In this document: positions 1 through 64,000 of the stretch, piece after piece
Numbering within the stretch: position 1 is the first letter of the stretch
Layout: each line of letters starts with the position of its first letter
IMG/VR virus record: IMGVR_UViG_2907233695_000001
Location: 100,119 to 164,118 of that record
Origin: a virus
Lineage: Duplodnaviria > Caudoviricetes
Strand: one strand, 5' to 3'
Length of the DNA stretch: 64,000 nt
Translations under genes and position numbers: made by a program
The notes under the pieces: model-generated
Told to the model about the DNA's origin: nothing
Seen by the model: the letters and a program-made list of their open reading frames with translations, nothing else
The model's database searches: none

Positions 1-1650
1 TCGAAATTTTCCAAGGTCGATTATGTGAATAGTTGGCTACTGTCAGAAGATAAGGACATTCATGGCTATTTTGAGGATGTGCAGTTGCGTAGACCATCGT
101 TGAGTTACCCTAGACAAATATTGTGTGCCTCAGAGTTGGTTAACTTGTTAATGATCTCGAAACATCAACCGTTAGAAGTAGTAACTCCAATCATTGAACC
201 TGCGGCACCTCCTATTCCTGCTGCGATTGAATCGCCTGTGTCAGAGGAAGATAAGAGCAACCCATTTGCGCTCTTTCCAAGAGGTTCGAAACTGGTACGT
301 GAAAATGATGTTAACTTTGCATCGAATCTAAATAATGCCCTTAAAAAACTTTCATTGACCACAGCAGATGTTGTAGTACAAAAATTTCAACATGGGGCAA
401 CCACACAAAAAATTACATTTAGTTTACCTGCTGGATTAAAATTGTCAGACTTAACGAAGTCAACACAGAATATTCAAGTGGAGCTTGGAATGAATAGCAT
501 AAGTTTTGAACAAGGCGATGTCGCAGGTACGGCTAACATTATTATCCCACAAGAGGATAGAGAAATGGTATTCGTTCGTGATTGCAGTGAATCATTAGCA
601 TTTCAGGAGAAGACGAAAAAGTATGAGTTGCCAATATTCTTTGGAGTGGATACCGCTGGAGAAATCGTCATGACTTGTCTTACCATGATAAAGCATCTTC
701 TAATCGCTGGTACAACTGGTTCAGGGAAGAGTTATTTTCTAAATACGTTGCTTGTTGTGCTATTCTCACTTGTTAGTCCTGACATGCTAAAAGTGTATAT
801 GCTTGATCCAAAAAAAGTTGAGTTATCAGGATACAGGTCGTTTCCCCACGTCCAGAATGTTTATACTGAAATGAACGAAGCCGAAGGTGTGCTGTTCTTC
901 TTGTGTGCGAAAATGGAGGAGCGTTACTCGTTATTCGAACAAAAGGGCTATAAAAATATTCAACAATATAACAAGCATGAGAAAGTGAAACTCCCCTACC
1001 TTCTACTAGTCATCGATGAGTTGGCTGATTTGATGTCAACAAACTCTGAAGTGGAGGAGTATTTGGTTAGATTAGCTCAAAAGGCCAGAGCAGCAGGAAT
1101 CCACCTTATAATTGCAACACAATATCCAATTAGAGAGGTTGTAACACCGCTCATCAAGCGGAACATTTATTCTCGCGTATGTCTTATGTTAGACAGTTCA
1201 ACAGCGTATCGTGTTGTGCTTGACGAGGCTCCTAAGTACACGCTTCTTGGTAAAGGAGATGGAATGTATCGGCTTGAGGGTATCCAAGGCATACACAGGT
1301 TCCAAGGGGCTGTAATAGGCAAGGATGACGATGAGCAGGAAAAAGCAATTGAGAGATTGTCGTCATTTTGGAAAAGCGACAACAAAAAAGAAGTTATTGA
1401 TCTTGAGGCTGCTAGGAATAAGAAACGTAACGATGAAACCAAGGCGTTCAGAAAAGTCGTACTCGAAACAGGTGAAACACGGATATCAGAATTGCCGAAA
1501 GTGTTGGAAATGAGAACAGAAAAAGTCAAAGCATATATGGATGAATTGGTCATATTAGGTTGGGTTAAGAAGCATAGTGCTAGATCGAAGGGATATGAAT
1601 TACTACTCTCCCCTGAACAACGTAAAGTTGAACTTGAAAAATTAAAATGA
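1..1650 (+). CDS. FtsK/SpoIIIE-family ATPase domain protein, 5'-truncated by window edge
   Basis: HLLIAGTTGSGKS Walker A, LLLVIDELADL Walker B, LAQKARAAGIHLIIATQ, LLGKGDG; frame is open from base 1, so the true start is probably upstream. Confidence 0.88.
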   Translation, partial: SKFSKVDYVNSWLLSEDKDIHGYFEDVQLRRPSLSYPRQILCASELVNLLMISKHQPLEVVTPIIEPAAPPIPAAIESPVSEEDKSNPFALFPRGSKLVRENDVNFASNLNNALKKLSLTTADVVVQKFQHGATTQKITFSLPAGLKLSDLTKSTQNIQVELGMNSISFEQGDVAGTANIIIPQEDREMVFVRDCSESLAFQEKTKKYELPIFFGVDTAGEIVMTCLTMIKHLLIAGTTGSGKSYFLNTLLVVLFSLVSPDMLKVYMLDPKKVELSGYRSFPHVQNVYTEMNEAEGVLFFLCAKMEERYSLFEQKGYKNIQQYNKHEKVKLPYLLLVIDELADLMSTNSEVEEYLVRLAQKARAAGIHLIIATQYPIREVVTPLIKRNIYSRVCLMLDSSTAYRVVLDEAPKYTLLGKGDGMYRLEGIQGIHRFQGAVIGKDDDEQEKAIERLSSFWKSDNKKEVIDLEAARNKKRNDETKAFRKVVLETGETRISELPKVLEMRTEKVKAYMDELVILGWVKKHSARSKGYELLLSPEQRKVELEKLK

Positions 1651-1661
1651 GGTGAAATTGA

Positions 1662-1868
1662 ATGGTTCTGAAAATGAATGGAATTCCATTAACTATTGAT
1701 GATAGTGGAGTAAATGTTAAGTTGGATATCGCTGAAATTATTCATACGCCGATTAACGTTGATATTACGTATGCTGGTCATCATTTGATTAATGGAGATA
1801 TCAACATGATAAATTTCTGGAGTCATGCTTACGATCATGCTGTTAGTGCTATAGGAAGTCTATTTTAA
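1662..1868 (+). CDS. hypothetical protein
   Basis: 68 aa, GAGGTG RBS, directly after FtsK gene. Confidence 0.6.
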   Translation: MVLKMNGIPLTIDDSGVNVKLDIAEIIHTPINVDITYAGHHLINGDINMINFWSHAYDHAVSAIGSLF

Positions 1869-1873
1869 GGAGG

Positions 1874-2059
1874 GTGACGAACATGCTTGGGACTCTAATA
1901 GTCGTTAATTTGATTACAGGGGTTGTCGGAGCTACTTACATGGGAGCATCACTTGGGAGTAAAATGGGCAAAAGATTGAATAAAAAAATTCATGGTAAGT
2001 ATTCAAAGTATAATGAGATAGTGACCATCGCTAAAGGGTCTGATTTGAGGCTCAAATGA
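1874..2059 (+). CDS. small membrane protein
   Basis: AGGAGG RBS + GTG, N-terminal hydrophobic helix then basic tail. Confidence 0.6.
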   Translation: MTNMLGTLIVVNLITGVVGATYMGASLGSKMGKRLNKKIHGKYSKYNEIVTIAKGSDLRLK

Positions 2060-2463
2060 AAAAACATTTTTACACATTCGACGTTGGTTATTCATGCGTA
2101 CCTGATGACGATGACAGTGAATACGGTGGATGGGACTTTAGAGAGTATGAAAGCATTTTCGAGGCCGTAAACACCATGCTGTCCGAATATGGACATTTGG
2201 AATTTCATATTCAGCATTTAGAGAAAAATTATGCTTCAATATACTTTCCCAAAGTGGATGATGTAAGCGATAACGGAATTATTTTTAAGATATATCGTAT
2301 GGGGTCTACTCCGTCTAAGGTGGAATTCATATGTGACTCTTGCTTCAGAAAAAATGTGGTAGTTGAATGCGATGATTGCAAGGAATTGCATTTGTGCCTT
2401 AATTGCGATTATTGTTCCACTTGTTGGGAACATAAATTTGAAGATGAGGAAGAAAATGCATAG
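2056..2463 (+). CDS. hypothetical Cys-rich (Zn-binding) protein
   Basis: Four CxxC pairs at C-terminus; ATGA overlap with previous gene. Confidence 0.6.
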   Translation: MKKHFYTFDVGYSCVPDDDDSEYGGWDFREYESIFEAVNTMLSEYGHLEFHIQHLEKNYASIYFPKVDDVSDNGIIFKIYRMGSTPSKVEFICDSCFRKNVVVECDDCKELHLCLNCDYCSTCWEHKFEDEEENA

Positions 2464-2466
2464 AAA

Positions 2467-2486
2467 AATGAAATCATTATTTTAAT
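2467..2486. repeat. 7-6-7 quasi-palindrome copy 1 (AATGAAA-tcatta-TTTTAAT)
   Basis: Matches motif repeated at 11334, 23260, 25751, 29428, 47402, 59335. Confidence 0.65.
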
Positions 2487-2487
2487 G

Positions 2488-2520
2488 GAATCCATTTTTG
2501 TGGATTCTTTATTTTTTATT
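2488..2520 (+). terminator. intrinsic terminator
   Basis: GAATCCA-tttttg-TGGATTC followed by T-rich tract. Confidence 0.6.
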
Positions 2521-2530
2521 TTGAAAAGTA

Positions 2531-2560
2531 TTGACCTTTAAAAGCAAAAGATGGTAATTT
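2531..2560 (+). promoter_or_regulatory. putative sigmaA promoter upstream of the yonO operon
   Basis: TTGACC-18 nt-TAATTT with TG extension. Confidence 0.4.
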
Positions 2561-2649
2561 AAGTGTGCAGGGAACAACTACCAAATGTACCTGCCGAATC
2601 TAAATCTTAGAGGGAGTGATAAAATGAAAAATACAAAGGAGAAGATTAA

Positions 2650-2931
2650 ATGGGAAAAGGTAAACATTCGAGATTAACATGGGAAGACCTCTATTATGAT
2701 GGACTGATTGATGAACGGTATGAGATTTTCGATGAAGAGTCACAGAAAATTTTTAATGTAAGAGTAAATGATGGATGGGATCATCATCTACGAGATAAAA
2801 AATACATAGACGAGTGTAATTGTAACGATGACCACTTTATTGAACTGAAAAATATGTGCGAGGACTCCCCTTATTATAGAAAGCCGTTTGATCCTAAAAC
2901 AGATGATGTCTTTGTCTTTATAAATAAATAA
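2650..2931 (+). CDS. hypothetical protein
   Basis: 93 aa ORF with AAGGAG RBS. Confidence 0.6.
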   Translation: MGKGKHSRLTWEDLYYDGLIDERYEIFDEESQKIFNVRVNDGWDHHLRDKKYIDECNCNDDHFIELKNMCEDSPYYRKPFDPKTDDVFVFINK

Positions 2932-2978
2932 TACATATCAACTTTTTTTAACAAAAATAATCAGGAGTGATACATACG

Positions 2979-3119
2979 ATGAAAAACAAAGAACAATATA
3001 TTATTTGTGATGAAGAGTTGGATAACTATTATAACGGTGATGATGAAACCGAAGAATCCGTTGCTGCTGGTCTTGGTTTCAACGTAGACGATGAAGGAAA
3101 TTGGGTTCCAATGGACTAG
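2979..3119 (+). CDS. small acidic hypothetical protein (46 aa, not in ORF track)
   Basis: AGGAGTG RBS, MKNKEQYIICDEELDNYY...WVPMD*, fills gap before yonO. Confidence 0.55.
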   Translation: MKNKEQYIICDEELDNYYNGDDETEESVAAGLGFNVDDEGNWVPMD

Positions 3120-3134
3120 AGGGGGATAAATTAT

Positions 3135-5726
3135 TTGAATAATAGTTTGCATAAGCCTGTATACATACCGTCAATTGAAGCAAATGATATTTATTCGCAC
3201 ATGCATCGAGATAAGGACATTGATCGTAAGTATGTGGGGATGATTCCAAGTAGCTTAGAATTGAATAAATTAGTAAGTATTGGTCTTTCCATGTATAAAA
3301 AGAAGCCAAGTGAGAAATTTCTATCAGACGATATTATTAACGTTAAGTTTAAGCAGAAGGTTAAATCAGCAGATGAAATGGTATCACAGATTAAGAAGAA
3401 GATCAATCTGCTTACAGATAATCAGGCTGATTACAAAAATAAATTAGAAGAATTCGTACAACTATTGAAACAGGAAAAAATTCTTCCCAAATGGAAAGAA
3501 GTAAGTAATGACCAATTAAGAAAACTATTATACGAGAATGGCTTCGTTCTAACTTCAATTGATGACAAAACAGACGCTATTATTAAAACAAGATATGTGG
3601 TTTACAAGAGGAGTTCCGCAAAGAGTCGAGTTGGAGAGTGCTTGTTTATTAAAGAGACCTTATACGATGAGATGATAAATTGGAGTCGTATGAACCTCCC
3701 TCTTCAGGATGTTAAGGTGGATGTTCCTAGTTTGCTTGCGTATCAATCCCTAGTTGGTTCGTCTCTCGATGATGTTGTAAAAATTCATCCTAATAATATT
3801 CTCTTGGTCGATGACATTGAGAGTAAATTCTTAAGAAAGTGCAATGTTGTCCGAAAGGGCGAAAATGGATTGCTGGACAGTTTTCAAGAAGATATTGTAA
3901 TTTCTAATAGTTTGTTTGATGGCGAATCGCTGTTAGATAGCAGTTACTTCCCTGAAGATAAAGGAATGATGTTGCTTCGTAATCACATGTTTAAATCAGC
4001 AGCCTTCAATTGCAATATTCAATCGTATCTAAGGGATAACTGTCCAGAAGGTATCAACTTCGATGAGTGGAAAATAAAAAACGCGTATAATGAAGTCTTC
4101 GCAAAGGATATTCATTTAATAATTACTCCAAGCAGTTTAAAGGCTTTAAAATTTAGTCACGCAGTTGGTAACGATTCAGAAATGTTTAGTTATTGGAAGA
4201 ATTATATTTCTGACGTAAGCATTGACGGAGCATCACTCTTTGGTGTTGTTAAGAGTGAAAAGAAATCTAAGCATGGGTTAAATGAGAGTGGAGAAATCCT
4301 TCAGCAAACATCGTATCAAATGCTCAATAGTATGCCAGTAAATAAAAATGACATCCATGAACTTGCTGAATACGAAAATACATATATTGAAAAATTAAAA
4401 AATGACGATGACTTTTTTGTTCAACACATCTTAAAGTCTGTCACCACTGTAAATAGTAACGCTATGTTTGCTGATCTTTATTACCGTAACAAGAAAATTG
4501 CACATACGAAGATATTTAAAGATTTCCGCAAGGCCGAGGTTAATAAGCACCTGACTCATATTAAACATGGAAAGATTAGATTGCACGGTGATTACTGCAC
4601 GATGTTAGGGAATCCAATGGAATTTCTGGTTCATTCCATTGGGCGCTTAAATATTTGTGAGGATGAATCCAGTCTTAAAGAAAATGAAATATACACTACT
4701 TTATTTGAGTTTAACAAGTGTTTGGTGGGCTTTAGAAATCCTCACACAAGTCCTAGTAATGTATTAGTAGTCAAAAACACTTATAATGCGGAGATTGAGA
4801 AATATTTTAACTTAACTGACAACATCGTTTGTGTCAACGCAATTAATTTCCCATTGCAAGACATATTAAGCGGTTCTGATTATGATTCAGATACATTGCT
4901 ACTATTCGATAATTCGAAAATGCTTGAGTTAGCAATGAATTGCTTTGGCAAATACAATGTCTGCATTAACAAGGTTGAGAGCAGCAAAAGGCAATATAAC
5001 TTAACCGAATCAGATATGGCAATCATTGATAACCAATTGTCAATGAGTCAAAAGAATATTGGCAGAGTCGTAAACCTTGGGCAATTTTGTATGTCAAAGT
5101 ATTGGGACTTATTGAACAAAGGAGTGAATAAAGACAACCTTACTGATTTATTGAAGAAAATAGATATTATGACTGTTTTAAGTGGCATATGCATTGATTT
5201 GGCAAAGAAATTCTATGATATTGATATTAATCAAGAGGTTGAGCAAGTTGCAAAAACAAAGGAATTAAATTGTCGGAAGCCTCTGTTCTGGAAATACGTT
5301 AGCCAGAACAAGGAAATAAAAACATTTGAGATGCAATGCCCCATGGATTATCTATACATAGAGTTTTCAGACGTTAAATATGCTGAGACGCGAGAAAGTA
5401 TATCTCTGAATGAACTACTCGTGAAGCATAAAATAAAAGATGGAGATAGAAATCAGGAACAAAAAATAATCAAATACGTTGAGGAAATGAGCAATAAGAT
5501 AATTAAGGTGTACATTAATATAGCCGATGAAGACGAAAGAAATCACATTTTAGATGATATAATCAAGTATTACGACTTCTATATTAGCAAATTAAAGGTT
5601 AAACCGGAAACAATGTATGCAATTTTATCAAAGATACAGAAAAATAAAAGTAAAGTGTCAACAAGATTGATGAATGTCTTATATAGAACACAGAAAAACA
5701 TTTTTTTAAATGCAATTAATACATAA
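3135..5726 (+). CDS. yonO: YonO-like single-subunit DNA-dependent RNA polymerase
   Basis: 863 aa; YKRSSAKSRVG, FDGESL, LLRNHMFKSAAF, FRNPH and catalytic GSDYDSD (DxDxD) motifs; immediately upstream of HU as in SPbeta. Confidence 0.88.
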   Translation: MNNSLHKPVYIPSIEANDIYSHMHRDKDIDRKYVGMIPSSLELNKLVSIGLSMYKKKPSEKFLSDDIINVKFKQKVKSADEMVSQIKKKINLLTDNQADYKNKLEEFVQLLKQEKILPKWKEVSNDQLRKLLYENGFVLTSIDDKTDAIIKTRYVVYKRSSAKSRVGECLFIKETLYDEMINWSRMNLPLQDVKVDVPSLLAYQSLVGSSLDDVVKIHPNNILLVDDIESKFLRKCNVVRKGENGLLDSFQEDIVISNSLFDGESLLDSSYFPEDKGMMLLRNHMFKSAAFNCNIQSYLRDNCPEGINFDEWKIKNAYNEVFAKDIHLIITPSSLKALKFSHAVGNDSEMFSYWKNYISDVSIDGASLFGVVKSEKKSKHGLNESGEILQQTSYQMLNSMPVNKNDIHELAEYENTYIEKLKNDDDFFVQHILKSVTTVNSNAMFADLYYRNKKIAHTKIFKDFRKAEVNKHLTHIKHGKIRLHGDYCTMLGNPMEFLVHSIGRLNICEDESSLKENEIYTTLFEFNKCLVGFRNPHTSPSNVLVVKNTYNAEIEKYFNLTDNIVCVNAINFPLQDILSGSDYDSDTLLLFDNSKMLELAMNCFGKYNVCINKVESSKRQYNLTESDMAIIDNQLSMSQKNIGRVVNLGQFCMSKYWDLLNKGVNKDNLTDLLKKIDIMTVLSGICIDLAKKFYDIDINQEVEQVAKTKELNCRKPLFWKYVSQNKEIKTFEMQCPMDYLYIEFSDVKYAETRESISLNELLVKHKIKDGDRNQEQKIIKYVEEMSNKIIKVYINIADEDERNHILDDIIKYYDFYISKLKVKPETMYAILSKIQKNKSKVSTRLMNVLYRTQKNIFLNAINT

Positions 5727-5906
5727 AAATACACACTTTTTAGAAAAGAGGTCGAAAAAACCCTTATTTTTACTGGATTTTTCGGTACATGCAAAGGTTT
5801 TTATATAGTAAGATATGTTTTTACATATTTTACGTACATTATTTTAACATGCGAAGCGGAACTCCGCTTTAAAAACTAAATTATAATCCAAAGGGAGAAA
5901 TAAACA

Positions 5907-6182
5907 ATGAAAAAAGAAGATTTGATTTTGAAATTTGCAGGTAAAACAGGTCATTCCAAGAAAGATGCTACAGTTTGCGTAGACGCATTCCTAGATTGTA
6001 TCGTTGAAGGACTTGACGAAGATGGTGTAGTGGATATCACTAAGGTGCTGAAACTAACCGTAAAAGAAACTTCTGCACGTAAAGGTCGCAATCCTCAAAC
6101 TGGCGAAGAAATTGAAATTCCTAAAGGTAAGAAAATCGCATTCAAAGCATTGAAACGTCTAGATGAAGTTGTAGGCAAATAA
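5907..6182 (+). CDS. hup: HU family DNA-binding protein (YonN-like)
   Basis: ARKGRNPQTGEEIEIP signature, 91 aa. Confidence 0.95.
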   Translation: MKKEDLILKFAGKTGHSKKDATVCVDAFLDCIVEGLDEDGVVDITKVLKLTVKETSARKGRNPQTGEEIEIPKGKKIAFKALKRLDEVVGK

Positions 6183-6214
6183 CGTTATCCTCGCAAAGAG
6201 GCGCAATACATACA

Positions 6215-6250
6215 AAGAGGGTTAGCCGATTACGGTTAGCTCTCTTCCCC
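6215..6250 (+). terminator. stem-loop/terminator after HU
   Basis: AAGAGGGTTAGCCG-atta-CGGTTAGCTCTCTT. Confidence 0.5.
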
Positions 6251-6285
6251 ATTTCCTAATCTACCGTGAAAGGTAAAGACTGCCT

Positions 6286-7530
6286 ATGAAGAGCTATCTT
6301 GTAGATACCAACGTTATTCTTGATCAATATGAAATTCTCAACGATACAAAGTATGTTGTTTCGAGCCATGCTTTGCGTGAAATCGAGAAACATGAACATA
6401 GTCATAATCAAGAATTATCATATAAAGCGAGACAAGTAAAAAGATTTTTGGATGAGAATAGCAATATTTCGTATGACTTGAAAGATTATCATTTCAATTT
6501 AAACGAAATATTTGATAATTACTACGAAGATAACCGTATGCTTCAAGCGTGTGTTGAAAACGAATATGGATTAGTAACCAATGACATCCTGCTAAAACTT
6601 AAAGCAGAAGGATTTGGCATTGAGGTTGTCGTTCCAAGTCGAACAGATGTAACTCATGAACACTATAGAGGCGTGAAAGATATTTATTTTGATCGGAATA
6701 GTACAGAGGATCAAATTAAATTAGCCAGTATTTATGAATCACAGGAACAAAATGTATATGACTTGTCACTCAATGAGTACATTTCAATCTGGGATTTATC
6801 TAAACCAACATACGATGAAAACAATAAAGTAACCGGATATGAATTAATCGACCAACTAAAATGGGATGGCAATCGATTAATTAAAATCAAATATAAACAT
6901 GCAGAGAGCCGTTTTATGGGTAAAGTATCACCTATTAACTATAAGCAGCGTCTTTTATTTGATTTGTTGCAAAATCGCAATATTGGAATTAAACTCTGCC
7001 AAGGTAACTTTGGCACAGGAAAAGATTACTCCATGGTTGCTAACATGATTAAGTTAATTGAAGATAATGCATTTGAGAAAATGATATTCATTCGAAATAC
7101 AGAACCACTTGAAGGAAGCAAAGAATTAGGATTTTTGCCGGGGGATTTGATGGCAAAAATGGAACCGTGGGTCGGAATGATTGCTGACTGTCTAGGTGGG
7201 TATGAAGGATTACGAATGCTCGTTGAAAAAGGAAAAATTGAAATTGCTAACTTTTCTGCTTTACGTGGCAGAAGCTTTGCTAATTCAATTTTATACTGTA
7301 GCGAGGGACAGAATTTATCGTCCAATCATATGAAACTTATCATTTCTCGCGTAGGACAAGGTTCTGAACTGTGGATTAACGGGGACTTAAAGCAGCGAGA
7401 TAACAAGAGATATGATTCCGATAGCGGTATTCGAACACTTTACAAGTTGAAAGGCCACAAACTATTTGGCATGGTAACTTTGGATAAAAATGAACGTTCT
7501 AATGTTGCCTCGCTGGTTGAACTGCTTTAA
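6286..7530 (+). CDS. phoH: PIN-PhoH fusion protein (PhoH2-like)
   Basis: N-terminal YLVDTNVIL PIN motif; GNFGTGK P-loop, LGFLPGDL, LRGRSF, ISRVG, GDLKQ, ERS PhoH motifs. Confidence 0.88.
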   Translation: MKSYLVDTNVILDQYEILNDTKYVVSSHALREIEKHEHSHNQELSYKARQVKRFLDENSNISYDLKDYHFNLNEIFDNYYEDNRMLQACVENEYGLVTNDILLKLKAEGFGIEVVVPSRTDVTHEHYRGVKDIYFDRNSTEDQIKLASIYESQEQNVYDLSLNEYISIWDLSKPTYDENNKVTGYELIDQLKWDGNRLIKIKYKHAESRFMGKVSPINYKQRLLFDLLQNRNIGIKLCQGNFGTGKDYSMVANMIKLIEDNAFEKMIFIRNTEPLEGSKELGFLPGDLMAKMEPWVGMIADCLGGYEGLRMLVEKGKIEIANFSALRGRSFANSILYCSEGQNLSSNHMKLIISRVGQGSELWINGDLKQRDNKRYDSDSGIRTLYKLKGHKLFGMVTLDKNERSNVASLVELL

Positions 7531-7562
7531 TAATAAAAAATACTTAGGGAGATGTTTTATCC

Positions 7563-7727
7563 ATGTCTAGTGAAAAAATTGTTGGATTGAACCAAGTTCG
7601 TGAAGCACTATTCGCTATTTATCCCAATGCAACAAAAATTACAGTAACTATTGATGGGGATAAAATTAAAGTAGCACCAAACGAGGAATATGAAATTCCA
7701 GTTGGTGGATACGATTCAGAGGAGTGA
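7563..7727 (+). CDS. small hypothetical protein (54 aa, not in ORF track)
   Basis: GGGAGA RBS; MSSEKIVGLNQVREALF...YDSEE*; stop lies 4 nt before the next gene. Confidence 0.6.
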   Translation: MSSEKIVGLNQVREALFAIYPNATKITVTIDGDKIKVAPNEEYEIPVGGYDSEE

Positions 7728-7731
7728 TTGA

Positions 7732-8949
7732 ATGACTCCATCTGAATTAAACAAACTGGAAAATGAAACCATCAAAGACTTCAAGATTCGTATCTGTTCC
7801 AATAAAGAACATTATGGTCTAACTTGGGATGATATTCGTGATCTTATTAATAAGCAAACTGGCGATAACTACGGTGAATCTGCTTACCGCAAATGGTGGG
7901 CTGCATTTTCTGATGGTTTAGAGTTAGGAAAACAATCCGGTTTGGATAATGATCAAATCAAAGAGATCGAAGATAAAACTTTGGAGTTAAAAAAAGAGAG
8001 AATTAAACTTCAATCTGTGAGATTTGAGCCAAGCAGGGATTTGCGACTAGAGGCTAGAGACGAATTAATTGAAGAAAAAATTCTTAAGGCTATTGAGAAT
8101 AGGCAGACAATCCAAGTTCCTGACATCTACATTAGACCGAACACATTAAAAAGAGACTACCTCTTTACTCTCGCAGATATTCATTATGCAGCTAACTTCC
8201 AACTCTTAGGATGGATGGATGAAATCCTTAATGAATATAACCCTCAAATTGCACAAAGACGATTGTGGGACATTCTTGAGCTGTATGTTAACCAAAACGA
8301 CATTGATAACATTAATCATGTTCATTTGTTTAATTTAGGTGACAGCTTAGACGGTATTCTTCGTATGAGTCAGTTGCAATGGATCAAGATGGGAAATGTT
8401 GATTCGGCAATTGAGTTCGCAGAGTTTATGAGTACTTGGTTAAATGAATTATCTAAATACTCTAAAGTGGACTACTATGCCGTATCAGGCAATCATACGG
8501 AACTTCGATTACTTAACGGTAAACGAGGCGACTTCTCTAACGAAAATATGGAGAAAGTTGTTTCGCATATCATCTCATGCAATCTTAAAGACAATAAAAA
8601 CGTAAATATACATAAATGTAAAAATCACATGTATGTTGACATTCTAGGCACAAAAGTTCTTGCTGTTCATGGACATGACGAGCGAAATTTGAGCATGAGT
8701 TTAACAGAGTATCCTAAAATCTATGGTCATAACGTTGATTTAATGATAAGTGGGCATTTGCATCATACAGACAGCAAAACCGTTGGTATGAATGGGCTTA
8801 GGGATATTGAGTATATCCAATGTCAAAGCGTTGTTGGAATTGACGACTTCTCGTTAAAAATTAAAAAGACAGCAAATGCTGGAGCTAAGTTGATGGTCAT
8901 TAAAGAAGATGTGGGAAGATCGACCATTCATGATTTTAGAGTGAAATAA
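7732..8949 (+). CDS. yonJ: calcineurin-like metallophosphoesterase (YonJ-like)
   Basis: ADIH, LGDSLDG, SGNH, VHGH, SGHLH motifs; SPbeta synteny. Confidence 0.85.
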   Translation: MTPSELNKLENETIKDFKIRICSNKEHYGLTWDDIRDLINKQTGDNYGESAYRKWWAAFSDGLELGKQSGLDNDQIKEIEDKTLELKKERIKLQSVRFEPSRDLRLEARDELIEEKILKAIENRQTIQVPDIYIRPNTLKRDYLFTLADIHYAANFQLLGWMDEILNEYNPQIAQRRLWDILELYVNQNDIDNINHVHLFNLGDSLDGILRMSQLQWIKMGNVDSAIEFAEFMSTWLNELSKYSKVDYYAVSGNHTELRLLNGKRGDFSNENMEKVVSHIISCNLKDNKNVNIHKCKNHMYVDILGTKVLAVHGHDERNLSMSLTEYPKIYGHNVDLMISGHLHHTDSKTVGMNGLRDIEYIQCQSVVGIDDFSLKIKKTANAGAKLMVIKEDVGRSTIHDFRVK

Positions 8950-8950
8950 A

Positions 8951-9052
8951 TAGAGGTTTAGGTCATGTTGTGAAACACTATCCTCTACCTCCTTTTATAA
9001 GGGACTGCTTCTGTCGTGAGACATTAAGCGGTCTTTTTATTATTTAAGGAGG
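8951..9052 (+). promoter_or_regulatory. structured leader with anti-SD upstream of endonuclease
   Basis: CCTCCTT (8988-8994) complements AAGGAGG (9046-9052); two GTGA-tetraloop hairpins; terminator-like stem 9003-9033 + T tract. Confidence 0.55.
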
Positions 9053-9058
9053 ATAAAC

Positions 9059-10078
9059 ATGATAATATTACCGCAAATGGTAAAGGTTAAATGGCATAAT
9101 TTTAATAGAGAATGGTACGAGTCTAAGGGGTATGTCTATACAGGACATCTAAAAGAATTTGAAGTACCAGTTTATGATTTAATTGAGGGAAGTCATCAAA
9201 AAGTTAGAATTAAATGTGACTACTGCGACAAAGAATTTTCTAGAACATTTAAAGACCATAATTTAATACGCAAGAATTCAGTAATCGACAAAGATGCTTG
9301 TTTTAAATGTGGCAATATTAAATCAATGGAAAGTTCACAGTTGCTATACGGGGTTAATAGCGCAGCACAACTCCCCAAAGCCAAGGAGAAACGCAAAAGA
9401 ACATGCTTAAAGAAGTACGGCACAGAAAGTCCGTTGAGTAATGAAACTGTAAGAAATAAAATAAACAATACAGTGATTGAATTATACGGCGTAAGCAATC
9501 AGTTTCAAAGAGAAGAAGTAAAAGAAAAAAGTAAACAAACATTGTTAAAAAATTATGGCGCTACAAATCTGATGCAAATTCCTGAGCATTTAGAAATAGC
9601 ATTGTCAAAAAGGGCACAAACATTATATAAAAATGGCGATGTGTCAACGTCGAGACAGCAAATATATATCTGGAATGTGCTCGGAGGAGAACTAAATTAT
9701 CCCGTTGACAGAATTAATTTAGACATTGGTTTCTTATTGGATAAAATTTATTTGGAGTATCAAGGTTCAGGTCATGACCTGTCTGTTAAAATGAATAAAA
9801 TATCCAAAGAAGAGCAGAAAGAAATCGATAAGAAACGATATTACTACCTGAAAAACAGAGGGTGGAAAATGATCGAAATTATTTCTACTTCTCAGTACGA
9901 TTATCTTCCAAATGAAGAAGTTCTAATTTCCATGTTCGAATACTCCAAGGAACACCTCAAGGAGCATTCATGGATTACTTTTGATATTGACAAGTTGACA
10001 GTTAGAACGAGTATTTTTGAGATACCCTACAACTTTGGAAAATTACTAAATACGAGACAATATGCTTGTAATATTTAA
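9059..10078 (+). CDS. putative free-standing homing endonuclease: Zn finger + 4 x 23-aa YG repeats + PD-(D/E)xK/Vsr-like domain
   Basis: CDYC..CFKC; repeats YGV..Q..EVKEK; C-terminal LDIG..KIYLEYQGSGH..GWKMIEI; paralog of 47773..49101. Confidence 0.72.
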   Translation: MIILPQMVKVKWHNFNREWYESKGYVYTGHLKEFEVPVYDLIEGSHQKVRIKCDYCDKEFSRTFKDHNLIRKNSVIDKDACFKCGNIKSMESSQLLYGVNSAAQLPKAKEKRKRTCLKKYGTESPLSNETVRNKINNTVIELYGVSNQFQREEVKEKSKQTLLKNYGATNLMQIPEHLEIALSKRAQTLYKNGDVSTSRQQIYIWNVLGGELNYPVDRINLDIGFLLDKIYLEYQGSGHDLSVKMNKISKEEQKEIDKKRYYYLKNRGWKMIEIISTSQYDYLPNEEVLISMFEYSKEHLKEHSWITFDIDKLTVRTSIFEIPYNFGKLLNTRQYACNI

Positions 10079-10106
10079 TACATACGATATTAGATTATAG
10101 GGAGAT

Positions 10107-10394
10107 ATGTTCATGGATAAAAATAAGAATGTTATTGATTTTGATACTATCTTAAATCAAAAAGAAAATTGCAACCATGAGCATGTATGTCCTCACTGTG
10201 AGTGGCAAGACAAAACAATTGATAATTTTATTAGTCGTATTAAAGGGTTGAGTATCAACGGTCAGACATTCCGTGAGGAAGTTGAAAACTTAATCGGATA
10301 TGTTGAGTATTTGACTAGACGCGATACTCTTGCTGAAATTGCAGGAACTCTAATGCAAGAAGTTCAATATATGGATGGCGATGACGAGGAATAA
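10107..10394 (+). CDS. hypothetical protein
   Basis: 95 aa, CPHC motif, GGGAGA RBS. Confidence 0.65.
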   Translation: MFMDKNKNVIDFDTILNQKENCNHEHVCPHCEWQDKTIDNFISRIKGLSINGQTFREEVENLIGYVEYLTRRDTLAEIAGTLMQEVQYMDGDDEE

Positions 10395-10397
10395 ACT

Positions 10398-10640
10398 ATG
10401 GAATTAGACCATGATATTCCTATCAACCTTATAATGCTCAACAACTATGAGGAAGAGCGCTATGAACACGTGGATGATTACATTGAAATTCTGAAAACGT
10501 GTAAGAAAGCCGATGAATTTTATGCTCTCATCAGAATGATTATCGATGATACACGTGACAATACGTTGCGTGATATTCTAACCAAAAATATTCAACATCA
10601 AGCTAAGATACTCGAAGAGACGAAAATAAAAAAGTCTTAG
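10398..10640 (+). CDS. hypothetical protein
   Basis: 80 aa, GAGGA RBS, tightly coupled. Confidence 0.65.
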   Translation: MELDHDIPINLIMLNNYEEERYEHVDDYIEILKTCKKADEFYALIRMIIDDTRDNTLRDILTKNIQHQAKILEETKIKKS

Positions 10641-10726
10641 GTATGTATGCTCTGTTTATTAAAAGCCTCCACCCTGTCCAGAGCAGACCGATGCCTCCAA
10701 GCTAAATCATATTGGAGGAATGAAAC

Positions 10727-11320
10727 ATGGAAAAAGAACAATTTAAAATGCCCTACTCTGCACTTGATTTTGAGGAATATACTTTTTTCAGAGCTTTAGA
10801 AGATCGTCAAATTATCTTAAATAGCGAAGTCGATGATTATCTTCTCGAACGTGTTGGATATCAAATCATCAAGTGGAATCGTGAAGACGATAAATTGCCT
10901 GATGGTGAGTCTCGCAAGGAAATTGAAATTATTCTCAATAGTCCCGGTGGAGACGTATATCTTGGCATGGCACTATGCGCTGTAATTGAGAAATCAGTAA
11001 CTCCTATTGCAATCACTGTCATCGGTAATGCTGCTTCAATGGGTGCTCTCTTGCTTGTGTCCGGTTCTAGGCACGGACGTAGACGAGCATACGAGTTCTC
11101 GAATGTCCTCTTCCACGATGGTTCGACCGTACTTTATGGTTCCAGTAACAAGGTAAAAGACCATGTTAAATTCCAAGAGGAAAAGGATCAACAAATCCGA
11201 GACTTTATTATTCGTAACACTAAGATTACAGATGCAAAGTATGAGGATATGAAGGATCGTGAGTGGTGGCTCACTGCTAAAAGTGCATTAGAGTGGGGCG
11301 TTATCGATGAGATTATTTAA
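10727..11320 (+). CDS. clpP: ClpP-family protease
   Basis: ILNSPGGDV, AASMG nucleophile motif, LFHDG, WLTAKSALEWGVIDEI. Confidence 0.88.
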   Translation: MEKEQFKMPYSALDFEEYTFFRALEDRQIILNSEVDDYLLERVGYQIIKWNREDDKLPDGESRKEIEIILNSPGGDVYLGMALCAVIEKSVTPIAITVIGNAASMGALLLVSGSRHGRRRAYEFSNVLFHDGSTVLYGSSNKVKDHVKFQEEKDQQIRDFIIRNTKITDAKYEDMKDREWWLTAKSALEWGVIDEII

Positions 11321-11333
11321 TTAATTAAAACTT

Positions 11334-11353
11334 ATTAAAACTCACATTTCATA
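11334..11353. repeat. 7-6-7 quasi-palindrome copy 2 (ATTAAAA-ctcaca-TTTCATA)
   Basis: Motif match 14 nt after clpP stop. Confidence 0.65.
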
Positions 11354-11411
11354 AACTTTTTGAACTAGACTGACTCACCATCTTGGTGGGTCTTTTTGGT
11401 TTGCAAAGTTT

Positions 11412-11519
11412 TTGAGCTGGAAGCAATCTGTTTAAGGTCGTGTAAAGTAAGGGCGATATCTCCCGTCTACCCCTTAGTCCAGCTCAAGATATTTTAGCCC
11501 ATATTCGGGTTAGGGAGAT
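11412..11519 (+). promoter_or_regulatory. structured leader with anti-SD loop
   Basis: Outer stem TTGAGCTGGA/TCCAGCTCAA; inner TAAGGG/CCCTTA hairpin whose loop ATCTCCC complements GGGAGAT at 11513-11519. Confidence 0.5.
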
Positions 11520-11530
11520 TCTTTTCTTTT

Positions 11531-12487
11531 TTGAAAGAAGGTGGAAATATGGCTAGGCCAAAAGGGAGCAGCGCTAAAGATAAACTCGTAATAGAAAAGA
11601 TTAAATGTAAAGGCAAGTGTGGTAAAGAAAAAGCGCCAACAAATTTTTATATAAATACAAACCCACTCTTCTCTTCTGAGAAGTTAGAAGTGTGTAAGGA
11701 TTGCATATCAGAATATATAGGTACTAAAAGTTCGTCAGGATATCTGAATAGAGTAAAACTTGTTCTTGGACTTATGGATAAACCTTTCCTCTATGACTTA
11801 TGGATATCAAGAGATGAAGATTGGGGAAGGTATATCCCTCAATTATCTTCGTTTCCTCAGTACAAAGGATTGACGAATGCAGATAGTACATTTACTGATA
11901 AAAAAATAAACACAGAAAACCCAAATGAAAGCTTTGTGCTAAACAGTTCTCCAAGCAGTTACACGAGTGAAGAAATTTCAGAGTTATCTTCATTTTGGGG
12001 TAAAAATTACACTCCTGATGAACTTGAATATCTGCAAACACAATATGAGAAATTTCTAAACTCTTATGAATGCGACTCCTATGCAATGGAATTGCTTTTC
12101 CAAGAAGCATCTCAGCAAAGGTTAACAATTAATAAATTGCGTCAAGAAGGTAAATCGGTAGACAAAGAACTCAAAACTCTCCAAGACTTGTTGGGATCAG
12201 CAAATGTTAAACCCGTTCAAGAGACAGGTGCAAATGCAACGGAACAGGCCACGTTTGGAACCTTGATTAAGAAATATGAAAACGAGCGTCCAATTCCTGA
12301 GCCTGATGAAGCTTGGAAAGATGTTGATGGAATAAAGCGTTATATCCAAGTTTGGTTTCTCGGACACCTGTGTAGAATGATTGGAATTAACAACGACTAT
12401 TCCAGACTTTATGATGAAGAAATTGCCAAATATACTGTTGATCCTCCAAAGTACGATGATGACATCAGCGAAGAGGTAACAGTATGA
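11531..12487 (+). CDS. YonG-like protein, putative terminase small subunit (start may be ATG 11549)
   Basis: N-terminal Cys cluster, [19 protein letters not shown]; ATGA overlap with terminase large subunit. Confidence 0.65.
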
Positions 12488-14256
12488 GTGGTTTTGCGAA
12501 TTTTCAGGTTAATCGTAACAAGGCTCATAATGGTAACGATATCTTCGCTAAAAGTAGAAATTTTAATAAGTCAGCAGATAAATCTGAAAGACTTCTGGAT
12601 GGCATAGGGGTTTGGGCTAGTTTCTATCGTGCAAATCCACATCGATTTGCTAAAGAATATCTTGGGATTACATTAAAGTTGTTTCAAATAATCCTCATTT
12701 TCATGATGAACTTCTCTCACTACTTCATGTATTTAGCTAGTCGAGGTCAAGGGAAAACATTCCTTACTTCTATCTATTGCGTGATTCGCTGTATCCTTTG
12801 GCCTGAAACTAAAATTGTAGTTGCTTCAGGTAATATGAAACAGGCAAGAGAAGTTATAGAGAAGATTGCTGATTTAAGAAAGAACTCACCTAATTTATCT
12901 AGAGAAATTAGTGACTTATCAACTTCAACAAACGATCCTAAAGTAGAGTTTCATAACGGTAGTTGGATAAAGGTAGTTGCGTCAAATGATGGAGCACGAA
13001 GTAAAAGAGCAAACTGTCTTATTGCAGATGAGTTTCGAATGATTGACTTAGAAATCATCAACAAGGTACTAAGAAAGTTTTTAACTGCTCCTCGGCAACC
13101 AAAATATCTAAACAAGCCTGAGTACGCACATTTACAAGAGCGAAACAAGGAAATCTATCTCTCGTCCAGTTGGTATAAGATTCATTGGTCATGGAATAAG
13201 TTGCTTGCATTCTACAAATCGATGTCTGAAGCAAAGAACTATTTTGTGTGTGGGCTCCCTTATCAGTTAGCAGTCAAAGAAGGATTGCTAATGAAGGAAC
13301 AAGTTGAAGATGAGATGTCTGAAGCAGATTTTGATGAAATTGGATTTAGCATGGAAATGGAATGCTTATTCTTTGGCGAGTCAGAGAAAGCCTTCTTTAA
13401 ATTTGAGGAATTGGACAAGAACAGAAGAATCTCTAAGCCATTGTATCCAAAGGAAATGTATCCTCTTTTAAAGGATAACTCATTTAAATACGAGCCTAAA
13501 AAAGATGGTGAATTACGCTTGGTTAGTTGCGATATCGCAGGTATGGCAGGAAAAGAAAATGATGCCAGCGTATACACTATTTTTCGCTTAATACCAAACT
13601 CTAAGGGATTTGATCGCCATATCGTCTATATGGAAAGTATGTCTGGTGGTCATACCGTAACTCAAGCAATCCGTATAAGACAATTATATGATGATTTTGA
13701 CTGCGATTATCTTGTATTAGATACGCAGAATATGGGATTGGGCATATATGACCAATTGGTTCAGCCTTTGTATGACAAGGACAGAAATGTTGAATATGAT
13801 CCTTGGACTTGTATCAATGACGATAAAATGGCTGAAAGATGTACTTATACAAACGCACCGAAACTTATTTATAGCATCAAGGGTAATATGCAGTTCAATA
13901 GCGAGTGTGCAATCCTTCTTAGAGATGGATTAAAGCGAGGAAAGGTTAGATTGCTTGCTAAAGAGGCTGATGGCAAAGAGTATTTGAAGAGTTTAAAAGG
14001 TTTCGAAGCTCTCCCGATTGAGATACAGGTAAAATACGAAGCCGTATTTATCCAAACTACTCTACTCGTAAATGAAATGATTAATCTTGAGGGTGAACGA
14101 ACAGATAATGGTTTAATTCGTCTTAAAGAGCCAAAGTCCAAACGGAAAGACCGTTATAGTTCGGTTACATATGGGAATTTTATAGCTTCGGAACTTGAGC
14201 GTAGTTTATTTAAAGAGAACAATTACGACGACTATAACTACTTCATCTACAACTAA
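12484..14256 (+). CDS. yonF: terminase large subunit (YonF-like)
   Basis: ASRGQGKT Walker A, LIADEFR Walker B, SCDIA..NDAS nuclease motif, RKDRYSS. Confidence 0.92.
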
Positions 14257-14273
14257 ATAAAATATGAAAGAGG

Positions 14274-15836
14274 GTGAAAACAATAACAGAACAGAAAAAA
14301 CGTGGTCGCCCACCCAAGCAACAAATCGACACCAATTCTATGGTTGATACATCGTATTACGAATTGGCTGCTTATTTTGATTTTATTAGCACATCTGCTG
14401 TTGGTAGAGGAATTATCGATATTAATATCAACAATTTAATGAATTGGCTTCGGAACCCACCAAAGTTTCGTAGAGAACTTATTCAATTAAGTAAATATTA
14501 TTACAATCGTGATGGAGTCGTAACGGATTGTTACGATCTTTTTAATGTTCTTCCTGTGCTAAATTTCTCGGTTCTTTGGCAGAACATGAACATGAAGGCT
14601 TTTACTAAAAATAAACTAACTGTCGATACTTTTCTCGAAAAAATTAAAGTAAAAAAGTTAGTTCGAGACACCATTTTCTCTGTCATTCAAGAGGGTACTT
14701 GTGTTTGGTATAACCGTGATAACAAGTACATTCAATTTCTCGAAAATGAAGAATATATGATTGATTATATGGTTAACGGTAAATGGCAAGTGTTTTACGA
14801 TATGCTCTATATCGACCAATATCGTACAAGTCATAATCTTGATTATATTATGGCAAAGATCGATTCTGCCCCAGATGAAGTGACGCTTGAGAAATATAAT
14901 CTATATAAGAAAGATAATAAAAAATATAGATATGTGCCATTAGATATCGATAAGACTCAGGTTTTTAAACTTCGTGGATCACGAAATGAGCCATACGGTA
15001 TTCCCTATTCGATACCTGCTATTAGTAGCATCATACATAGGGATTTGCTTGAAAAGACGGAGAAGGCTGTAGCTGATCGTATTATCAATCAGATTATTGT
15101 TCAAAAGGTTGGTAACATGCCTAGTGCTGATGGAAAAGTGGGTCTTCCAGTTCCTAAAGCAACCGTTGAGGGATACCACACTAATCTTAAAAATTTGTTA
15201 CAGAAAAAATTTGATACAAATTCCTCTGATAATGCTGCAACTGCTCCATTGACTGTCCCTTCATTCGTTGATATCGAAGAGTTGAAAATCAATATGAGCA
15301 CTTTCCCAAAAGAAATTTGGGAACGTATTGATCGAGATATCTACAAAAAATTAGGGTTCTCCTCTACTCTTAACATGGGTGGTGGAACAGGCCAGAGTTT
15401 TGGTTCAGGTACAATTAACGTTGAAAAAGTATATTCCATTGTTTTCTATATTATAGAAGATATTGAATCTGCATTAAACGAGTTCTTAGGAATCATTGTG
15501 CCAAGTGGCAACTTCAATCCTAAGATTAGATTTAGTCGAGCAACTATTTTGGATAAGGATAGTGCATTTACTCAGGCTGAATCACTGTATCTTAAAGGGC
15601 GAGGAAGTCTTAAAGACTATGTTGAGGCAAGCGGCAGAGACTTTGACCATTGGCTTGCACAAGTTAGGTACGAGAATGAAGTTCTTAAATTGGATGAAAC
15701 ATTACCTATTCACGTAACCTCATTCACTCAATCTGGCGATGGAAACAGTAGTGGCAGGCCGAGTGTAAAGAATCCAACTAATGATAACACTGCTAAATCC
15801 AAAGGGAACAACGGTAACGCAAAACCTGATATGTAA
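14274..15836 (+). CDS. portal protein (YonE-like)
   Basis: 520 aa after terminase; C-terminal TSFTQSG..GRP..N.NT.KSK motif; synteny. Confidence 0.78.
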   Translation: MKTITEQKKRGRPPKQQIDTNSMVDTSYYELAAYFDFISTSAVGRGIIDININNLMNWLRNPPKFRRELIQLSKYYYNRDGVVTDCYDLFNVLPVLNFSVLWQNMNMKAFTKNKLTVDTFLEKIKVKKLVRDTIFSVIQEGTCVWYNRDNKYIQFLENEEYMIDYMVNGKWQVFYDMLYIDQYRTSHNLDYIMAKIDSAPDEVTLEKYNLYKKDNKKYRYVPLDIDKTQVFKLRGSRNEPYGIPYSIPAISSIIHRDLLEKTEKAVADRIINQIIVQKVGNMPSADGKVGLPVPKATVEGYHTNLKNLLQKKFDTNSSDNAATAPLTVPSFVDIEELKINMSTFPKEIWERIDRDIYKKLGFSSTLNMGGGTGQSFGSGTINVEKVYSIVFYIIEDIESALNEFLGIIVPSGNFNPKIRFSRATILDKDSAFTQAESLYLKGRGSLKDYVEASGRDFDHWLAQVRYENEVLKLDETLPIHVTSFTQSGDGNSSGRPSVKNPTNDNTAKSKGNNGNAKPDM

Positions 15837-15843
15837 TTAAACT

Positions 15844-15867
15844 GAAGCGTTTTTGACGCTTCTTTTT
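15844..15867 (+). terminator. intrinsic terminator
   Basis: GAAGCGT-ttttg-ACGCTTC + T tract. Confidence 0.6.
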
Positions 15868-16005
15868 CTTTTTAAGGTGGTGATTTTTTGAAAGGCAGCT
15901 CTCCTATTCAACTCAATAAACCAACAACAAAGATTCAAACCAATTCTCTCACCACTACTTTTCTTGAACTTGGTTCAATCGAACCGGAAGAAGGAGGTGA
16001 AATTA

Positions 16006-17496
16006 TTGAACAAAGAAATCTTATCCGTAAAACCAAAGATTCTCCATCTACAAGAAGCAAATGATATTTACATGGAATTAACCATGTGTGTTCTTACCAA
16101 TGAAACCAATCTTAATAAATTAAAATTCACTGATGATTATATCAGCGGAATTGTTGATAACAAAGATCGATATATTGGGATACCTCTTGTTGCAAATAGA
16201 GACAAACTTGAAAACGGTTTATACTACAATCTTACTCATGAGCTAGATAAGAAAACCGGAATTCTTAAAACAGATTCTATCGGTAGTTTCGTTGATTTTT
16301 GGTCTGAAACTGATGATGACGGTGTTTTAAAACTCATGGGTCTTGTTCGAGTGTATAAGCGCTACCCAAATGTTTGCAATGCAATGATTGAGCTTTTTGA
16401 ATCCGAGGATTTAGAGTTTAGTTGTGAGATTTACGCCTACGGTTATGCTGATATCAATACTGAAACAAATGAGCGTTCCGTCAATTATGAATATGAAGGA
16501 AGTATCAATAGTTTGTTCGGTTCGTGCATTGTCACAAATCCAGCCGAACCGAAATCTAAAGCGAATCTGTTGGTAGCAGAAGCTTTGGAAAAAGACTTGG
16601 GAGGAGGTGAAAACGTGTCTGAAGTTCTCGTTTTCAATAAGGGTGTTGAAATTAGTTACTATGGAAACATTGAAATTTCTGCTTTAACTTCAAGTGATAT
16701 CTCTAATCAGATTTATAACGTTCTGAATCCGGTTGACCCGAAAAGTAACTATAGAAAATATAACTATTGGATTAATGCTGTCTATTTTGCAAAGACGGAT
16801 AATTTTGACGGTTATGTGATCGTTGAAGATTGGGAAGACTGCTCAACTCTTTTTCGTATCAACTTTAGCATTGAGAGCGACATGGTTGTACTTGACGCTA
16901 AGGAGAATTGGATTGAGGGGTATAAAGGCTTTATCCCGAAAGGAATTAATGTGGATGATCTTATCTCACAACAAAACGCTGCTGAGATTGAGATAAATAA
17001 TATCAAAAATGAACTTAATACCAAGCATGAGGAGGCATTACAGGTGACAGAAGAACAAATTAAAGAGCTTCAATCTCAACTTGAAACACTGCAAAATCAA
17101 GTTTCTGAATTGAACGGTATCGTAGTATCGCAAAAGGAAGAAATCGTTCAACTGCAAAATAAAGAAACTGAACTTAACGGTGTAATCGAAGGTCTGCAAC
17201 CTTTTAAAGAGCAGGTTGAAACTGCTGAGAAACAAGCTAAAAAAGATGGTATGACAGAGAAATTTAGCAAGTTACTGTCTGCTGAGACTATGAAATCTGA
17301 GCAAGTTGTAAATGCAATTGAAGCACTTGATGAAGTTGCTATGAATGCAATTGTTGTGTCCGAGGTTGCAAAAGAAATTGCATCTAAATCCACTCAAGAA
17401 GTACCTGCTAAAACCGATGTTGTTGTAAGTGCTCGTCAATCGGAAGACCTTCTTCCGCAAGACCTCAGAAGCAAACTCTATGCTTCTAAACAATAA
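16006..17496 (+). CDS. prohead protease/scaffold (YonD-like)
   Basis: TTG start at 16006 after AAGGAGGTG; N-terminal domain with FSCEI..PA; C-terminal coiled coil; between portal and capsid. Confidence 0.7.
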   Translation: MNKEILSVKPKILHLQEANDIYMELTMCVLTNETNLNKLKFTDDYISGIVDNKDRYIGIPLVANRDKLENGLYYNLTHELDKKTGILKTDSIGSFVDFWSETDDDGVLKLMGLVRVYKRYPNVCNAMIELFESEDLEFSCEIYAYGYADINTETNERSVNYEYEGSINSLFGSCIVTNPAEPKSKANLLVAEALEKDLGGGENVSEVLVFNKGVEISYYGNIEISALTSSDISNQIYNVLNPVDPKSNYRKYNYWINAVYFAKTDNFDGYVIVEDWEDCSTLFRINFSIESDMVVLDAKENWIEGYKGFIPKGINVDDLISQQNAAEIEINNIKNELNTKHEEALQVTEEQIKELQSQLETLQNQVSELNGIVVSQKEEIVQLQNKETELNGVIEGLQPFKEQVETAEKQAKKDGMTEKFSKLLSAETMKSEQVVNAIEALDEVAMNAIVVSEVAKEIASKSTQEVPAKTDVVVSARQSEDLLPQDLRSKLYASKQ

Positions 17497-17527
17497 AACT
17501 AAAATACACACAAGGAGGCTATATTAA

Positions 17528-17977
17528 ATGGCTGCTGTAATTAATATTGGTGATAACGATTATATTGGAACTCTTAAAGCTGTAGCATCTATTGCTAATG
17601 GCGTTTTCGTAAAGGCTGACTATGCTGCTGGTACTGCTGCTGCTACTGCAAGTACTGCTGAGGGTGACGCTGCTGGTCTTTTGTTCGTGAACAACGTAAA
17701 TATCAACATCGATCAACAAACTGTTGGAGATGACACTTTTGCTGTTGCTAATGGTGAATATCTGCGTCTGAAAGCTCTTGAGACTGGTGACATTTTCACG
17801 ACTGATCAATTTGTTCCAGCAATTGGCTCTATCAACGTGAATGATGTTCTTGCTGCTGCTGCCGCTGGTAAGTTAGACGCAATTGGTGCTCGTACGCCTA
17901 AACTGTCGGTAAAAGTTATCGAGAAAACTACTCTGTTCGGCAACAACGCTATTAAATGCGTAGTATTGTCCGTTTAA
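17528..17977 (+). CDS. head decoration/capsid-associated protein (YonC-like)
   Basis: 149 aa Ala-rich, high-expression codon bias, GDIFTTD, precedes MCP. Confidence 0.65.
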   Translation: MAAVINIGDNDYIGTLKAVASIANGVFVKADYAAGTAAATASTAEGDAAGLLFVNNVNINIDQQTVGDDTFAVANGEYLRLKALETGDIFTTDQFVPAIGSINVNDVLAAAAAGKLDAIGARTPKLSVKVIEKTTLFGNNAIKCVVLSV

Positions 17978-18009
17978 TAAATAAAACATACATAGGAGGT
18001 ATAAAATAA

Positions 18010-19002
18010 ATGTCTCAACTTAATAAAAAATCCGCTATTATTGAAACTTTTGCCGAAGCCGCACTGAACCATGGCAAGCAAATGACTGCTATTGAAAAAT
18101 CCGATTATGCTTCTGCAATGGAACTGGTGAAAGAATTGGCTTCCAACCCTAATCCAAATAACCTGTATGAGTTGAACCAAATTATCGCTTATACTGTTGA
18201 CGCTGTAATCGATGTTCGCATGGACTATATGAGCAAAATTGCTGAAGTTAAAAACACTGCTTTCGATGAGCGTCCAAAATTCAAAATTAAGACTCAAAAT
18301 GCACAAGGTTTCTGGCAAGCTGTTGGTGCAACTCCACAAAAGACTAAAATCGGTTACAAGTATGATTCCTTGAAAATCGATGCATTGTCTGCTCGTCCGA
18401 TTACTGAATGGGCTGAAGTTGCCGCTGGTCGTTATGACTTCGCTGAACTGACTCGTGATATCACTAACGATTTCGAAGTTAAAGTTGCACAAAAAGTTCA
18501 AAACACTTTGTATGCAACTTTCAGCGGTCTGTCCTCCCCTAACTATGCTAGTGGTGCTGGCGTAACTGCTACTTTCGATACGCTTTTGAACTCTATGATG
18601 CGTCTTGGTGGAGCAGCTATTATCGGTGACTACGAAGCTCTGCAAAAACTTCCTGCTCTTACTGCTATTAGTGGTCGTACGAGCAATGAAATCATCAACG
18701 ACCTGAACCGCAATGGTATCATCGGTACATATAAAGGCGCTCCAGTTGTTTCCCTGACTAACCCATACACTGGCCTGTCTGGTTTCAACACTGTTTTGGA
18801 TCGTGGTTATATTTATATCGTTCCTGCTGTTAGTGACATGAATAAGACTCTGAAAATTCAATTTGCTGGTGGAGTTCAATCCATGCAAGGTCAAAATATT
18901 GAAGATGGCTCGTATGAAATGCGTTTTGACAAGCATATGGGTGCTGGTGTAATCGCTGGTACTCGTCATGCCCTTGCCGTATACGAAGATACTACTCTGT
19001 AG
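18010..19002 (+). CDS. major capsid protein (YonB-like)
   Basis: 330 aa, strong codon bias, GGAGG RBS, NRNGIIGTYKGAPVV, followed by terminator. Confidence 0.8.
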   Translation: MSQLNKKSAIIETFAEAALNHGKQMTAIEKSDYASAMELVKELASNPNPNNLYELNQIIAYTVDAVIDVRMDYMSKIAEVKNTAFDERPKFKIKTQNAQGFWQAVGATPQKTKIGYKYDSLKIDALSARPITEWAEVAAGRYDFAELTRDITNDFEVKVAQKVQNTLYATFSGLSSPNYASGAGVTATFDTLLNSMMRLGGAAIIGDYEALQKLPALTAISGRTSNEIINDLNRNGIIGTYKGAPVVSLTNPYTGLSGFNTVLDRGYIYIVPAVSDMNKTLKIQFAGGVQSMQGQNIEDGSYEMRFDKHMGAGVIAGTRHALAVYEDTTL

Positions 19003-19018
19003 TATTAACTAATTAGTT

Positions 19019-19049
19019 GAGAGGATGGTTTCGATCATCCTCTCTTTTT
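19019..19049 (+). terminator. intrinsic terminator
   Basis: GAGAGGATG-gtttcgat-CATCCTCTC-TTTTT. Confidence 0.8.
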
Positions 19050-19081
19050 ATTTTTAAAATTACTTAGGGAGAGATTTTAAA

Positions 19082-19525
19082 ATGGCAAATAAAAAAGTGA
19101 AACTTGTTAATCCAAATCCTTTTGCTCATGGACTCAAATTAATGGATGGCATTCGTGAAATCAATATTGCTGGTGGTTCATTCACGCTACTCGATGAGGA
19201 TGAAGTATACTTCATCAACAGTGTAAGCAGAACGTTTAGCCACAAGCATCTACTTATTGCTGATCCTGAAATCAATCAAGCGCTTGGATATGCAGAGAAG
19301 CCAGTTATCGGACTTTCTGATGAAGAAATTAAAACTCTACTTCGTGGAACAATTAACAAAATCAAAGATACTCTTGTCAATGTAACTGAAAAACATGAGA
19401 TTGACAGAGTTATTGATGTTGCAAAAGGAATGGAAGATTTGCAACGCAATAAAATCACATATCTTCAAGAGTGGTCTGGATACGACTTTGATCAACTTGT
19501 AGACACAGGTAAAGAAGAAAAATAA
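19082..19525 (+). CDS. phage hypothetical protein (YonA position)
   Basis: 147 aa after MCP, GGGAGA RBS. Confidence 0.65.
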   Translation: MANKKVKLVNPNPFAHGLKLMDGIREINIAGGSFTLLDEDEVYFINSVSRTFSHKHLLIADPEINQALGYAEKPVIGLSDEEIKTLLRGTINKIKDTLVNVTEKHEIDRVIDVAKGMEDLQRNKITYLQEWSGYDFDQLVDTGKEEK

Positions 19526-19539
19526 GGAGCCGTGATTAA

Positions 19540-19947
19540 ATGGCTACCACATATGACATAATCTTTGACCGATTCCTCAGTAAAATAACTGACTATGAGC
19601 TTGCAGAGTTGATTGATGCTGATCTTGAGTCTAATCTGAATAAATTCCTTAGAGGCGCAATTTCTGACTTTAAATATTGCCCAAAAGACTTGTCTAATCG
19701 TGATGATTCCGCAATGACATTTAACATTGACTTGAATGACTCTGAACAGGAGATTCTTGCTAAGTTTATGTTGGTACATTGGATTAATCCTAATATTCTT
19801 CGATTGGAGAACATACGACAAAATTTAGGAAACAAGGATTTTCAGATTTATTCTGGAGCCAACTTTCTAGATAAGCTCACAACTCTGAAGAAGCAGTTAA
19901 TTTCTGAAGCGGTTGAAGATATGGTGTACTACTACTATGCCACTTAA
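19540..19947 (+). CDS. head-tail adaptor (YomZ-like)
   Basis: T.YD.IFDRFLSKITDY N-terminus, KDF..YS.AN; synteny. Confidence 0.65.
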   Translation: MATTYDIIFDRFLSKITDYELAELIDADLESNLNKFLRGAISDFKYCPKDLSNRDDSAMTFNIDLNDSEQEILAKFMLVHWINPNILRLENIRQNLGNKDFQIYSGANFLDKLTTLKKQLISEAVEDMVYYYYAT

Positions 19948-19961
19948 TAAGGTGGTGAACT

Positions 19962-20936
19962 ATGAGTTCAATTAATGATTATAAATCCAGAGTACATGGA
20001 ACAATTAGAAATTCCTTGCTCAAAACTACATCTAAAATAATCGATAACAATTTTACCTCTTCTCCATCTTACTATGAAGTCCTATTAAATTCCTCCACAA
20101 CTCCTATTGGAGTCCATATTGTCGATGATTCTGATGTGCGTGAGCAAAAAATGTTGCTTTCTCTACATGATAACCCTATTGCAAATGGTGATATCATCAC
20201 ATGGAATAGTGAAAAGTGGATCAACATTTTAACGGACAATATGAGCGATGTCTATTATCGTGGGACTTTGAGAAAATGTGTATCATCGTTAAAGTGGATG
20301 GAAACTGGCGTGATAAAAGAGGCGTGGTTTACTTATAAATCTGATACTTCTCGTGGGTTAGGTGTAAATGATGGAACTGTCCTCATTATGCCTCAAGAGA
20401 GAAGATACATCTATGTCCAGAATAATGCCGATACCATTAAAATTGATAAAGATAGACGTTTTATCATTGACGGAAGATGCTGGAGAGTTGTAGGTGTTGA
20501 TAGGTTGACAACTGGACTTGTTTACTTAGAGTTAACTGAGGACTCCATCAATCCATCCAAGGATAATTTGGATTTACGATTAGTTGATTATTACTCTAGC
20601 ACTACACCAACCTCTACGCCTTCCCCTCAACCATCTGGATATTCAATTGTGGTTACAGGTTCTGATATTTGCAAAGTAACACAAAGTCAAACTTATACGG
20701 CTAATGTATATCTCAATGGAGTAATTGACAATACACAAACTGTAACTTGGGTACTTGTAAATGATAGTGAGGATGGTAATACAGACTTAGTTACTATTAC
20801 AAGTCAAAGTGGAACTCAGTGTGTGATTAAGGGTAATGACAATAAGTTATATGGATACTGTAAGGTGAAAGCAAGTTTGGTGAGCGATGGGTCAATTTTT
20901 AGTGTAAAGCGAATACAAGTAAAAAGTCTGATATAG
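19962..20936 (+). CDS. head closure/neck protein with C-terminal Ig-like domain
   Basis: Synteny; PT-rich linker followed by a beta-rich domain. Confidence 0.55.
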   Translation: MSSINDYKSRVHGTIRNSLLKTTSKIIDNNFTSSPSYYEVLLNSSTTPIGVHIVDDSDVREQKMLLSLHDNPIANGDIITWNSEKWINILTDNMSDVYYRGTLRKCVSSLKWMETGVIKEAWFTYKSDTSRGLGVNDGTVLIMPQERRYIYVQNNADTIKIDKDRRFIIDGRCWRVVGVDRLTTGLVYLELTEDSINPSKDNLDLRLVDYYSSTTPTSTPSPQPSGYSIVVTGSDICKVTQSQTYTANVYLNGVIDNTQTVTWVLVNDSEDGNTDLVTITSQSGTQCVIKGNDNKLYGYCKVKASLVSDGSIFSVKRIQVKSLI

Positions 20937-20946
20937 GGGGTGTAAA

Positions 20947-21447
20947 GTGTATACCTTAGATAATGTTGATCGAGTCATCGAAAATATCTTAATTAAATTG
21001 ATTGACAATCAAAACTTATTAAAATGTCTCAAGTATCCATCTCCTGATGCATTAAGTAAACCTGATTTAACTCAAGATGAAATCAATGTCCTTTTCGACT
21101 ATGACTCTGATCCCAGAGACATAAGGATATCTTTCACACCTTTCAACCTAACGACAGTAGAAGAAGCAAAAAGTGAATTGCGAATCTTTATCAGAGATTT
21201 TGAGCCTGAAAATATTCATATTGCCAATGTTAATATTGCCTTTCAGGTTATTGTAAGTAATAGGATATGGAGACTCGATGAAGGTAAACAAAGGCCATTG
21301 GTCATCATTCAAGAGTTGCTGAAAAGTCTTAATGGAGTAGACATTGAACTTGTTGGGAATTTGTATTTTAACAGTCGAATACGAATTGTAAACTATAACG
21401 CCTACTTTTCAGGTTATGAATTGTATCCAAATGTGAGGTCGATTTAG
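20947..21447 (+). CDS. tail terminator/completion protein
   Basis: Synteny in head-tail joining block. Confidence 0.5.
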   Translation: MYTLDNVDRVIENILIKLIDNQNLLKCLKYPSPDALSKPDLTQDEINVLFDYDSDPRDIRISFTPFNLTTVEEAKSELRIFIRDFEPENIHIANVNIAFQVIVSNRIWRLDEGKQRPLVIIQELLKSLNGVDIELVGNLYFNSRIRIVNYNAYFSGYELYPNVRSI

Positions 21448-22176
21448 ATGAGAGTCTGGGGCGATCCTCATGAGTTCAAAGGTGTCTCTATCTATCCTAT
21501 AACCATGCAAGACTGCATGGATTTTTATGAATGCGTTCAGGTATTCTTGTATGAAAAAAATAAAGTTCAAGACATCCAAGTGATCAAGATGACATATCTT
21601 GATTTTTTATTTGCGCTTATTCAGCAAGAAAACGCATTAATGGGTAAACTGGATCGACTTTTGAGCCTAGTTTTAAAAGAGCAAAAATATGCATTTTTAT
21701 ACAATGAAACTGACTCTGCCAAGATATCTTTACAAGTCGAAGATGCAATCATCAATGGATACGAGTTCGATGAGTTCAAAAAGATTATTCTTGAGCAAAA
21801 TCTAATTCAATTCAATGAGGAGTTCATCGATCCTGAATTGGAACAAGAACTTAAAGCGGCAGAAGAGTTTTTAGCCAAGAAAAACGGAACTCCTGCCACA
21901 TTAGAGGAACGAGTAGTTGCCCTGCATTGTCTATCAGGTGTTTCGTATCAGGAAATCAAAAACTACACCATTTTTCAATTTAACAAAACGTTAGAACGCT
22001 TTGCAATAATCAAAAACTTCGATGTTTATTCTGCTTTATTAGCGGAAAATGGTGCAAGCAAAGACATACAACATTGGCTATCCCATGTCGAAGAAAAAGG
22101 TAAATACGACGATGTGATTATGTCCAAAGAAGAGTTTGACAAAATTACATCTGACAAAGACATGTTCAAGGCATAG
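21448..22176 (+). CDS. phage protein (YomV-like)
   Basis: KKIILEQN, EIKNYTIFQF, IQHW motifs; just before tail tube. Confidence 0.55.
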   Translation: MRVWGDPHEFKGVSIYPITMQDCMDFYECVQVFLYEKNKVQDIQVIKMTYLDFLFALIQQENALMGKLDRLLSLVLKEQKYAFLYNETDSAKISLQVEDAIINGYEFDEFKKIILEQNLIQFNEEFIDPELEQELKAAEEFLAKKNGTPATLEERVVALHCLSGVSYQEIKNYTIFQFNKTLERFAIIKNFDVYSALLAENGASKDIQHWLSHVEEKGKYDDVIMSKEEFDKITSDKDMFKA

Positions 22177-22210
22177 TTTAATAAATAAAATATAGGAGGA
22201 ATACAATAAT

Positions 22211-23200
22211 ATGTCTACTAACACGAATCAGTTCTTGGTTTCGGTAGCTGACGTTGTGCTTCGAGATACTGTAGCTGATGCTGTAGTATTGAAAGGTAAG
22301 ACGCTGATCAACTCTGCTTTCAAGCAAACTCTTGCTACAACTGAGCAACGCGGTGGAGCCAATAATGGACTTCTCTTCGTTTATCAACATGACAAAAAAT
22401 TGGAAGTTTCGATTGAAGATGCGAAGTTTGACGAAACTTATTTGGCTTTGAATAATGGTGCTTCCATTATCAACTCCCCACAAAATTTCTATGTAATCGA
22501 TGAAGTTATCACCCTTGCAAGTGGTAATGGTACACTTGCTAACACACCTGTAGGTTCGGTTTATGTACAAAAAGCTGACAACTCGTTAGTCACAGTTACC
22601 CCATCTGGAACTAGCTTCTCTGTTGCTGGTGGTGCAAATACAACTGTAAAAGTAACCTATCGTTACAGCACAGCGGTTGATACTATTACAATTGACGCAC
22701 AAAGCGTACCGAACGGGTACGAGCTGACCCTCAGCGCAAAGGTATTTCAGGCTAGTGGTCAAACAGCTACTATGCAAATTGTCATCCCTAACTTCCGTAT
22801 CTCCGGTAACTTCGATCTTAACTTAACGGCAAACGGTATCTCCAGCTCCAAACTGGATGGTATGGCTCTCGTAAATGCTGCTGATGGCGCATATGCTTAT
22901 GTAAATATGAAGCCTACTGGTGCTGGTGCAGTAACTTATCAAGCAATTGCTGCTACACCATCTGCAATTTCGGTGTCTGCCGGAACACCTACGGCTCAGT
23001 TGACGGTATATGGTATTCGTGGGGGAGTATACGCAAACAATGTTGTAACTAGTGGCTGTACTTTTGTATCGTCTGACGTTTCCAAGGCAACTGTTAGTGC
23101 TGGAGGCTTGATCACACGTGTCGCAGCAGGTACTTGCACCATTACAACTACTCATACTGCGTCTGGACTGACTGATACTTCTACTGTAACTGTTTCTTGA
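22211..23200 (+). CDS. major tail tube protein with C-terminal Ig-like (Big_2) domain
   Basis: High-expression codons; FVSSDVSKATVSAGGLIT..AAGTCTIT Big_2 signature; followed by terminator. Confidence 0.8.
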   Translation: MSTNTNQFLVSVADVVLRDTVADAVVLKGKTLINSAFKQTLATTEQRGGANNGLLFVYQHDKKLEVSIEDAKFDETYLALNNGASIINSPQNFYVIDEVITLASGNGTLANTPVGSVYVQKADNSLVTVTPSGTSFSVAGGANTTVKVTYRYSTAVDTITIDAQSVPNGYELTLSAKVFQASGQTATMQIVIPNFRISGNFDLNLTANGISSSKLDGMALVNAADGAYAYVNMKPTGAGAVTYQAIAATPSAISVSAGTPTAQLTVYGIRGGVYANNVVTSGCTFVSSDVSKATVSAGGLITRVAAGTCTITTTHTASGLTDTSTVTVS

Positions 23201-23218
23201 TAATTTTATATTCTTCTA

Positions 23219-23251
23219 AGAGAGGCAATCATTTTGGTTGCTTCTCTTTTT
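23219..23251 (+). terminator. intrinsic terminator
   Basis: AGAGAGGCAATCA/TGGTTGCTTCTCT + T tract. Confidence 0.7.
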
Positions 23252-23259
23252 ATTTACCA

Positions 23260-23279
23260 AATGAAATGTTGGTTTTATT
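23260..23279. repeat. 7-6-7 quasi-palindrome copy 3 (AATGAAA-tgttgg-TTTTATT)
   Basis: Motif match. Confidence 0.7.
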
Positions 23280-23362
23280 GTGATTTTCATCTTGAGAAAC
23301 CCTTTATTTATAAGGGTTTTTGAATATGAGGATTAAAAATATTCAGGGAGGTTTTATCCAAA

Positions 23363-23860
23363 ATGTCAAAACAACTTACGCTTTCATCCATAAATAAAGC
23401 CCACGCAAAAGAGTTCAACGAACAAAAGCGAGTAACACTTAAAACAGGTGATTATATCGATTTACAAGTAAGGTTTAAGAAAACTAGTATTCAACGCTTC
23501 TTAATCGACTATCAAGAAATCCTCGAACAACTTAAAGAAAAAGAAGTGGATATGAACGTCATTAAGGACATCACTTTTATTTTCTATATGCTCCTTCTAC
23601 GCCACTTCACAAGTTTAAATATTATCCCGAACGAAGTTGATAAAATGGTAATTGTCTGCGAAAAGTTGATCGACCTTGATATTCTAGAGGAAATCATGAA
23701 TGCTTTTGATCCTGCTGAAATTGAAAAAGTGAATAATATGATGAAACAAGTTAGTGAAAATAGCGACTTGATTGGAGAGCAATTAGGAGAGATTTTTGCT
23801 AAGGCTGCTTTGAGTAAATTGACACAAAACGAGGTTGAGCAAGATGCCAACATTCAATAG
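23363..23860 (+). CDS. putative tail assembly chaperone
   Basis: Helical acidic 165 aa after tail tube; GGGAGG RBS. Confidence 0.55.
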   Translation: MSKQLTLSSINKAHAKEFNEQKRVTLKTGDYIDLQVRFKKTSIQRFLIDYQEILEQLKEKEVDMNVIKDITFIFYMLLLRHFTSLNIIPNEVDKMVIVCEKLIDLDILEEIMNAFDPAEIEKVNNMMKQVSENSDLIGEQLGEIFAKAALSKLTQNEVEQDANIQ

Positions 23861-24293
23861 TTTGAATGAACTTCAAAAATACATCGAGTCTCAAGCATCA
23901 AAAGTATTGAAAAATGAAGTTGCTCAAACAGTTACTCAGGAAATGAGTGAGACAATAAAAGAAGTTGAGTATCCCAAGTATGTATCACATGCTGAGAATC
24001 CGTATATTAGACAAATGGATGATGGTGGCTTGAGTGACGTTCGAAACATGCAAGTAGAGGTTATAGACGATAACACTATATCCATTACTAATGAGCGTAT
24101 GGATGGTACTACAGATGTAGCACAAATTTTCGCAACAGGTATTGGATATACATGGAAGAATTCTGAAATTTATAGTATGCAACCATTTCCTCGTAATTTC
24201 TATGCCGATACTGTTGAAAGATTGTTAAAGAATCAGAAACACGTTGAGGCATTTAAACAAGGTATGACTAGGCTAGGATTGAATGTGAAATAA
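23844..24293 (+). CDS. HK97 gp10-like tail component
   Basis: ATG 23844 after GAGG; Y.R....GL, PFPRNF motif. Confidence 0.5.
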   Translation: MPTFNSLNELQKYIESQASKVLKNEVAQTVTQEMSETIKEVEYPKYVSHAENPYIRQMDDGGLSDVRNMQVEVIDDNTISITNERMDGTTDVAQIFATGIGYTWKNSEIYSMQPFPRNFYADTVERLLKNQKHVEAFKQGMTRLGLNVK

Positions 24294-24318
24294 ATTTTAG
24301 ATTTTGAATTACTTGTTC

Positions 24319-24431
24319 AACAAGCGCACAAGGGTTGCAAACCTTGAGTGTCACTAACTCATCCTAGTGATACGTTGCGCTTGTTTCTTTTTATATAGGG
24401 AAGTTGGGATGGGGTGAATTGAGAGGATGAG
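24319..24431 (+). promoter_or_regulatory. three-way-junction leader with anti-SD loop
   Basis: AACAAGCGCA/TGCGCTTGTT outer stem; CAAGG/CCTTG hairpin; GTGTCACTA/TAGTGATAC hairpin with loop ACTCATCC complementary to AGGATGAG (24424-24431). Confidence 0.65.
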
Positions 24432-24437
24432 AAAGTA

Positions 24438-24626
24438 ATGCCAGCAAAAATAGATTTTAATATTATATATGAAGGAATAATAAACTATACAAGAAAATTG
24501 GGAAGAATACCTACAAATGCTGAAATAGATCAAAATGATAATTTACCCAGTTATCGAACAATACATACTGCATTTGTTAAAAACCAAGGTCAGGGATACA
24601 TTCCATATTTAATTTCAAAATGCTAA
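24438..24626 (+). CDS. single homing-endonuclease-associated repeat protein (possible remnant)
   Basis: KLGRIPT..EI....LPSY.T...F matches the repeat unit of 30455..32167; no nuclease domain. Confidence 0.55.
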   Translation: MPAKIDFNIIYEGIINYTRKLGRIPTNAEIDQNDNLPSYRTIHTAFVKNQGQGYIPYLISKC

Positions 24627-24732
24627 AACGTAATAATTTAAATTACAAAATACTTTATCCTGCTGATTTTCACAATAAATCGCTTGATGAAGTATTTTCT
24701 TTTTTATTTGAAGAATCAAGAGAGGTGGTTTA

Positions 24733-25755
24733 ATGCCTAGAAAAACATTTAAAAAGCAAATCACATCACCAGAACTGACAGAACAAATAAATCAAAAAAA
24801 TAAGAAACTGATTGATCGTTTCTTGAAGGAAAAAAATACACGATGTTCAGACACAACAATTGAAGCTTACACCAGCGACTTAAATATTTTCTTCACATGG
24901 AATCTTCTGAATAATGAAAATAAATTTTTCATTGAAATTAAGAAGATTGAATTCGCAGATTTCTTTAGTTACTGTGTTGAAGAATTAAAGTGGGGTTCTG
25001 CTCGTTTTGGACGAATGAAGTCTTGCCTTAGTTCGCTCTCTGAATTTATCATTCGATACTATGATGAAGATCATCCCAATTTTAGAAATGTTATCCTAAA
25101 AGCAATTGAATCAATGCCTCGTAACCCTGTACGAGAAAAAACGATTTTATCTGAAGAACAAGTAAATAGTCTTTTGAATCATCTTAAAAATGAAATCAGC
25201 AGACCTCAAGAAGCCTGTCTTCTCGCGTTAGCAATCGCAAGTGGTGCAAGGGTCTCTGAGTGGCTACGATTCACAACCGATATCATAGATGAAAATAACA
25301 CGGCTTTTGAAGATATGTTTCTTGAGACTACTAAGAAAATAAAAACTAAAGGCCGAACCAAGACAGGCAAAATGATTGAGAAGTATATAATTAAAGACAT
25401 TTTCCTGCCCTATTATAAAGACTGGTTGGTTGAGAGAGAAAGAATTATGAATGACAAAGGCAAGGATCATAATTCAATCTTTATTAAAAGAGATGGTGAA
25501 CCTGCCACAGTTGAGACAGTTCGAGGATGGATCGAAAAATGGGAATTATTTTTGGGAGTTCCTTTCTATCCTCATTGCCTTCGTCATTTCATAACTACCT
25601 ACATGTCTCGTCTAGGAATGTCTTCTGATTTTATCGTTGAAGTGATGGGATGGAATTCTACTGACATGGTTAAGGTCTATAACGACTTAACCGCTAAAGA
25701 AAAGAAATGGAAAGACCTAGAAAAACTGAAGGATCACTTAACTAAAACAGAATAA
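24733..25755 (+). CDS. yomM: tyrosine recombinase (YomM-like)
   Basis: SGARVSE (R), KTKG (K), HCLRH (HxxR), MGW, terminal VY (Y); sits in the tail operon as in SPbeta. Confidence 0.88.
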   Translation: MPRKTFKKQITSPELTEQINQKNKKLIDRFLKEKNTRCSDTTIEAYTSDLNIFFTWNLLNNENKFFIEIKKIEFADFFSYCVEELKWGSARFGRMKSCLSSLSEFIIRYYDEDHPNFRNVILKAIESMPRNPVREKTILSEEQVNSLLNHLKNEISRPQEACLLALAIASGARVSEWLRFTTDIIDENNTAFEDMFLETTKKIKTKGRTKTGKMIEKYIIKDIFLPYYKDWLVERERIMNDKGKDHNSIFIKRDGEPATVETVRGWIEKWELFLGVPFYPHCLRHFITTYMSRLGMSSDFIVEVMGWNSTDMVKVYNDLTAKEKKWKDLEKLKDHLTKTE

Positions 25756-25770
25756 AATCACACTTTCATT
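25751..25770. repeat. 7-6-7 quasi-palindrome copy 4 (AATAAAA-tcacac-TTTCATT)
   Basis: Overlaps the tyrosine recombinase stop codon. Confidence 0.72.
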
Positions 25771-25807
25771 CCATCGCACAAAAAAAACAAAATAAGCAAG
25801 TTTGACT

Positions 25808-25838
25808 AAGAGAGCCAAATTTACAGGTTCTCTTTTTT
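25808..25838 (+). terminator. intrinsic terminator
   Basis: AAGAGAGCC/GGTTCTCTT + T tract. Confidence 0.6.
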
Positions 25839-25877
25839 ATATCTAACAAAACAAAAAAACATAGGAGGAATTATAAA

Positions 25878-26348
25878 ATGATTGATGCAAATATCAAAGT
25901 AACAGGGCGCTTAAAAGTTGATTTATATCGCGATGGCGTACTTGTACAAGAAGGTCAATGGAGAGACAACGTTGTAACGACAGCAGGTAAAAACTCTCTC
26001 GCATCTTTGTTGAACTCTGCAAGCGCAGGTACATCTCTTGTTACTCACATGGGCTTTGGCACATCTGCTACCGCAGTTGCCGCTGGAGATACTGCACTCG
26101 GCGCAGAATTAACAATTGGATCAGCAGGATATAACCGTGTTTCTGTAACTCGTTCTAATCCATCTGGTAACGTAATTCAATACCAAGCTACTTTAACTGG
26201 AGTAACCTCTACACCTACGATTCAAGAATGCGGCCTTTTCAGTGCTTCCTCTGCTGGCACATTATTCGCTCATCAACTTACAGGAGCAGTAACTTTATCA
26301 TCCTCTTCTGACAGTCTTCAAATTACATGGCAAGTAACGTTTAGTTAA
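25878..26348 (+). CDS. tail-collar/fibre N-terminal-like structural protein
   Basis: NVVTTAG..L, MGFGT....AAGDTALGAE, IQECGLF, LQITW pattern of fibre attachment domains. Confidence 0.6.
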   Translation: MIDANIKVTGRLKVDLYRDGVLVQEGQWRDNVVTTAGKNSLASLLNSASAGTSLVTHMGFGTSATAVAAGDTALGAELTIGSAGYNRVSVTRSNPSGNVIQYQATLTGVTSTPTIQECGLFSASSAGTLFAHQLTGAVTLSSSSDSLQITWQVTFS

Positions 26349-26402
26349 TAGCGTGGCAGAGACTATGTTAAATGGTATTTTATTATTTAAGGGGGTAATT
26401 AT

Positions 26403-26693
26403 ATGGCAGTAGGTGACGTAACATCGGGATTATCTGCATCCGTAGCAAATAACGGCACAGTTAACATTCAGCCTGCATCAGGTGCGGAATGGGTTGTCCA
26501 TAACGTGTACTATTCCGGTGCGGTGGAGTTCTACATTGTGAACGGCGCGAACTCCATTAAATTCGATTCAGATACCTCTTTTGGTGCGCGTTTGGGTGCG
26601 GTATTCCACGTAAACAACACGCAATATCTGCAAATCAAAAACGTGTCGGGCGGCGCAGTCAATATTGCCTATGACGGCGTTGTAACGAAGTAG
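26403..26693 (+). CDS. small beta-rich putative virion protein
   Basis: 96 aa, AAGGGGG RBS, visibly GC-richer codons. Confidence 0.6.
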   Translation: MAVGDVTSGLSASVANNGTVNIQPASGAEWVVHNVYYSGAVEFYIVNGANSIKFDSDTSFGARLGAVFHVNNTQYLQIKNVSGGAVNIAYDGVVTK

Positions 26694-26701
26694 GTGAAAA
26701 T

Positions 26702-27481
26702 ATGAGCGTGAAATGGTTAGGCGATACCCGAGCGAATTATAAAGACCTCGGCGAACTTGTTGCAAGATATGTATTTAATGGTAATAAATCCGTATCAGTC
26801 TCTAGTGTTGATACGGTTAATAACATTTTTACAAGTACAGCACATGGTCTTACAAATGGTCAGAGGGTTGCAATATTTCTTAATCAAAATGCAGGCAAGA
26901 TACATCCCTTTACCGCTTTTCCTACAGGGTTTTCAACGAACAATTCTTATTATTATGTGGTCAATGCTACAACGGATACCTTTCAGGTATCTGCAACATC
27001 AGGCGGGGCGGCAAAAACTATAAGTGGTGGAGATATAACCAAGTGGCATTTTGAAGTGATAGGAGCGACTCTAATAAGCATTTCTAATCTTCCACCCGCC
27101 CCAAAATATAGATGTATTTTGTATGGCACAACAGCGTCGAATGTTTCGTTAATGCTTTACCCTAGTGCGCCTAACAACTGGAACGATAACAGTTCGATAA
27201 GGTACGCAGATAACACATTCGGTAACTGTAGTCTTGGCAGTAGTGCGAATTATTGGAACTATGTAGAAGCGTATTTCGATTCAACTGGAATCGCCAAAGC
27301 AAGCTATAAAGGAAAAACAATAACGGCTTCACCGTCGGCGGCGACGTTTACAGGTACAAGTATAACTGACGCTTTTGTATTTACAAACACGACATTCGCT
27401 GATTCCTTAATTTCGGGGATTACGTTCAATTGTGGGGAACTAATTGCTAACGGAACGGTAATGGAGGTGTATACGGCATGA
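26702..27481 (+). CDS. putative fibre/receptor-binding protein
   Basis: FTSTAHGLTNGQRV..YYVVNATTDTFQVS.T.GG module; S/T/G-rich. Confidence 0.5.
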   Translation: MSVKWLGDTRANYKDLGELVARYVFNGNKSVSVSSVDTVNNIFTSTAHGLTNGQRVAIFLNQNAGKIHPFTAFPTGFSTNNSYYYVVNATTDTFQVSATSGGAAKTISGGDITKWHFEVIGATLISISNLPPAPKYRCILYGTTASNVSLMLYPSAPNNWNDNSSIRYADNTFGNCSLGSSANYWNYVEAYFDSTGIAKASYKGKTITASPSAATFTGTSITDAFVFTNTTFADSLISGITFNCGELIANGTVMEVYTA

Positions 27482-27912
27482 AAAGTGCAAACTTCGATGC
27501 GCTAACAGGTGAAGTTACTTATGTAGATGCACCCGTGAATACACTATCGCTTTCCGAAGCACAAACACAACAAATTACATTAATTACAAATGATTATCGA
27601 AGGGCAACTCAAACTTTTCAATCTTCAGCATTAGGCTCTGTTTTTACTTACTTAGCCGATGACACATCACTAGGTAAATTTAACGCAGAGTATGCTTATG
27701 TTAATAGCACTGACTATGACGGACTACCTATTTTATGGTATACCTTGGAACAAGGTGGAGTAAACCATACAAAAGACCAGTTCTGCCAAGTTTGGAAAGA
27801 CGGAAGGCTGTATCTTCGGGATAAATTCAATAAATGGGATACGCTGGTTAAACAAATTAAATCAAATACCAAGGAATCAGATGTTCCTACAGTAATGGCA
27901 ATAACGTGGTAA
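27478..27912 (+). CDS. DUF4376-like fibre assembly chaperone
   Basis: FQSSALG, HTKDQF, V.AITW; resembles C-terminus of 55408..56397. Confidence 0.6.
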   Translation: MKSANFDALTGEVTYVDAPVNTLSLSEAQTQQITLITNDYRRATQTFQSSALGSVFTYLADDTSLGKFNAEYAYVNSTDYDGLPILWYTLEQGGVNHTKDQFCQVWKDGRLYLRDKFNKWDTLVKQIKSNTKESDVPTVMAITW

Positions 27913-27929
27913 GGGCAGGTGAATAACCC

Positions 27930-29426
27930 ATGCCAATAACAGAGCGAGGCAGGATAGCCACATCCACACTAGACGAACGTGGACGAAGGGTAAACGGTGC
28001 GCTAACAGAGCAAGGGCAAGCGGTATTTGGAGCGGGCACAGGCTCATCATACACAAAATCGCTTTCTGATTCAGTTTCTTTTTCCGAAATACTGCTAAAA
28101 GGAATAATGCAATCTCAATCTGACTCGCTTTCTTCATCTGATACAATATATAAATTATTGTCATCTATGAAATCAGATTCCTTAACCTTATCCGATGCTA
28201 TTGCAAAATCAAGCGCATTAACCAAGTCTGATACCATAGTGAGCACAGATACTATAAATAAACGTCTTTCAGTTACGATTATCGATAATTTATCTGCCAC
28301 TGATACCATTGCCAAACAATCCGGTAAATCATTGTCCGACACAGTAAACAGCTCAGAAAGCACAAGCAGAAATAACTCTAAATCATTTACATTCAACGAT
28401 TTTATCACTAGTGCTGATGCCATCGCATTGATGCAAGGTAAAGCGATAAATCTGAGTGATTCAATTACTCTCGTAGATACTATTCGCAAGTCATTTTCCA
28501 TCTCCAAAGCAGATATTGTTTCTACAACAGAGAGCGAGAATGATTTAACCTCTAAACAACTGTTTGACTTGATTTCACAGTCTGACTCTATTGCTGCTTC
28601 AAGAGGTAAAGCGGTCAACTTAAGCGATTCTATCGCCATTGTTGATTCAATACGCAAAGCACTTACTTTGACCAGATCAGACAATGTTTTGGCATCCGAA
28701 ACAGATAGAGCATCAACAAATAAACTCTTATCTGATTTCTTATCACAGACGGATGTATTGACTACTAGCACAGGTAAACTTGTTGTTTTGAGCGATAACA
28801 TTTCAATTACCGAATCACTGAAAAAAACAATCCAAAAAAGCAAATCTGATTCTGTTGGTATAGCAGAAACATTCTCTAAACAGGCCAGTATGAGCTTGCG
28901 CTTGTACGATGTGGTTATTTCTACAGAAGCGTTTACAAAGACTTTGCCAAATGCCCCAACGCTTATCGGAACAATTGAACTTGAGGGTGAGCAAGTTCTT
29001 TATGTTCACCTTAGTGGCGAACAAGTTCTTTATGTTTACCTTAGCGGTGAACAAGATTTATACATCAACCTCGAAGGAGGTATAGGAGTGACGAAACAAA
29101 ACCAAGATTTTGAAATGTTTGCTGGTGAATCAAAATATATAAGCGTTCCTGTAACAATGTCTGCAAATACTGATTTATCTGGTTCAACCATCAAGTGGGC
29201 AGTCAAGAAGTCAGTTATAAATGTAAATAATGAAGTATTAAAAATTTCATCTGATGGTGGAATTTCAATTGACCCTGCCACAGGGAAATTTGTAATCAAT
29301 CTCAATCCTGCGGATACAGAAAACTTATCAGGAAGTTACTATCATGCTGCTGAGTTAATTGATGCAAATGAGCATGTATCTACTTTGTTTACAGGTGTTG
29401 CTAAGTTTCATAAAAGTGGGATATAG
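27930..29426 (+). CDS. S/D/T-repeat fibre protein fused to BppU-like C-terminal domain
   Basis: About 19-21 aa LSDSI...D.I.K repeats; C-terminal FEMFAGESK..GKFVINLNPADT..GSYYHAAEL. Confidence 0.6.
   Translation: MPITERGRIATSTLDERGRRVNGALTEQGQAVFGAGTGSSYTKSLSDSVSFSEILLKGIMQSQSDSLSSSDTIYKLLSSMKSDSLTLSDAIAKSSALTKSDTIVSTDTINKRLSVTIIDNLSATDTIAKQSGKSLSDTVNSSESTSRNNSKSFTFNDFITSADAIALMQGKAINLSDSITLVDTIRKSFSISKADIVSTTESENDLTSKQLFDLISQSDSIAASRGKAVNLSDSIAIVDSIRKALTLTRSDNVLASETDRASTNKLLSDFLSQTDVLTTSTGKLVVLSDNISITESLKKTIQKSKSDSVGIAETFSKQASMSLRLYDVVISTEAFTKTLPNAPTLIGTIELEGEQVLYVHLSGEQVLYVYLSGEQDLYINLEGGIGVTKQNQDFEMFAGESKYISVPVTMSANTDLSGSTIKWAVKKSVINVNNEVLKISSDGGISIDPATGKFVINLNPADTENLSGSYYHAAELIDANEHVSTLFTGVAKFHKSGI
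28986..29075 (+). repeat. 3 x 30-bp tandem repeat (GEQVLYVxLS)
   Basis: ggtgagcaagttctttatgttcaccttagt / ggcgaacaagttctttatgtttaccttagc / ggtgaacaagatttatacatcaacctcgaa. Confidence 0.85.
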
Positions 29427-29427
29427 A

Positions 29428-29447
29428 GATAAAACATTCGTTTCATA
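29428..29447. repeat. 7-6-7 quasi-palindrome copy 5 (GATAAAA-cattcg-TTTCATA)
   Basis: Immediately after the stop of the last cassette gene. Confidence 0.7.
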
Positions 29448-29460
29448 GGATTATTCTTAA

Positions 29461-29500
29461 TAAAAAAACTGCATCTATAAGTATAGGTGCAGTTCATTTT
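29461..29500. terminator. bidirectional terminator
   Basis: AACTGCATCTATA-ag-TATAGGTGCAGTT, A tract on left and T tract on right, between convergent genes. Confidence 0.7.
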
Positions 29501-29519
29501 GTTAAGGAATTTTATGTAG

Positions 29520-29831
29520 TTATACTTTATCTCCAAAATCTTTTTGAATTTGTCTTAGCCGTTCTAGTTTGGCTTGCATTTCAAAATCTGCTTCATTCAC
29601 AAACAAATGAGATCGCAATCCACCGAAGAATGCGTCATATGCTTCATCATATCCATCAAAACCATACTTGTCGAGAAGCATTCGCTCATATTCGATAACG
29701 TGTTGTTCAAGAATGTGCGCAACATAATTACCCAATTTGCGCTTGTCTACATCGGCTAATATCTGCAATTTATTTTTTAATCCTTTATCGAGGACGAATG
29801 TAAACCGTTCGTTATTGTCTGCAATAGCCAT
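29520..29831 (-). CDS. ribbon-helix-helix DNA-binding protein
   Basis: NERFTFVLDKGLKNKLQILADVDKRKLGNYVAHILEQHV is an RHH pattern; AGGAG RBS on minus strand. Confidence 0.75.
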   Translation of the reverse strand: MAIADNNERFTFVLDKGLKNKLQILADVDKRKLGNYVAHILEQHVIEYERMLLDKYGFDGYDEAYDAFFGGLRSHLFVNEADFEMQAKLERLRQIQKDFGDKV

Positions 29832-29981
29832 ATAATCAACTCCTGATCAAAAGTTGTACCAAAGTTCTTAACCTTTTAACAACAATATAACATATAACGT
29901 TGAACTGTAAAAGTTAAATTATTTCATTATAGAGTGAAAAGTTACGCTTCCAAGTGAAAAAATATTGCTTTTGATGAACTA

Positions 29982-30010
29982 TTGACACAAGGTTCTTAAC
30001 CTTGTATACT
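29982..30010 (+). promoter_or_regulatory. sigmaA promoter with palindromic operator in spacer
   Basis: TTGACA-17 nt-TATACT; ACAAGGTT-ctt-AACCTTGT at 29987-30005; related copy CCAAAGTTCTTAACCTTTT at 29859-29877. Confidence 0.75.
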
Positions 30011-30052
30011 CTGATTATGGGATGGAAATTATTCCAAGAGGAGATGGTTCGG

Positions 30053-30292
30053 ATGGAACTACTATTCACTGAACAATTGGATCGAGCACAGACAAAGCAG
30101 CAATTATTATCGTTACTTGAGATTGTATCTGAAGAGAAATGGGTATTCGATTTAATTAAGAATACTTGGCTTGACGATCACGTTGGATTGTTTGTTAACA
30201 AGTGGTTTCTAGGTAATATCGATGAGCTACATTGGGATGTAAACAGATTTACAAGCCAATACATAGAAAAAGGCTCAGTGCTGGAACACTGA
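30053..30292 (+). CDS. hypothetical protein (79 aa)
   Basis: ATG 30053 after GAGGAG RBS, downstream of consensus promoter. Confidence 0.55.
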   Translation: MELLFTEQLDRAQTKQQLLSLLEIVSEEKWVFDLIKNTWLDDHVGLFVNKWFLGNIDELHWDVNRFTSQYIEKGSVLEH

Positions 30293-30342
30293 ACCGATGC
30301 TGAATGGATTCAATGAAATTATATAATATGTTTATAAAGTTT

Positions 30343-30447
30343 ACAATAGATAGGATATGATTAGCTACCATATCTGACAAGAGGTGAATACACTCCACTC
30401 ACCTCTTCTGTTGTCTTTTATGTGGTGGAGTAATTAACTAAGGAGTG
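30343..30447 (+). promoter_or_regulatory. three-way-junction leader with anti-SD loop
   Basis: ACAATAGA/TCTGTTGT outer stem; GATATG/CATATC hairpin; AGAGGTGA/TCACCTCT hairpin with loop ACACTCCAC complementary to GTGGAGT (30425) and GGAGTG (30442). Confidence 0.65.
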
Positions 30448-30454
30448 ATTTTTT

Positions 30455-32167
30455 ATGGGTGGAATTAAATGGAATAAAGAGGATGATAATGTTTTAATCG
30501 AACTATATAATACGGCAGAACAAGAAGAAATATTAAGTAAGCTATTAATTAAAAGAGGTTGGCCTCAAATCGTTCTAAGAGCAATGAAATTAGGATTACA
30601 AAGAAGTAAAGAAGCGAAATATGGTAAACAGACTATGAGTGAAGAGTTTTTGATAAATGAATTAAAAAGGTTTTCCTATAAATATAATAAGACTCCTTAT
30701 ATAAATGGAATGAATAAAGATAAGGAATTTCCAAGTTCAACAGTTTTTGAAGATAGATTTGGAAGTTGGAATAATGCTCTGATTGCTGCTGGATTCGAAT
30801 TAAATTCTTTGAAAGTTTATGATAAAGAATATTTAATGAAAGAAGCAATTGATTTTTACGAAAAAAATAATAGAAGTCCTTATTATAATGAATTATCATT
30901 TTCAAGTAATATTATTAGACATTATTGGCCTTCTTGGAATGAATTTCTTATAGATTGCAATTTACCAATAAATAAAAATTATCACAGTTTAAAAACAAAA
31001 GAAGACGGAATTACTTTTTTGAAACAATTTTATGAAGGTAGCAATAAAAAACCAACTAAAAACGATCTTAAGAATCTTGGATTGAATGATTCGTGGTTCG
31101 CACTAAAATTTGGCAGTTATAATAAAGCATTATTTGAAGCAGGACTTGTTACAGATGATAAAATAATAACCAAGAATGAAAGAATTGATCGTGCAATATT
31201 GGGATTGAAAAATTTATTCAGTGAATTAGGTTATTGTCCAACGGTTCAAGAATATGATGAATATGCAAAAAAACATAAGTTGAGTCGCAGACGAAACTTA
31301 GAGGGTTTGCTTGGATTGAATTATAATGATATTTGCTTAAAATACATTGGAGAAGCAAATATCGTCAAACGATCAAAAGAAGAACTAATTGAAATTTTAA
31401 ATGAATTAAAAAACAAACTAGGTAGAGCGCCTATGACAATAGAAATAAAGGAAAGTGGACTTACTAGTATTAATCAAATACAGCGAGTATTTGGAATGAC
31501 TTTTAATCAAATCATTCAAGAACTAGGTTGGGCGTTAACTGGTCACGTTTATAGCAATAAATCAAACGAAGAAATGCTTCAAGATTATTTTGAATTATAC
31601 AATAAACTAAAAAGAATCCCATTAATGGAAGACATTAATAATCAATCCGAGATGGCAAACTATACAACATATAAAAATAAGTTGGGAAGTATTAGAGATA
31701 TATGTAATTTATTAAACATCGATTATAAAAATGAAATTGTTCTGTATAAATCTGGAGAAGGAAAAATCTGTTTCGACAGAAACGGAGAACAATGTAGATC
31801 ATACCCAGAAATGGTAATTTCAAATATACTCATTGACAATGAGATAAAATTTATTAAAGAATACCCATATAAAAAGGTAATTCCAAACGATAAGACGAAG
31901 AGAAATTTTGATTGGAAATTACAAGAACATGATATCTTCATTGAATACTTTGGGATGTTTAATGAAAAAAGTTTAAAAAATGATTCAAAATTTTCTAAAT
32001 ACACCAAAAAGGCTATTAAAAAAATTAATGACTGTGAAAAAGCGAACATACAATTAATCGCTATTTTGCCAACTGATTTAGATAATAATTATTTTGGGTT
32101 AATTGAGAAATTATCAAAATTTCAATTAAAAGTAAAAATTGAAGAGTCTTATGAGAATATTTTTTAA
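30455..32167 (+). CDS. putative homing endonuclease with tandem ~60-aa repeats and PD-(D/E)xK domain
   Basis: About 6 repeats (E.LI..L..F.....P......FGSWN.AL); C-terminal CRSYPE..I.N.L..N.I.F..E..Y, FDW, IFIEYFG; very AT-rich. Confidence 0.72.
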   Translation: MGGIKWNKEDDNVLIELYNTAEQEEILSKLLIKRGWPQIVLRAMKLGLQRSKEAKYGKQTMSEEFLINELKRFSYKYNKTPYINGMNKDKEFPSSTVFEDRFGSWNNALIAAGFELNSLKVYDKEYLMKEAIDFYEKNNRSPYYNELSFSSNIIRHYWPSWNEFLIDCNLPINKNYHSLKTKEDGITFLKQFYEGSNKKPTKNDLKNLGLNDSWFALKFGSYNKALFEAGLVTDDKIITKNERIDRAILGLKNLFSELGYCPTVQEYDEYAKKHKLSRRRNLEGLLGLNYNDICLKYIGEANIVKRSKEELIEILNELKNKLGRAPMTIEIKESGLTSINQIQRVFGMTFNQIIQELGWALTGHVYSNKSNEEMLQDYFELYNKLKRIPLMEDINNQSEMANYTTYKNKLGSIRDICNLLNIDYKNEIVLYKSGEGKICFDRNGEQCRSYPEMVISNILIDNEIKFIKEYPYKKVIPNDKTKRNFDWKLQEHDIFIEYFGMFNEKSLKNDSKFSKYTKKAIKKINDCEKANIQLIAILPTDLDNNYFGLIEKLSKFQLKVKIEESYENIF

Positions 32168-32248
32168 TATATAATTATGCACATAGCACCCCTTTTGGAT
32201 TATAATGGATTAATACATACCATTAATTTTAAAGGGGTTGTTCTGTAC

Positions 32249-32638
32249 ATGCATAACCATATAAGGGTTTGTTTTATCCTTTTATTTGTTTTTCTGATTG
32301 TTTCAGGTTGTTCAGTTTCCGCAAATGGTATATCTACTTTCAAAGACGATTCAAAAGTTGTTGCTAAAACATTCCATGATTTTATGAGTGGAAATAGTCA
32401 AATAACTGATCAACAACAAAGAAAAATTGATTTTTATATGAATCATTTTAAAGAACCTGATAATTTAAATAAATTAAGTGATAATGATAAGCAAATACTT
32501 GGTGGATTAACTCAGTTATATGTTGACTTAGAACTGTATAAAGAAGCGGTTAAAGAAAATAATTTAGAAAATAAACAGAAGTATATGAATGAATATAATA
32601 AGTATGAGGTTAAAGTTTTTGAATTACTGAACCAATAA
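32249..32638 (+). CDS. lipoprotein (possible superinfection exclusion/moron)
   Basis: Signal peptide with lipobox VSG-C from ATG 32249; AT-rich; own terminator. Confidence 0.65.
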   Translation: MHNHIRVCFILLFVFLIVSGCSVSANGISTFKDDSKVVAKTFHDFMSGNSQITDQQQRKIDFYMNHFKEPDNLNKLSDNDKQILGGLTQLYVDLELYKEAVKENNLENKQKYMNEYNKYEVKVFELLNQ

Positions 32639-32647
32639 AAATTCTTA

Positions 32648-32677
32648 GGAAGCGATATGATTAATCGCTTCTTTTTT
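32648..32677 (+). terminator. intrinsic terminator
   Basis: GGAAGCGAT/ATCGCTTCT + T tract. Confidence 0.7.
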
Positions 32678-32703
32678 ATTTCAAAAAAGGAGTGATTAAA
32701 ACA

Positions 32704-35700
32704 ATGGCAGATGATTTAAAAATTATTATTCAAGCTAGTCTAGATACATCCACTAAAGCAATTGGTGACTTAAATAATCAGATAAATGAAATAGCTAAAA
32801 AAGTATCAGGTTTAAATTTGAATGTTAAAGTTGACTCGCAGAATTTAAATCAACTAACTAATCAAATTGAAATCATTTCTAAGCAGTTGTCTCAAACAAA
32901 GAAAATTGAGGTGGTAGACAGTTCATCGATTTCTAATGGTCAAAAACTATACGCCACACTTCAAGAAGTAATGGATGAGTATTCAAAATTAGGTAAAGTA
33001 AAAATCACGAATGAAACTCTTAATCCTATTACAAAGGAATTAGAATCATTTTCAATTGCTGTTGAAAACGCAGATAAAAAAATCGAAAAATTAAAATTTG
33101 ATATGTTAAATGTTGCTAATGGTGATAACATTTCAAAAATGTTTACTCCAACAAAATTAAATCAAGTAAATCCTATTGAATCCAATAATAAAGCACTAGA
33201 GAGAATGTTGGATGAAGCCTATAGGATGAACGCTGATTTTGATAAAAAAGCTGAAGCATTAGACAAAATACATTGGCAAGCATTAAGAGATGACCAAGCA
33301 AGAGAAGAAGCATTAGACAAAATGCACTATCTTGCTTTACAAAAAAATCGAGAACTTGATTTAAAAGCTCAGGAGCAGGCGAACAAAGATGCAGAAGCAT
33401 TAGATCGCGCTCATTTTAATGCCATACGTGATAACAATAAACGCATTGAGGATATGGATAAGTTACACTATCTTGCGCTTCAAAAAAACAAAGAATATGA
33501 TACGAAGCAAACTCAGGAACAACAAAAACTTGGAACTAATACAAGTCTAATAAGTTCTGTGAGTGGTAGCACAAATGTAGCTGGATTTAAACAACTCGCC
33601 CAATCAGTTGCAGGGGCAGATGCTGAACTTATAAAAGTTACAACAAGATTAGATAAAACGTTCGGCTCCATTCAAGAAATGAATGTTCGAGTTAAAGAGG
33701 GAGAGAAGTATTGGCGCAACTATACTGTTTCTGTTGTTGAAGCAACCGGAGAAGTGTATAAGTTAGATAGAGGGTTAACTACCGCATCTCAAAACTTAAC
33801 ACTAGGCGATAAACTAAAAGAGATGGCTAAGTCTATTCCGTTATGGTTTGGCGGTATGACACTATTTATGTCAGGAATCCATTTTATTGAGGATTTCGCC
33901 AAGTCTATTTCCGAAATAGATGCTAAGATGGCAGGTTACGTTCAGACTAATGAGGCATACTTTAACTCTGAACAAAAAATAAATGATGAAACACATAAAT
34001 TTATACAAACTACTCATGACCTTGGAGCAGAATTAGATAGTGTTTTAGAATCGGCACGCTTGTATGGTCGTATGTATAAGGACGTTAACGTAGTTCAGGA
34101 ACTCGTAAGGCAATCAACTAAATTATCTACAATTGACCTCGTATCTCTTGGTGATGCAACTAAAGGTATGGAGGCAATTCTTGCTCAGTACCATGTACAA
34201 TTAAATAACGTAAATGACGCACAGGTAATAGGCAATAATTTACTCGATAAATTTTCTAAGGTAGCACATGATAGCGCAATTCCTGCAAAAGACTTATTGG
34301 CTGCTTATGAGCGAATGGGTTCAGTGGCAAACCAAACAGGAGTTAGTGTAGATTTCATGAATGGCTTACTCGCATCAGGTTTTAGAAATACGGCTTTATC
34401 AGGTGAAAATTTGGGTAATATGTGGAAAACTGTGCTTGGTAACATCCATACTGATAAAGCGGTTAGTGAGATTGAGCGTTTAGGTGTGGCAACCAAAGAA
34501 GTTGTTAATGGTACAGAACAATGGAGAAAAGCCGAAGATATCCTACTTGATTTATCTGTTAAGGTCATTGGCAAAAATGAAGACTTAACAAAGTCGTACG
34601 AGGATATTGCAAGAGGGGTATATCAGTACCAGAAGTTAGCAGCTTCCCTCGATCTTGGCTCTATTGTTCAAGGTCAAGCGGCGAGTATAAATAGTGTTGG
34701 TAGTACATCGCAGTATTTAGTAACTCAAATGGATACTATCGAAAGAAAATCTAAGCAAGTTCGAGCAACTATGCTTGAACTATTTAATACTGCTGGAGAT
34801 GACGGTCTTAGAAACTCAATAAAAAGTATACTTGATGTTGTTGATCAATTTTTAATTGGGCTTTCAAAAGTTCCGTCAGGAGTCTATGAAATAATTGGGG
34901 TTTTGGGTGGTCTTGGAACTGCTTACCTTGCGTTAAAAAACCCTGTATCTTCTTTAATTACCGCAATTGGTGTGTTGACTACTTCAAACGTAACAAATAC
35001 TACTACTACAACGGCACAAACAGTTGCAACCGAAGCATCAACTGTTGCAACTACTGCCAAAACCGTTGCTACTGAAGGTGCAACAGTAGCTGTGAATACA
35101 ATGACAGCGGCAGAAGCTAGATCGGCTGTTACATTAGCTGCTGCGACAGCAGGTGCATCCATCTTGGTTGGAGTACTGGCTGCTTACGTCATGAATGCAG
35201 GGGAAGCAACAAAAGCCGAGAAAAATTTGAATGATGAGCGAGATAAATCTATTTCTGCACAAGAACAGCAATACATGCAAGCAGAAAAACAGATTCAAGT
35301 TATTCCACAATGGGTTAATCTCCATAATGAATTAACTAAAGCGTTGGAAAGTGGTACATTATCTGCTGAAGGTCAAACAAAGGCTAAAAATGATTTAGAT
35401 AAAGTATCAAAAGCACTTGCTGATACAATTGGTCAAGAAGGATTTGCTCAATTACAAGCAGCACAATTTACTGATCAGGCTACGCAACAAATTATCCAAT
35501 CATTAATTAAGCGTAAGGCAGCATTAAAACAATCTATGCTTGATACTTTAAATGAAGATTCCTCAAGTTTAAGTGATAGAGAATTGTCTGCTTTACAAAA
35601 AAGAAATGAAGCAAATAGAGAACTCGATAAATTAAATGGACAATCCGATGATGCTCCCTTTGGTGACTTGGCTGGTACAGGTGCTCTTAATGCAATTAAT

Positions 35701-38700
35701 AGAAAGAAAAATATTGACAAATTTAAAAAGCAACAAGAAGAGGCAAACAAAGAATTAGATGATATTAAACGCAAAAATCAAGAAATCGAAGATAAAAAAA
35801 TAACTGTAACAGCAGACTTAATTAATTTAAATAATTTAAATGGAGAAAGCGGAAAGACACAGGGAGAAACGACCAAGGACATCAAAGCGAATTTCGATAA
35901 TCAAATGGCAGACTTCCGTCATTTGGTGAACATGAAGGCTCAAGGTTATACGGATGCAGTACAACAACTTGATAAACTAAATCAAATACGTGATCAATTT
36001 GCCGACAAACTTTCGGATAAAGACCTTTATGGAATCGATGAAGAAATTCAACGTGCTAAGGATGGCATTGGTTTAAAAGCAAAAGGTTATCCAGCAGGTT
36101 CTTCATCGGTTACTGCACCATCAATCCCAACTGTTGAAGACGTGTCCCTACAAAAAGAATCACTTCAACTTGCCAAATCAGCATATGAGGTTACGAAACA
36201 AAATATCGATTTACTTGATAAAAAAGCAAAAAATTATGAGAAGGAAAAGAATTATTCTGATGCAATTAAGACAACAAACGACCTGCTTATTGCACAGAAA
36301 CAAGCCCTTGTTGACTTGGATACAGCTAAGAATAACGTATCGAAAGATGCAGATTCAATAAGAAACGATCCTCGCTTCTCTTCTTTAGGTAATAAGTTTA
36401 GTCAAGATGGTAAATCGTTTGATGCTTGGTTTGACTCCCAAGGCAATGCCTCAAAAGAGTATCTGGATTACATACAAAAACTTCAAACTGAGCAATATAA
36501 CCTGCTGAATGGTAAAGATAAATTATCTAAATCAGAAGAAAAAGAAAACAAACAGTTAGCCGAGCAAATAAAAACTGCAAAGCAAGTTTTTGACGCTCTT
36601 CAGGTTCAGAAAAAAGGTTATGTTGAGTTAACAAAAGAGCAAGATGCTTTGAGGGAATCCACAAACGCAACAAACATTTCCTTGGAGCAGTTAGCATTTG
36701 ATAACTCTAAAAATTGGATTACTGAACAAAAAACTTTAGGCTTGCTTCCACTTCAAGATGAAGAGGCAGCTTGGAAACGTGTCGCAGAAGCTCATCAAGA
36801 TAACGCTAAAATGCGTATAGAGGCCGAGAAAGAAATCAAACGTGTCCATGATGAAACTGTTAAAGCGGAACTTGCCGATATTGACAAACAAATCCAAGCC
36901 TCTAAAGATTTGGATGGAGTATATGATAAAACTTCTTCCAGTTACAGAGACCATTTAACAGATGAAATCAATCTTATCAAACAAAAAAATGATGTTCTCA
37001 ACAATGAAACTGAACAAATCTTAAAGAGTAATACTTTAACCGATCTACAAATAGCACAACTTGCAAATTACAACAAAATCTTAGCGGATAACCAAAAAGC
37101 AATCCACGAAGATGAATCTAAAAAGATGCAAAGTGTCATTGATGAGCAGAATACTCATCTTAAAAACCTTGACGCTCAAATCCAAGCATCCGATACTCGT
37201 CTTAAAATGTACGAAGAAGGTTCTAAGAATAATAAGCAACTCGATGTACAGAAATACGATCAAGAATTACTTAATAACATCGATATCATTAAACAACGTA
37301 TCGCAGCAGAAAAGCAACATGAGCAAACAATCCGTGACCAAATGACTACAGTTGGTTTAACTGAATCAGAATGGAAAAGTCTTAATGATCAATTGAGAAC
37401 ATCTATTGATACTCAGATAAAGCTGACTCAATCTATCCAAGATGCTAACGATAAATTAAAAACTCAGTTGAACAATGTTGCCGACCAAGTTATTGCGGTA
37501 TATAAAAAGTTTTATGACACTCAAAAGAAACTATCTACGGATTCAATCACAGCAGAGAAAAAAGCACTTGACGATCAGCATCAAGACTTAGTTAAAAATC
37601 TTGACACAGAAATTAAAAAGTATGAAGAACGTTATAAAGCTCAAGTTAGACAGATTGATGAAGTTACCGCTACTGAGGATTACAATCAACAGTTAAAGAA
37701 ACTTCAAGATGAAGCAGCGACATACACCAAGCAACTCAACGCGATGCAAATGGATGATAGCACTGATGCAAAAGCAAAACGTGTAGAATTGCAAACCCAA
37801 TTAGCGACTAAAACGGATGAGATTAACAAGCTAACTCGTGATAGAGAAAAAACGTTACGTAAACAAAGTTTACAAGATGAACTTGATGCGAAGAAGCAGG
37901 AGTTAACGGCACAAAAGGATTCAAGCACATTTGCTATTGATCAATTGAATCAGCAATACCAACAAACTCACCAATATCAGCAGATGACTTATCAAGATGC
38001 TGTAGACTATCTTGATAAACAAAAAACTGCATCTGAACAATATTATAGTGACTTAGTTAACAATGAAGAAAAGTTTACCCAAATCCGTAACCAAATTCTT
38101 CAAGGTAATTTTGCACAGGTTCAGAGTGACTTTGCTCAATTTAGTAGTTTTCTACAATCCAATTCGCAAGCTATTGGTCAGAATATTTCCAGTAGCATAT
38201 TAAGTACGATGAATTCATTAACTACAACAATGAATACTATCTCGATGGTAATGGGGAATAACTTATCAATATTACAATCCAAACTTGGTGCTGTTGGAAC
38301 TGGTGTCACAAGTCAAGTTACTACCGCTGTCGAAGGTCTACTCACTAAACTTAAAGAACTTGACCAATTGAAATTCACTGGATTAACTAATTCATTGTCT
38401 CAAGTTGACCAAAAGTTTAAAGATATGATGATTAGTGCAATGCAAGCCAATGCTGCTGCTTATAACATGACTAGTGACGCAAATCAGCAAAAATCATTGC
38501 ACGATAAGAACGTTGCATTGGGCAGTATCCTTGGACTCACTTATGATCCAAGTGGTGTGTGGAAAGATGCCCAAGGAAATATTGTGGTTAATGCGATGAA
38601 TGGCAATACAACGCCACCTTACATACCACCCACGCCTACTTACAATCCTACACCATCCTACAATAGTGGCGGTGGTTCTTATAGCGAGAATGTAGGTGGA

Positions 38701-39123
38701 ACAACTTATACTTCTGATCGTCCCACTATTTATAATGGTGGTGGCGAAGGTTCTCCAATGGGTTGGATTGGGGACACGCCTATTTACCATACAGGAGGCG
38801 AAGTTGGTAAACCTGCATTAGCCCCTGATGAAATGCCAGCGATTCTTAAACTTGGCGAATATGTTTATACGGAAGCAATGCAATCGAAACTAAGAGAAAT
38901 CATTTCAAGACCAATAAACTTTCTGAGTAAAATTGCAAATAGTCTACCAAGTATGTCTATGCCTAATTTAGCAACAGCATCTCCTTCTGCTGGTGGAAAC
39001 AAGACATTTAATATGAGTGTTAACATTGGGACGGTCACAGGAGATAAAAAAGGTGTAGATTTCTTCATGAATGAAGTGAGGAAAGAAGTAAATAAACTTG
39101 GTGGAGATTTTGATTTTGTGTAA
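32704..39123 (+). CDS. tail tape measure protein
   Basis: About 2140 aa, TP901-like core (SGENLGNMWKT), long coiled coils, C-terminal YHTGGEVG..EMPAILKLGEYV; precedes Dit. Confidence 0.9.
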   Translation: MADDLKIIIQASLDTSTKAIGDLNNQINEIAKKVSGLNLNVKVDSQNLNQLTNQIEIISKQLSQTKKIEVVDSSSISNGQKLYATLQEVMDEYSKLGKVKITNETLNPITKELESFSIAVENADKKIEKLKFDMLNVANGDNISKMFTPTKLNQVNPIESNNKALERMLDEAYRMNADFDKKAEALDKIHWQALRDDQAREEALDKMHYLALQKNRELDLKAQEQANKDAEALDRAHFNAIRDNNKRIEDMDKLHYLALQKNKEYDTKQTQEQQKLGTNTSLISSVSGSTNVAGFKQLAQSVAGADAELIKVTTRLDKTFGSIQEMNVRVKEGEKYWRNYTVSVVEATGEVYKLDRGLTTASQNLTLGDKLKEMAKSIPLWFGGMTLFMSGIHFIEDFAKSISEIDAKMAGYVQTNEAYFNSEQKINDETHKFIQTTHDLGAELDSVLESARLYGRMYKDVNVVQELVRQSTKLSTIDLVSLGDATKGMEAILAQYHVQLNNVNDAQVIGNNLLDKFSKVAHDSAIPAKDLLAAYERMGSVANQTGVSVDFMNGLLASGFRNTALSGENLGNMWKTVLGNIHTDKAVSEIERLGVATKEVVNGTEQWRKAEDILLDLSVKVIGKNEDLTKSYEDIARGVYQYQKLAASLDLGSIVQGQAASINSVGSTSQYLVTQMDTIERKSKQVRATMLELFNTAGDDGLRNSIKSILDVVDQFLIGLSKVPSGVYEIIGVLGGLGTAYLALKNPVSSLITAIGVLTTSNVTNTTTTTAQTVATEASTVATTAKTVATEGATVAVNTMTAAEARSAVTLAAATAGASILVGVLAAYVMNAGEATKAEKNLNDERDKSISAQEQQYMQAEKQIQVIPQWVNLHNELTKALESGTLSAEGQTKAKNDLDKVSKALADTIGQEGFAQLQAAQFTDQATQQIIQSLIKRKAALKQSMLDTLNEDSSSLSDRELSALQKRNEANRELDKLNGQSDDAPFGDLAGTGALNAINRKKNIDKFKKQQEEANKELDDIKRKNQEIEDKKITVTADLINLNNLNGESGKTQGETTKDIKANFDNQMADFRHLVNMKAQGYTDAVQQLDKLNQIRDQFADKLSDKDLYGIDEEIQRAKDGIGLKAKGYPAGSSSVTAPSIPTVEDVSLQKESLQLAKSAYEVTKQNIDLLDKKAKNYEKEKNYSDAIKTTNDLLIAQKQALVDLDTAKNNVSKDADSIRNDPRFSSLGNKFSQDGKSFDAWFDSQGNASKEYLDYIQKLQTEQYNLLNGKDKLSKSEEKENKQLAEQIKTAKQVFDALQVQKKGYVELTKEQDALRESTNATNISLEQLAFDNSKNWITEQKTLGLLPLQDEEAAWKRVAEAHQDNAKMRIEAEKEIKRVHDETVKAELADIDKQIQASKDLDGVYDKTSSSYRDHLTDEINLIKQKNDVLNNETEQILKSNTLTDLQIAQLANYNKILADNQKAIHEDESKKMQSVIDEQNTHLKNLDAQIQASDTRLKMYEEGSKNNKQLDVQKYDQELLNNIDIIKQRIAAEKQHEQTIRDQMTTVGLTESEWKSLNDQLRTSIDTQIKLTQSIQDANDKLKTQLNNVADQVIAVYKKFYDTQKKLSTDSITAEKKALDDQHQDLVKNLDTEIKKYEERYKAQVRQIDEVTATEDYNQQLKKLQDEAATYTKQLNAMQMDDSTDAKAKRVELQTQLATKTDEINKLTRDREKTLRKQSLQDELDAKKQELTAQKDSSTFAIDQLNQQYQQTHQYQQMTYQDAVDYLDKQKTASEQYYSDLVNNEEKFTQIRNQILQGNFAQVQSDFAQFSSFLQSNSQAIGQNISSSILSTMNSLTTTMNTISMVMGNNLSILQSKLGAVGTGVTSQVTTAVEGLLTKLKELDQLKFTGLTNSLSQVDQKFKDMMISAMQANAAAYNMTSDANQQKSLHDKNVALGSILGLTYDPSGVWKDAQGNIVVNAMNGNTTPPYIPPTPTYNPTPSYNSGGGSYSENVGGTTYTSDRPTIYNGGGEGSPMGWIGDTPIYHTGGEVGKPALAPDEMPAILKLGEYVYTEAMQSKLREIISRPINFLSKIANSLPSMSMPNLATASPSAGGNKTFNMSVNIGTVTGDKKGVDFFMNEVRKEVNKLGGDFDFV

Positions 39124-39134
39124 GAAAAATGTGA

Positions 39135-39160
39135 GGGAGCAGTTTATCTGCTTCCTTTTT
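39135..39160 (+). terminator. intrinsic terminator-like hairpin
   Basis: GGGAGCAG/CTGCTTCC + T tract. Confidence 0.6.
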
Positions 39161-39188
39161 CTTTTGTTCAAAAGAGAGGTGAATATTT

Positions 39189-39959
39189 TTGACAATTAAA
39201 TCAAGCCTTTATTTTATGTTTAATGGGATCAATTCTCAGGACATGGGGATTCTGAATGTTAATGTTTCTCAAGGAATGTATGAAGAACCATTCTTGGCAT
39301 CTCGAACAATTCATGAAGTGAAAATTCGAGGAAACGATAAGCCTTATTATCAATATACGGAACTTTCACCTATTGAATTTAGCGTATCATTTGCTCTACA
39401 GGATAGTTTTGACCAAACTAAATTAAGACAAATTGCTCGTTGGCTAAATGTATCTTATTTCTGTCCTCTCGTCTTTAGCGATGATCCAGATAAGATTTAC
39501 TTTGCAATGCCTGTGAATGATTCGAGTCTAATTCACACAGGAACAAATGGATATATCAATCTAAAATTTAGGACGAACGCGCCTTATGCCTATAGTCCAT
39601 CCTACACGCAAACTTACGATTTCTCATCCAATGTCGCAGGTGGAACGCTATTTCAATTTACCAACAATGGTGATTTATCAGTATTCCCTAAACTATATAT
39701 CCAAAAGGTTGGTGATGGGGATATTTCAATCTTCAATTACAGCAACGGTGGGATTGAATTTAAGTTTACTGGACTTTTGAATGGTGAGAATCTATTCGTG
39801 GATTCTACTCGTCAGTATATTTCAACCGATCAAAATAACTTATATAGATATAGCAATTTTAATAATAACTGGCTTGAACTACTTTATGGAGTAAACAATT
39901 TAAATGTTGTAGGCAACTGCAAATTGAAATTTGTATGGGAGTATCGCATTTTACAGTGA
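39189..39959 (+). CDS. distal tail protein (Dit, YomH-like)
   Basis: FMFNGINSQDMG, FRTNAPYAYS, NNGDL...P, L.YGVNNL; follows TMP. Confidence 0.85.
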   Translation: MTIKSSLYFMFNGINSQDMGILNVNVSQGMYEEPFLASRTIHEVKIRGNDKPYYQYTELSPIEFSVSFALQDSFDQTKLRQIARWLNVSYFCPLVFSDDPDKIYFAMPVNDSSLIHTGTNGYINLKFRTNAPYAYSPSYTQTYDFSSNVAGGTLFQFTNNGDLSVFPKLYIQKVGDGDISIFNYSNGGIEFKFTGLLNGENLFVDSTRQYISTDQNNLYRYSNFNNNWLELLYGVNNLNVVGNCKLKFVWEYRILQ

Positions 39960-39998
39960 TACGACAGATTAACAATATTCTAATAGGGAGGGAATTAA

Positions 39999-42900
39999 AT
40001 GGCGTTACTTGATACAATTGATTTATCTCAAAAAGTTCGCAATCTCGATATCTTCCTTGCAAGACCTGATATGACAATTGTGGGGATTTTAAAAGAGGCT
40101 TACAATAAAGATTTACATCTACAATTAAATTCTATACACGAGTTAAAGTTTGAGATGCCAGTTTATCTTGAAATTGATCATCAATTACAACTGAATCCAA
40201 ATGCACAAACAATCAGAGAAGGACATCTGCTCAAAGCGGTTGTAGGAACTGATTATCGGTGGTTTATCATTACCAAGATAACAAAAGTGATGGATCAAGA
40301 TAAAGATATATACCAAATTGATGCTTTTTCTCTTGGATATGAATTAAAGAGAAAAAGAATACATAAATACAAGGTGGATTCCGTATCTTGTTCTCAAGCA
40401 ATTTCTGATATAGTCGCAGGTACTAATTGGAACGTGGGAAGTATTGAGAGTAGCATATCCGCAAAAGTACGTTCATTTGATATGGTTGGTAGAACTGGAT
40501 TAGATGCAATCTTAGAAGTTGCTGCTGCGTTTGATGTTTTAATGGTGTTAGATGAAATTAATCGCTTAGTCAATTTAGTTGCAGCGGAGAACATTGGAAC
40601 AGATAAAGGATTGAGATTCACTCTAGGCCATTATTTGCGTGGTGTAAATTATGAAATTAATATGGATGATATGTGTACTCGCTTGAAGGTATACGGTAAA
40701 AACGACATCTCCATTCAGGATCAAAATCCGAACGGTCAATCTTACATCGAGGACTACAGCCGTTTCCTCTCTCCGTTCGCTCGTGATGCACAAAAAAATG
40801 TAATCACTCACTCAGATTACATGTCTGATTCTTTAGCAAATGCAATCTTGGACTACAATGATTTGATCACTTTAAATAAGACTACATATAGCAACTATCT
40901 AGCTTCTCTAGCAACTTATCAAAGTACATTAACAACACAGCAGAATGACATGTTTAATCTAACTGTTCAAAAAACTCAGGTACTTGATACGTTGGCACTT
41001 CTACAGGATGCTAAAAATGTTGCTAGTTATACTAATACTTACAATGGTTCTACTTTAACATATACAACACCATTGAATAATTTTTACAGTTACGCTATAT
41101 TGTGTAAAGTTTCAAGTGCGACTAATTTAACTGTTAAACTTGATAATGTTACAAAAACAATAACAGCAAACACTTGGACGGTACTTGGTAAATTAGGTAA
41201 TGGTGCAACAACAACTTCTGTTCAGTTTAGCGGAACAGCTACTAATGTAACGGTTAACATTGTTGTTGTGAGCATTCTTAACTCTGAATACACGGCTACT
41301 GGTAATGAATCGGCAATCATTACGAAATATTGCTTAGACTATACTCAGAATCTGATTAACCTGAAACAAGTAGATATTAATACTACTAATAATAACATCA
41401 CAACTGTTAACAATAATATTGCGACTTTAAGAAATACTTTATCCTATGCAAATAACTTTACTTCTGCTCAATTAACAGAATTACAATCATTCGTTATTGA
41501 AAAGGAACTTGTAGAATCTAATTATTCTGATTCTAAATCTCTATACGACTATGCTACATCTAAAATATTAGAGATTAATGTTCCACAGTTGATTGTTAAA
41601 ATTGATATCGTAAACTTCTTGCAGTGTATAGAAGAACAATGGAATTGGGATAAACTTGTGTTAGGCGATTTAGTTACAATTCTATATGAGCCAATGAACA
41701 TTGACATTAATGCGAAAATATCTGAAATTCAATATAACTTTGAATCAGGCGAGATTCAGTTAACAATTTCAAACGCAAAAATAGCAAGACATACTAGACA
41801 TAAATACATTAAATATATTTACAATACTGCAAATAACGTAATGGAGTTGAATAACAAACGTTACAATTGGGATTTAATTGGTCAAAACTTTGACAGTAGA
41901 AATGATCGTAAATCAACTGTTCCTGCTGATCCAGTTGTGGCTAGTGATGGTACAGCAATTACATCGATATTAAACGATGATGGTTCTGCTGATATTCATT
42001 TTAATTGGAGCTATACGGCATATAATGCAGCAACACCTAACGGAGACCAATATGACATTGATGGATTTATTGTTTATGTTCGCTCACTTGGAATAAATGA
42101 AAATTATACATTCGGCTCCAATCTTGCAAGTGAAAAGACATATACCTATCAAGCAGATAAACGTTCTGCTATTGTAACTGGCTTAGTTCCGAACCGATAT
42201 TACACGTTTGGAGTTCAAGCATATCGTCATGTTGATCCTGATATTAATTCTAATGGAATTTTAACATCCAATGTGATCAAGTCTACAGCGGTAAACCAAG
42301 ACCCATATCAACCTTCGGGAACCGTAAATGTTAACGGAAATTTAACAGGTACTAATGCACAGGTAAATGGAACACCTGTTGCCAGTATTACAACGGCTAC
42401 ATCTAATTTTGGAAATCGGAATAATCGAAATTCGACTACTCCTACAACTCCAACTATTGCTAATGATGCTACAGCAATTTCTATTCAGACAAATGATGAT
42501 GGTTCAGTTGACATTACATTTGATTGGAATTACACAAACGGTACAGGTAATACCAATCCAGCAACTATTGATGGATTTTACGTTTATACTTATTCGTCAA
42601 GTTCTTCGTCTGCTTATACAATTGGTACGTCTTCGTCGTTGGAACATGTACTTGTTGTGAAGTACGACCAAAGATCAGTTACACTTTATGGGGTTTCACC
42701 AACAAAATATTACACATTTGGGGTAAGAGCGTATAGAGTGGTTGATGCTGATATTAATCCAAATGGTGTATTGGTCAGTGCGATTGTACAGCCATCTTAT
42801 GCTTCGTATAATCCATTTAAGCCAAGTTCAGTTGTCAATATCAATGGTAATGTTACTGGCACTAATGCACAAATCAATGGTACTGCCGCATCTACTGTTG

Positions 42901-45900
42901 TAACAAATGCAGGAAACGGTAATATTGCTTACAGTGGCACATCAAACACAATCAGAAATAGTAACCCAATTGTAAATTTGCCAACTGTTACAGGGACTCC
43001 ATTTAGTATTTTTAATAATCCAGATGGTTCGGCAGATATTACAGTTACTTGGGCATATACAGAAAGTAGTACTTCACCTATAAATGGTTTTGGGATTATA
43101 GTTTATAGTAGCGGGAGTTCTACTGCTCATACTCCTTCAATAACTGATACTGTATATTATGTTGATAAAGCTTCAACGACATTTACACTTTATGGTATCA
43201 ATCCGACGAATTACTTTACATTCGGATTGTTCGCATATCGAAGTGTCGATACATCTGTTACCTCATCAGGAATCATTAGATCAAACTTTACAACAGTTAA
43301 TCCTTCAGGGAACCCATTGCAAATTTCAACTGGTGTTACTGTGACAGCATCCATTAGTGGCATTAGTACAATTAATGGTGTTTCAGCGTCTACAGTTACA
43401 ACTAACGCTGGAAATGGTAATACCGCATATAGTCAAACATCAAACACTATTAGAAATAGTAATGCTATAACCAATGTTCCAGTAGCGGGGACTACTCCTA
43501 TTAGTGTTACAACAAATCCTGATTCAAGCGTTGATATCACAATAAATTGGACTTATACAGAATCAAGTACAAGCCCTATAAATGGTTTTGGGATTGCTGT
43601 ATATGCTAATACTTCTTCAACAACACATACACCTAGTTTAAGCGATACTATTTACTATGCAGATAAATCCACAACAAATTTCACTATCTATGGAGCGAAT
43701 CCAACAACTTATTATACATTTGGTATTTTTGCATATCGAATTGTTGATACATCAATAAATAGTGGTGGAATAATAAGATCGACTATTACGATTATCAATT
43801 CCGGTGGAACTGCTTATCAACCAGCCACTAGCGCAAACTTTACAGGTAGTGTAAATGGAGTAGGGGCATCGGTTGTAAGTAACGCTACAACCAATTTCAA
43901 CAATCGTAATGATCGTATGGCTGATATTCCTGCTACAGCAACAGGTTTAACATTAGCAAACAATTTAAACACAGATGGTTCTGCTGACATTGTATTTTCA
44001 TGGGCATTTAGTGGTACTGATAACGCTCATAATATTGATGGTTTTCAGGTGTATGTATATTCTTCAACTACAAATGCAACATATACAATTGGAACATCTC
44101 CATCTTTAGAGAGAATTTATCATTTACCACCTAATCAAACATCGTTTGTTTTGTATGGGGTAACTCCAGACAGATACTATACTTTTGGTGTTCGTGCGGT
44201 TAGAATGGTCGATCATGATATTTGGTCATCGGTTGCAGTTGCGAATCAAATAACAGGTGATGGAATTGTTGGTGCAATAGCTACCGCTACGCCCAATCCA
44301 TATCAACCTTCGACAACTCCAAACTTCACTGGTAATGTAGGAGGTACTAGTGCTGGAACGATTAGTACAGCAACAACCAATTTTAACAGTAGAAATGACA
44401 GGTTATCAGATATCCCTGCGATTCCAACTGGATTAACAGTCAATAGTGTATTAAATGCGAACGGTTCTGCTGATCTTGCCTTCTCATGGACGTTTAGCGG
44501 TTCAGATAATCAGCATAACATCGATGGATTTATGGTTAGTATCTATACTCAATCATCCAATATCGCCTACACATTCGGAACAAGCGTAAGTGCAGAAAAG
44601 ACGATAACTCTTGATTCAAGTAAAACATCCTATATCTTACATGGGGTGTCTCCAAGTTCATATTATACATTTGGGGTAAGAGCGTTTCGCGTAGTTGACC
44701 ATGATGTATGGAATACGGTAGCAGCACAATACCAAAAAACAGGTGACATGATAGTTGGTTCTATTGCTACATATTCCCCTAACCCTTATCAACCTTCGTC
44801 AAGTCCGAATTATACAGGTAATATTAATGGGACAAGTGCTTCAACAATTGCTTATAATTCAACTACAAGCAATATCAACCTGTTACAAAATGGAGGGTCA
44901 GAGATTTGTACTGGTCGATTTGGAGCAAATATCCCTGATGGATGGTTAACTTGGCAACCAAGTACATTATGTACCTTCACACGCAGAGTAAATGATTCAT
45001 CTTGGACGATATCTGGAAATTCGTCATTTGAAATAAATTATTCGGGTACTGCTACTACAAATACCAATGGTGCTTATTTCCAAGATTATACCAGAGTTAG
45101 TGCAGGAGAAACATATACTCTTTCTGCATTGTTAGAAGCACACAGATGTAGTGGCTGGATTAGATTTGAGTACTATGATTCTTCAAATACCATGATTGGT
45201 TCTGATAATAGTACATCGATTACAAATATTAGTACGCCAACCACAATGACACTAACTAAAACGTTGCCAACAAATTGTACAAAACTAAGATGTTTATTAT
45301 GGAAAGATGTACAAATGGCAAGCCAAACAAGTAGTTATCTCTTTGCTGATACCGTAAAACTTGAAAAAGGAAGTTTTGCTACTCCATATGTTGAAATTGG
45401 AAATTCTGACGCAATTAACAATGCTACGAAAACTTCGTCAACAGTTATAATTGCTGATGGTTCTACAACTTTAAATCCATTGAGGGCAGACTATGTAGTT
45501 CCAGCAGGAGCAACCAATGCACAGGATACAATTAATACCGCTATTAATGCATTGCCTGCGAGTGGTGGAAAAATCGTACTACTTGAAGGAACATATAATG
45601 TTAATGGCGCAATTAATTTAAAAAGCAATGTTTCACTTGAGGGGCAAGGTACTGGAACGGTAATTAAAAGGCCAACTGGAGTTACGCCAGTCTTTTATTG
45701 TATTAGCGCCATCGGTTGTTCGAATATCTCTCTAGAATCTTTCTGTGTAGATGGAAGCAATTACGCTATTTCAAACGGTGGGAATAACGGTGCGGTCTAT
45801 TGCGGAAGCTCTACGAGTGGAATTAAGATCAACAATCTAACCGTACAAAACTGGAAGAACTCGGGCGTTGGATTTACCGGAGTTTATGGAATTCGAGTGC

Positions 45901-46604
45901 AGAGTTGTAGCAATCTCTCAATTACAAATTGCACTTTTACTGGTAATAATACTTGTCCAAATATACTTGTTCTTGATACAAACAATTCTACCATAGATAA
46001 AAATACGATATCTGCCTCATCATCTAATGGAATATACTATAATGGTACAGTTGATGCTTACAACATTTCCATTACTAATAATAAAATATCTTCATGTTCG
46101 GTTGGCATATGGTTTGATATTAGTACTGGAATCAAAACCTATAACTCGCTAATAAATAACAACATTATCACTTCTATGACTCAACAGGGAATAAAATCGT
46201 TTAATGGATATTACACGACAATAAGTGGAAACATCATTGACACCGCTTCGGTTGGGATCGATGCTTCCGATAGTACTTCAACTTTCATTACTAATAATAT
46301 CGTTAGAAACACCAGTGATAATGGAATAAATTATGTTCAAATTAATAACGGGAATGTTTCTAATAATGTATTAAATGGATGTCAAACTAGTTCATTATCA
46401 GCCTGCTTGAATGTAGTCGGAAGCTATAATACTATCCAAAGCAATACTATAAGGTTAAATGGTAATACTGCTGGCTACGCTATCAGAGTAGGTTCAGGTA
46501 CGGGCAATTATGTAACAAATAATGATTGCATTAATGGCTATGCCACAAGCGCGTTATCTGATTCTGGAACAAGCACAAATATTGGCTCTGGCAATAGAGT
46601 CTAG
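39999..46604 (+). CDS. Tal/tail spike: endopeptidase-fold N-terminus, 6 FN3-like modules, CBM-like domain, C-terminal beta-helix
   Basis: TRLKVYGK..NPNGQSYIEDYS, LVLGDLVTI; repeated DGSADI.F.W..IDGF..YYTFGV.AYR; AQDTINTAINALPASGGKIVLLEGTY followed by Asn-ladder beta-helix repeats. Confidence 0.85.
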   Translation: MALLDTIDLSQKVRNLDIFLARPDMTIVGILKEAYNKDLHLQLNSIHELKFEMPVYLEIDHQLQLNPNAQTIREGHLLKAVVGTDYRWFIITKITKVMDQDKDIYQIDAFSLGYELKRKRIHKYKVDSVSCSQAISDIVAGTNWNVGSIESSISAKVRSFDMVGRTGLDAILEVAAAFDVLMVLDEINRLVNLVAAENIGTDKGLRFTLGHYLRGVNYEINMDDMCTRLKVYGKNDISIQDQNPNGQSYIEDYSRFLSPFARDAQKNVITHSDYMSDSLANAILDYNDLITLNKTTYSNYLASLATYQSTLTTQQNDMFNLTVQKTQVLDTLALLQDAKNVASYTNTYNGSTLTYTTPLNNFYSYAILCKVSSATNLTVKLDNVTKTITANTWTVLGKLGNGATTTSVQFSGTATNVTVNIVVVSILNSEYTATGNESAIITKYCLDYTQNLINLKQVDINTTNNNITTVNNNIATLRNTLSYANNFTSAQLTELQSFVIEKELVESNYSDSKSLYDYATSKILEINVPQLIVKIDIVNFLQCIEEQWNWDKLVLGDLVTILYEPMNIDINAKISEIQYNFESGEIQLTISNAKIARHTRHKYIKYIYNTANNVMELNNKRYNWDLIGQNFDSRNDRKSTVPADPVVASDGTAITSILNDDGSADIHFNWSYTAYNAATPNGDQYDIDGFIVYVRSLGINENYTFGSNLASEKTYTYQADKRSAIVTGLVPNRYYTFGVQAYRHVDPDINSNGILTSNVIKSTAVNQDPYQPSGTVNVNGNLTGTNAQVNGTPVASITTATSNFGNRNNRNSTTPTTPTIANDATAISIQTNDDGSVDITFDWNYTNGTGNTNPATIDGFYVYTYSSSSSSAYTIGTSSSLEHVLVVKYDQRSVTLYGVSPTKYYTFGVRAYRVVDADINPNGVLVSAIVQPSYASYNPFKPSSVVNINGNVTGTNAQINGTAASTVVTNAGNGNIAYSGTSNTIRNSNPIVNLPTVTGTPFSIFNNPDGSADITVTWAYTESSTSPINGFGIIVYSSGSSTAHTPSITDTVYYVDKASTTFTLYGINPTNYFTFGLFAYRSVDTSVTSSGIIRSNFTTVNPSGNPLQISTGVTVTASISGISTINGVSASTVTTNAGNGNTAYSQTSNTIRNSNAITNVPVAGTTPISVTTNPDSSVDITINWTYTESSTSPINGFGIAVYANTSSTTHTPSLSDTIYYADKSTTNFTIYGANPTTYYTFGIFAYRIVDTSINSGGIIRSTITIINSGGTAYQPATSANFTGSVNGVGASVVSNATTNFNNRNDRMADIPATATGLTLANNLNTDGSADIVFSWAFSGTDNAHNIDGFQVYVYSSTTNATYTIGTSPSLERIYHLPPNQTSFVLYGVTPDRYYTFGVRAVRMVDHDIWSSVAVANQITGDGIVGAIATATPNPYQPSTTPNFTGNVGGTSAGTISTATTNFNSRNDRLSDIPAIPTGLTVNSVLNANGSADLAFSWTFSGSDNQHNIDGFMVSIYTQSSNIAYTFGTSVSAEKTITLDSSKTSYILHGVSPSSYYTFGVRAFRVVDHDVWNTVAAQYQKTGDMIVGSIATYSPNPYQPSSSPNYTGNINGTSASTIAYNSTTSNINLLQNGGSEICTGRFGANIPDGWLTWQPSTLCTFTRRVNDSSWTISGNSSFEINYSGTATTNTNGAYFQDYTRVSAGETYTLSALLEAHRCSGWIRFEYYDSSNTMIGSDNSTSITNISTPTTMTLTKTLPTNCTKLRCLLWKDVQMASQTSSYLFADTVKLEKGSFATPYVEIGNSDAINNATKTSSTVIIADGSTTLNPLRADYVVPAGATNAQDTINTAINALPASGGKIVLLEGTYNVNGAINLKSNVSLEGQGTGTVIKRPTGVTPVFYCISAIGCSNISLESFCVDGSNYAISNGGNNGAVYCGSSTSGIKINNLTVQNWKNSGVGFTGVYGIRVQSCSNLSITNCTFTGNNTCPNILVLDTNNSTIDKNTISASSSNGIYYNGTVDAYNISITNNKISSCSVGIWFDISTGIKTYNSLINNNIITSMTQQGIKSFNGYYTTISGNIIDTASVGIDASDSTSTFITNNIVRNTSDNGINYVQINNGNVSNNVLNGCQTSSLSACLNVVGSYNTIQSNTIRLNGNTAGYAIRVGSGTGNYVTNNDCINGYATSALSDSGTSTNIGSGNRV

Positions 46605-46623
46605 TTGTATGGTGGTGACAAAA

Positions 46624-47397
46624 ATGAGAGTAAGATCAGAAGATGGTAAGCCAGTTTTTGCAACACATGTTATTTCAGTTACTCAATATGAGTCAATAGA
46701 TAATGACTCCATAAAGTTTAGACTGGAAGATGGTAATCAAATTGTCTGTTACAGTGCAGAAGAATATGCACACTTTGATGAGTATTTTACAGGTAAAGGT
46801 ATAAGTTTCACAGTTGAAAAACTCACAAACAATATTGTAGTTCCATATCCAGACTACAAATATTCGAGTCGAAGTGAAATCATTGATCATCTTCAAAATG
46901 GAATCGTGCCTGAAGGATTGCAATTGCATTTAGAGAGAAAGCAAAATATTGAGAATATCAGTTTGCTTTCTGTGGCTACAGAGGTTGATTTGGAATCAAC
47001 CAAACGAGAGGTAGATGCAAAAAATAAAATTAGTGTTGGTGAAATTACATCAACTAATTTTAGCCAATTGAGTCAGGACGAACAGGATACGGTTAAGTTA
47101 GTTTTATTTAAAGAGTATTCACCTGCTCCTTTAGATCAAGCAAAAGCTTTATCGGCTGTTGAATTTGCCTTGGTTAGCTTGGCGAAAATCCTGAATAAAT
47201 CCATTGATCGAACGAAGCTAACTCAATCTGAGTTGGATTTTTTTGATGCTTTGGTAGGAACTTTTAATCTTAATGATATGCCTATTGATGATACGACTGA
47301 TTGGAGATATCAATATTTGCATAAGCAATTTGAATCGACACAGGCGAATAGGCAGGAGTATTTTAATAAGAAGTTAAATGTCATTGGGAAAGTTTAA
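46624..47397 (+). CDS. hypothetical tail-associated protein
   Basis: Likely ATG 46624 after GGTGGTG; between Tal and an insertion. Confidence 0.55.
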   Translation: MRVRSEDGKPVFATHVISVTQYESIDNDSIKFRLEDGNQIVCYSAEEYAHFDEYFTGKGISFTVEKLTNNIVVPYPDYKYSSRSEIIDHLQNGIVPEGLQLHLERKQNIENISLLSVATEVDLESTKREVDAKNKISVGEITSTNFSQLSQDEQDTVKLVLFKEYSPAPLDQAKALSAVEFALVSLAKILNKSIDRTKLTQSELDFFDALVGTFNLNDMPIDDTTDWRYQYLHKQFESTQANRQEYFNKKLNVIGKV

Positions 47398-47401
47398 AGT
47401 T

Positions 47402-47421
47402 AATGAAACATAGGTTTTATG
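47402..47421. repeat. 7-6-7 quasi-palindrome copy 6 (AATGAAA-catagg-TTTTATG)
   Basis: Motif match 5 nt after stop; downstream flank resembles that of the 23260 copy. Confidence 0.7.
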
Positions 47422-47533
47422 AGGATTTCATATCTGAAAACAAGAGAATAAGTGAGTAATATTGAGATTGAGGGAGATTGCATTTTGCAATTCTCCTTCT
47501 TTTTGTTGTGCAAATTTTAGGGGAGATGGTGTG

Positions 47534-47719
47534 ATGTACATTTATTCAATGAAAACTGCTGCTTACTTGATGATGAGAAATTTCGTACTACAGGGAATGG
47601 AGAAGTCAAGGGAGAGCAATAGAAATGTTTTCATTTTTAATGACTCAGATGACTTGATGAATGCCATCGAAGATTACAAGCAAAACAAGGATCGAATTAT
47701 GGACTGTCTGAAAAGATAG
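47534..47719 (+). CDS. DUF5659-like small protein
   Basis: IYSMKTAAYLMMRNF....NRNVFIFNDSDDL..AIEDY pattern; ATG 47534 after GGGAGA. Confidence 0.6.
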   Translation: MYIYSMKTAAYLMMRNFVLQGMEKSRESNRNVFIFNDSDDLMNAIEDYKQNKDRIMDCLKR

Positions 47720-47772
47720 TCTTTTTAATTTTAACAACAAATATAAAAACAACAAATAAGGAGATGCTTTAA

Positions 47773-49101
47773 ATGCTGATATTGCCACAAATGGTTGAAG
47801 TTAAATGGAGTGGTAAGATAAAAACACATTTTATCGAAAAAGGATACGAGTTCACAAAATTATTTGATGAATTCTCGGTTTATATTCTTGACTTACCAAG
47901 GGGGAGTTCAAAGGAGATCGAGTTAATTTGTGATTATTGCTTAGAGGACGGAATCGTTTTAGCCTTTTCGAGGCCATATTGTCATTTCGTACAATCTAGA
48001 GAAATATCGAATAAAGACTGCTGTAGAAAATGCTCTAGCAAAAAAGTTGCAGAGAATACATTAGCCAAGTACGGTGTAAAGAATGTAAATCAACTTGATG
48101 AAATAAAAGAGAAGAAGAAACACATCAATTTGGAAAGATACGGCGTTGAGCATTACACGCAAACAGAAGATTACAAAGAAAAGGTAAAGAAAACAAATAT
48201 AGAAAAATACGGTGTACCATATCACATACAAAGCATAGAAGTAAGAAATAGAATATCGAAAAGTAATATCGACAAATATGGAGTAGAGAATGTATTTGCA
48301 AACAAAGAGATCATAGGGAAGATAAAAGAAAGTAATTTGAAGAATCACGGGTTTGATAATCCCATGAAGAATCCAGAAATCGTTCAAAAACTAGCCAACT
48401 CAAATATTGAGAAATATGGAGTGGCAGTTCCTCTCGCAGAGGACGCTAATGTTAAAAACAAAGCAAAGCATACAATTATCCAAAGGTATGGTGTTGATAA
48501 CTACTCAAAGACAGAGGAGTATATTGAAAAAGTAAAAGCAACAAATCAGAGAATTCGAGGGGTAGACTTTCCTACTCAATCTGGGGAAGTTATGACGAAA
48601 GTGTCTAATAGTTTTTATAAAAATGGCACAGGAAAAACTTCTAAACAACAGATTTATCTAAATAATTTATTTGGTGGGAAATTGAATTATTCAAAAGACT
48701 TAAAAGCAATGCTGGATATCGCGTTCCCCGAAGAAAAGATATATGTCGAATATGACGGTGGAGGCCACTGGCTTTCAGTTGCAATGGGACAAATATCGAT
48801 TGAAGATTTTAATAAAAAAGAATTACGCAGAAGTTTTGCCTTATTAAGAGAGGGATGGAAGGAAATTAGGATCATCTCCAAAAGCGATTTACTACCTCTG
48901 GATAGCAAACTATTAGAAATGCTTTCAATCGCTAAAAAATATTTAAGTACGGGCAGACATTTTATTAAATTTGATATAGATGAAAATAAAATAGTAACTA
49001 GTCAATACGAAGTAAATTTTGATTTTGGTAGACTCAGAAAAATAAAAGAAAAAGATTGTATTCAAGAAGCCGATAACATTCAGGCTTCTTTTTCATTTTA
49101 A
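47773..49101 (+). CDS. putative free-standing homing endonuclease: Zn finger + 8 x 23-aa YG repeats + PD-(D/E)xK/Vsr-like domain
   Basis: MLILPQMVEVKW N-terminus like 9059; CDYC..CRKC; LDIAF..KIYVEYDGGGH..GWKEIRI. Confidence 0.72.
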   Translation: MLILPQMVEVKWSGKIKTHFIEKGYEFTKLFDEFSVYILDLPRGSSKEIELICDYCLEDGIVLAFSRPYCHFVQSREISNKDCCRKCSSKKVAENTLAKYGVKNVNQLDEIKEKKKHINLERYGVEHYTQTEDYKEKVKKTNIEKYGVPYHIQSIEVRNRISKSNIDKYGVENVFANKEIIGKIKESNLKNHGFDNPMKNPEIVQKLANSNIEKYGVAVPLAEDANVKNKAKHTIIQRYGVDNYSKTEEYIEKVKATNQRIRGVDFPTQSGEVMTKVSNSFYKNGTGKTSKQQIYLNNLFGGKLNYSKDLKAMLDIAFPEEKIYVEYDGGGHWLSVAMGQISIEDFNKKELRRSFALLREGWKEIRIISKSDLLPLDSKLLEMLSIAKKYLSTGRHFIKFDIDENKIVTSQYEVNFDFGRLRKIKEKDCIQEADNIQASFSF

Positions 49102-49115
49102 AGGAGGAAGAATAA

Positions 49116-52100
49116 ATGTCGGTTTTCGATTATGATAATTCAGTAATTGGGCAGTTAAGAAAAGGGACGGTGGATGACCCCTATATTTCAATTAGCGAAC
49201 CAAAACAAGTGATTAACTCTGTTGTAAATTTGAGCGAAATTCCTGATGATTTTCAGCGAGTTAAAGTAACGACCACTGATGGAACATTAACACTAACAGA
49301 GATTACTAGCGGTTCGCCAACTATAAATCAGTATATTATCGATTATAATCAAGGATTAGCAACATTAAATTCTGGGAGAAATAATCAGCAATTGGTATTC
49401 ACTTATAAGGGGAAGGGTGGATATTTTCTCAGTTCAAACAGGGTCTTCACGGCTCAGTCAAATGGATTAGTTACCCAAACATTAACGCAATACGTAGATG
49501 ATGCAAAAGCGCAAATTGATACGAAAGTAGCGAGTGTAACTTCAAGCGCAAATACGGCATTGACTAATGCTCAATCAGCAAAAACATTGAGTGATCAAGC
49601 GACTGCCAGTGCCACTAGTGCAGCTTCCACAGCAACTTCTGCTGCGTCCTCTGCAAATACAGCAGCCACAGCAGCAAATACAGCATCGACAAATGCGACG
49701 AGCACAATTAACGCTATTAATACTGACATGAAGATTTCACATAAGGGAACTCTTGCTACTTTTTCCCTTCTTCCATCTTCGGGTCAGCAAGTTGGTGACA
49801 CGTATGTAGTTACCTCGGATTCAAATAATGCAAATAATGGAGTATGGAGATGGCAATCTAATTCCACTTGGTTAAAGATAAACAATTTGAATATTTCTGG
49901 TGCAGAGACGGTTTCCAATGTTTCCGTTGTTGACCAAGCCAAATCAGATATTGTACGCGACTCTATTCACAGCGGTGTAATTTCTGTAAGTGCATTAACC
50001 ACAGATTCTACTTCAACATTAAATGGGTTTACTATTAGTGCATTTATTGCTTATATCAATGGATATAAAGTTTCCATACCTCAAACAGTAATTACTATGC
50101 CTAATGCAGGTTCGTTTGGAATGAAAGATCAACTTGTTTTCGTGGAGGCATATTTCCCATCTACGGGAAATGGATATCAATTAAGCACTAGATTTAGGAC
50201 GGTTGATGCAGTAGATTTTACAGCCTATCCCGAAGGTGTAGGTCATTCTGCGGTAGTATTTGCTCAAGGTGGTCAAGCATCTCCTACCACTTATACATTC
50301 ACTAAAGATTCTGTGGATCAGGGATTATACGTCAGCGGTTCGGGTTCTGCTGGTGATAAAACTACACTAGCAACGTTCGATGGAAAAGTTTACGCTATTC
50401 CAATTGCTCGTGTAAAAAGACGTAATAGCGGAGGATACAGAAAAGACAATATTTCTGGCTGTGTTGATTTTATTTCCACTACTTTATCTGCTATTGCAAG
50501 CACCATATCTAATACGGTTACAGTTGCTAGTGCAACAGGATTAAGTGTTGGAAATAGTATTAAAATTGGTTCATCATCTATCTATAAAATCAATGCAATC
50601 AGTGGTACAACTTTAACTTTAGATAGAAATGCTGATTCTGCTCATGCTTCCGGTTCTACCGTAGTAATCCAAAGTGACCGACCTGATTCACTTTACAGTA
50701 ATGTAATTTCTTCTTCCGACATCATAGACCTACGCCACAAAGTATCCTTAACAGGTGTAAATTATCAACAATTGCTCGAAGAAAACTTTGATAATCTTCT
50801 TCGTGGAAACTTAACCACTAAGGATACGAAAACGAGCATCAAAGAAACTTGGGGGTTACGTAAAGCACCATTGGGATTGGCACAAAGTTTGCAATCGGTG
50901 ACGATTAAGGGTAGCGATGGTACGAGTCGTGATTTGGTGAATTTTTTAGGTACGGACGGTAACTGTGAAGACATAAGCAAATGGACTACGGGTGGTACTC
51001 TTTCTACAACACAGGCAAAGTACGGAAAAAATTCGCTTAAATTTGTAACCAGTAACAATTCACTATACGCATATAAGGATTACAGTATTTCTTCCTTTAC
51101 ATCGGGCTATTATCTCGTTGCATGTGATGTATATATTGAGTCATATACGAGCGGAAACGTCATTCAAATTGACATTAGAGACTACAACACGTTTACACAA
51201 CGATATTCTGCGATAGCTAATACTGCTATAACTGGTAAATGGCAGACACTCTATTTTAAGATTCCTGCTAATGGTGCGATTACCACGCCTAACGGCTTCC
51301 GCATATTATTCGGCGAGCAAGCAACAGGGACAAGCACTAGTTATTTTGATGGTATTCGTCTCTACCAGATCGACCAAGCCACATACAACCTCATCGACGT
51401 TGACCCGAACTACACAGGTGGCGATAAAATCAGTGCTTTATTCCCTTATGTGGATTCACAACCAAACTTTGTGGAGAACTTAGTTTATGGAGAACAGGAG
51501 CAAGATAACGCTGCCTTTAATGTTGGCACAAACTCTACCTATGATAATGCATGGATAAGCGGAAAATTAAACATTTATAATGGTTCCGCTAGTGTATGGG
51601 GTAAAGGATTTCAATTATCTGTAGCTAGCGGAACCGCATATACGCTAAATCTTGATACGGCAATAGCTTCGGATGGGGCATCATTAAATGTCGAAATAGG
51701 CTACACTTCTACAACAAATGATGTAGTGTCAAAGGCATCGCAAACAGGGCATGTTTCATTCTCGTTTACTCCTACTCAAAATACTGTTTACGTTAAATTC
51801 CGTAGGCAGGGAGCAACAGATAATACAAAACCTGTTACCGTTTGGAACATTAAGGTGGAAGCAGGCTCGGTAGAAAATGTATATGTTCCTAAAGGTCGCT
51901 GGTATATCCCTGCTGACTACCAAGGTTATAACGCTCACATGGGTAATAACTCTGTATCTCGATATGATAACGTTAATGGTGGACGCTTTACTGGTCAACG
52001 CTCAACATTCTCAGATGCTCAAACTAGCGAAACTCGCACAGATGTCATCGAAGCACTCATGACACCGCAAAAGCATATTGCCGTAACTCAGGCCACAGCA

Positions 52101-55100
52101 GGTACATGGGCATCAGGCGATAAACTCGTTATTTCATCGAATGATGGATTGCTTGCAAGTAATAATGCTGCTGTGGCGCGCGTTACTCAAAATGCAAGTG
52201 GGGCTACGGCTATTTATGTCGATGACGTATCTAAATTCGCTGTTAATGATACAGTCAATTTTTATCTTGTTTCAAGTAATTTAGTAGCTGTCGGGTGGAC
52301 TGTACAATCCATTGATACCACGAACAAAATTTTAACCATGACAGGCTCCGCCACTGTTTCAGTGGGTGACATGGTGATTAGAACAAACACTCTGCCATCT
52401 ATAGCATACACAACACAGCAGAATAAAACGGCTCAGTCGGGTTCCACATCAACAACCATCAAATTGGCTTCGGATGCATCTGCCACAGATAACTATTACA
52501 ACAACTTGATCGTTACGATTCTCTCCGGTACAGGCGCGGGACAATCCAAGACGATAACGGCTTACACAGGCTCTACGAAGGTCGCTACGGTTTCTGCGTG
52601 GACGACAACTCCTGATGCAACTTCTGTCTATTCCATCTCTATGCCGGGAACATGGACTAACCTTGGCACAAAGTCGGCTACATTCACTATTGGTACAATG
52701 CCTACCGCTACAGATGCTACTTTAGGAAATGCCAATCAAACGAACATTTCATGCTCTTATTCGGTTAACTATCCAGCAGGAAAAGGCTTCGGAAACGTGC
52801 CTACGGATGTGCTTGAGGCGAGTGTGAATGATCAGAGATTGATTAGTGGTCAGACGGTGAGTGTTAAGGCGAATTATTTGGGCAAGGTTGCAGGGAATAC
52901 AGATGCTGTACCTCATATTGCAAAATGGATTAACAGCAATATCGGGTCTAACACAACGTTACTGGCACCGTCCAATGGTTCGTTTGCTGAAGTTGGGGGC
53001 TCTGGTACAACCTATGCAAATATTTCTTCTCTCGATGGCGCACTTAACGTAGTAAACTCATCTGGAGCAAGTTCGATCGCTCAACAACTTTTCCAATTCG
53101 ACCTCATCCGAGCCATCGAAGACAAATACGGTGAAATCCCTGTTGACGGTACAGCGGCGAAGGTTGCTTGGTTGAAGGCTAATATTACAAACTTCCTATG
53201 TAATATATACGGCTATGGCTCATCTCCCACAGGAAATAAAGCAAGCGTTTCTGTTTGGAGTGTTGCAGGTTCTTCATGGGGTTCTGCTTGGGCTACGAAT
53301 GCAACAAATGCTGTAGCAGTAATGGCTGTAGGAACATCTTCTAATATCGGAAACTACATCGACGCAAATGGTTATATGTATTTTATCGCCTACGCAGACC
53401 CTTCCGACGGTGTAACCTATTCCACAATTAACACCGACTACATTGAACTTTCCATCACACTCAATACTAGCATGAAATCGGCATTTGATGGGAATACGGA
53501 AACTGGATTTACAGTGTTGTCGCCTGAGAATTTGTTCCCTGTGATGAATGAGAATTTGTTGAATTCGAATCAGGCATTTCCGGTGGATGTTAGTGGACTT
53601 ACAGCAGTCAATGGTGTAACACATAGTGTGGATAGTAGCGATATCGGAACAATACTTGTAACAAATTTCCCATCGACTGGATATGGATTGTCCTATGCAT
53701 CTGTAACACTCCCTAAAGCAACTACGTATGCATTTAGCGCAGAAATTTTCGTTCCTTCTGCAAGTGTAGCAACTTCTGTGCAAATTCATGACGATGGAAA
53801 CTTTACAGGTGCTACGAAAGTGATAGGCAGTTATGATTTGACAAAAAAGGGAACATGGCAGAAAGTTGTAACGCTAATCACAACTACTGTAATAGGGCAG
53901 TCCGGTCTAAGCGGATTAAAAATTACTAATAATTCCGGTGCAAGTGATGTAATTAAGATTCGTCGAATGAAAGTCCAAGAAGGTGTAACCGCAACTCCAT
54001 GGTCAGCAGGACGAAATAAGAAGATTACGCTGAACTATTTGGGTAAAGTTGCTGGAAGTGTTGTTGAGAATCCTCATAGATTAGGCAGATTAAACAGTGC
54101 ATCGTTCCCATCTCCGATTCCGAGCTTCTCTAACTATGCAGAGAATACAGCGTCTAATCTAATTGATCCGGTAACAACACAAGATGGTGTTTTATGGTCG
54201 TACTCATCTTCTACAGCAGGACAGTACGCTCAGCAACTTTTTGAGTTCGATTTATCCTATCTTGGCATGTCGTTGAGTGAGTTGAAGAAAGCGTTACGAC
54301 CAATCACGGCTACATGGGTAGGCTACGGTAGCGGAGATAATGCAAGTGCGCTGACTTATGGCGCAACCGTTAAATGGTGGGATGCAACTGGAGCAGGTTC
54401 GTGGGCAACCTTTGGAGGTTGGAGTAATACAACGAGCACTCCATCATCGGTCGCTATGACTGTCAATAATGGAAGTCAAACCAACTACATTACAAGCAAC
54501 CAAAAAATCTACATCCTTGTTCACAGCACAAATCCTGCATCGGCAACAAATCCATCAAATATCTACACCGACTATATCAAGCTTGACCTTAATTTAGCGG
54601 ATTACGTAGATTACAATAAGTCCAATATCGTGAAGGTTAGACCAGAGACCAAGGAAATCAAAACATGGTTCCCTGTACACTCCTACCGATATACAGGATA
54701 TTCTGGTGTCGCTCAAGCTGGCGTTATTGGGTGGAGCTATAGGTATTTGCCGTATGGTGGATTCGGTTCTGTTGCAAGGTCTAAAATTATGGCTGTTGGA
54801 ACTCCGATTATTAGCACATTGGGTACAGGTTCAGCATCTACAGCAACCGATGTTGATCTTGTGGGGATTCGAAATGTGACGACAAAACTCCCAACTCCAA
54901 TAGCAGACTATAACTTAGTCGCTGAAAAGTTTACATCTGATGGTGTGCTTACTACTATTGACAATGTTACACTCAAGAGAAATTCGCTAACTTCTAATAA
55001 TGGCTACAGATTTTCTCCTTTTTCGGGATTATATTTTGATCCGTATTCTACACCTACTGAAACCGTAGTGCGAGGAGCATCTAGCCGAGCAGGTTACACC

Positions 55101-55331
55101 AACGATACAATTACTTCACAGTCTATTGGTGCAGCGGCTTACAAGTTTAGTCTGCCATCAACGTTACCATCGGAAGCATTAATCTCACTTCCAATGCTCA
55201 TCATTGACAATGGAGAATTAAAAATGGTTGTGGTTAGTTTCCGTAAGAGCAGAAATACTAGTCTCCAATTCCAAGCGGTAGATGGAATTTGGGATGTGTT
55301 CAAACTCCAAGGTAGAGTGCTCCAAAAGTAA
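49116..55331 (+). CDS. giant tail fibre/receptor-binding protein with YomF-like N-terminus and CBM-like domains
   Basis: RKGTVDDPY N-terminus, Ala/Ser/Thr shaft, DGKVYAIPIARVKRRN, several jelly-roll-like domains, internally duplicated domain. Confidence 0.75.
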   Translation: MSVFDYDNSVIGQLRKGTVDDPYISISEPKQVINSVVNLSEIPDDFQRVKVTTTDGTLTLTEITSGSPTINQYIIDYNQGLATLNSGRNNQQLVFTYKGKGGYFLSSNRVFTAQSNGLVTQTLTQYVDDAKAQIDTKVASVTSSANTALTNAQSAKTLSDQATASATSAASTATSAASSANTAATAANTASTNATSTINAINTDMKISHKGTLATFSLLPSSGQQVGDTYVVTSDSNNANNGVWRWQSNSTWLKINNLNISGAETVSNVSVVDQAKSDIVRDSIHSGVISVSALTTDSTSTLNGFTISAFIAYINGYKVSIPQTVITMPNAGSFGMKDQLVFVEAYFPSTGNGYQLSTRFRTVDAVDFTAYPEGVGHSAVVFAQGGQASPTTYTFTKDSVDQGLYVSGSGSAGDKTTLATFDGKVYAIPIARVKRRNSGGYRKDNISGCVDFISTTLSAIASTISNTVTVASATGLSVGNSIKIGSSSIYKINAISGTTLTLDRNADSAHASGSTVVIQSDRPDSLYSNVISSSDIIDLRHKVSLTGVNYQQLLEENFDNLLRGNLTTKDTKTSIKETWGLRKAPLGLAQSLQSVTIKGSDGTSRDLVNFLGTDGNCEDISKWTTGGTLSTTQAKYGKNSLKFVTSNNSLYAYKDYSISSFTSGYYLVACDVYIESYTSGNVIQIDIRDYNTFTQRYSAIANTAITGKWQTLYFKIPANGAITTPNGFRILFGEQATGTSTSYFDGIRLYQIDQATYNLIDVDPNYTGGDKISALFPYVDSQPNFVENLVYGEQEQDNAAFNVGTNSTYDNAWISGKLNIYNGSASVWGKGFQLSVASGTAYTLNLDTAIASDGASLNVEIGYTSTTNDVVSKASQTGHVSFSFTPTQNTVYVKFRRQGATDNTKPVTVWNIKVEAGSVENVYVPKGRWYIPADYQGYNAHMGNNSVSRYDNVNGGRFTGQRSTFSDAQTSETRTDVIEALMTPQKHIAVTQATAGTWASGDKLVISSNDGLLASNNAAVARVTQNASGATAIYVDDVSKFAVNDTVNFYLVSSNLVAVGWTVQSIDTTNKILTMTGSATVSVGDMVIRTNTLPSIAYTTQQNKTAQSGSTSTTIKLASDASATDNYYNNLIVTILSGTGAGQSKTITAYTGSTKVATVSAWTTTPDATSVYSISMPGTWTNLGTKSATFTIGTMPTATDATLGNANQTNISCSYSVNYPAGKGFGNVPTDVLEASVNDQRLISGQTVSVKANYLGKVAGNTDAVPHIAKWINSNIGSNTTLLAPSNGSFAEVGGSGTTYANISSLDGALNVVNSSGASSIAQQLFQFDLIRAIEDKYGEIPVDGTAAKVAWLKANITNFLCNIYGYGSSPTGNKASVSVWSVAGSSWGSAWATNATNAVAVMAVGTSSNIGNYIDANGYMYFIAYADPSDGVTYSTINTDYIELSITLNTSMKSAFDGNTETGFTVLSPENLFPVMNENLLNSNQAFPVDVSGLTAVNGVTHSVDSSDIGTILVTNFPSTGYGLSYASVTLPKATTYAFSAEIFVPSASVATSVQIHDDGNFTGATKVIGSYDLTKKGTWQKVVTLITTTVIGQSGLSGLKITNNSGASDVIKIRRMKVQEGVTATPWSAGRNKKITLNYLGKVAGSVVENPHRLGRLNSASFPSPIPSFSNYAENTASNLIDPVTTQDGVLWSYSSSTAGQYAQQLFEFDLSYLGMSLSELKKALRPITATWVGYGSGDNASALTYGATVKWWDATGAGSWATFGGWSNTTSTPSSVAMTVNNGSQTNYITSNQKIYILVHSTNPASATNPSNIYTDYIKLDLNLADYVDYNKSNIVKVRPETKEIKTWFPVHSYRYTGYSGVAQAGVIGWSYRYLPYGGFGSVARSKIMAVGTPIISTLGTGSASTATDVDLVGIRNVTTKLPTPIADYNLVAEKFTSDGVLTTIDNVTLKRNSLTSNNGYRFSPFSGLYFDPYSTPTETVVRGASSRAGYTNDTITSQSIGAAAYKFSLPSTLPSEALISLPMLIIDNGELKMVVVSFRKSRNTSLQFQAVDGIWDVFKLQGRVLQK

Positions 55332-55345
55332 TAACTAAAATATGT

Positions 55346-55379
55346 GAATCTCCTACATTAACTTGTGGGAGATTCTTTT
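55346..55379 (+). terminator. intrinsic terminator
   Basis: GAATCTCCTACA/TGTGGGAGATTC + T tract. Confidence 0.7.
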
Positions 55380-55407
55380 CTTTTCACACTGAAAGGAGTG
55401 AATTTGC

Positions 55408-56397
55408 GTGTCAAAAATAATCATTGATTCCAACAATCAAATTGTAGGCATCGATATTCCTGTTGGATTTAACCAGTATTCTTTGGATGTAGATGTTGAA
55501 GGTTTGAAGAAGGTGCTTCAACAGGATGCACAATTGCCAAAGTTGGACACTGAAGGCAATGTGCTTTATGTTCTTGCTCAACCCGATTTGGAACTCACAT
55601 CAACTGTGACAAAGCAAGTTGAAACTATCGTAGAAACTGGAAATGAACCAATTTTCGTGGATGTGGTGAAGTATATTCCTATGCTTGACCCCGTTACAGG
55701 AGTACAGAAAACTTATCAACCAACTCAAGTTGTCGATGTGTATGATGATGAAGGAAATGTAACAGGGCAAGAAACTGTAAACGTTGGTGCTCCTCTTTTG
55801 TTGCAAACGACTGAGGTTGTTCAGGAGCAGAAAAAAGACGCTGATGGCAAACTCCTTTATTGGAAAACAGTTGAAGAGACTGTTGTAACAATGCAGCCAC
55901 AAGAACCTAAACTTATCACATCTGACTCCCCCGAGTGGACAGAGGAATTATCTCAAGCATTTGAGACAATTAAGAGTGGAACAGAAGTTTCGGTTGCTCA
56001 ATATCCAACTTTGTTCACTGTTGACGAGGTTCAAAATTATCCTACTCTAGAACAAGTTAAGCAGACTAAACTTGACCAGTTAAATGACGCTTGCAACAAG
56101 TTCATCTTAGCAGGATTTACATCTGATGCTTTAGGCGAAGAAAACCATTATGACTTTGATTACGAAGCTCAAATTAATATGGGTGGAACACTCAATGGAA
56201 TTACAGCAGGAATGATTACTGGTGATATCATGTGGAAAACTGCTGAAGGAAATAAGCCTCATACAGTAAATCAATTTAAACAATTGTACGCCGATGGTAT
56301 GACGTTTAAACAAACCAACATCGCAAAGTATTGGACTCTCAAGAATCAAGTATTGGCGTGTGAAACTAGAGCAGATGTAGCTGCTATTCAGTGGTAG
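55408..56397 (+). CDS. fibre-associated protein with C-terminal DUF4376-like domain
   Basis: KQTKLDQLNDACNKFILAGFTSDALG..YDFDYEAQIN..HTVNQF..VAAIQW. Confidence 0.7.
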   Translation: MSKIIIDSNNQIVGIDIPVGFNQYSLDVDVEGLKKVLQQDAQLPKLDTEGNVLYVLAQPDLELTSTVTKQVETIVETGNEPIFVDVVKYIPMLDPVTGVQKTYQPTQVVDVYDDEGNVTGQETVNVGAPLLLQTTEVVQEQKKDADGKLLYWKTVEETVVTMQPQEPKLITSDSPEWTEELSQAFETIKSGTEVSVAQYPTLFTVDEVQNYPTLEQVKQTKLDQLNDACNKFILAGFTSDALGEENHYDFDYEAQINMGGTLNGITAGMITGDIMWKTAEGNKPHTVNQFKQLYADGMTFKQTNIAKYWTLKNQVLACETRADVAAIQW

Positions 56398-56405
56398 GTG
56401 AGATT

Positions 56406-56903
56406 ATGAATCTACAACCTTGTGATGTTATTTTCGTTACAAAACGTAAAAATGAAACTTTGAGAGATATCATCATACGTAAATTAATCTCTTGGGCTAC
56501 TGATTCGGATATAACCCATTGTGCCTATTTCGTTTCAGGCAACATTGTGTTCGAGGCAAACGGATTTAGAACATGCGGCTTCCAGAGCTTAGATGAATAT
56601 GAGTATAAAGTCAAAAGATTAACATGCGACTTAGAAACAAGGAAAAAGATATTGGAGTGCATTCTTGAAACTGAAGGTAGGAGCTACGGTTACATGGAAT
56701 GCGTGGCCTTATTCTTTAGACGTAAATTAGGCATGTATTTTTACTATGATGATCCTGATAAATTCATATGTAGCGAAGAGTTAGCAAAAGCGATGTATGA
56801 CGTTACTGGTAAGTTTATGAATATAAAAGATAAAACACCTACTTTTGACTTGTCGCCTCAAGATTTATGGGAAAGTGAATATTTGGTTGAAATTGAAGGG
56901 TAA
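56406..56903 (+). CDS. permuted papain-like NlpC/P60 (YiiX/YebB-type) hydrolase
   Basis: LQPCDVIF, ITHCAY (His), GRSYG, FICSEELA (Cys), SPQDL. Confidence 0.78.
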   Translation: MNLQPCDVIFVTKRKNETLRDIIIRKLISWATDSDITHCAYFVSGNIVFEANGFRTCGFQSLDEYEYKVKRLTCDLETRKKILECILETEGRSYGYMECVALFFRRKLGMYFYYDDPDKFICSEELAKAMYDVTGKFMNIKDKTPTFDLSPQDLWESEYLVEIEG

Positions 56904-57035
56904 TATATGGGTAAGGTCTCCTGCGTGGTGACGGAGACCTTAATCTTCCCATTTGTTTAAGGCTGCTCCTTTGTTGGAGTGGTCTTTTTGTGTTGTTTAA
57001 ATGAAAAACTTTAATCTTAGGAGGAATTATTCAAT

Positions 57036-57218
57036 ATGGAAAAACTCAATCTTTTTTACTGTTACGACTCTAATCTTGCTAAATACTTGAAACAGGATAA
57101 AAATATCCCCTACCTAACTAAAGCAAGACATCTAGATACGCACAAGGTATTCCACCTATTTCTTATTTCTAATGTATTACAAGAGGCATTAGAAGAGTAT
57201 AAGAGCAAGAGTAGGTAA
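57036..57218 (+). CDS. small DUF5659-like protein
   Basis: FYCYDSNLAKYLK....Y..KARH..T.KVF.LF.....LQEALEEY; similar layout to 47534 ORF; GGAGG RBS. Confidence 0.6.
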   Translation: MEKLNLFYCYDSNLAKYLKQDKNIPYLTKARHLDTHKVFHLFLISNVLQEALEEYKSKSR

Positions 57219-57223
57219 CAGAA

Positions 57224-58690
57224 ATGGACATTAATCAAGGGAATATAATCAAGCAACTTAGCGATTTATATCTAATACAACGAGGGCATTATTTAATTCA
57301 AGATAAAAATTATGGTTATCGTGATTATCGAAAAGGTGAAATCAGCAAATCAACAGGTAAAAAATATAAAGCCTTATTAGATTATATGATTGAATCACAT
57401 CTAAATGGCGAGTATACAGTTGGGACATTTTGCAAAGAAGTTTTCACAAAATTTATAACTATTGACGTAGATTATAAAGGAAACTTGGAAATGTCTAAAT
57501 TGATCACAAATAAAATTAGTGAACAATTTACCGATTGGCACATTCCAGAACACTATATTAGTTTTAGTGGTAACAAGGGTTATCACATCGATATATTCTT
57601 TGATGATTTAATCCAATGGAAACATGCGAAAAAGTTTTATGAACACCTAATAAAGAGTTTAAACTTGGATGACAAGAAGGTGGAATTTCGTCCAACAAGT
57701 ACTCAGGGCGTTAAGTTGCCTCTTGGAATACATCAGGAAACAGGTAACTATTGCGGATTCTGCTATCCAGATAACCTGACAGTAATGAGCAAGGAGAACA
57801 GTGAGGAATTTTTATTTAATATCAAGAAAATCCAATCAGAAAGTATATTGGATATTATCGGTTTAGATATAAATACCTCAGAAAAGATCGATACAAAACA
57901 AGAAAAAAATAAAATTATTAGTACAGAAGATGCCATTAGTCCACACAAACCATTACCAAGTTATGAGCAAAGCGAAGATTCTTCGATAGACCGAGCACAG
58001 GATTTGCTTCTTAATGGTTTAAAAGTACAAGGTAGCAGACACAATTCGGTATTATTGCTTGGGATGTATTTGAAATATTGCGGATTAAGTCAAGAGCAAA
58101 ATAGAGCAGAACTTTATGCTTGGATGGAATGGCAGAATCCTAATACTTATACAACTCCATTGGATGAATGTTGCAGAGATATTGATCAATTAACAAAAGA
58201 CATTTATGAAAAAAACTATAATTTATCTGCAAACCAGAAAGACTTGACGGTTACATGCGATGAAATTAAATGGATAATGAACAATTGTCCAGAGAAAAAT
58301 CAGAAACTAATTACATACGCTATGTTGATTCACTCTAAACGTCATGCAAATAAGCAAGGCGTTTTTTATATGCCATTTAAAGACATAGAAACCGCAACGG
58401 GATTGTACGATCAAGCCGTTCAAGCACAGGTAAATAAATTAATAAAACTTGGAGTTGTCGAGTGTATAGAACGAGGAAGGAAACCGAAGGGTAAGGGATT
58501 AGCGAAAATGCTACCTAATCTGTATCGAATGAATTATCAAAGGAGTCTCGAATCTGATGGTTTAATTGAAACAGAAGTTTTTACCACTGAGGAATTGGAC
58601 AATTTTGATGTGTGTTTGAGATTTTATTTTTCTGATAAGGAATTAAGGAAAAATTTATCGCAGAGACAATATAAAAGTTTACTTGGGTGA
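57224..58690 (+). CDS. archaeo-eukaryotic primase (AEP) + PriCT-like + winged-helix protein
   Basis: ITIDVD (DxD), SFSGNKGYH, VKLPLGIH, GSRHNS..L..YL (PriCT), C-terminal DIETATGL..QVNKLIKLGVVE..PNLYR wHTH. Confidence 0.78.
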   Translation: MDINQGNIIKQLSDLYLIQRGHYLIQDKNYGYRDYRKGEISKSTGKKYKALLDYMIESHLNGEYTVGTFCKEVFTKFITIDVDYKGNLEMSKLITNKISEQFTDWHIPEHYISFSGNKGYHIDIFFDDLIQWKHAKKFYEHLIKSLNLDDKKVEFRPTSTQGVKLPLGIHQETGNYCGFCYPDNLTVMSKENSEEFLFNIKKIQSESILDIIGLDINTSEKIDTKQEKNKIISTEDAISPHKPLPSYEQSEDSSIDRAQDLLLNGLKVQGSRHNSVLLLGMYLKYCGLSQEQNRAELYAWMEWQNPNTYTTPLDECCRDIDQLTKDIYEKNYNLSANQKDLTVTCDEIKWIMNNCPEKNQKLITYAMLIHSKRHANKQGVFYMPFKDIETATGLYDQAVQAQVNKLIKLGVVECIERGRKPKGKGLAKMLPNLYRMNYQRSLESDGLIETEVFTTEELDNFDVCLRFYFSDKELRKNLSQRQYKSLLG

Positions 58691-58955
58691 ATATTGTTTA
58701 CAATTGTTAATTAATTATGATTACATTTGCTCCTTGTACTTACCTCACCCTTTAGATTCACAGGAAAAGTTCAAGGTCAAGAGATTCCTTAAATATAATA
58801 AATATATCTATTAATAGTGATTTCGCATATCACACTATTTTAGTCGGGTATAAGATTATTAATAAATAATGTATTGTACCCCAAATCGTACAACTTACTT
58901 TTAGTAAGTAATAAAACAATCCTCATACGAGGGTTAACATAGATTCCACTTTTAT

Positions 58956-58987
58956 GAGGCTGTCTAAGGGGCAGTCTCTTTATTTTA
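58956..58987 (+). terminator. intrinsic terminator
   Basis: GAGGCTGTCT/GGGGCAGTCTC + T-rich tail. Confidence 0.55.
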
Positions 58988-59015
58988 TATATATCAAAAA
59001 CAAGGTGGGGTAACA

Positions 59016-59339
59016 GTGCCAAACAATGAAATGAGTAATATTGAGGAACGCTTAACACGATTGGAGACGAAATTCGAACTTGTATTTCAAACTTTTACAG
59101 ATGCAATTAATCGTCTAGAAACAAAACTTGACAAACGAGACGATACCTTTGTAACTAAAGACTATTTTAATGGTGAGATGCGTCTGAGAGATGAGAAGAT
59201 AAATGGTCTTCAAACGGCATTGGATCAGGTGAGACAGGAGAAGAAAGAAACAAAGTCTGCATGGCCTATTTGGTTACAAACCATTGGTACTCTTGGAGCA
59301 ATGTTTGTGGCTATTATGGCTTTGTATGCAAGCAAATAA
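59016..59339 (+). CDS. XhlA/BhlA-like lysis-associated membrane protein
   Basis: ERLTRLETK coiled coil + single C-terminal TM helix at start of lysis block. Confidence 0.6.
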   Translation: MPNNEMSNIEERLTRLETKFELVFQTFTDAINRLETKLDKRDDTFVTKDYFNGEMRLRDEKINGLQTALDQVRQEKKETKSAWPIWLQTIGTLGAMFVAIMALYASK

Positions 59340-59354
59340 AAGAACGGTTTCATT
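59335..59354. repeat. 7-6-7 quasi-palindrome copy 7 (AATAAAA-gaacgg-TTTCATT)
   Basis: Overlaps stop codon of 59016..59339. Confidence 0.72.
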
Positions 59355-59477
59355 TGCAATTAATCAATCGCCATTCGCAGGGAGATTAACCAATTAGCAA
59401 GAATCAACCGTTCTATACATCTATTATAAACCAAATAATGCAGAAAAAACAGTTAATATTTGGGAGGTGAAATAATA

Positions 59478-60032
59478 ATGAAAGATATCGTCAATGAGCA
59501 TTACCAAATCCATCGTATTACTGAAGTTGAGCATTTCCCTGAACATGGTGGACGAACAGAAACATTGGAGTTTCGTAATGCAAAACATGAATTAGAAGTA
59601 GTCGAACATTTACCATGCTTTATATGTGGAACCATGAATAAACGTGAGAGTCATCATATCTTTGAACGAGCTTATTGGAACGCACTCGATCTCAAAAGAG
59701 TAGCGTTCTTTTTGTTTCATCATTATGATTTTCATGGTCATGTAAAAAGAGATTATAAAACATCGGACGAACTTTTTAAATTTTTCGTTGACCATTATAA
59801 CGGACGAGAAACAGAATTTGTAGATGCACAGGGAAATAAAATATGGACTTGTGATGATACAGCAGCAGACACAATTTATAATCAATTAATTTTAGATGAA
59901 ATTTGTCATCGTGGTGAAGGAACAGGAGCACATGGTACATCTACTCCTACGTTTATGGCTCGTATGGCACAAAGAAAAGGTTACGAAGTTTCTATGAGTG
60001 AAAAGGCATATAAGGATTTGATTAATAAGTAG
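59478..60032 (+). CDS. His/Cys-rich HNH-like protein
   Basis: CFICG....ESHH, N..IL...CHRG.GTGAH; ATG 59478 after GGAGGTG. Confidence 0.55.
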   Translation: MKDIVNEHYQIHRITEVEHFPEHGGRTETLEFRNAKHELEVVEHLPCFICGTMNKRESHHIFERAYWNALDLKRVAFFLFHHYDFHGHVKRDYKTSDELFKFFVDHYNGRETEFVDAQGNKIWTCDDTAADTIYNQLILDEICHRGEGTGAHGTSTPTFMARMAQRKGYEVSMSEKAYKDLINK

Positions 60033-60041
60033 GTGTAAAGT

Positions 60042-60422
60042 ATGAATAGTTGGTTTAAAAATCTTGTTTCACTGGACGAATTGAAAGTCAGCCTCCTAGC
60101 GATATCGCTTATTGGAATCTTGATTTTGGATGGTTTTATGGCAATTAAATATCACGATGTTCCTCCACAACTTACATCAATCACGATAACAATAATTTCA
60201 GCGGTAGCTGGATTTAATGCAATCTCTGTTGTTGCAGGGAATATCACTGCAAACAAAACTAATGTGCCAGTGCAAAACAGTAACATGTATAACTCAAATA
60301 TGTATGGATATGGAATGAATCAGCCAACTATTACTAATCAGACACCTATCATCAATCCTAATCCAACACAAGTTCAACAAACTACAACTCAGACAACAGT
60401 GACGACAATGCCTAAAATGTAA
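60042..60422 (+). CDS. two-TM membrane protein (holin-like) with Q/T/N-rich tail
   Basis: Two hydrophobic helices; directly upstream of endolysin. Confidence 0.6.
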   Translation: MNSWFKNLVSLDELKVSLLAISLIGILILDGFMAIKYHDVPPQLTSITITIISAVAGFNAISVVAGNITANKTNVPVQNSNMYNSNMYGYGMNQPTITNQTPIINPNPTQVQQTTTQTTVTTMPKM

Positions 60423-60436
60423 AGAAGGTGTAATAA

Positions 60437-61270
60437 ATGAATTCATCAAGACAAGCAACAAATAGTCAAGGCATAGACATTTCGCATCATAATGGTCAAG
60501 TGGATTTTGACAAAGTAAAAAATGCAGGAATTAGTTTCGTTTTTATGAAAGCCACAGAAAGCACGAGAACAATCGATGATACTCTAAGTTATAACTACTC
60601 AGAGGCAAAACGAGTTGGAATTCCAGTTGGCTTTTATCATTTTGCTCATGTCTCTAATGATCCTGTGCAAGAAGCAAACCATTTTCTTTCTGTTGTTAAC
60701 GGGTTGGAAGTTGATTTATTCTACGTTTTGGATTTAGAGCAAGGTAGTCTAGATGGTGCGAATTATAGCAAATCTCAGGTATCTTCGTGGGCAAGGACAT
60801 TTTTGCAGACTGTTCAGAACAGCACAGGAAAACTACCTATAATTTACACTGGAGGTTCATTCGCGGCTGCGTATTTTGAACCCGACTTATCTATGTATCC
60901 TTTGTGGGTGGCGCATTATGGTGCGATTCGCCCAATGGAAAATGGAATTTGGTCTGACTGGTTGTTCTTTCAATGGGCAGAATCGGGAAGTGTAGATGGC
61001 ATCTCGACAAATGTTGATATGAACGAATTTAACGGCAATATTCAAGATTTTTTATATAACGAGGATGATGAATACATGAAACCAGTAGTGATGGATGATT
61101 GGAGTTGGCAGGAACTCGATAAATTTGTAGGGGATGCTTATAACGAGAAAATCATCGAAAGTTGGGCTTGGGTGCAAAAAGTGCGTGACAGGCAAATTAA
61201 TGTTGTGGAATGGCTGCAACTGAAGACATTTATTGATGAGCGTAGACGTAATAAAGCATTGGGTCAATAA
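60437..61270 (+). CDS. GH25 muramidase endolysin
   Basis: GIDISHHNG, FMKATE, GFYHF, LDLE, LWVAHY, W.FFQW, VDMN. Confidence 0.93.
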   Translation: MNSSRQATNSQGIDISHHNGQVDFDKVKNAGISFVFMKATESTRTIDDTLSYNYSEAKRVGIPVGFYHFAHVSNDPVQEANHFLSVVNGLEVDLFYVLDLEQGSLDGANYSKSQVSSWARTFLQTVQNSTGKLPIIYTGGSFAAAYFEPDLSMYPLWVAHYGAIRPMENGIWSDWLFFQWAESGSVDGISTNVDMNEFNGNIQDFLYNEDDEYMKPVVMDDWSWQELDKFVGDAYNEKIIESWAWVQKVRDRQINVVEWLQLKTFIDERRRNKALGQ

Positions 61271-61294
61271 AATAAATTATAAAGGAGAATACAT

Positions 61295-61750
61295 ATGATT
61301 CAAGTTTTAAATGATTTACTTGTATTGGTAAGTCAAAATTGGGAAACGATTAGTTCAATTATCGGCTTCTTCTTGGTAACGGTTGGTGGTTATAAATACA
61401 CTCAACAATCTTCTAAGAATTATGCAACTGGTTTAGCCAAGACTCTTATGTTTGCTGTAGAGAAGAAAGCAACTGACTTACTGCTAACCACAGGAAAAAA
61501 TAAGTTCGACTTCGTTGTCTCAGAGGCGTATGACAAATTTCCAGCATTAGTTAGAGTACATATTAGTAAGCCAATGTTTAGTATGCTCGTTCAACAATTG
61601 TTTGATGAAGCTGTTGCTATTGCAAAAGAGCATCAAACTGAACAGCCAATTATGCAAGCACCAACTATTCCAGTGGCTACAACTAATGTTCAACAAACTA
61701 TTCAAGATGCACAATCAAATCAATCTGTTCAATTAACACAATCAAATTAA
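61295..61750 (+). CDS. holin (LL-H-like)
   Basis: N-terminal TM, AVEK..TGKNKFDFV; after endolysin. Confidence 0.65.
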   Translation: MIQVLNDLLVLVSQNWETISSIIGFFLVTVGGYKYTQQSSKNYATGLAKTLMFAVEKKATDLLLTTGKNKFDFVVSEAYDKFPALVRVHISKPMFSMLVQQLFDEAVAIAKEHQTEQPIMQAPTIPVATTNVQQTIQDAQSNQSVQLTQSN

Positions 61751-61761
61751 GGATAACTTTT

Positions 61762-61807
61762 AGGGGTAAATTTGGTCTATTTTAGGCTGAGTTTACCCCT
61801 TTTTTTA
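61762..61807 (+). terminator. intrinsic terminator ending late operon
   Basis: 18-bp stem AGGGGTAAATTTGGTCTA/TAGGCTGAGTTTACCCCT + T7. Confidence 0.8.
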
Positions 61808-61922
61808 TCATTTTTACACGAAAATACGTTCCCCCTCTTAAAACGTTCCAAATGGCTCTGTAATGCGTCCTAAACCTCCCTCCTCTCTTATATCGAAAAA
61901 ATACCCATGTTGCCCCTAAAAG

Positions 61923-62255
61923 TCAATATTTGAACTTTACGCCATATTCAGATGAATGGTCATTCACTATACTGTTGGAACCGTCAAGATAGTAAATTTT
62001 AAATCCACGATCTTTCACTTCTATTCTGAGCACATGTTCACATAATGAACCTTCAACACGTACACCTTTCAATTTCAAGTGTGTTTCAACAATATGTATG
62101 ATATCAGTTTCTTTGATGGTGAAATTGGTGCAAGCATCTTTCCCCTGTTTCTGATAAGTCGTACATGTATATGAGTTATGAGTCCTTAATTGCTTACCTC
62201 TAAATTTCCCTCCACATTCGAGACACAAAATTTTTCCATTTCCGAACTGGTACAT
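61923..62255 (-). CDS. stand-alone recombinase zinc-beta-ribbon domain protein
   Basis: GKILCLECGG...YTCTTYQKQGKDAC...IKE parallels GLTVCGHCGA...YLCSAYHKKGEC of the neighbouring integrase; AAGAGGG RBS. Confidence 0.7.
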   Translation of the reverse strand: MYQFGNGKILCLECGGKFRGKQLRTHNSYTCTTYQKQGKDACTNFTIKETDIIHIVETHLKLKGVRVEGSLCEHVLRIEVKDRGFKIYYLDGSNSIVNDHSSEYGVKFKY

Positions 62256-62271
62256 AACGTGTGCCCTCTTC

Positions 62272-62301
62272 CTTTACGATGTAAAGTGACAATGATATAA
62301 T
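62272..62301 (+). promoter_or_regulatory. sigmaA promoter for HTH-integrase operon
   Basis: TTTACG-17 nt-TATAAT with TG extension; palindrome CTTTAC-gat-GTAAAG over the -35. Confidence 0.6.
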
Positions 62302-62339
62302 ATGCTTGTACAAATTTATTATGAAAGGTTCTGTATTGT

Positions 62340-62531
62340 ATGAGCAATAACGATGTCATCCCAAAGTTATTAGGCCATAAAGAAGTAACTGAGTATTTGG
62401 GATGGTCAAAACAACTCCTGAACGATTATATAAAACGAGGAAAATTTCCGCAACCTGTTCAAGTCCTAGCCAGTAGCCCCATTTGGACAGAAGAACAAAT
62501 CATAACATTTAAACATTCTAGAGAACGATAA
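62340..62531 (+). CDS. AlpA/excisionase-like HTH protein
   Basis: LLGHKEVTEYLGWSKQ....YIKRGKFPQP.....PIW..EQI. Confidence 0.75.
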   Translation: MSNNDVIPKLLGHKEVTEYLGWSKQLLNDYIKRGKFPQPVQVLASSPIWTEEQIITFKHSRER

Positions 62532-62547
62532 TCGGGAGGACAAATAA

Positions 62548-63972
62548 TTGAAAGTAGCAATTTATATACGTGTTAGTACTGATGAACAAGCGACAAAGGG
62601 TAACTCACTCCTTGAACAGAGAGAACGTCTAGAAGCGTATTGTAAGGCCATGGATTGGGAAGAATATGAGGTTTTTGAAGACGATGGCTATTCGGCTAAA
62701 GATATGAATCGTCCTAAGCTTCAAGAGATGATTGAACAAATCAGAAATAATAAAATCCAAATGGTCGTGACTACGAAGATTGACCGTCTATGTCGTAACC
62801 TGCTTGACCTACTCACTTTTATTGATGACTTAGTTGAATATGATTGTGGTTACGTTTCAGCAAGTGAAAGTTTCGACACATCCACTCCTGCTGGCAGAAT
62901 GGTATTACAAATTCTCGGAGCATTCGCAGAATTTGAACGCGAACGCATACGAGAACGTGTTAAAGACAATATGAAGTCACTCGCGAAGAAAACCAATAAG
63001 GTCATAAATCGCCCCTGCTATGGATACGATGTTGTTGATGGAGAATACGTTATAAATCAAAGGGAAGCAGAAATTATACGGAAGATGGCAAATTGGGCTA
63101 TCAGTGGCGATGGTTGCCGTTCAATCGCAATCAGATTAAAAGGAGAATTAACAAAGGACGGAAATTCGTTTTCAGAAGGGTTTGTACGTAAATTACTTCA
63201 AAGAGAAACTATAGCAGGAATGTTCGTTTACAATCGCAAATACACACTAAAGAACAAGACTAAAACACGACCAAAAGAAGAATGGATCGTGAATGAAAAT
63301 CACCATGAGGCTATAATTGACAGAGAAACATATGAATTAGTGCAAATGGCTATAAGCTCTAGACAGAAATCAAAAACACAAGCAGATAATGACAGATGGC
63401 TATTATCAGGATTGACTGTATGTGGGCACTGTGGGGCAAACATGACTGGTCAATACCGAAAGAAAGGCAGTAAAGAATATTTTCATTACCTGTGTTCTGC
63501 TTACCATAAAAAAGGCGAGTGTTTTCGGCATAGCATTGTTCGGGATAAAGTAGAACTTGCAATAATAAAAACCTTAGAGAAGATTGAAGAGTACGCACAA
63601 GCTAATATGCTGACTATAGAAACTACTCAAAAATCCGAAGTTAACGTTCAAGCTCTTCAGGATAGGTTGAAAAAGATCAATAATAAAATGCAGAAACAAA
63701 TTGAATTGTATGAAGATGACGAAATTAACAAAGAGGACTTCCGGAGAGCTGCTGATCGAATTGAAAAAGAACGTCTTGAAATAACGAAAGAATTAGAATT
63801 GGCACAACAAGACTCATCCAAGCGAATTCAAGATCAGTTTGTTAAGCGAGTCAAAACCTATAAAGGCGACTGGTCATCCGACGACAGACAAATAGTGAAG
63901 AATTGCTTGAGGCAATTGGTTTCTCGCATAGTTGTTAATGGTAAGAAAGTTGATATTACCTTTAAATTTTAG
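62548..63972 (+). CDS. large serine recombinase (phage integrase)
   Basis: VAIYIRVSTDEQ catalytic Ser, DDGYSAK..RP.LQ, KIDRLCRN, FAEFERE; recombinase domain PCYGY, Zn ribbon CGHCG..C..C, coiled coil. Confidence 0.95.
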   Translation: MKVAIYIRVSTDEQATKGNSLLEQRERLEAYCKAMDWEEYEVFEDDGYSAKDMNRPKLQEMIEQIRNNKIQMVVTTKIDRLCRNLLDLLTFIDDLVEYDCGYVSASESFDTSTPAGRMVLQILGAFAEFERERIRERVKDNMKSLAKKTNKVINRPCYGYDVVDGEYVINQREAEIIRKMANWAISGDGCRSIAIRLKGELTKDGNSFSEGFVRKLLQRETIAGMFVYNRKYTLKNKTKTRPKEEWIVNENHHEAIIDRETYELVQMAISSRQKSKTQADNDRWLLSGLTVCGHCGANMTGQYRKKGSKEYFHYLCSAYHKKGECFRHSIVRDKVELAIIKTLEKIEEYAQANMLTIETTQKSEVNVQALQDRLKKINNKMQKQIELYEDDEINKEDFRRAADRIEKERLEITKELELAQQDSSKRIQDQFVKRVKTYKGDWSSDDRQIVKNCLRQLVSRIVVNGKKVDITFKF

Positions 63973-64000
63973 GTATCACCTAGCGACACATAGGTTGGCC

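Follow-up and report, generated by a model that had tools for sequence, protein, structure and literature searches.

Junction sites and neighbouring genes

The window analysed here, 64,000 nucleotides of a 164-kb phage contig (C13) in an assembly of 7.56 Mb, carries seven short quasi-palindromes, each a 20-mer found exactly where the initial annotation had placed it. AATGAAA-TCATTA-TTTTAAT (2467..2486) lies 4 nt past the stop codon of ORF 2056-2463, with a terminator-like hairpin after it. ATTAAAA-CTCACA-TTTCATA (11334..11353), 14 nt past ORF 10727-11320, is upstream of the YonG-like/terminase packaging module, and many relatives have a site at a similar place, ~0.9–1.9 kb upstream of the terminase gene. 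AATGAAA-TGTTGG-TTTTATT (23260..23279) is found 60 nt past a gene (22211-23200) that, by synteny only, may occupy the tail-tube position, and ahead of a YomO-like gene (23363-23860); this site has a terminator hairpin before it and a second palindrome 16 bp after it, and some relatives carry insertions at the junction.

Next on the plus strand is the gene for a YomM-like tyrosine recombinase of 340 aa with conserved catalytic residues (24733..25755), whose TAA stop is contained in the left arm of the site AATAAAA-TCACAC-TTTCATT (25751..25770). DNA homology to relatives stops at this site. From there, a hypervariable slot (25771..32691, plus strand) extends from the recombinase gene to the YomI-like tape-measure gene (32692..39123, plus strand), its conserved right border; the slot measures ~6.9 kb here and, in relatives, anywhere from ~0.15 kb to at least 10 kb, the genes inside it being unrelated. 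Within it, GATAAAA-CATTCG-TTTCATA (29428..29447) lies 2 nt past ORF 27930-29426 and adjoins an RHH-like gene (29520-29831) that runs convergently on the minus strand. AATGAAA-CATAGG-TTTTATG (47402..47421), 5 nt past ORF 46522-47397, is upstream of a DUF5659 gene (47462-47719), and AATAAAA-GAACGG-TTTCATT (59335..59354) overlaps the stop codon of ORF 59016-59339. Near the right end, a large serine integrase with a Resolvase domain is encoded on the plus strand (62548..63972); it is the presumed integration enzyme and thus leaves the tyrosine recombinase, intact as annotated, without a role in integration.

The earlier description of the sites was confirmed in its details. Stop-to-site distances in the ORF table are 2–60 nt or an overlap, and the placement at gene or module boundaries holds. 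Read as ATAAAA..TTTCAT, the sites at 11334, 25751, 29428 and 59335 are on the plus strand and those at 2467, 23260 and 47402 on the minus strand, the proposed split of four and three. G/C is confined to one arm in 7/7 window sites and in 28/37 sites on the contig, where 18.5 would be expected (p=0.0017). ATAAAA-N6-TTTCAT is matched exactly by 5/7 window sites and with one mismatch by the other 2/7; 11 sites match at ≤1 mismatch (2.9 expected; 0/100 shuffles reach 11), and 13 of the 19 exact matches in the whole assembly fall on the phage contig. The core AT(A/G)AAA-N6-TTT(C/T)AT is far above chance on C13, with 37 core sites, nearly all of them intergenic, and a scan of T[AG]AAA-Nx-TTT[CT]A returned 37 copies at x=6 versus 2–8 at any other spacing within 3–10. 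The seven sites are best seen as that part of a genome-wide set of ~37 joints which falls in the late region, a motif for which we found no published description in the literature. Its arms are symmetric, the six-base centre holds no information within a genome, and duplicated centres number zero within C13 and zero within SPbeta. The arms, AT(A/G)AAA and TTT(C/T)AT, are the predicted recognition site of a two-fold symmetric DNA-binding protein.

Conserved centres and replaced genes in related phages

At spacing 6, the motif occurs 37 times in C13, 36 times in SPbeta, 50 and 52 times in two Paenibacillus prophages, 13 times in a Tsamsa-like phage and 8 times in a gut phage, with no copy in SPP1 or SPO1. 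Judged from sequence, it is specific to a lineage comprising SPbeta, Tsamsa-like phages, and gut and Clostridium relatives, which implies a phage-encoded reader. All motif-bearing lineages that were examined have a YomM-type gene.

G136 and G137, two prophages from the clade to which the window belongs, have 29 centres in common where chance predicts 1.5 (P<0.001), all on the same strand and all collinear. The 28 intervals between them are far less alike: 15 gave no blastn or tblastx match, 9 show partial similarity and 4 are homologous. Centres are even better kept than the R/Y positions of the arms. SPbeta and phi3T show the same pattern, with 23 common centres (chance 0.56), again all collinear, whose flanks are homologous on both sides in 9 cases, on one side in 9 and on neither in 5. 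Together, collinear centres that are kept while the intervening genes are replaced suggest that the sites are addressed joints for module exchange. The positions of homology breakpoints, proposed as a check on this idea, point the same way: among SPbeta relatives, homology blocks end 3–20 nt from the site centre at 9/10 motif junctions, compared with 11/29 other junctions (Fisher p=0.008). Over the whole genomes of SPbeta and phi3T, 11 of 54 block ends are at sites (0.56 expected), the other 43 (~80%) lying away from them. The window phage itself has a private set of centres, having only 2–3 in common with G136 and G137 (chance ~1.1), and our search found no close relative of C13. For its own seven sites we infer gene exchange by extrapolation from these relatives.

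Proposed addressed crossover and a candidate recombinase

How might such joints work? We propose that the 6-bp centre between the arms serves as an address, different at each genome position and kept at that position across relatives. In a cell that contains two related genomes, DNA would be broken and rejoined solely between joints with the same centre, such that genes or gene blocks between joints would be exchanged exactly at gene boundaries and gene order would be kept. Unlike centres within one genome could not recombine, and the phage would not delete parts of itself. A requirement for identical overlap regions of 6–8 bp is a textbook trait of tyrosine recombinases, and the site geometry fits the core site of such enzymes, as had been noted. 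That the sites serve as exchange joints is, in our view, highly probable; the complete reading, i.e. fixed crossover joints for gene swapping in SPbeta-like phages with the YomM-like recombinase as candidate enzyme, we consider an even call. The sites fill nearly the whole gap from a stop codon to the next ribosome-binding site, and selection for intact genes alone would therefore also put breakpoints at site edges. Also against the joint reading, the arms are 6–7 bp long as compared to 11–13 bp in dif, lox and FRT, and most SPbeta/phi3T homology breaks are off-site. Arms of 6–7 bp are typical of helix-turn-helix operators, too.

Since tyrosine recombinases need identical overlaps, and since its gene ends in a joint beyond which lies the late region's most variable slot, the Cre/Xer-type YomM-like protein (24733-25755) is the best candidate enzyme. 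It keeps R173, K204/K206, H281-x-x-R284-H285, W307 and Y316, and the R, K, HxxR, W and Y are kept in 23 clade members. A site lies ≤70 nt past the recombinase stop in 10/12 relatives (8/10 loci plus G136 and G137). In the latter two, it is 11 nt past the stop of an SPbeta-type YomM. Across the loci, the DNA from there to the tape-measure gene is unrelated. By sequence, the only PDB match of the window recombinase was 4a8e, an archaeal XerC-like protein (E 5e-6), with XerH and XerS not among the matches of this search, while the solved structure closest to SPbeta YomM is Cre (E ~0.002). Several observations count against YomM. In the SPbeta protein, Lys replaces the second catalytic Arg (Arg-II), although recent exchanges at sites are seen among SPbeta-group phages, and the site nearest to yomM is 416 nt away in SPbeta and ~1 kb away in the Tsamsa-like and gut phages. 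An alternative enzyme is a second intact tyrosine recombinase, YopP-like, on the same contig (C13:92095-93147). Taken on its own, the notion that a phage tyrosine recombinase performs the exchange falls slightly short of an even call, and that this recombinase is YomM can be put forward only tentatively.

Other explanations and related systems

The joints could also operate independently of YomM, with phage recombination proteins using the 17–19 identical bases of a shared joint, perhaps after a site-specific nick or cut by another phage protein reading the palindromic arms. The collinear centres fit this idea equally well; a YonJ-like exonuclease and a YotM-like resolvase are common to C13, SPbeta and the gut phage, SPbeta has a Sak4-like annealase, and the Lys in SPbeta YomM as well as the distance between site and recombinase gene in SPbeta, Tsamsa-like and gut phages would cease to be problems. 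However, 17–19 bases are very short for an annealing-based route, and R/Y arm differences at same-centre joints reduce perfect homology further. Homology alone would require neither palindromic arms nor a fixed 6-bp centre, and no candidate for the nuclease was identified. We regard this route as unlikely. Somewhat less probable still is a role as stoperator-like operators or roadblocks, scattered over the genome and bound by a dimeric regulator that insulates or silences transcription across the accessory-gene arrays; their overlap with mosaic boundaries would then only reflect that dispensable genes adjoin where they sit. A 5-6-5 layout around an uninformative centre is classic helix-turn-helix dimer geometry, most homology breaks occur elsewhere, and most dispersed phage repeats solved to date are regulator sites, SPBRE/MrpR from the same family being one (PMC10516654). 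Like the stoperators of cluster A phages such as L5, and like the dyad-symmetric 17-bp palindromes that cluster O phages carry without an assigned function, the motif comes in at least 30 short copies genome-wide, mostly in short gaps between genes (PMC9283540; PMC4351075). But stoperators, to which the immunity repressor binds, are asymmetric and aligned with transcription, and the cluster O repeats are reported to lie apart from insertions, deletions and rearrangements, with which the present sites coincide. A protein reading only the arms would leave unexplained why 29 identical centres stay collinear while 15/28 segments and flanks are replaced, and why centres are better kept than arm positions. 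Inspection of the early arm by eye gave no link of sites to sigma-A-like promoters, and no helix-turn-helix protein common to all motif-bearing lineages was found at the sensitivity used.

The initial annotation had raised a possible integron-like system, in the strong version of which YomM would capture circular cassettes at a primary site by its gene and shuffle them among all sites. Its appeal is plain: a tyrosine recombinase gene, an adjoining site and then a hypervariable slot, which in one relative reads recombinase, site, three small ORFs, site, tape measure and in another recombinase, site, tape measure, along with an early arm built of arrays of single small genes with imperfect palindromes between them. 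Yet all centres differ, which would keep a cassette site from recombining with a different resident site, and they stay at fixed addresses in an order kept across relatives, the reverse of what free shuffling would give. The majority of blocks inserted into the slot lack a site on each side, and neither a cassette promoter nor an attI-like architecture was seen. In integrons, attC sites of 57–141 bp recombine in folded single-stranded form and the cassettes are freely mobile; the present sites are 18-bp and of duplex type, with no sign of circular cassettes. We consider capture of this kind very improbable, all the more as ~80% of SPbeta/phi3T breaks are off-site. The earlier reading is thus partly supported: its observation is confirmed and exchange at sites is borne out in relatives, but capture of circular cassettes and the integron analogy are not. 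We are equally doubtful of an RNA-level role, be it a hairpin or a protein-binding element between cistrons that controls translational coupling or mRNA processing. It would account for the upstream stop codon in the left arm (20/55 loose sites), for the ribosome-binding site 1–3 nt past the right arm at the majority of early sites (24/37 have G at +3/+4) and for its near-fixed place past the right arm in the Tsamsa-like phage as well. The predicted hairpin, however, is unstable (mean -0.6 kcal/mol for the 20-mers versus -0.2 for shuffles), and the commonest arm pair on the sense strand is A opposite C (17/37). Either orientation is found upstream of genes, late-region copies are 100–200 nt from the next start, and centres kept by position would find no explanation.

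Among known systems, the proposed addressed joints resemble the dif modules of Acinetobacter plasmids, which are bounded by pdif (XerC/XerD) sites and for which the mechanism was inferred mainly from comparison (PMC6449649). There as here, many sites with inverted arms and a 6-bp centre lie on one replicon, in accessory regions, bounding gene modules; these modules are found in varied genetic contexts, and the inference is comparative in both cases (PMC6449649). But a pdif site measures 28 bp (11-6-11) and is served by host XerC/XerD, as opposed to 18 bp, 6-bp arms and a phage-encoded candidate enzyme; pdif modules travel between plasmids whole, whereas here fixed addresses with private centres remain in order and their content is replaced. 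Site numbers differ as well, with 37–52 per genome here and mostly 1–8 (up to 23) per pdif plasmid. Partner sites of the Xer/Cre family need identical centres. Its single-recombinase modules XerS/difSL and XerH/difH have the site adjoining the recombinase gene and arms ending in GAAAA/TTTTC by the central region (PMC5357621), both of which recur here, and the window protein is of similar length (~340 aa versus 354–362 aa for XerS/XerH and 343 aa for Cre). Xer modules and Cre/loxP nonetheless have one site per replicon with 10–13-bp arms and act in dimer resolution or circularisation, unlike dozens of short-arm sites with differing centres. The PeSL (promoter-early stem-loop) cassettes of T4-type phages are short elements flanking small accessory genes in hyperplastic regions, for which modular shuffling at gene boundaries was proposed, but they are composite promoter-terminator motifs (PMC2839356, PMC4122927). 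The present sites are not promoters, given that many abut a ribosome-binding site. PeSLs are also longer than 18 bp and probably work via homologous recombination between copies, and they are not known to have palindromic recognition arms or position-specific centres.

Lastly, the motif had alternatively been suggested to be SPBRE, a repeated SPbeta element bound by MrpR (YopR), a protein of tyrosine-recombinase fold (PMC10516654). Both are repeated elements within the same phage family, but the identity is refuted: derived here from ten ChAP-seq promoters (PMC10516654), SPBRE is TATACATATTWTTTGTATTTG (ATACA-N7-TGTAT), a different element, of whose geometry C13 has 0 copies and SPbeta 6, located at promoters. 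C13 does encode an MrpR homologue, at 28% identity.

A spaced palindrome at gene boundaries

What recurs between the genes of this phage? The window is the late arm (G000:C13:100119-164118) of contig C13, which measures 164,118 bp at 35% G+C within an assembly of 7.56 Mb and 51% G+C. The contig is phage-like along its entire length, with ~95 kb of early genes, mostly small and on the minus strand, followed by the plus-strand late arm. This arm encodes homologues of SPbeta YonN, YonJ, YonG, YonE, YonD, YonB, YomO, YomN, YomI, YomH and YomG, as well as of the terminase YonF (70% identity to the SPbeta protein), and has a serine integrase at its end. C13 starts with GTTGGCC (C13:1-8) and finishes with GGTTGGCC (C13:164111-164118); a search for a longer terminal overlap found none.

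The initial annotation had picked out seven 20-mers in the window, at 2467, 11334, 23260, 25751, 29428, 47402 and 59335. All are present at these positions, and their orientations and distances to the preceding stop codons were correctly described. We refer to them as junction sites, AT(A/G)AAA-N6-TTT(C/T)AT, that is, two 6-bp inverted arms flanking a six-base centre; ATAAAA-N6-TTTCAT is matched exactly by five of the seven and with one mismatch by the other two. The observed motif count was reached in none of 100 shuffles, and C13 holds 13 of the 19 exact matches in the assembly, with just six across the 7.4 Mb of host genome. The cleanest control for the reality of the motif is the spacing scan: T(A/G)AAA-Nx-TTT(C/T)A occurs on C13 37 times at x = 6, against 2–8 times at the other spacings from 3 to 10, and looser RAAA/TTTY arms give 54 intergenic matches at x = 6 versus 5–17 elsewhere. 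Non-coding DNA, which makes up 12% of C13, is touched by 30 of the 37 strict sites.

In a frequency matrix, the information falls on a symmetric pair of 6-bp arms, (A)T(A/G)AAA and TTT(C/T)A(T), around six positions that carry none within the genome; outside the arms, each position holds at most 0.3 bits, the ribosome-binding-site signal excepted. Symmetric arms and an uninformative centre point to recognition of duplex DNA by a two-fold symmetric protein. The previously noted rule that one arm carries the G/C extends beyond the window, since 28 of the 37 sites combine one A-type with one G-type arm (18.5 expected, p = 0.0017); in sense orientation the pairs are A..C (17), G..T (11), A..T (5) and G..C (4). 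Mixed arms are likewise in excess in the Paenibacillus prophage G137 (38/52, next to 28/37 in C13), and between G137 and a second such prophage, G136, both arms have flipped together at four shared joints (TAAAA..TTTCA to TGAAA..TTTTA), keeping the asymmetry. SPbeta and a Tsamsa-like phage have A-type arms only.

The seven window sites form the sparse, late-region part of the set, whose density peaks in the early arm. There, the upstream stop codon often lies inside the left arm, the next ribosome-binding site follows 1–3 nt beyond, and dense arrays space their sites 200–400 bp apart. At five places (window 23279-23340; C13:20431, 36502, 37430 and 44179), a second palindrome of the type AAAACCCTTATAAATAAAGGGTTTT, containing TATAAATA, lies exactly 16–17 bp from a junction site; it looks like a bidirectional terminator.

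The motif recurs in a recognizable set of phages. SPbeta has 36 core sites at spacing 6 versus 0–10 at other spacings, and among its 5-bp inverted repeats at spacings 5–7, TAAAA-N6-TTTTA leads by a wide margin. Loci surrounding the terminase in 47 relatives contain 88 sites at spacing 6 versus 30–47 elsewhere, and further sites were counted in two Paenibacillus prophages (50 and 52), a Tsamsa-like Bacillus phage (13), a gut phage (8) and a Clostridium perfringens locus (7). The Bacillus subtilis phages SPP1 and SPO1 have no sites and no spacing-6 peak, and the host chromosome is without such a peak, apart from one small cluster. Because the motif is restricted to a phage lineage, the protein that reads it is expected to be phage-encoded and old. 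The exceptional host cluster (G000:C64:26397-27307) groups, within 900 bp, three of the five matches on its contig (ATGAAAGCACGATTTTAT, ATGAAAGAGCAATTTCAT and ATAAAACATGGATTTCAT) in an island of 35–38% G+C, with a small resolvase gene ~2.5 kb off; tblastn of C13 proteins gave only a weak serine integrase match there (32% over 76 aa), at about the resolvase position.

Several other functions could place a short repeat between genes. A generic AT-rich or host-factor signal is at odds with the missing peak in SPP1 and SPO1, as well as with the low counts on two host contigs of lower GC (1 and 5 matches). A promoter is unlikely, as many sites abut a ribosome-binding site that a transcript begun there would lose. 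The inverted arms might instead fold as an RNA hairpin, which is also unlikely: the 20-mers are unstable (mean −0.6 kcal/mol), and the commonest pair on the sense strand sets A opposite C. KOPS-like polarity for the FtsK-like ATPase does not agree with the interleaved site orientations, and neither a lone dif-like resolution site nor Cre-like circularisation, taken as the only role, explains the dense arrays or the intergenic restriction.

The initial annotation had itself offered another alternative, namely that the sites are operators of MrpR, the SPbeta repressor with a recombinase fold, which binds the element SPBRE. We derived SPBRE from the SPbeta sequence as the element common to ten MrpR ChAP-seq promoters (PMC10516654). 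It is TATACATATTWTTTGTATTTG, or ATACA-N7-TGTAT, and thus unrelated to the junction motif; this geometry occurs six times in SPbeta and not at all in C13, and MrpR peaks were reported at SPBRE promoters only (PMC10516654). The two elements are distinct yet sometimes neighbours: in SPbeta (NC_001884), junction sites at 76170, 99497 and 129296 lie near SPBRE at the MrpR-controlled promoters aimR, yorE and yosX, in the case of aimR just upstream of it.

Six-base centres kept in order between phages

Comparing breakpoints calls for relatives. No close relative of the window phage turned up: megablast against the phage collection returned no match, relatives found through the terminase share only 65–72% DNA identity with it, and a viral-contig scan with the 25751 site, centre included, gave 23 matches, none in an equivalent context. 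The comparison was therefore run on other genome pairs. In SPbeta versus its relatives Goe13, Goe11, SPbetaL8 and phi3T, the expectation that indel breakpoints coincide with the sites was borne out to the extent that homology blocks ended 3–20 nt from the centre at nine of ten motif junctions versus 11 of 29 others (Fisher p = 0.008), the complete 18-mer being common to both genomes irrespective of which flank was homologous. Genome-wide, 11 of 54 block ends between SPbeta and phi3T fall at sites (0.56 expected), but the remaining 43 lie elsewhere. Part of this association is expected from selection alone, because the sites fill gene gaps.

The centres are more telling. In SPbeta and phi3T, 23 centres match exactly, against 0.56 by chance, and their order is fully collinear; both flanks are homologous at nine, one flank at nine, and neither at five. 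In G136 and G137, members of the window phage's clade whose terminases are ~78% identical to its own, 29 centres are identical (chance, 1.5), without a single difference in strand or order. The 28 intervals that they delimit comprise 15 that lack nucleotide or translated similarity, nine that are partly similar and four that are homologous, and between these two prophages the centres are conserved more than the variable A/G and C/T bases in the arms. Recognition of the arms alone would leave conserved centres without a reason; the centres act like addresses, with exchangeable DNA from one address to the next.

C13 has just two or three centres in common with G136 and G137 (chance, ~1.1), and at one that it shares, GGATTC, the flanks are unrelated among all four genomes; C13 thus has its own address set. 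At the level of sequence, the comparisons establish a duplex recognition site confined to one lineage, centres that are specific to their position and conserved in order, and replacement of the DNA between sites. Mainly on the basis of the collinear centres, we consider it probable that the sites are exchange joints; exchange at the seven sites of the window phage would be an extrapolation from its relatives.

An intact recombinase beside one site

Which protein could act at these joints? The window encodes a YomM-like tyrosine recombinase of 340 aa (24733-25755, plus strand), whose match to PF00589 (E = 1e-20; 74.7 bits against a cut-off of 27.1) agrees with the genome scan. It is 26% identical to SPbeta YomM and has more than 1000 homologues, the best 120 listed being 61–88% identical, several of them on phage-sized contigs; among 136 genomes of the window phage's family, no match was found. 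Throughout an alignment of 23 clade members, R173, K204/K206, H281, R284, H285, W307 and Y316 either do not vary or are conserved to at least 90%, so that the catalytic set of tyrosine recombinases (Arg-I, Lys, His-x-x-Arg-II, His/Trp and the Tyr nucleophile) is complete in the window protein.

Gene order around it is constant: YomO, YomN, recombinase, a variable stretch, and the tape-measure gene. The variable stretch, ~6.9 kb in the window, has unrelated contents among relatives, where it measures between ~0.15 kb and at least 10 kb. Against its nearest relatives, only the recombinase gene of the window phage aligns (75–79% identity), and homology ends at the site. A site lies at most 70 nt after the recombinase stop codon in eight of ten loci, each time with a different centre (binomial P ~4e-7 against a 10% base rate, for loci that are not independent). 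In G136 and G137, which have an SPbeta-type YomM, it follows 11 nt after the stop, and a YomM-type gene was found in all motif-bearing lineages examined. The sequences thus show an intact recombinase linked both to a site and to the late slot that varies most.

From this gene–site adjacency, the sole link, we infer that the YomM-like enzyme may bind and recombine the core site. Counting against YomM as the enzyme are the short arms, the Lys at Arg-II in the SPbeta protein, the distance between gene and site in other phages (416 nt in SPbeta, ~1 kb in the Tsamsa-like and gut phages), and a second intact recombinase, YopP-like, in C13. That a phage tyrosine recombinase makes the exchange falls a little short of an even prospect in our judgement, and for YomM itself we put the prospect lower still.

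Several features of these genes deserve mention in their own right. Like SPbeta, C13 encodes three proteins with a recombinase fold, the YomM-like one and, outside the window and both on the minus strand, a YopP-like (C13:92095-93147) and an MrpR-like protein (C13:57393-58361); the R..HxxR..H..Y set is intact in the YopP-like and missing from the MrpR-like protein. SPbeta YomM and SPbeta YopP both have Lys at the second catalytic Arg. Within one clade, the same genomic slot is occupied by two YomM types that are 26% identical to each other, one in C13 and the SPbeta type in G136 and G137; the latter two have common centres and C13 a different set. At two relatives' loci (L064:8673-10001 and L070:8616-10001), YomN and the recombinase are separated by an inserted HNH_repeat gene of ~450 aa that overlaps the recombinase start by 1 nt at its end, and this boundary has no junction site. 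At another (L067:11563-14854), the tape-measure gene is apparently divided into two PhageMin_Tail parts, and a 340-aa ORF and further genes lie between and after these, an arrangement that could be due to an intervening element or to mis-assembly.

A proposed addressed exchange and its nearest counterparts

Tyrosine recombinases require identity of a 6–8-bp overlap. Exchange would take place at sites between genomes that carry the same centre, different centres would guard a genome from internal deletions, and YomM would be the catalyst. Carried to its full extent, this would give SPbeta-like phages a natural equivalent of recombinase-mediated cassette exchange with heterospecific sites: a single YomM-type recombinase would read ~35–50 identical-armed sites with 6-bp centres as addresses, co-infecting relatives would swap accessory genes, including anti-defence genes, slot by slot with gene order unscrambled, and clades with different centre sets, such as the window phage versus G136 and G137, would be recombinationally isolated 'dialects'. 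We regard this complete picture as speculative, and doubtful in all its parts together. It bears on the old question of how accessory and anti-defence genes come to be reshuffled in large temperate phages that yet keep a working genome order, for which modular theory invoked 'linker sequences' at the boundaries of genes. A concrete, testable candidate answer is a short palindrome for protein recognition that carries a six-base address specific to its position, with the order of addresses conserved across phages with unrelated intervening genes, and with a conserved recombinase, catalytically intact by its residues, beside one site. If true, it would explain the sharp gene-boundary mosaicism of SPbeta-like phages, give YomM a function, and provide a natural set of orthogonal recombination sites; if false, the strict conservation of centres still wants explaining. 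As SPbeta and phi3T carry the system and grow on laboratory Bacillus subtilis, the idea is directly testable.

Our literature search found no paper on the motif or on yomM function, and the 1999 SPbeta genome paper might have noted the repeat. The nearest known systems are pdif/dif modules, XerS/XerH modules, the PeSL cassettes of T4-type phages and the palindromes of cluster O mycobacteriophages, and none of these is known to have centres that are specific to their position and keep their order. Gene modules in varying context with recombinase-type sites at their borders, as in the pdif/dif modules of Acinetobacter plasmids (PMC6449649), have a parallel in the fully replaced G136/G137 intervals, whose bounding sites are kept, and in a similar pattern between SPbeta and phi3T; pdif sites, however, are 28-bp XerC/XerD sites read by host enzymes, whereas the phage motif is 18 bp long and missing from SPP1 and SPO1. 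In single-recombinase Xer modules, the site adjoins the gene, the arms end in GAAAA/TTTTC, and the site is conserved despite low protein identity (PMC5357621). The site-beside-gene arrangement of XerS/difSL and XerH/difH is found here at most loci, G136 and G137 included, but not in SPbeta, the Tsamsa-like phage or the gut phage. Xer/dif sites have two ~10–11-bp arms around a 6–11-bp central region, in contrast to 6-bp arms and a 6-bp centre here, and serve multimer resolution with one site per replicon, as opposed to 37 in C13.

The integron-like system proposed initially is not supported, as fixed addresses do not fit the free capture of circles: integron cassettes change position and order, and the shared centres are strictly collinear in both phage pairs. 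Moreover, attC sites are 57–141 bp long, with R''-L''/L'-R' organization and extrahelical bases, unlike 18-bp sites with nothing conserved beyond the arms. The stoperators of cluster A mycobacteriophages, to which the immunity repressor binds, are asymmetric and keep a single orientation relative to transcription, whereas the arms of the junction sites are symmetric and their sense pairs mixed. The 17-bp palindromes of cluster O, still unexplained, were reported not to coincide with rearrangements (PMC9283540; PMC4351075). Finally, four unrelated-looking viral contigs (L091, L093, L100 and L101) have a conserved stretch, ..CTTGTCRGCCTCTCGCACGATA.., directly upstream of ATGAAATCACACTTTCAT, possibly a conserved joint whose left element is longer.

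Follow-up and report, generated by a model that had tools for sequence, protein, structure and literature searches.

A putative family of Y-shaped RNA leaders with loops matched to the ribosome-binding sites of phage nuclease-type genes

Two genes encoding homing-endonuclease-associated repeats, in a 64,000-nucleotide stretch of phage DNA (the window), are each preceded by an RNA leader in which an outer stem bears two hairpins, and the loop of the second hairpin is complementary to the Shine-Dalgarno (SD) sequence downstream. The same leader design is found in 11 further places, giving 13 instances with both window copies. On balance, these are best regarded as a family of Y-shaped leaders of about 55-80 nt that form a portable head piece of nuclease-type (homing-endonuclease-like) genes in SPbeta-like and other Bacillota phages. 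What is shown here is the fold with its covariation and strand, a loop that is specific for two sites, and an association of the leaders with interchangeable nuclease ORFs. The function is less secure, in the absence of data on expression, RNA ends or RNA structure probing; the reading that we favour, with moderate confidence, is a portable translational brake combined with a partial terminator, representing a branched, long-range variant of the ribosome-site hairpins of T4 homing endonuclease genes.

The two leaders of the window and their genes

Leader 1 lies on the plus strand at 24319-24385, where the minimum free energy structure returned by RNAfold is the same as the three-way-junction model (TWJ1). 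A 10-bp outer stem (24319-24328 with 24376-24385) encloses hairpin 1 (24329-24346), with a 5-bp stem and a loop at 24334-24341 containing the palindrome UUGCAA, and hairpin 2 (24348-24373), with a 9-bp stem and the loop ACUCAUCC at 24357-24364. The stems of the parsed model comprise 23 Watson-Crick pairs and a single G-U pair, with a folding energy of -30.3 kcal/mol (z = -6.0 against dinucleotide shuffles). The U tract TCTTTTT (24386-24392, plus strand) is immediately 3' of the outer stem. Further downstream on the same strand are two targets of the hairpin-2 loop, namely GGGATGGGG at 24406-24414, which pairs with one G-U (RNAduplex, -10.0 kcal/mol), and AGGATGAGA at 24424-24432, which forms seven Watson-Crick pairs (-10.6 kcal/mol). 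The second target is the SD of a 62-aa ORF, and ends 5 nt 5' of the ATG at 24438. TWJ1 is not significant under the covariance models R2 and R3 (14.7 and 12.7 bits, respectively), and its membership of the family rests on architecture and on the rule relating loop to target.

The 62-aa ORF (24438-24626, plus strand) encodes a single HNH_repeat-like unit. It scores 13.6 bits against Pfam HNH_repeat, which is under the Pfam cut-off, and a phmmer search of 1.84 billion proteins aligns it with repeat units in numerous HNH_repeat proteins, with E-values down to 1.5e-19. The matched proteins, which are Pfam HNH_repeat proteins, are repeat arrays with 3-7 stretches each. Together, leader 1 and the ORF constitute an insertion of ~440 bp with yomN-like and yomM-like genes on either side; in relatives, yomN and yomM are adjacent.

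In the case of leader 2 (TWJ2; 30343-30414, plus strand), the model is supported by folding and by covariance model R2, which was built without TWJ2 and nonetheless recovers it in a search of 79 kb, with a score of 18.8 bits (E = 0.028). The outer stem is 8 bp (30343-30350 with 30407-30414), hairpin 1 (30354-30374) has a 6-bp stem and the loop AUUAGCUAC at 30360-30368 containing the palindrome UAGCUA, and hairpin 2 (30380-30406) has an 8-bp stem and the loop AUACACUCCAC at 30388-30398. The folding energy is -21.3 kcal/mol (z = -3.1 against dinucleotide shuffles), with the caveat that a longer, 128-nt fold yields a competing nested structure of -27.7 kcal/mol in place of TWJ2. The U-rich tract CTTTTAT (30415-30421, plus strand) directly follows the outer stem. 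The first target, GGTGGAGTA (30424-30432, plus strand), makes seven Watson-Crick pairs with the hairpin-2 loop (RNAduplex, -10.5 kcal/mol), and the second, AGGAGTGA (30441-30448, plus strand; -10.6 kcal/mol), is the SD of a 570-aa gene and ends 6 nt 5' of the ATG at 30455.

The 570-aa protein (30455-32167, plus strand) has, on the basis of Pfam, PHROG and a structure model, an N-terminus that is Myb-like, then five HNH_repeat units, and a nuclease domain of the PD-(D/E)xK type at its C-terminus. Five stretches match Pfam PF18780 HNH_repeat (153.6 bits, E = 1.7e-45), and the protein also matches phrog_22655 and phrog_9084, annotated as 'homing endonuclease'. The structure model predicts that the C-terminal domain (pLDDT 87.9) has the fold of PD-(D/E)xK nucleases of the Vsr and I-Bth0305I type, as it aligns with the I-Bth0305I catalytic domain (3r3p; VIA-align Z 8.9, rmsd 3.6, 94/97 residues) and with Vsr (1cw0; Z 8.0, rmsd 4.2, 115 residues); the Foldseek E-values are weak taken alone, and cleavage activity is inferred. 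Residues D486, E497 and K523 are conserved, and have not been mapped onto known active sites.

Both leaders are intercistronic, situated 26 and 50 nt past stop codons. Upstream of leader 2, a consensus scan identified a promoter-like site, TTGACA-17-TATACT, at 29982-30010 on the plus strand (11/12 matches). From sequence alone, this site is inferred to drive a 79-aa ORF (30054-30292) and, via leader 2, the nuclease gene. The site overlaps a dyad repeat of family D3 beside a divergent RHH gene (29520-29831, minus strand; TraY/RHH match).

An earlier note, made without database searches, had claimed two leaders at these places with a shared architecture and a U tract, a second-hairpin loop complementary to the downstream SD with the target present twice, and a homing-endonuclease-associated repeat in both genes. 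The first claim held with respect to folds and energies and the second held in both window leaders, as did the third, where the 62-aa ORF falls short of the Pfam cut-off and is supported by phmmer. The note had also proposed a search of Rfam; with the Rfam 15 covariance models, no family overlaps either window leader.

Fold, loops and targets across thirteen leaders

When the whole window was scanned for compact Y-shaped folds with a T tract behind them, TWJ1 and TWJ2 stood out, with one weaker look-alike at 11410-11489. The window itself is DNA of an SPbeta-like, Bacillus-type prophage. Beyond it, instances are found in Geobacillus virus E3, uncultured SPbeta-like phages, one Bacillus genome, and one genome of the window's own genus. 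All 13 leaders are positioned 35-75 nt 5' of the start of an ORF whose product is of nuclease type or a modular DNA-binding protein, and the nuclease-type genes behind them have at least four architectures: HNH_repeat with PD-(D/E)xK, GIY-YIG/NUMOD3, Myb/NUMOD-like/resolvase-like, and Cys-rich or Zn-ribbon modular proteins. Three unrelated ORFs of E3-like phages share a near-identical leader (at least 95% identity through the second target). Thus, the suggestion in the earlier note that the element travels with nucleases held, both for nuclease-type genes of several architectures and for the same leader before unrelated ORFs. It should be noted that 13 instances are few and partly related, and that stem boundaries were set by hand with G-U allowed, which flatters the pair counts.

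Over the 13 leaders, the stems contain 267 pairs, consisting of 252 Watson-Crick and 15 G-U pairs (12 of them interior), without a single A-C or other mismatch, and the fold therefore belongs to the sense-strand RNA. When five leaders are aligned with a covariance model, the paired cells amount to 94.5%, as compared to 30-42% when the partner is slid by 1-3 columns, with the caveat that the alignment was fitted to the model. Both sides have changed in 16 of the 22 pairs; an absence of covariation in homologous leaders would, according to the earlier note, have refuted the idea. Hairpin 1 of E3, for instance, departs from that of L011 by two compensatory pairs, within sequence that is otherwise near-identical.

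The loop of hairpin 2 is complementary to two sites just downstream in every one of the 13 leaders, even though the loop sequences are very different, with CUCC-type loops at one end and CCCAACCC and CUAUCCUUA at the other. In 12 leaders, there is overlap between the second site and the presumptive SD, the lone exception being L016, whose called start has neither target as its SD. For the best site, the cognate loop/target energies sum to -129.0 kcal/mol, versus -85.3 +/- 5.9 kcal/mol for permuted pairings, and for the second-best site to -113.3 versus -60.8 +/- 4.3 kcal/mol; none of 20,000 permutations reaches the cognate value at either site. Loops without an SD-like sequence still match their targets, as evidenced by L020 (CCCAACCC with GGTTGG and GTTGGG) and by L021, whose non-SD-like loop matches TAAGGATAG and AAGGATAG. 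The two targets of a leader are of near-equal strength and 15-36 nt apart, a duplication noted earlier for two leaders only and now general across the 13. No complement of the hairpin-1 loop was found downstream, and unrelated Y-shaped folds from viral contigs with the same outer stem have neither of these loop/target features. The comparative data from 13 leaders support the view that pairing of the hairpin-2 loop with the SD is under selection, as the earlier note had argued from loop-SD co-variation in two.

In 12/13 leaders, the outer stem is followed by at least five T residues within 10 nt, against 13.7% of window 10-mers (P about 5e-10). A stable stem with a U tract directly behind it, as expected of an intrinsic (Rho-independent) terminator, is thus present; the stem closes a fold that is branched, unlike that of a simple hairpin, and a simple terminator scan of the window did not call the leaders. 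Several outer stems are A-U-rich and branched, features that are poor for intrinsic termination. L023 has no U tract and sits right after the -10-like TGGTATAAT, indicating that termination is not universal.

A feature absent from the earlier note, and shown here as a new observation, is a 6-nt palindrome in the loop of hairpin 1. It is present in 11/13 leaders, against a chance of 5.7-7.5% per loop, as five different hexamers (UAGCUA, UGAUCA, UCAUGA, UUGCAA and UAAUUA), with only two G-C pairs and self-duplex energies of about -5 to -6.6 kcal/mol. Eight loops, of four types, are 9 nt long and arranged 2+6+1, whereas five leaders have loops of 7-8 nt. The loop AUUAGCUAC is common to leader 2, L017, L018 and L023, although their stems differ. 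The two leaders without a palindrome, L009 and L016, have short hairpin-1 loops, and two targets nonetheless.

A proposed brake and its rivals

In the favoured reading, the sense transcript would fold into the outer stem bearing two hairpins, and the outer stem and U tract would stop part of the incoming transcription. On read-through transcripts, hairpin 2 would offer an apical loop with an anti-SD tailored to each gene, and this loop would pair with one of the two complementary sites close by. At the second site, pairing would cover the SD and keep nuclease synthesis low; the first may serve for competing or auxiliary docking. That translation is repressed, that transcription terminates, and what the first site does are all inferred. 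One loop cannot pair with both sites simultaneously, and simple occlusion thus leaves the need for two sites unexplained. The 'switch' inferred in the earlier note is not shown, nor is what relieves the element, nor the note's alternative of an RNA partner of the protein.

The rival that survives best is that the leader acts between molecules. Terminated transcripts or whole leaders would dimerise through the self-complementary hairpin-1 loop as a kissing complex, and the two anti-SD loops of the dimer would clamp both targets of a read-through nuclease mRNA, making repression dependent on RNA concentration, or the leader a small regulatory RNA. A bolder form, also no more than possible, is a protein-free, dose-sensing lock for any plugged-in ORF, with the U tract releasing free copies that act in trans. 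In favour of dimerisation, which is inferred, are the frequency of the palindrome and its variety of hexamers, the retention of AUUAGCUAC in four leaders with differing stems, the eight 2+6+1 loops, which resemble the HIV-1 dimerisation site (PMC2943608), the constant presence of two similarly strong, closely spaced targets, and the U tract, which could release a discrete RNA. Against it, no dimer or small RNA is on record, the hexamer self-duplexes have few G-C pairs and modest energies, L009 and L016 keep two targets without a palindromic loop, and the palindrome could equally be read by a dimeric protein.

An unlikely alternative is that the element chiefly insulates the nuclease gene, by terminating transcription or as a site of RNA processing, that the resemblance of loop to SD has no regulatory role, and that the first, purine-rich site stabilises the RNA as do the SD-like 5' stabilisers of Bacillus. 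SD-like 5' stabilisers and intercistronic RNase III sites do occur in Bacillus phages, and the near-universal U tract after the stem and the intercistronic position of the window leaders are consistent with this reading. However, it does not account for loops that track non-SD-like targets in L020, L021 and L023, or for cognate pairs that beat all permutations at both sites; moreover, a plain hairpin would be enough for termination, and L023 lacks the U tract.

Least likely by far is that the repeats are DNA sites, an operator of one inverted and two direct copies plus the palindrome bound by a DNA-binding protein, for example the nearby RHH protein or the nuclease: a gene-specific motif in three copies with a 6-bp palindrome would fit protein binding, HNH_repeat arrays are presumed DNA-binding modules and an RHH gene is close by, but a strand-symmetric site would not yield 15 non-Watson-Crick stem positions that are all G-U on the sense strand and never A-C, the inverted copy invariably falls precisely on the apical loop of a hairpin that covaries, the second copy is at the SD, unrelated proteins are served by the same leader, and dyad repeats belonging to the RHH gene are present at other places.

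Significance and comparison with known systems

Homing endonucleases and similar selfish nucleases need low levels, and the mechanism is so far known mainly from a handful of T-even genes. If the translational brake is the correct reading, the leader family would represent a different, modular solution in Bacillota phages, with a loop re-written for each ribosome site, a duplicated target and a self-complementary second loop. Reuse of the leader before unrelated ORFs means that it marks cassette boundaries, and therefore helps to find mobile nuclease genes left unnamed by protein searches. Since the loop sequence specifies the target sequence, the pairing is directly testable by compensatory mutations, and, for Gram-positive hosts, the leader may provide a translational brake that can be programmed. 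Dimerisation, if driven by the palindromic loop, would make the leader a rare bacterial case of RNA-RNA self-association in gene control.

Among known RNAs, int-alpA (Rfam RF02996) is an orphan candidate motif (Weinberg et al. 2017; PMC5737381) that is not discussed in the main text of that paper. Identity with int-alpA was rejected, as RF02996 has no match in the window at the gathering threshold (35.8 bits), none at E up to 10 in 24000-31000, and none genome-wide. The hosts of int-alpA are Proteobacteria, unlike those of the leader family, and no example was found in the K-12 CP4-57 region.

The HIV-1 dimerisation initiation site has a 9-nt loop in which a 6-nt self-complementary core has two nucleotides on its 5' side and one on its 3' side, and its palindromes differ between isolates (PMC2943608). 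The likeness is to the 6-nt self-complementary core in an 8-9-nt hairpin-1 loop of 11/13 leaders. The biology is unrelated, however, and the leaders differ in their A-U-rich cores, in the shorter loops, and in the two loops that lack a palindrome.

The closest precedent, correctly identified by the earlier note, is that of T-even phages, where structures sequestering the RBS hold down the genes for I-TevI, I-TevII, I-TevIII and segB, and mobE of Aeh1 (PMC2988022, section 12). In both systems, a cis RNA lies directly 5' of a selfish nuclease gene and its pairing covers the SD (inferred for the phage leader), and this is combined with transcriptional limits in negative control of a potentially harmful enzyme. 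In T4, the RBS is inside a local hairpin and is relieved via an embedded late promoter. For the leaders, no relieving promoter was identified, and a consensus scan that does not cover SPbeta-like late promoters found no sigma-A-like sites inside the window leaders. The leader family, in Bacillota rather than T-even phages, is further distinguished by its duplicated target, the U tract after the junction and the palindromic loop. Here, the RBS is outside a conserved three-way junction, with the SD 25-69 nt 3' of it, and would be reached by a hairpin loop rather than a stem arm, in a pseudoknot-type pairing.

Two leaders of common design and the search for relatives

An outer stem of 10 bp bearing two hairpins forms in leader 1 (24319-24385; -30.3 kcal/mol, z = -6.0). 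Leader 2 (30343-30414) shares this architecture, at -21.3 kcal/mol (z = -3.1); a longer fold of leader 2 gives a competing nested structure. Downstream of each junction come first a U-rich tract and then two complements of the hairpin-2 loop, the second of which is the Shine-Dalgarno sequence (SD). The shared architecture and the repeated target proposed in the earlier note both held. Both leaders stood out as compact Y-shaped elements when the window was scanned for folds anchored on T tracts and with a descriptor. No Rfam 15 family lies over either leader, by gathering score or at E values up to 10. For int-alpA there was no match anywhere in the window's genome, nor was an example for comparison found in E. 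coli K-12 CP4-57.

A weaker look-alike is present on the plus strand at 11410-11489, 3' of a plain terminator and 5' of an ORF starting at about 11550. It is a Y-shaped fold with a 12-bp outer stem (-25 kcal/mol), whose second hairpin loop contains ATCTCCC, with GGGAGAT 23 nt downstream. This single target is not the SD of the ORF, and there is no palindromic loop.

Homologues of the 570-aa protein encoded behind leader 2 were traced to their contigs, and the upstream sequence was read for the leader architecture, which was found in Geobacillus virus E3 (L008) and at loci L009, L011, L016, L018, L020, L021 and L017, the last a Bacillus sp. genome. A locus search with a six-sequence protein alignment returned four loci only. 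The leader is absent from HNH_repeat homologues in a non-phage context (L012 and L013) and in an SPbeta context (L014 and L019); the contig of locus L010 is cut. Upstream of the L019 homologue, at about 2440-2470, a U tract accompanies a simple hairpin; this hairpin has the hexamer TAGCTA in its large loop and may be a decayed leader.

MAFFT alignments of the leaders were out of structural register, and covariance models were therefore built stepwise (R1, R2 and R3). R1, made from E3 and L011, matched L020 (29.8 bits) and L017 (26.3 bits). In 79 kb, R2 matched L018 at 19.2 bits (E = 0.023) and leader 2 of the window at 18.8 bits (E = 0.028); leader 1 scored only 14.7 bits under R2, and its membership rests on architecture only. 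When five sequences were aligned to the model, 94.5% of cells were paired, versus 30-42% in slid controls, and 16 of 22 pairs differed on both sides, numbers that lean towards the model because the alignment was fitted to it. In the window's own genome, leader 2 was the sole R3 match. Overlapping draws of genomes from the genus (28), family (136) and order (151) added a single true member, L023, which lies in a genome of the window's genus. The false positives of R3 were plain terminators (L024-L029 and L035), and L036 (18.6 bits, E = 0.3) was set aside as a non-member. Two further copies, L033 and L034, were recovered by R3 on the IMG/VR contig that bears L016. The pattern GGCAGGTGA...TCACCTGC occurs at 79 loci in viral contigs; the real ones are E3 relatives only, and the remainder were used as negative controls.

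Features common to thirteen leaders

Thirteen instances were compared, some of them related, with E3 and L011 being close relatives. Their stems comprise 267 pairs (252 Watson-Crick and 15 G-U, 12 of the latter interior) without a mismatch, although the stem limits were set by the author, which favours clean counts and is not independent of the model. Because the 15 G-U pairs would become A-C mismatches on the opposite strand, the fold is that of a sense-strand RNA rather than of DNA, and an antisense-strand RNA was rejected.

The hairpin-2 loop is 8-14 nt long, with two complementary sites of near-equal strength no more than 75 nt downstream and spaced 15-36 nt apart. Target 1 lies 9-26 nt 3' of the stem, and target 2 overlaps the presumptive SD in all leaders except that of L016. 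The earlier note's claim that loop and SD co-vary held across the thirteen leaders: the cognate sum was -129.0 kcal/mol for the best site, versus -85.3 +/- 5.9 for permuted loop/leader pairs, and -113.3 versus -60.8 +/- 4.3 for the second site, none of 20,000 permutations reaching either cognate value. The loops extend from CUCC-type through CCCAACCC (L020), CUAUCCUUA (L021) and CAGCCUAA (L023), a range so wide that the loop/target match is no by-product of resemblance to the pairing of 16S rRNA and SD. Of the 13 leaders, 12 have a U tract after the stem; 10-mers this rich in T make up 13.7% of those in the window.

The loop of hairpin 1 carries a 6-nt palindrome in 11 of the 13 leaders, a new feature that the earlier note did not contain; the chance of one in a random loop of 8-9 nt is 5.7-7.5%. 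UAGCUA recurs in four leaders with unrelated stems, and UGAUCA, UCAUGA, UUGCAA and UAAUUA are found in others. Eight of these loops are 9 nt long, in a 2+6+1 layout. No further copy of the hexamer was found in the flanks. Control Y-shaped folds in viral contigs, sharing the E3 outer-stem sequence, have neither a palindrome nor strong loop-2 targets.

The leader goes with the gene behind it

Three observations show that the leader goes with the ORF behind it and not with the preceding gene. First, four E3-like loci (L008, L011, L044 and L087) are at least 95% identical from the start of the junction as far as the second target, with homology ending right after GGGAGTTG, just before the start codon. 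Second, leader 1 and its 62-aa ORF form an insertion of about 440 bp between yomN and yomM, which are neighbours in all relatives. Third, the genes 5' of leader 2 and of the L011 leader are unrelated. The E3-like loci also display cassette exchange, in that a near-identical leader of about 125 nt is followed by unrelated ORFs (HNH_repeat nuclease, Cys-rich repeat or zinc ribbon).

A homing-endonuclease-associated repeat had been claimed behind both leaders, and this held: the 570-aa protein has a Myb-like start, five HNH_repeat units and a C-terminal domain, and the 62-aa ORF is a single HNH_repeat-like unit. Homologues of the 62-aa ORF were not found by word-based search; an exhaustive search did find them. 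The C-terminal domain (model pLDDT 87.9) aligns in VIA-align with the catalytic domain of the homing endonuclease I-Bth0305I (Z 8.9, rmsd 3.6, 94/97 residues) and with Vsr (Z 8.0, rmsd 4.2, 115 residues). Foldseek E-values for this domain are weak, the Z of about 8-9 coming from the VIA-align second look only, and the nuclease family profile had no match among PDB sequences. Elsewhere, leaders stand ahead of a GIY-YIG/NUMOD3 gene (L023) and of genes for a Myb/NUMOD-like/resolvase-like protein (L034) and, at L033, for a CHC2 zinc-ribbon protein. At two loci in relatives of E3, the leader is followed by a gene for a Cys-rich repeat protein (L044) or for a zinc-ribbon protein in which IEVMGTYWH appears Vsr-like by eye (L087). 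At L023 (737-2372, minus strand), the ORF immediately ahead of the GIY-YIG/NUMOD3 gene and its leader encodes 242 aa that resemble the N-terminal portion of a tape-measure protein, and the tape measure of phage E3 is annotated as two pieces, GP42 and GP43 (L008 10575-13485). It is possible that nuclease insertions split the tape-measure genes in both.

With about 36% G+C, the window covers late genes of an SPbeta-like prophage; almost all genes lie on the plus strand, and three proteins are longer than 2,000 aa. The gene order is that of E3 and uncultured relatives: yomO, a yomN-like gene (23835-24293; 33% identity, E = 2e-14), a yomM-like tyrosine recombinase (24733-25755; E = 4e-18), an HNH_repeat gene and the tape measure. 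The region had no DNA match in 50,697 phage records, nor had the leader DNA in 40 relatives. Between the recombinase and an RHH gene, tail-fibre-like genes (phrog_4176, phrog_1348 and DUF4376) occupy 25878-29426, a stretch missing from the relatives examined and containing minus-strand ORFs at 27877-28164 and 28115-28843; G+C skew becomes negative at 28-30 kb.

Leader 2 starts 50 nt past a 79-aa ORF (30054-30292), whose transcription seems to come from a strong promoter-like site upstream, TTGACA-17-TATACT, which overlaps dyad repeats beside the divergent RHH gene (29520-29831, minus strand). This arrangement suggests a small regulated operon with the nuclease as its second cistron. Direct repeats at 29844-29878 and 29972-30006 each contain the dyad AAGGTT-CTT-AACCTT, the latter repeat overlapping the promoter-like site between the RHH gene and the 79-aa ORF, and are likely to be an RHH operator for this nuclease-ended operon.

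Translational control and comparison with known systems

In the absence of RNA data, the leader is best read, by a modest margin, as a translational brake acting in cis that doubles as a partial terminator. The hairpin-2 loop would pair with the SD in read-through transcripts, and target 1 may represent a decoy, a competing docking ('parking') site that would tune the balance between on and off. Simple occlusion needs neither a duplicated target nor a palindromic loop; the decoy or a dimer reading would fit both. In the dimer, which we consider unlikely, two junctions would be held together by a kissing contact at hairpin 1, with one loop from each clamping the pair of targets, in cis or as a released RNA of about 80 nt. 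A role as nothing more than a terminator or stabiliser is very unlikely, as are operators at the level of DNA, given the loop/target specificity test and the G-U asymmetry. An upstream mini-ORF driven by target 1 was rejected as a general role, since start codons and frames are not conserved (in frame in E3, out of frame in L011, none usable in leader 2). A ribozyme or riboswitch has little in its favour, the junctions being almost without unpaired conserved nucleotides and without an Rfam match.

No paper on this leader family was found in the literature searched. The proposed loop-SD pairing would act in the manner of the structures that sequester the RBS of homing-endonuclease genes in T-even phages (PMC2988022). 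The leaders differ, however, in leaving the SD outside the fold, for a loop to reach, in having two copies of the target and in showing no evident relieving promoter. The 2+6+1 layout of the 9-nt hairpin-1 loops is that of the HIV-1 dimerisation site (PMC2943608). This leader family of Bacillota combines a U tract, a target that is always double and a self-complementary loop, and probably represents a new form of a known kind of control.
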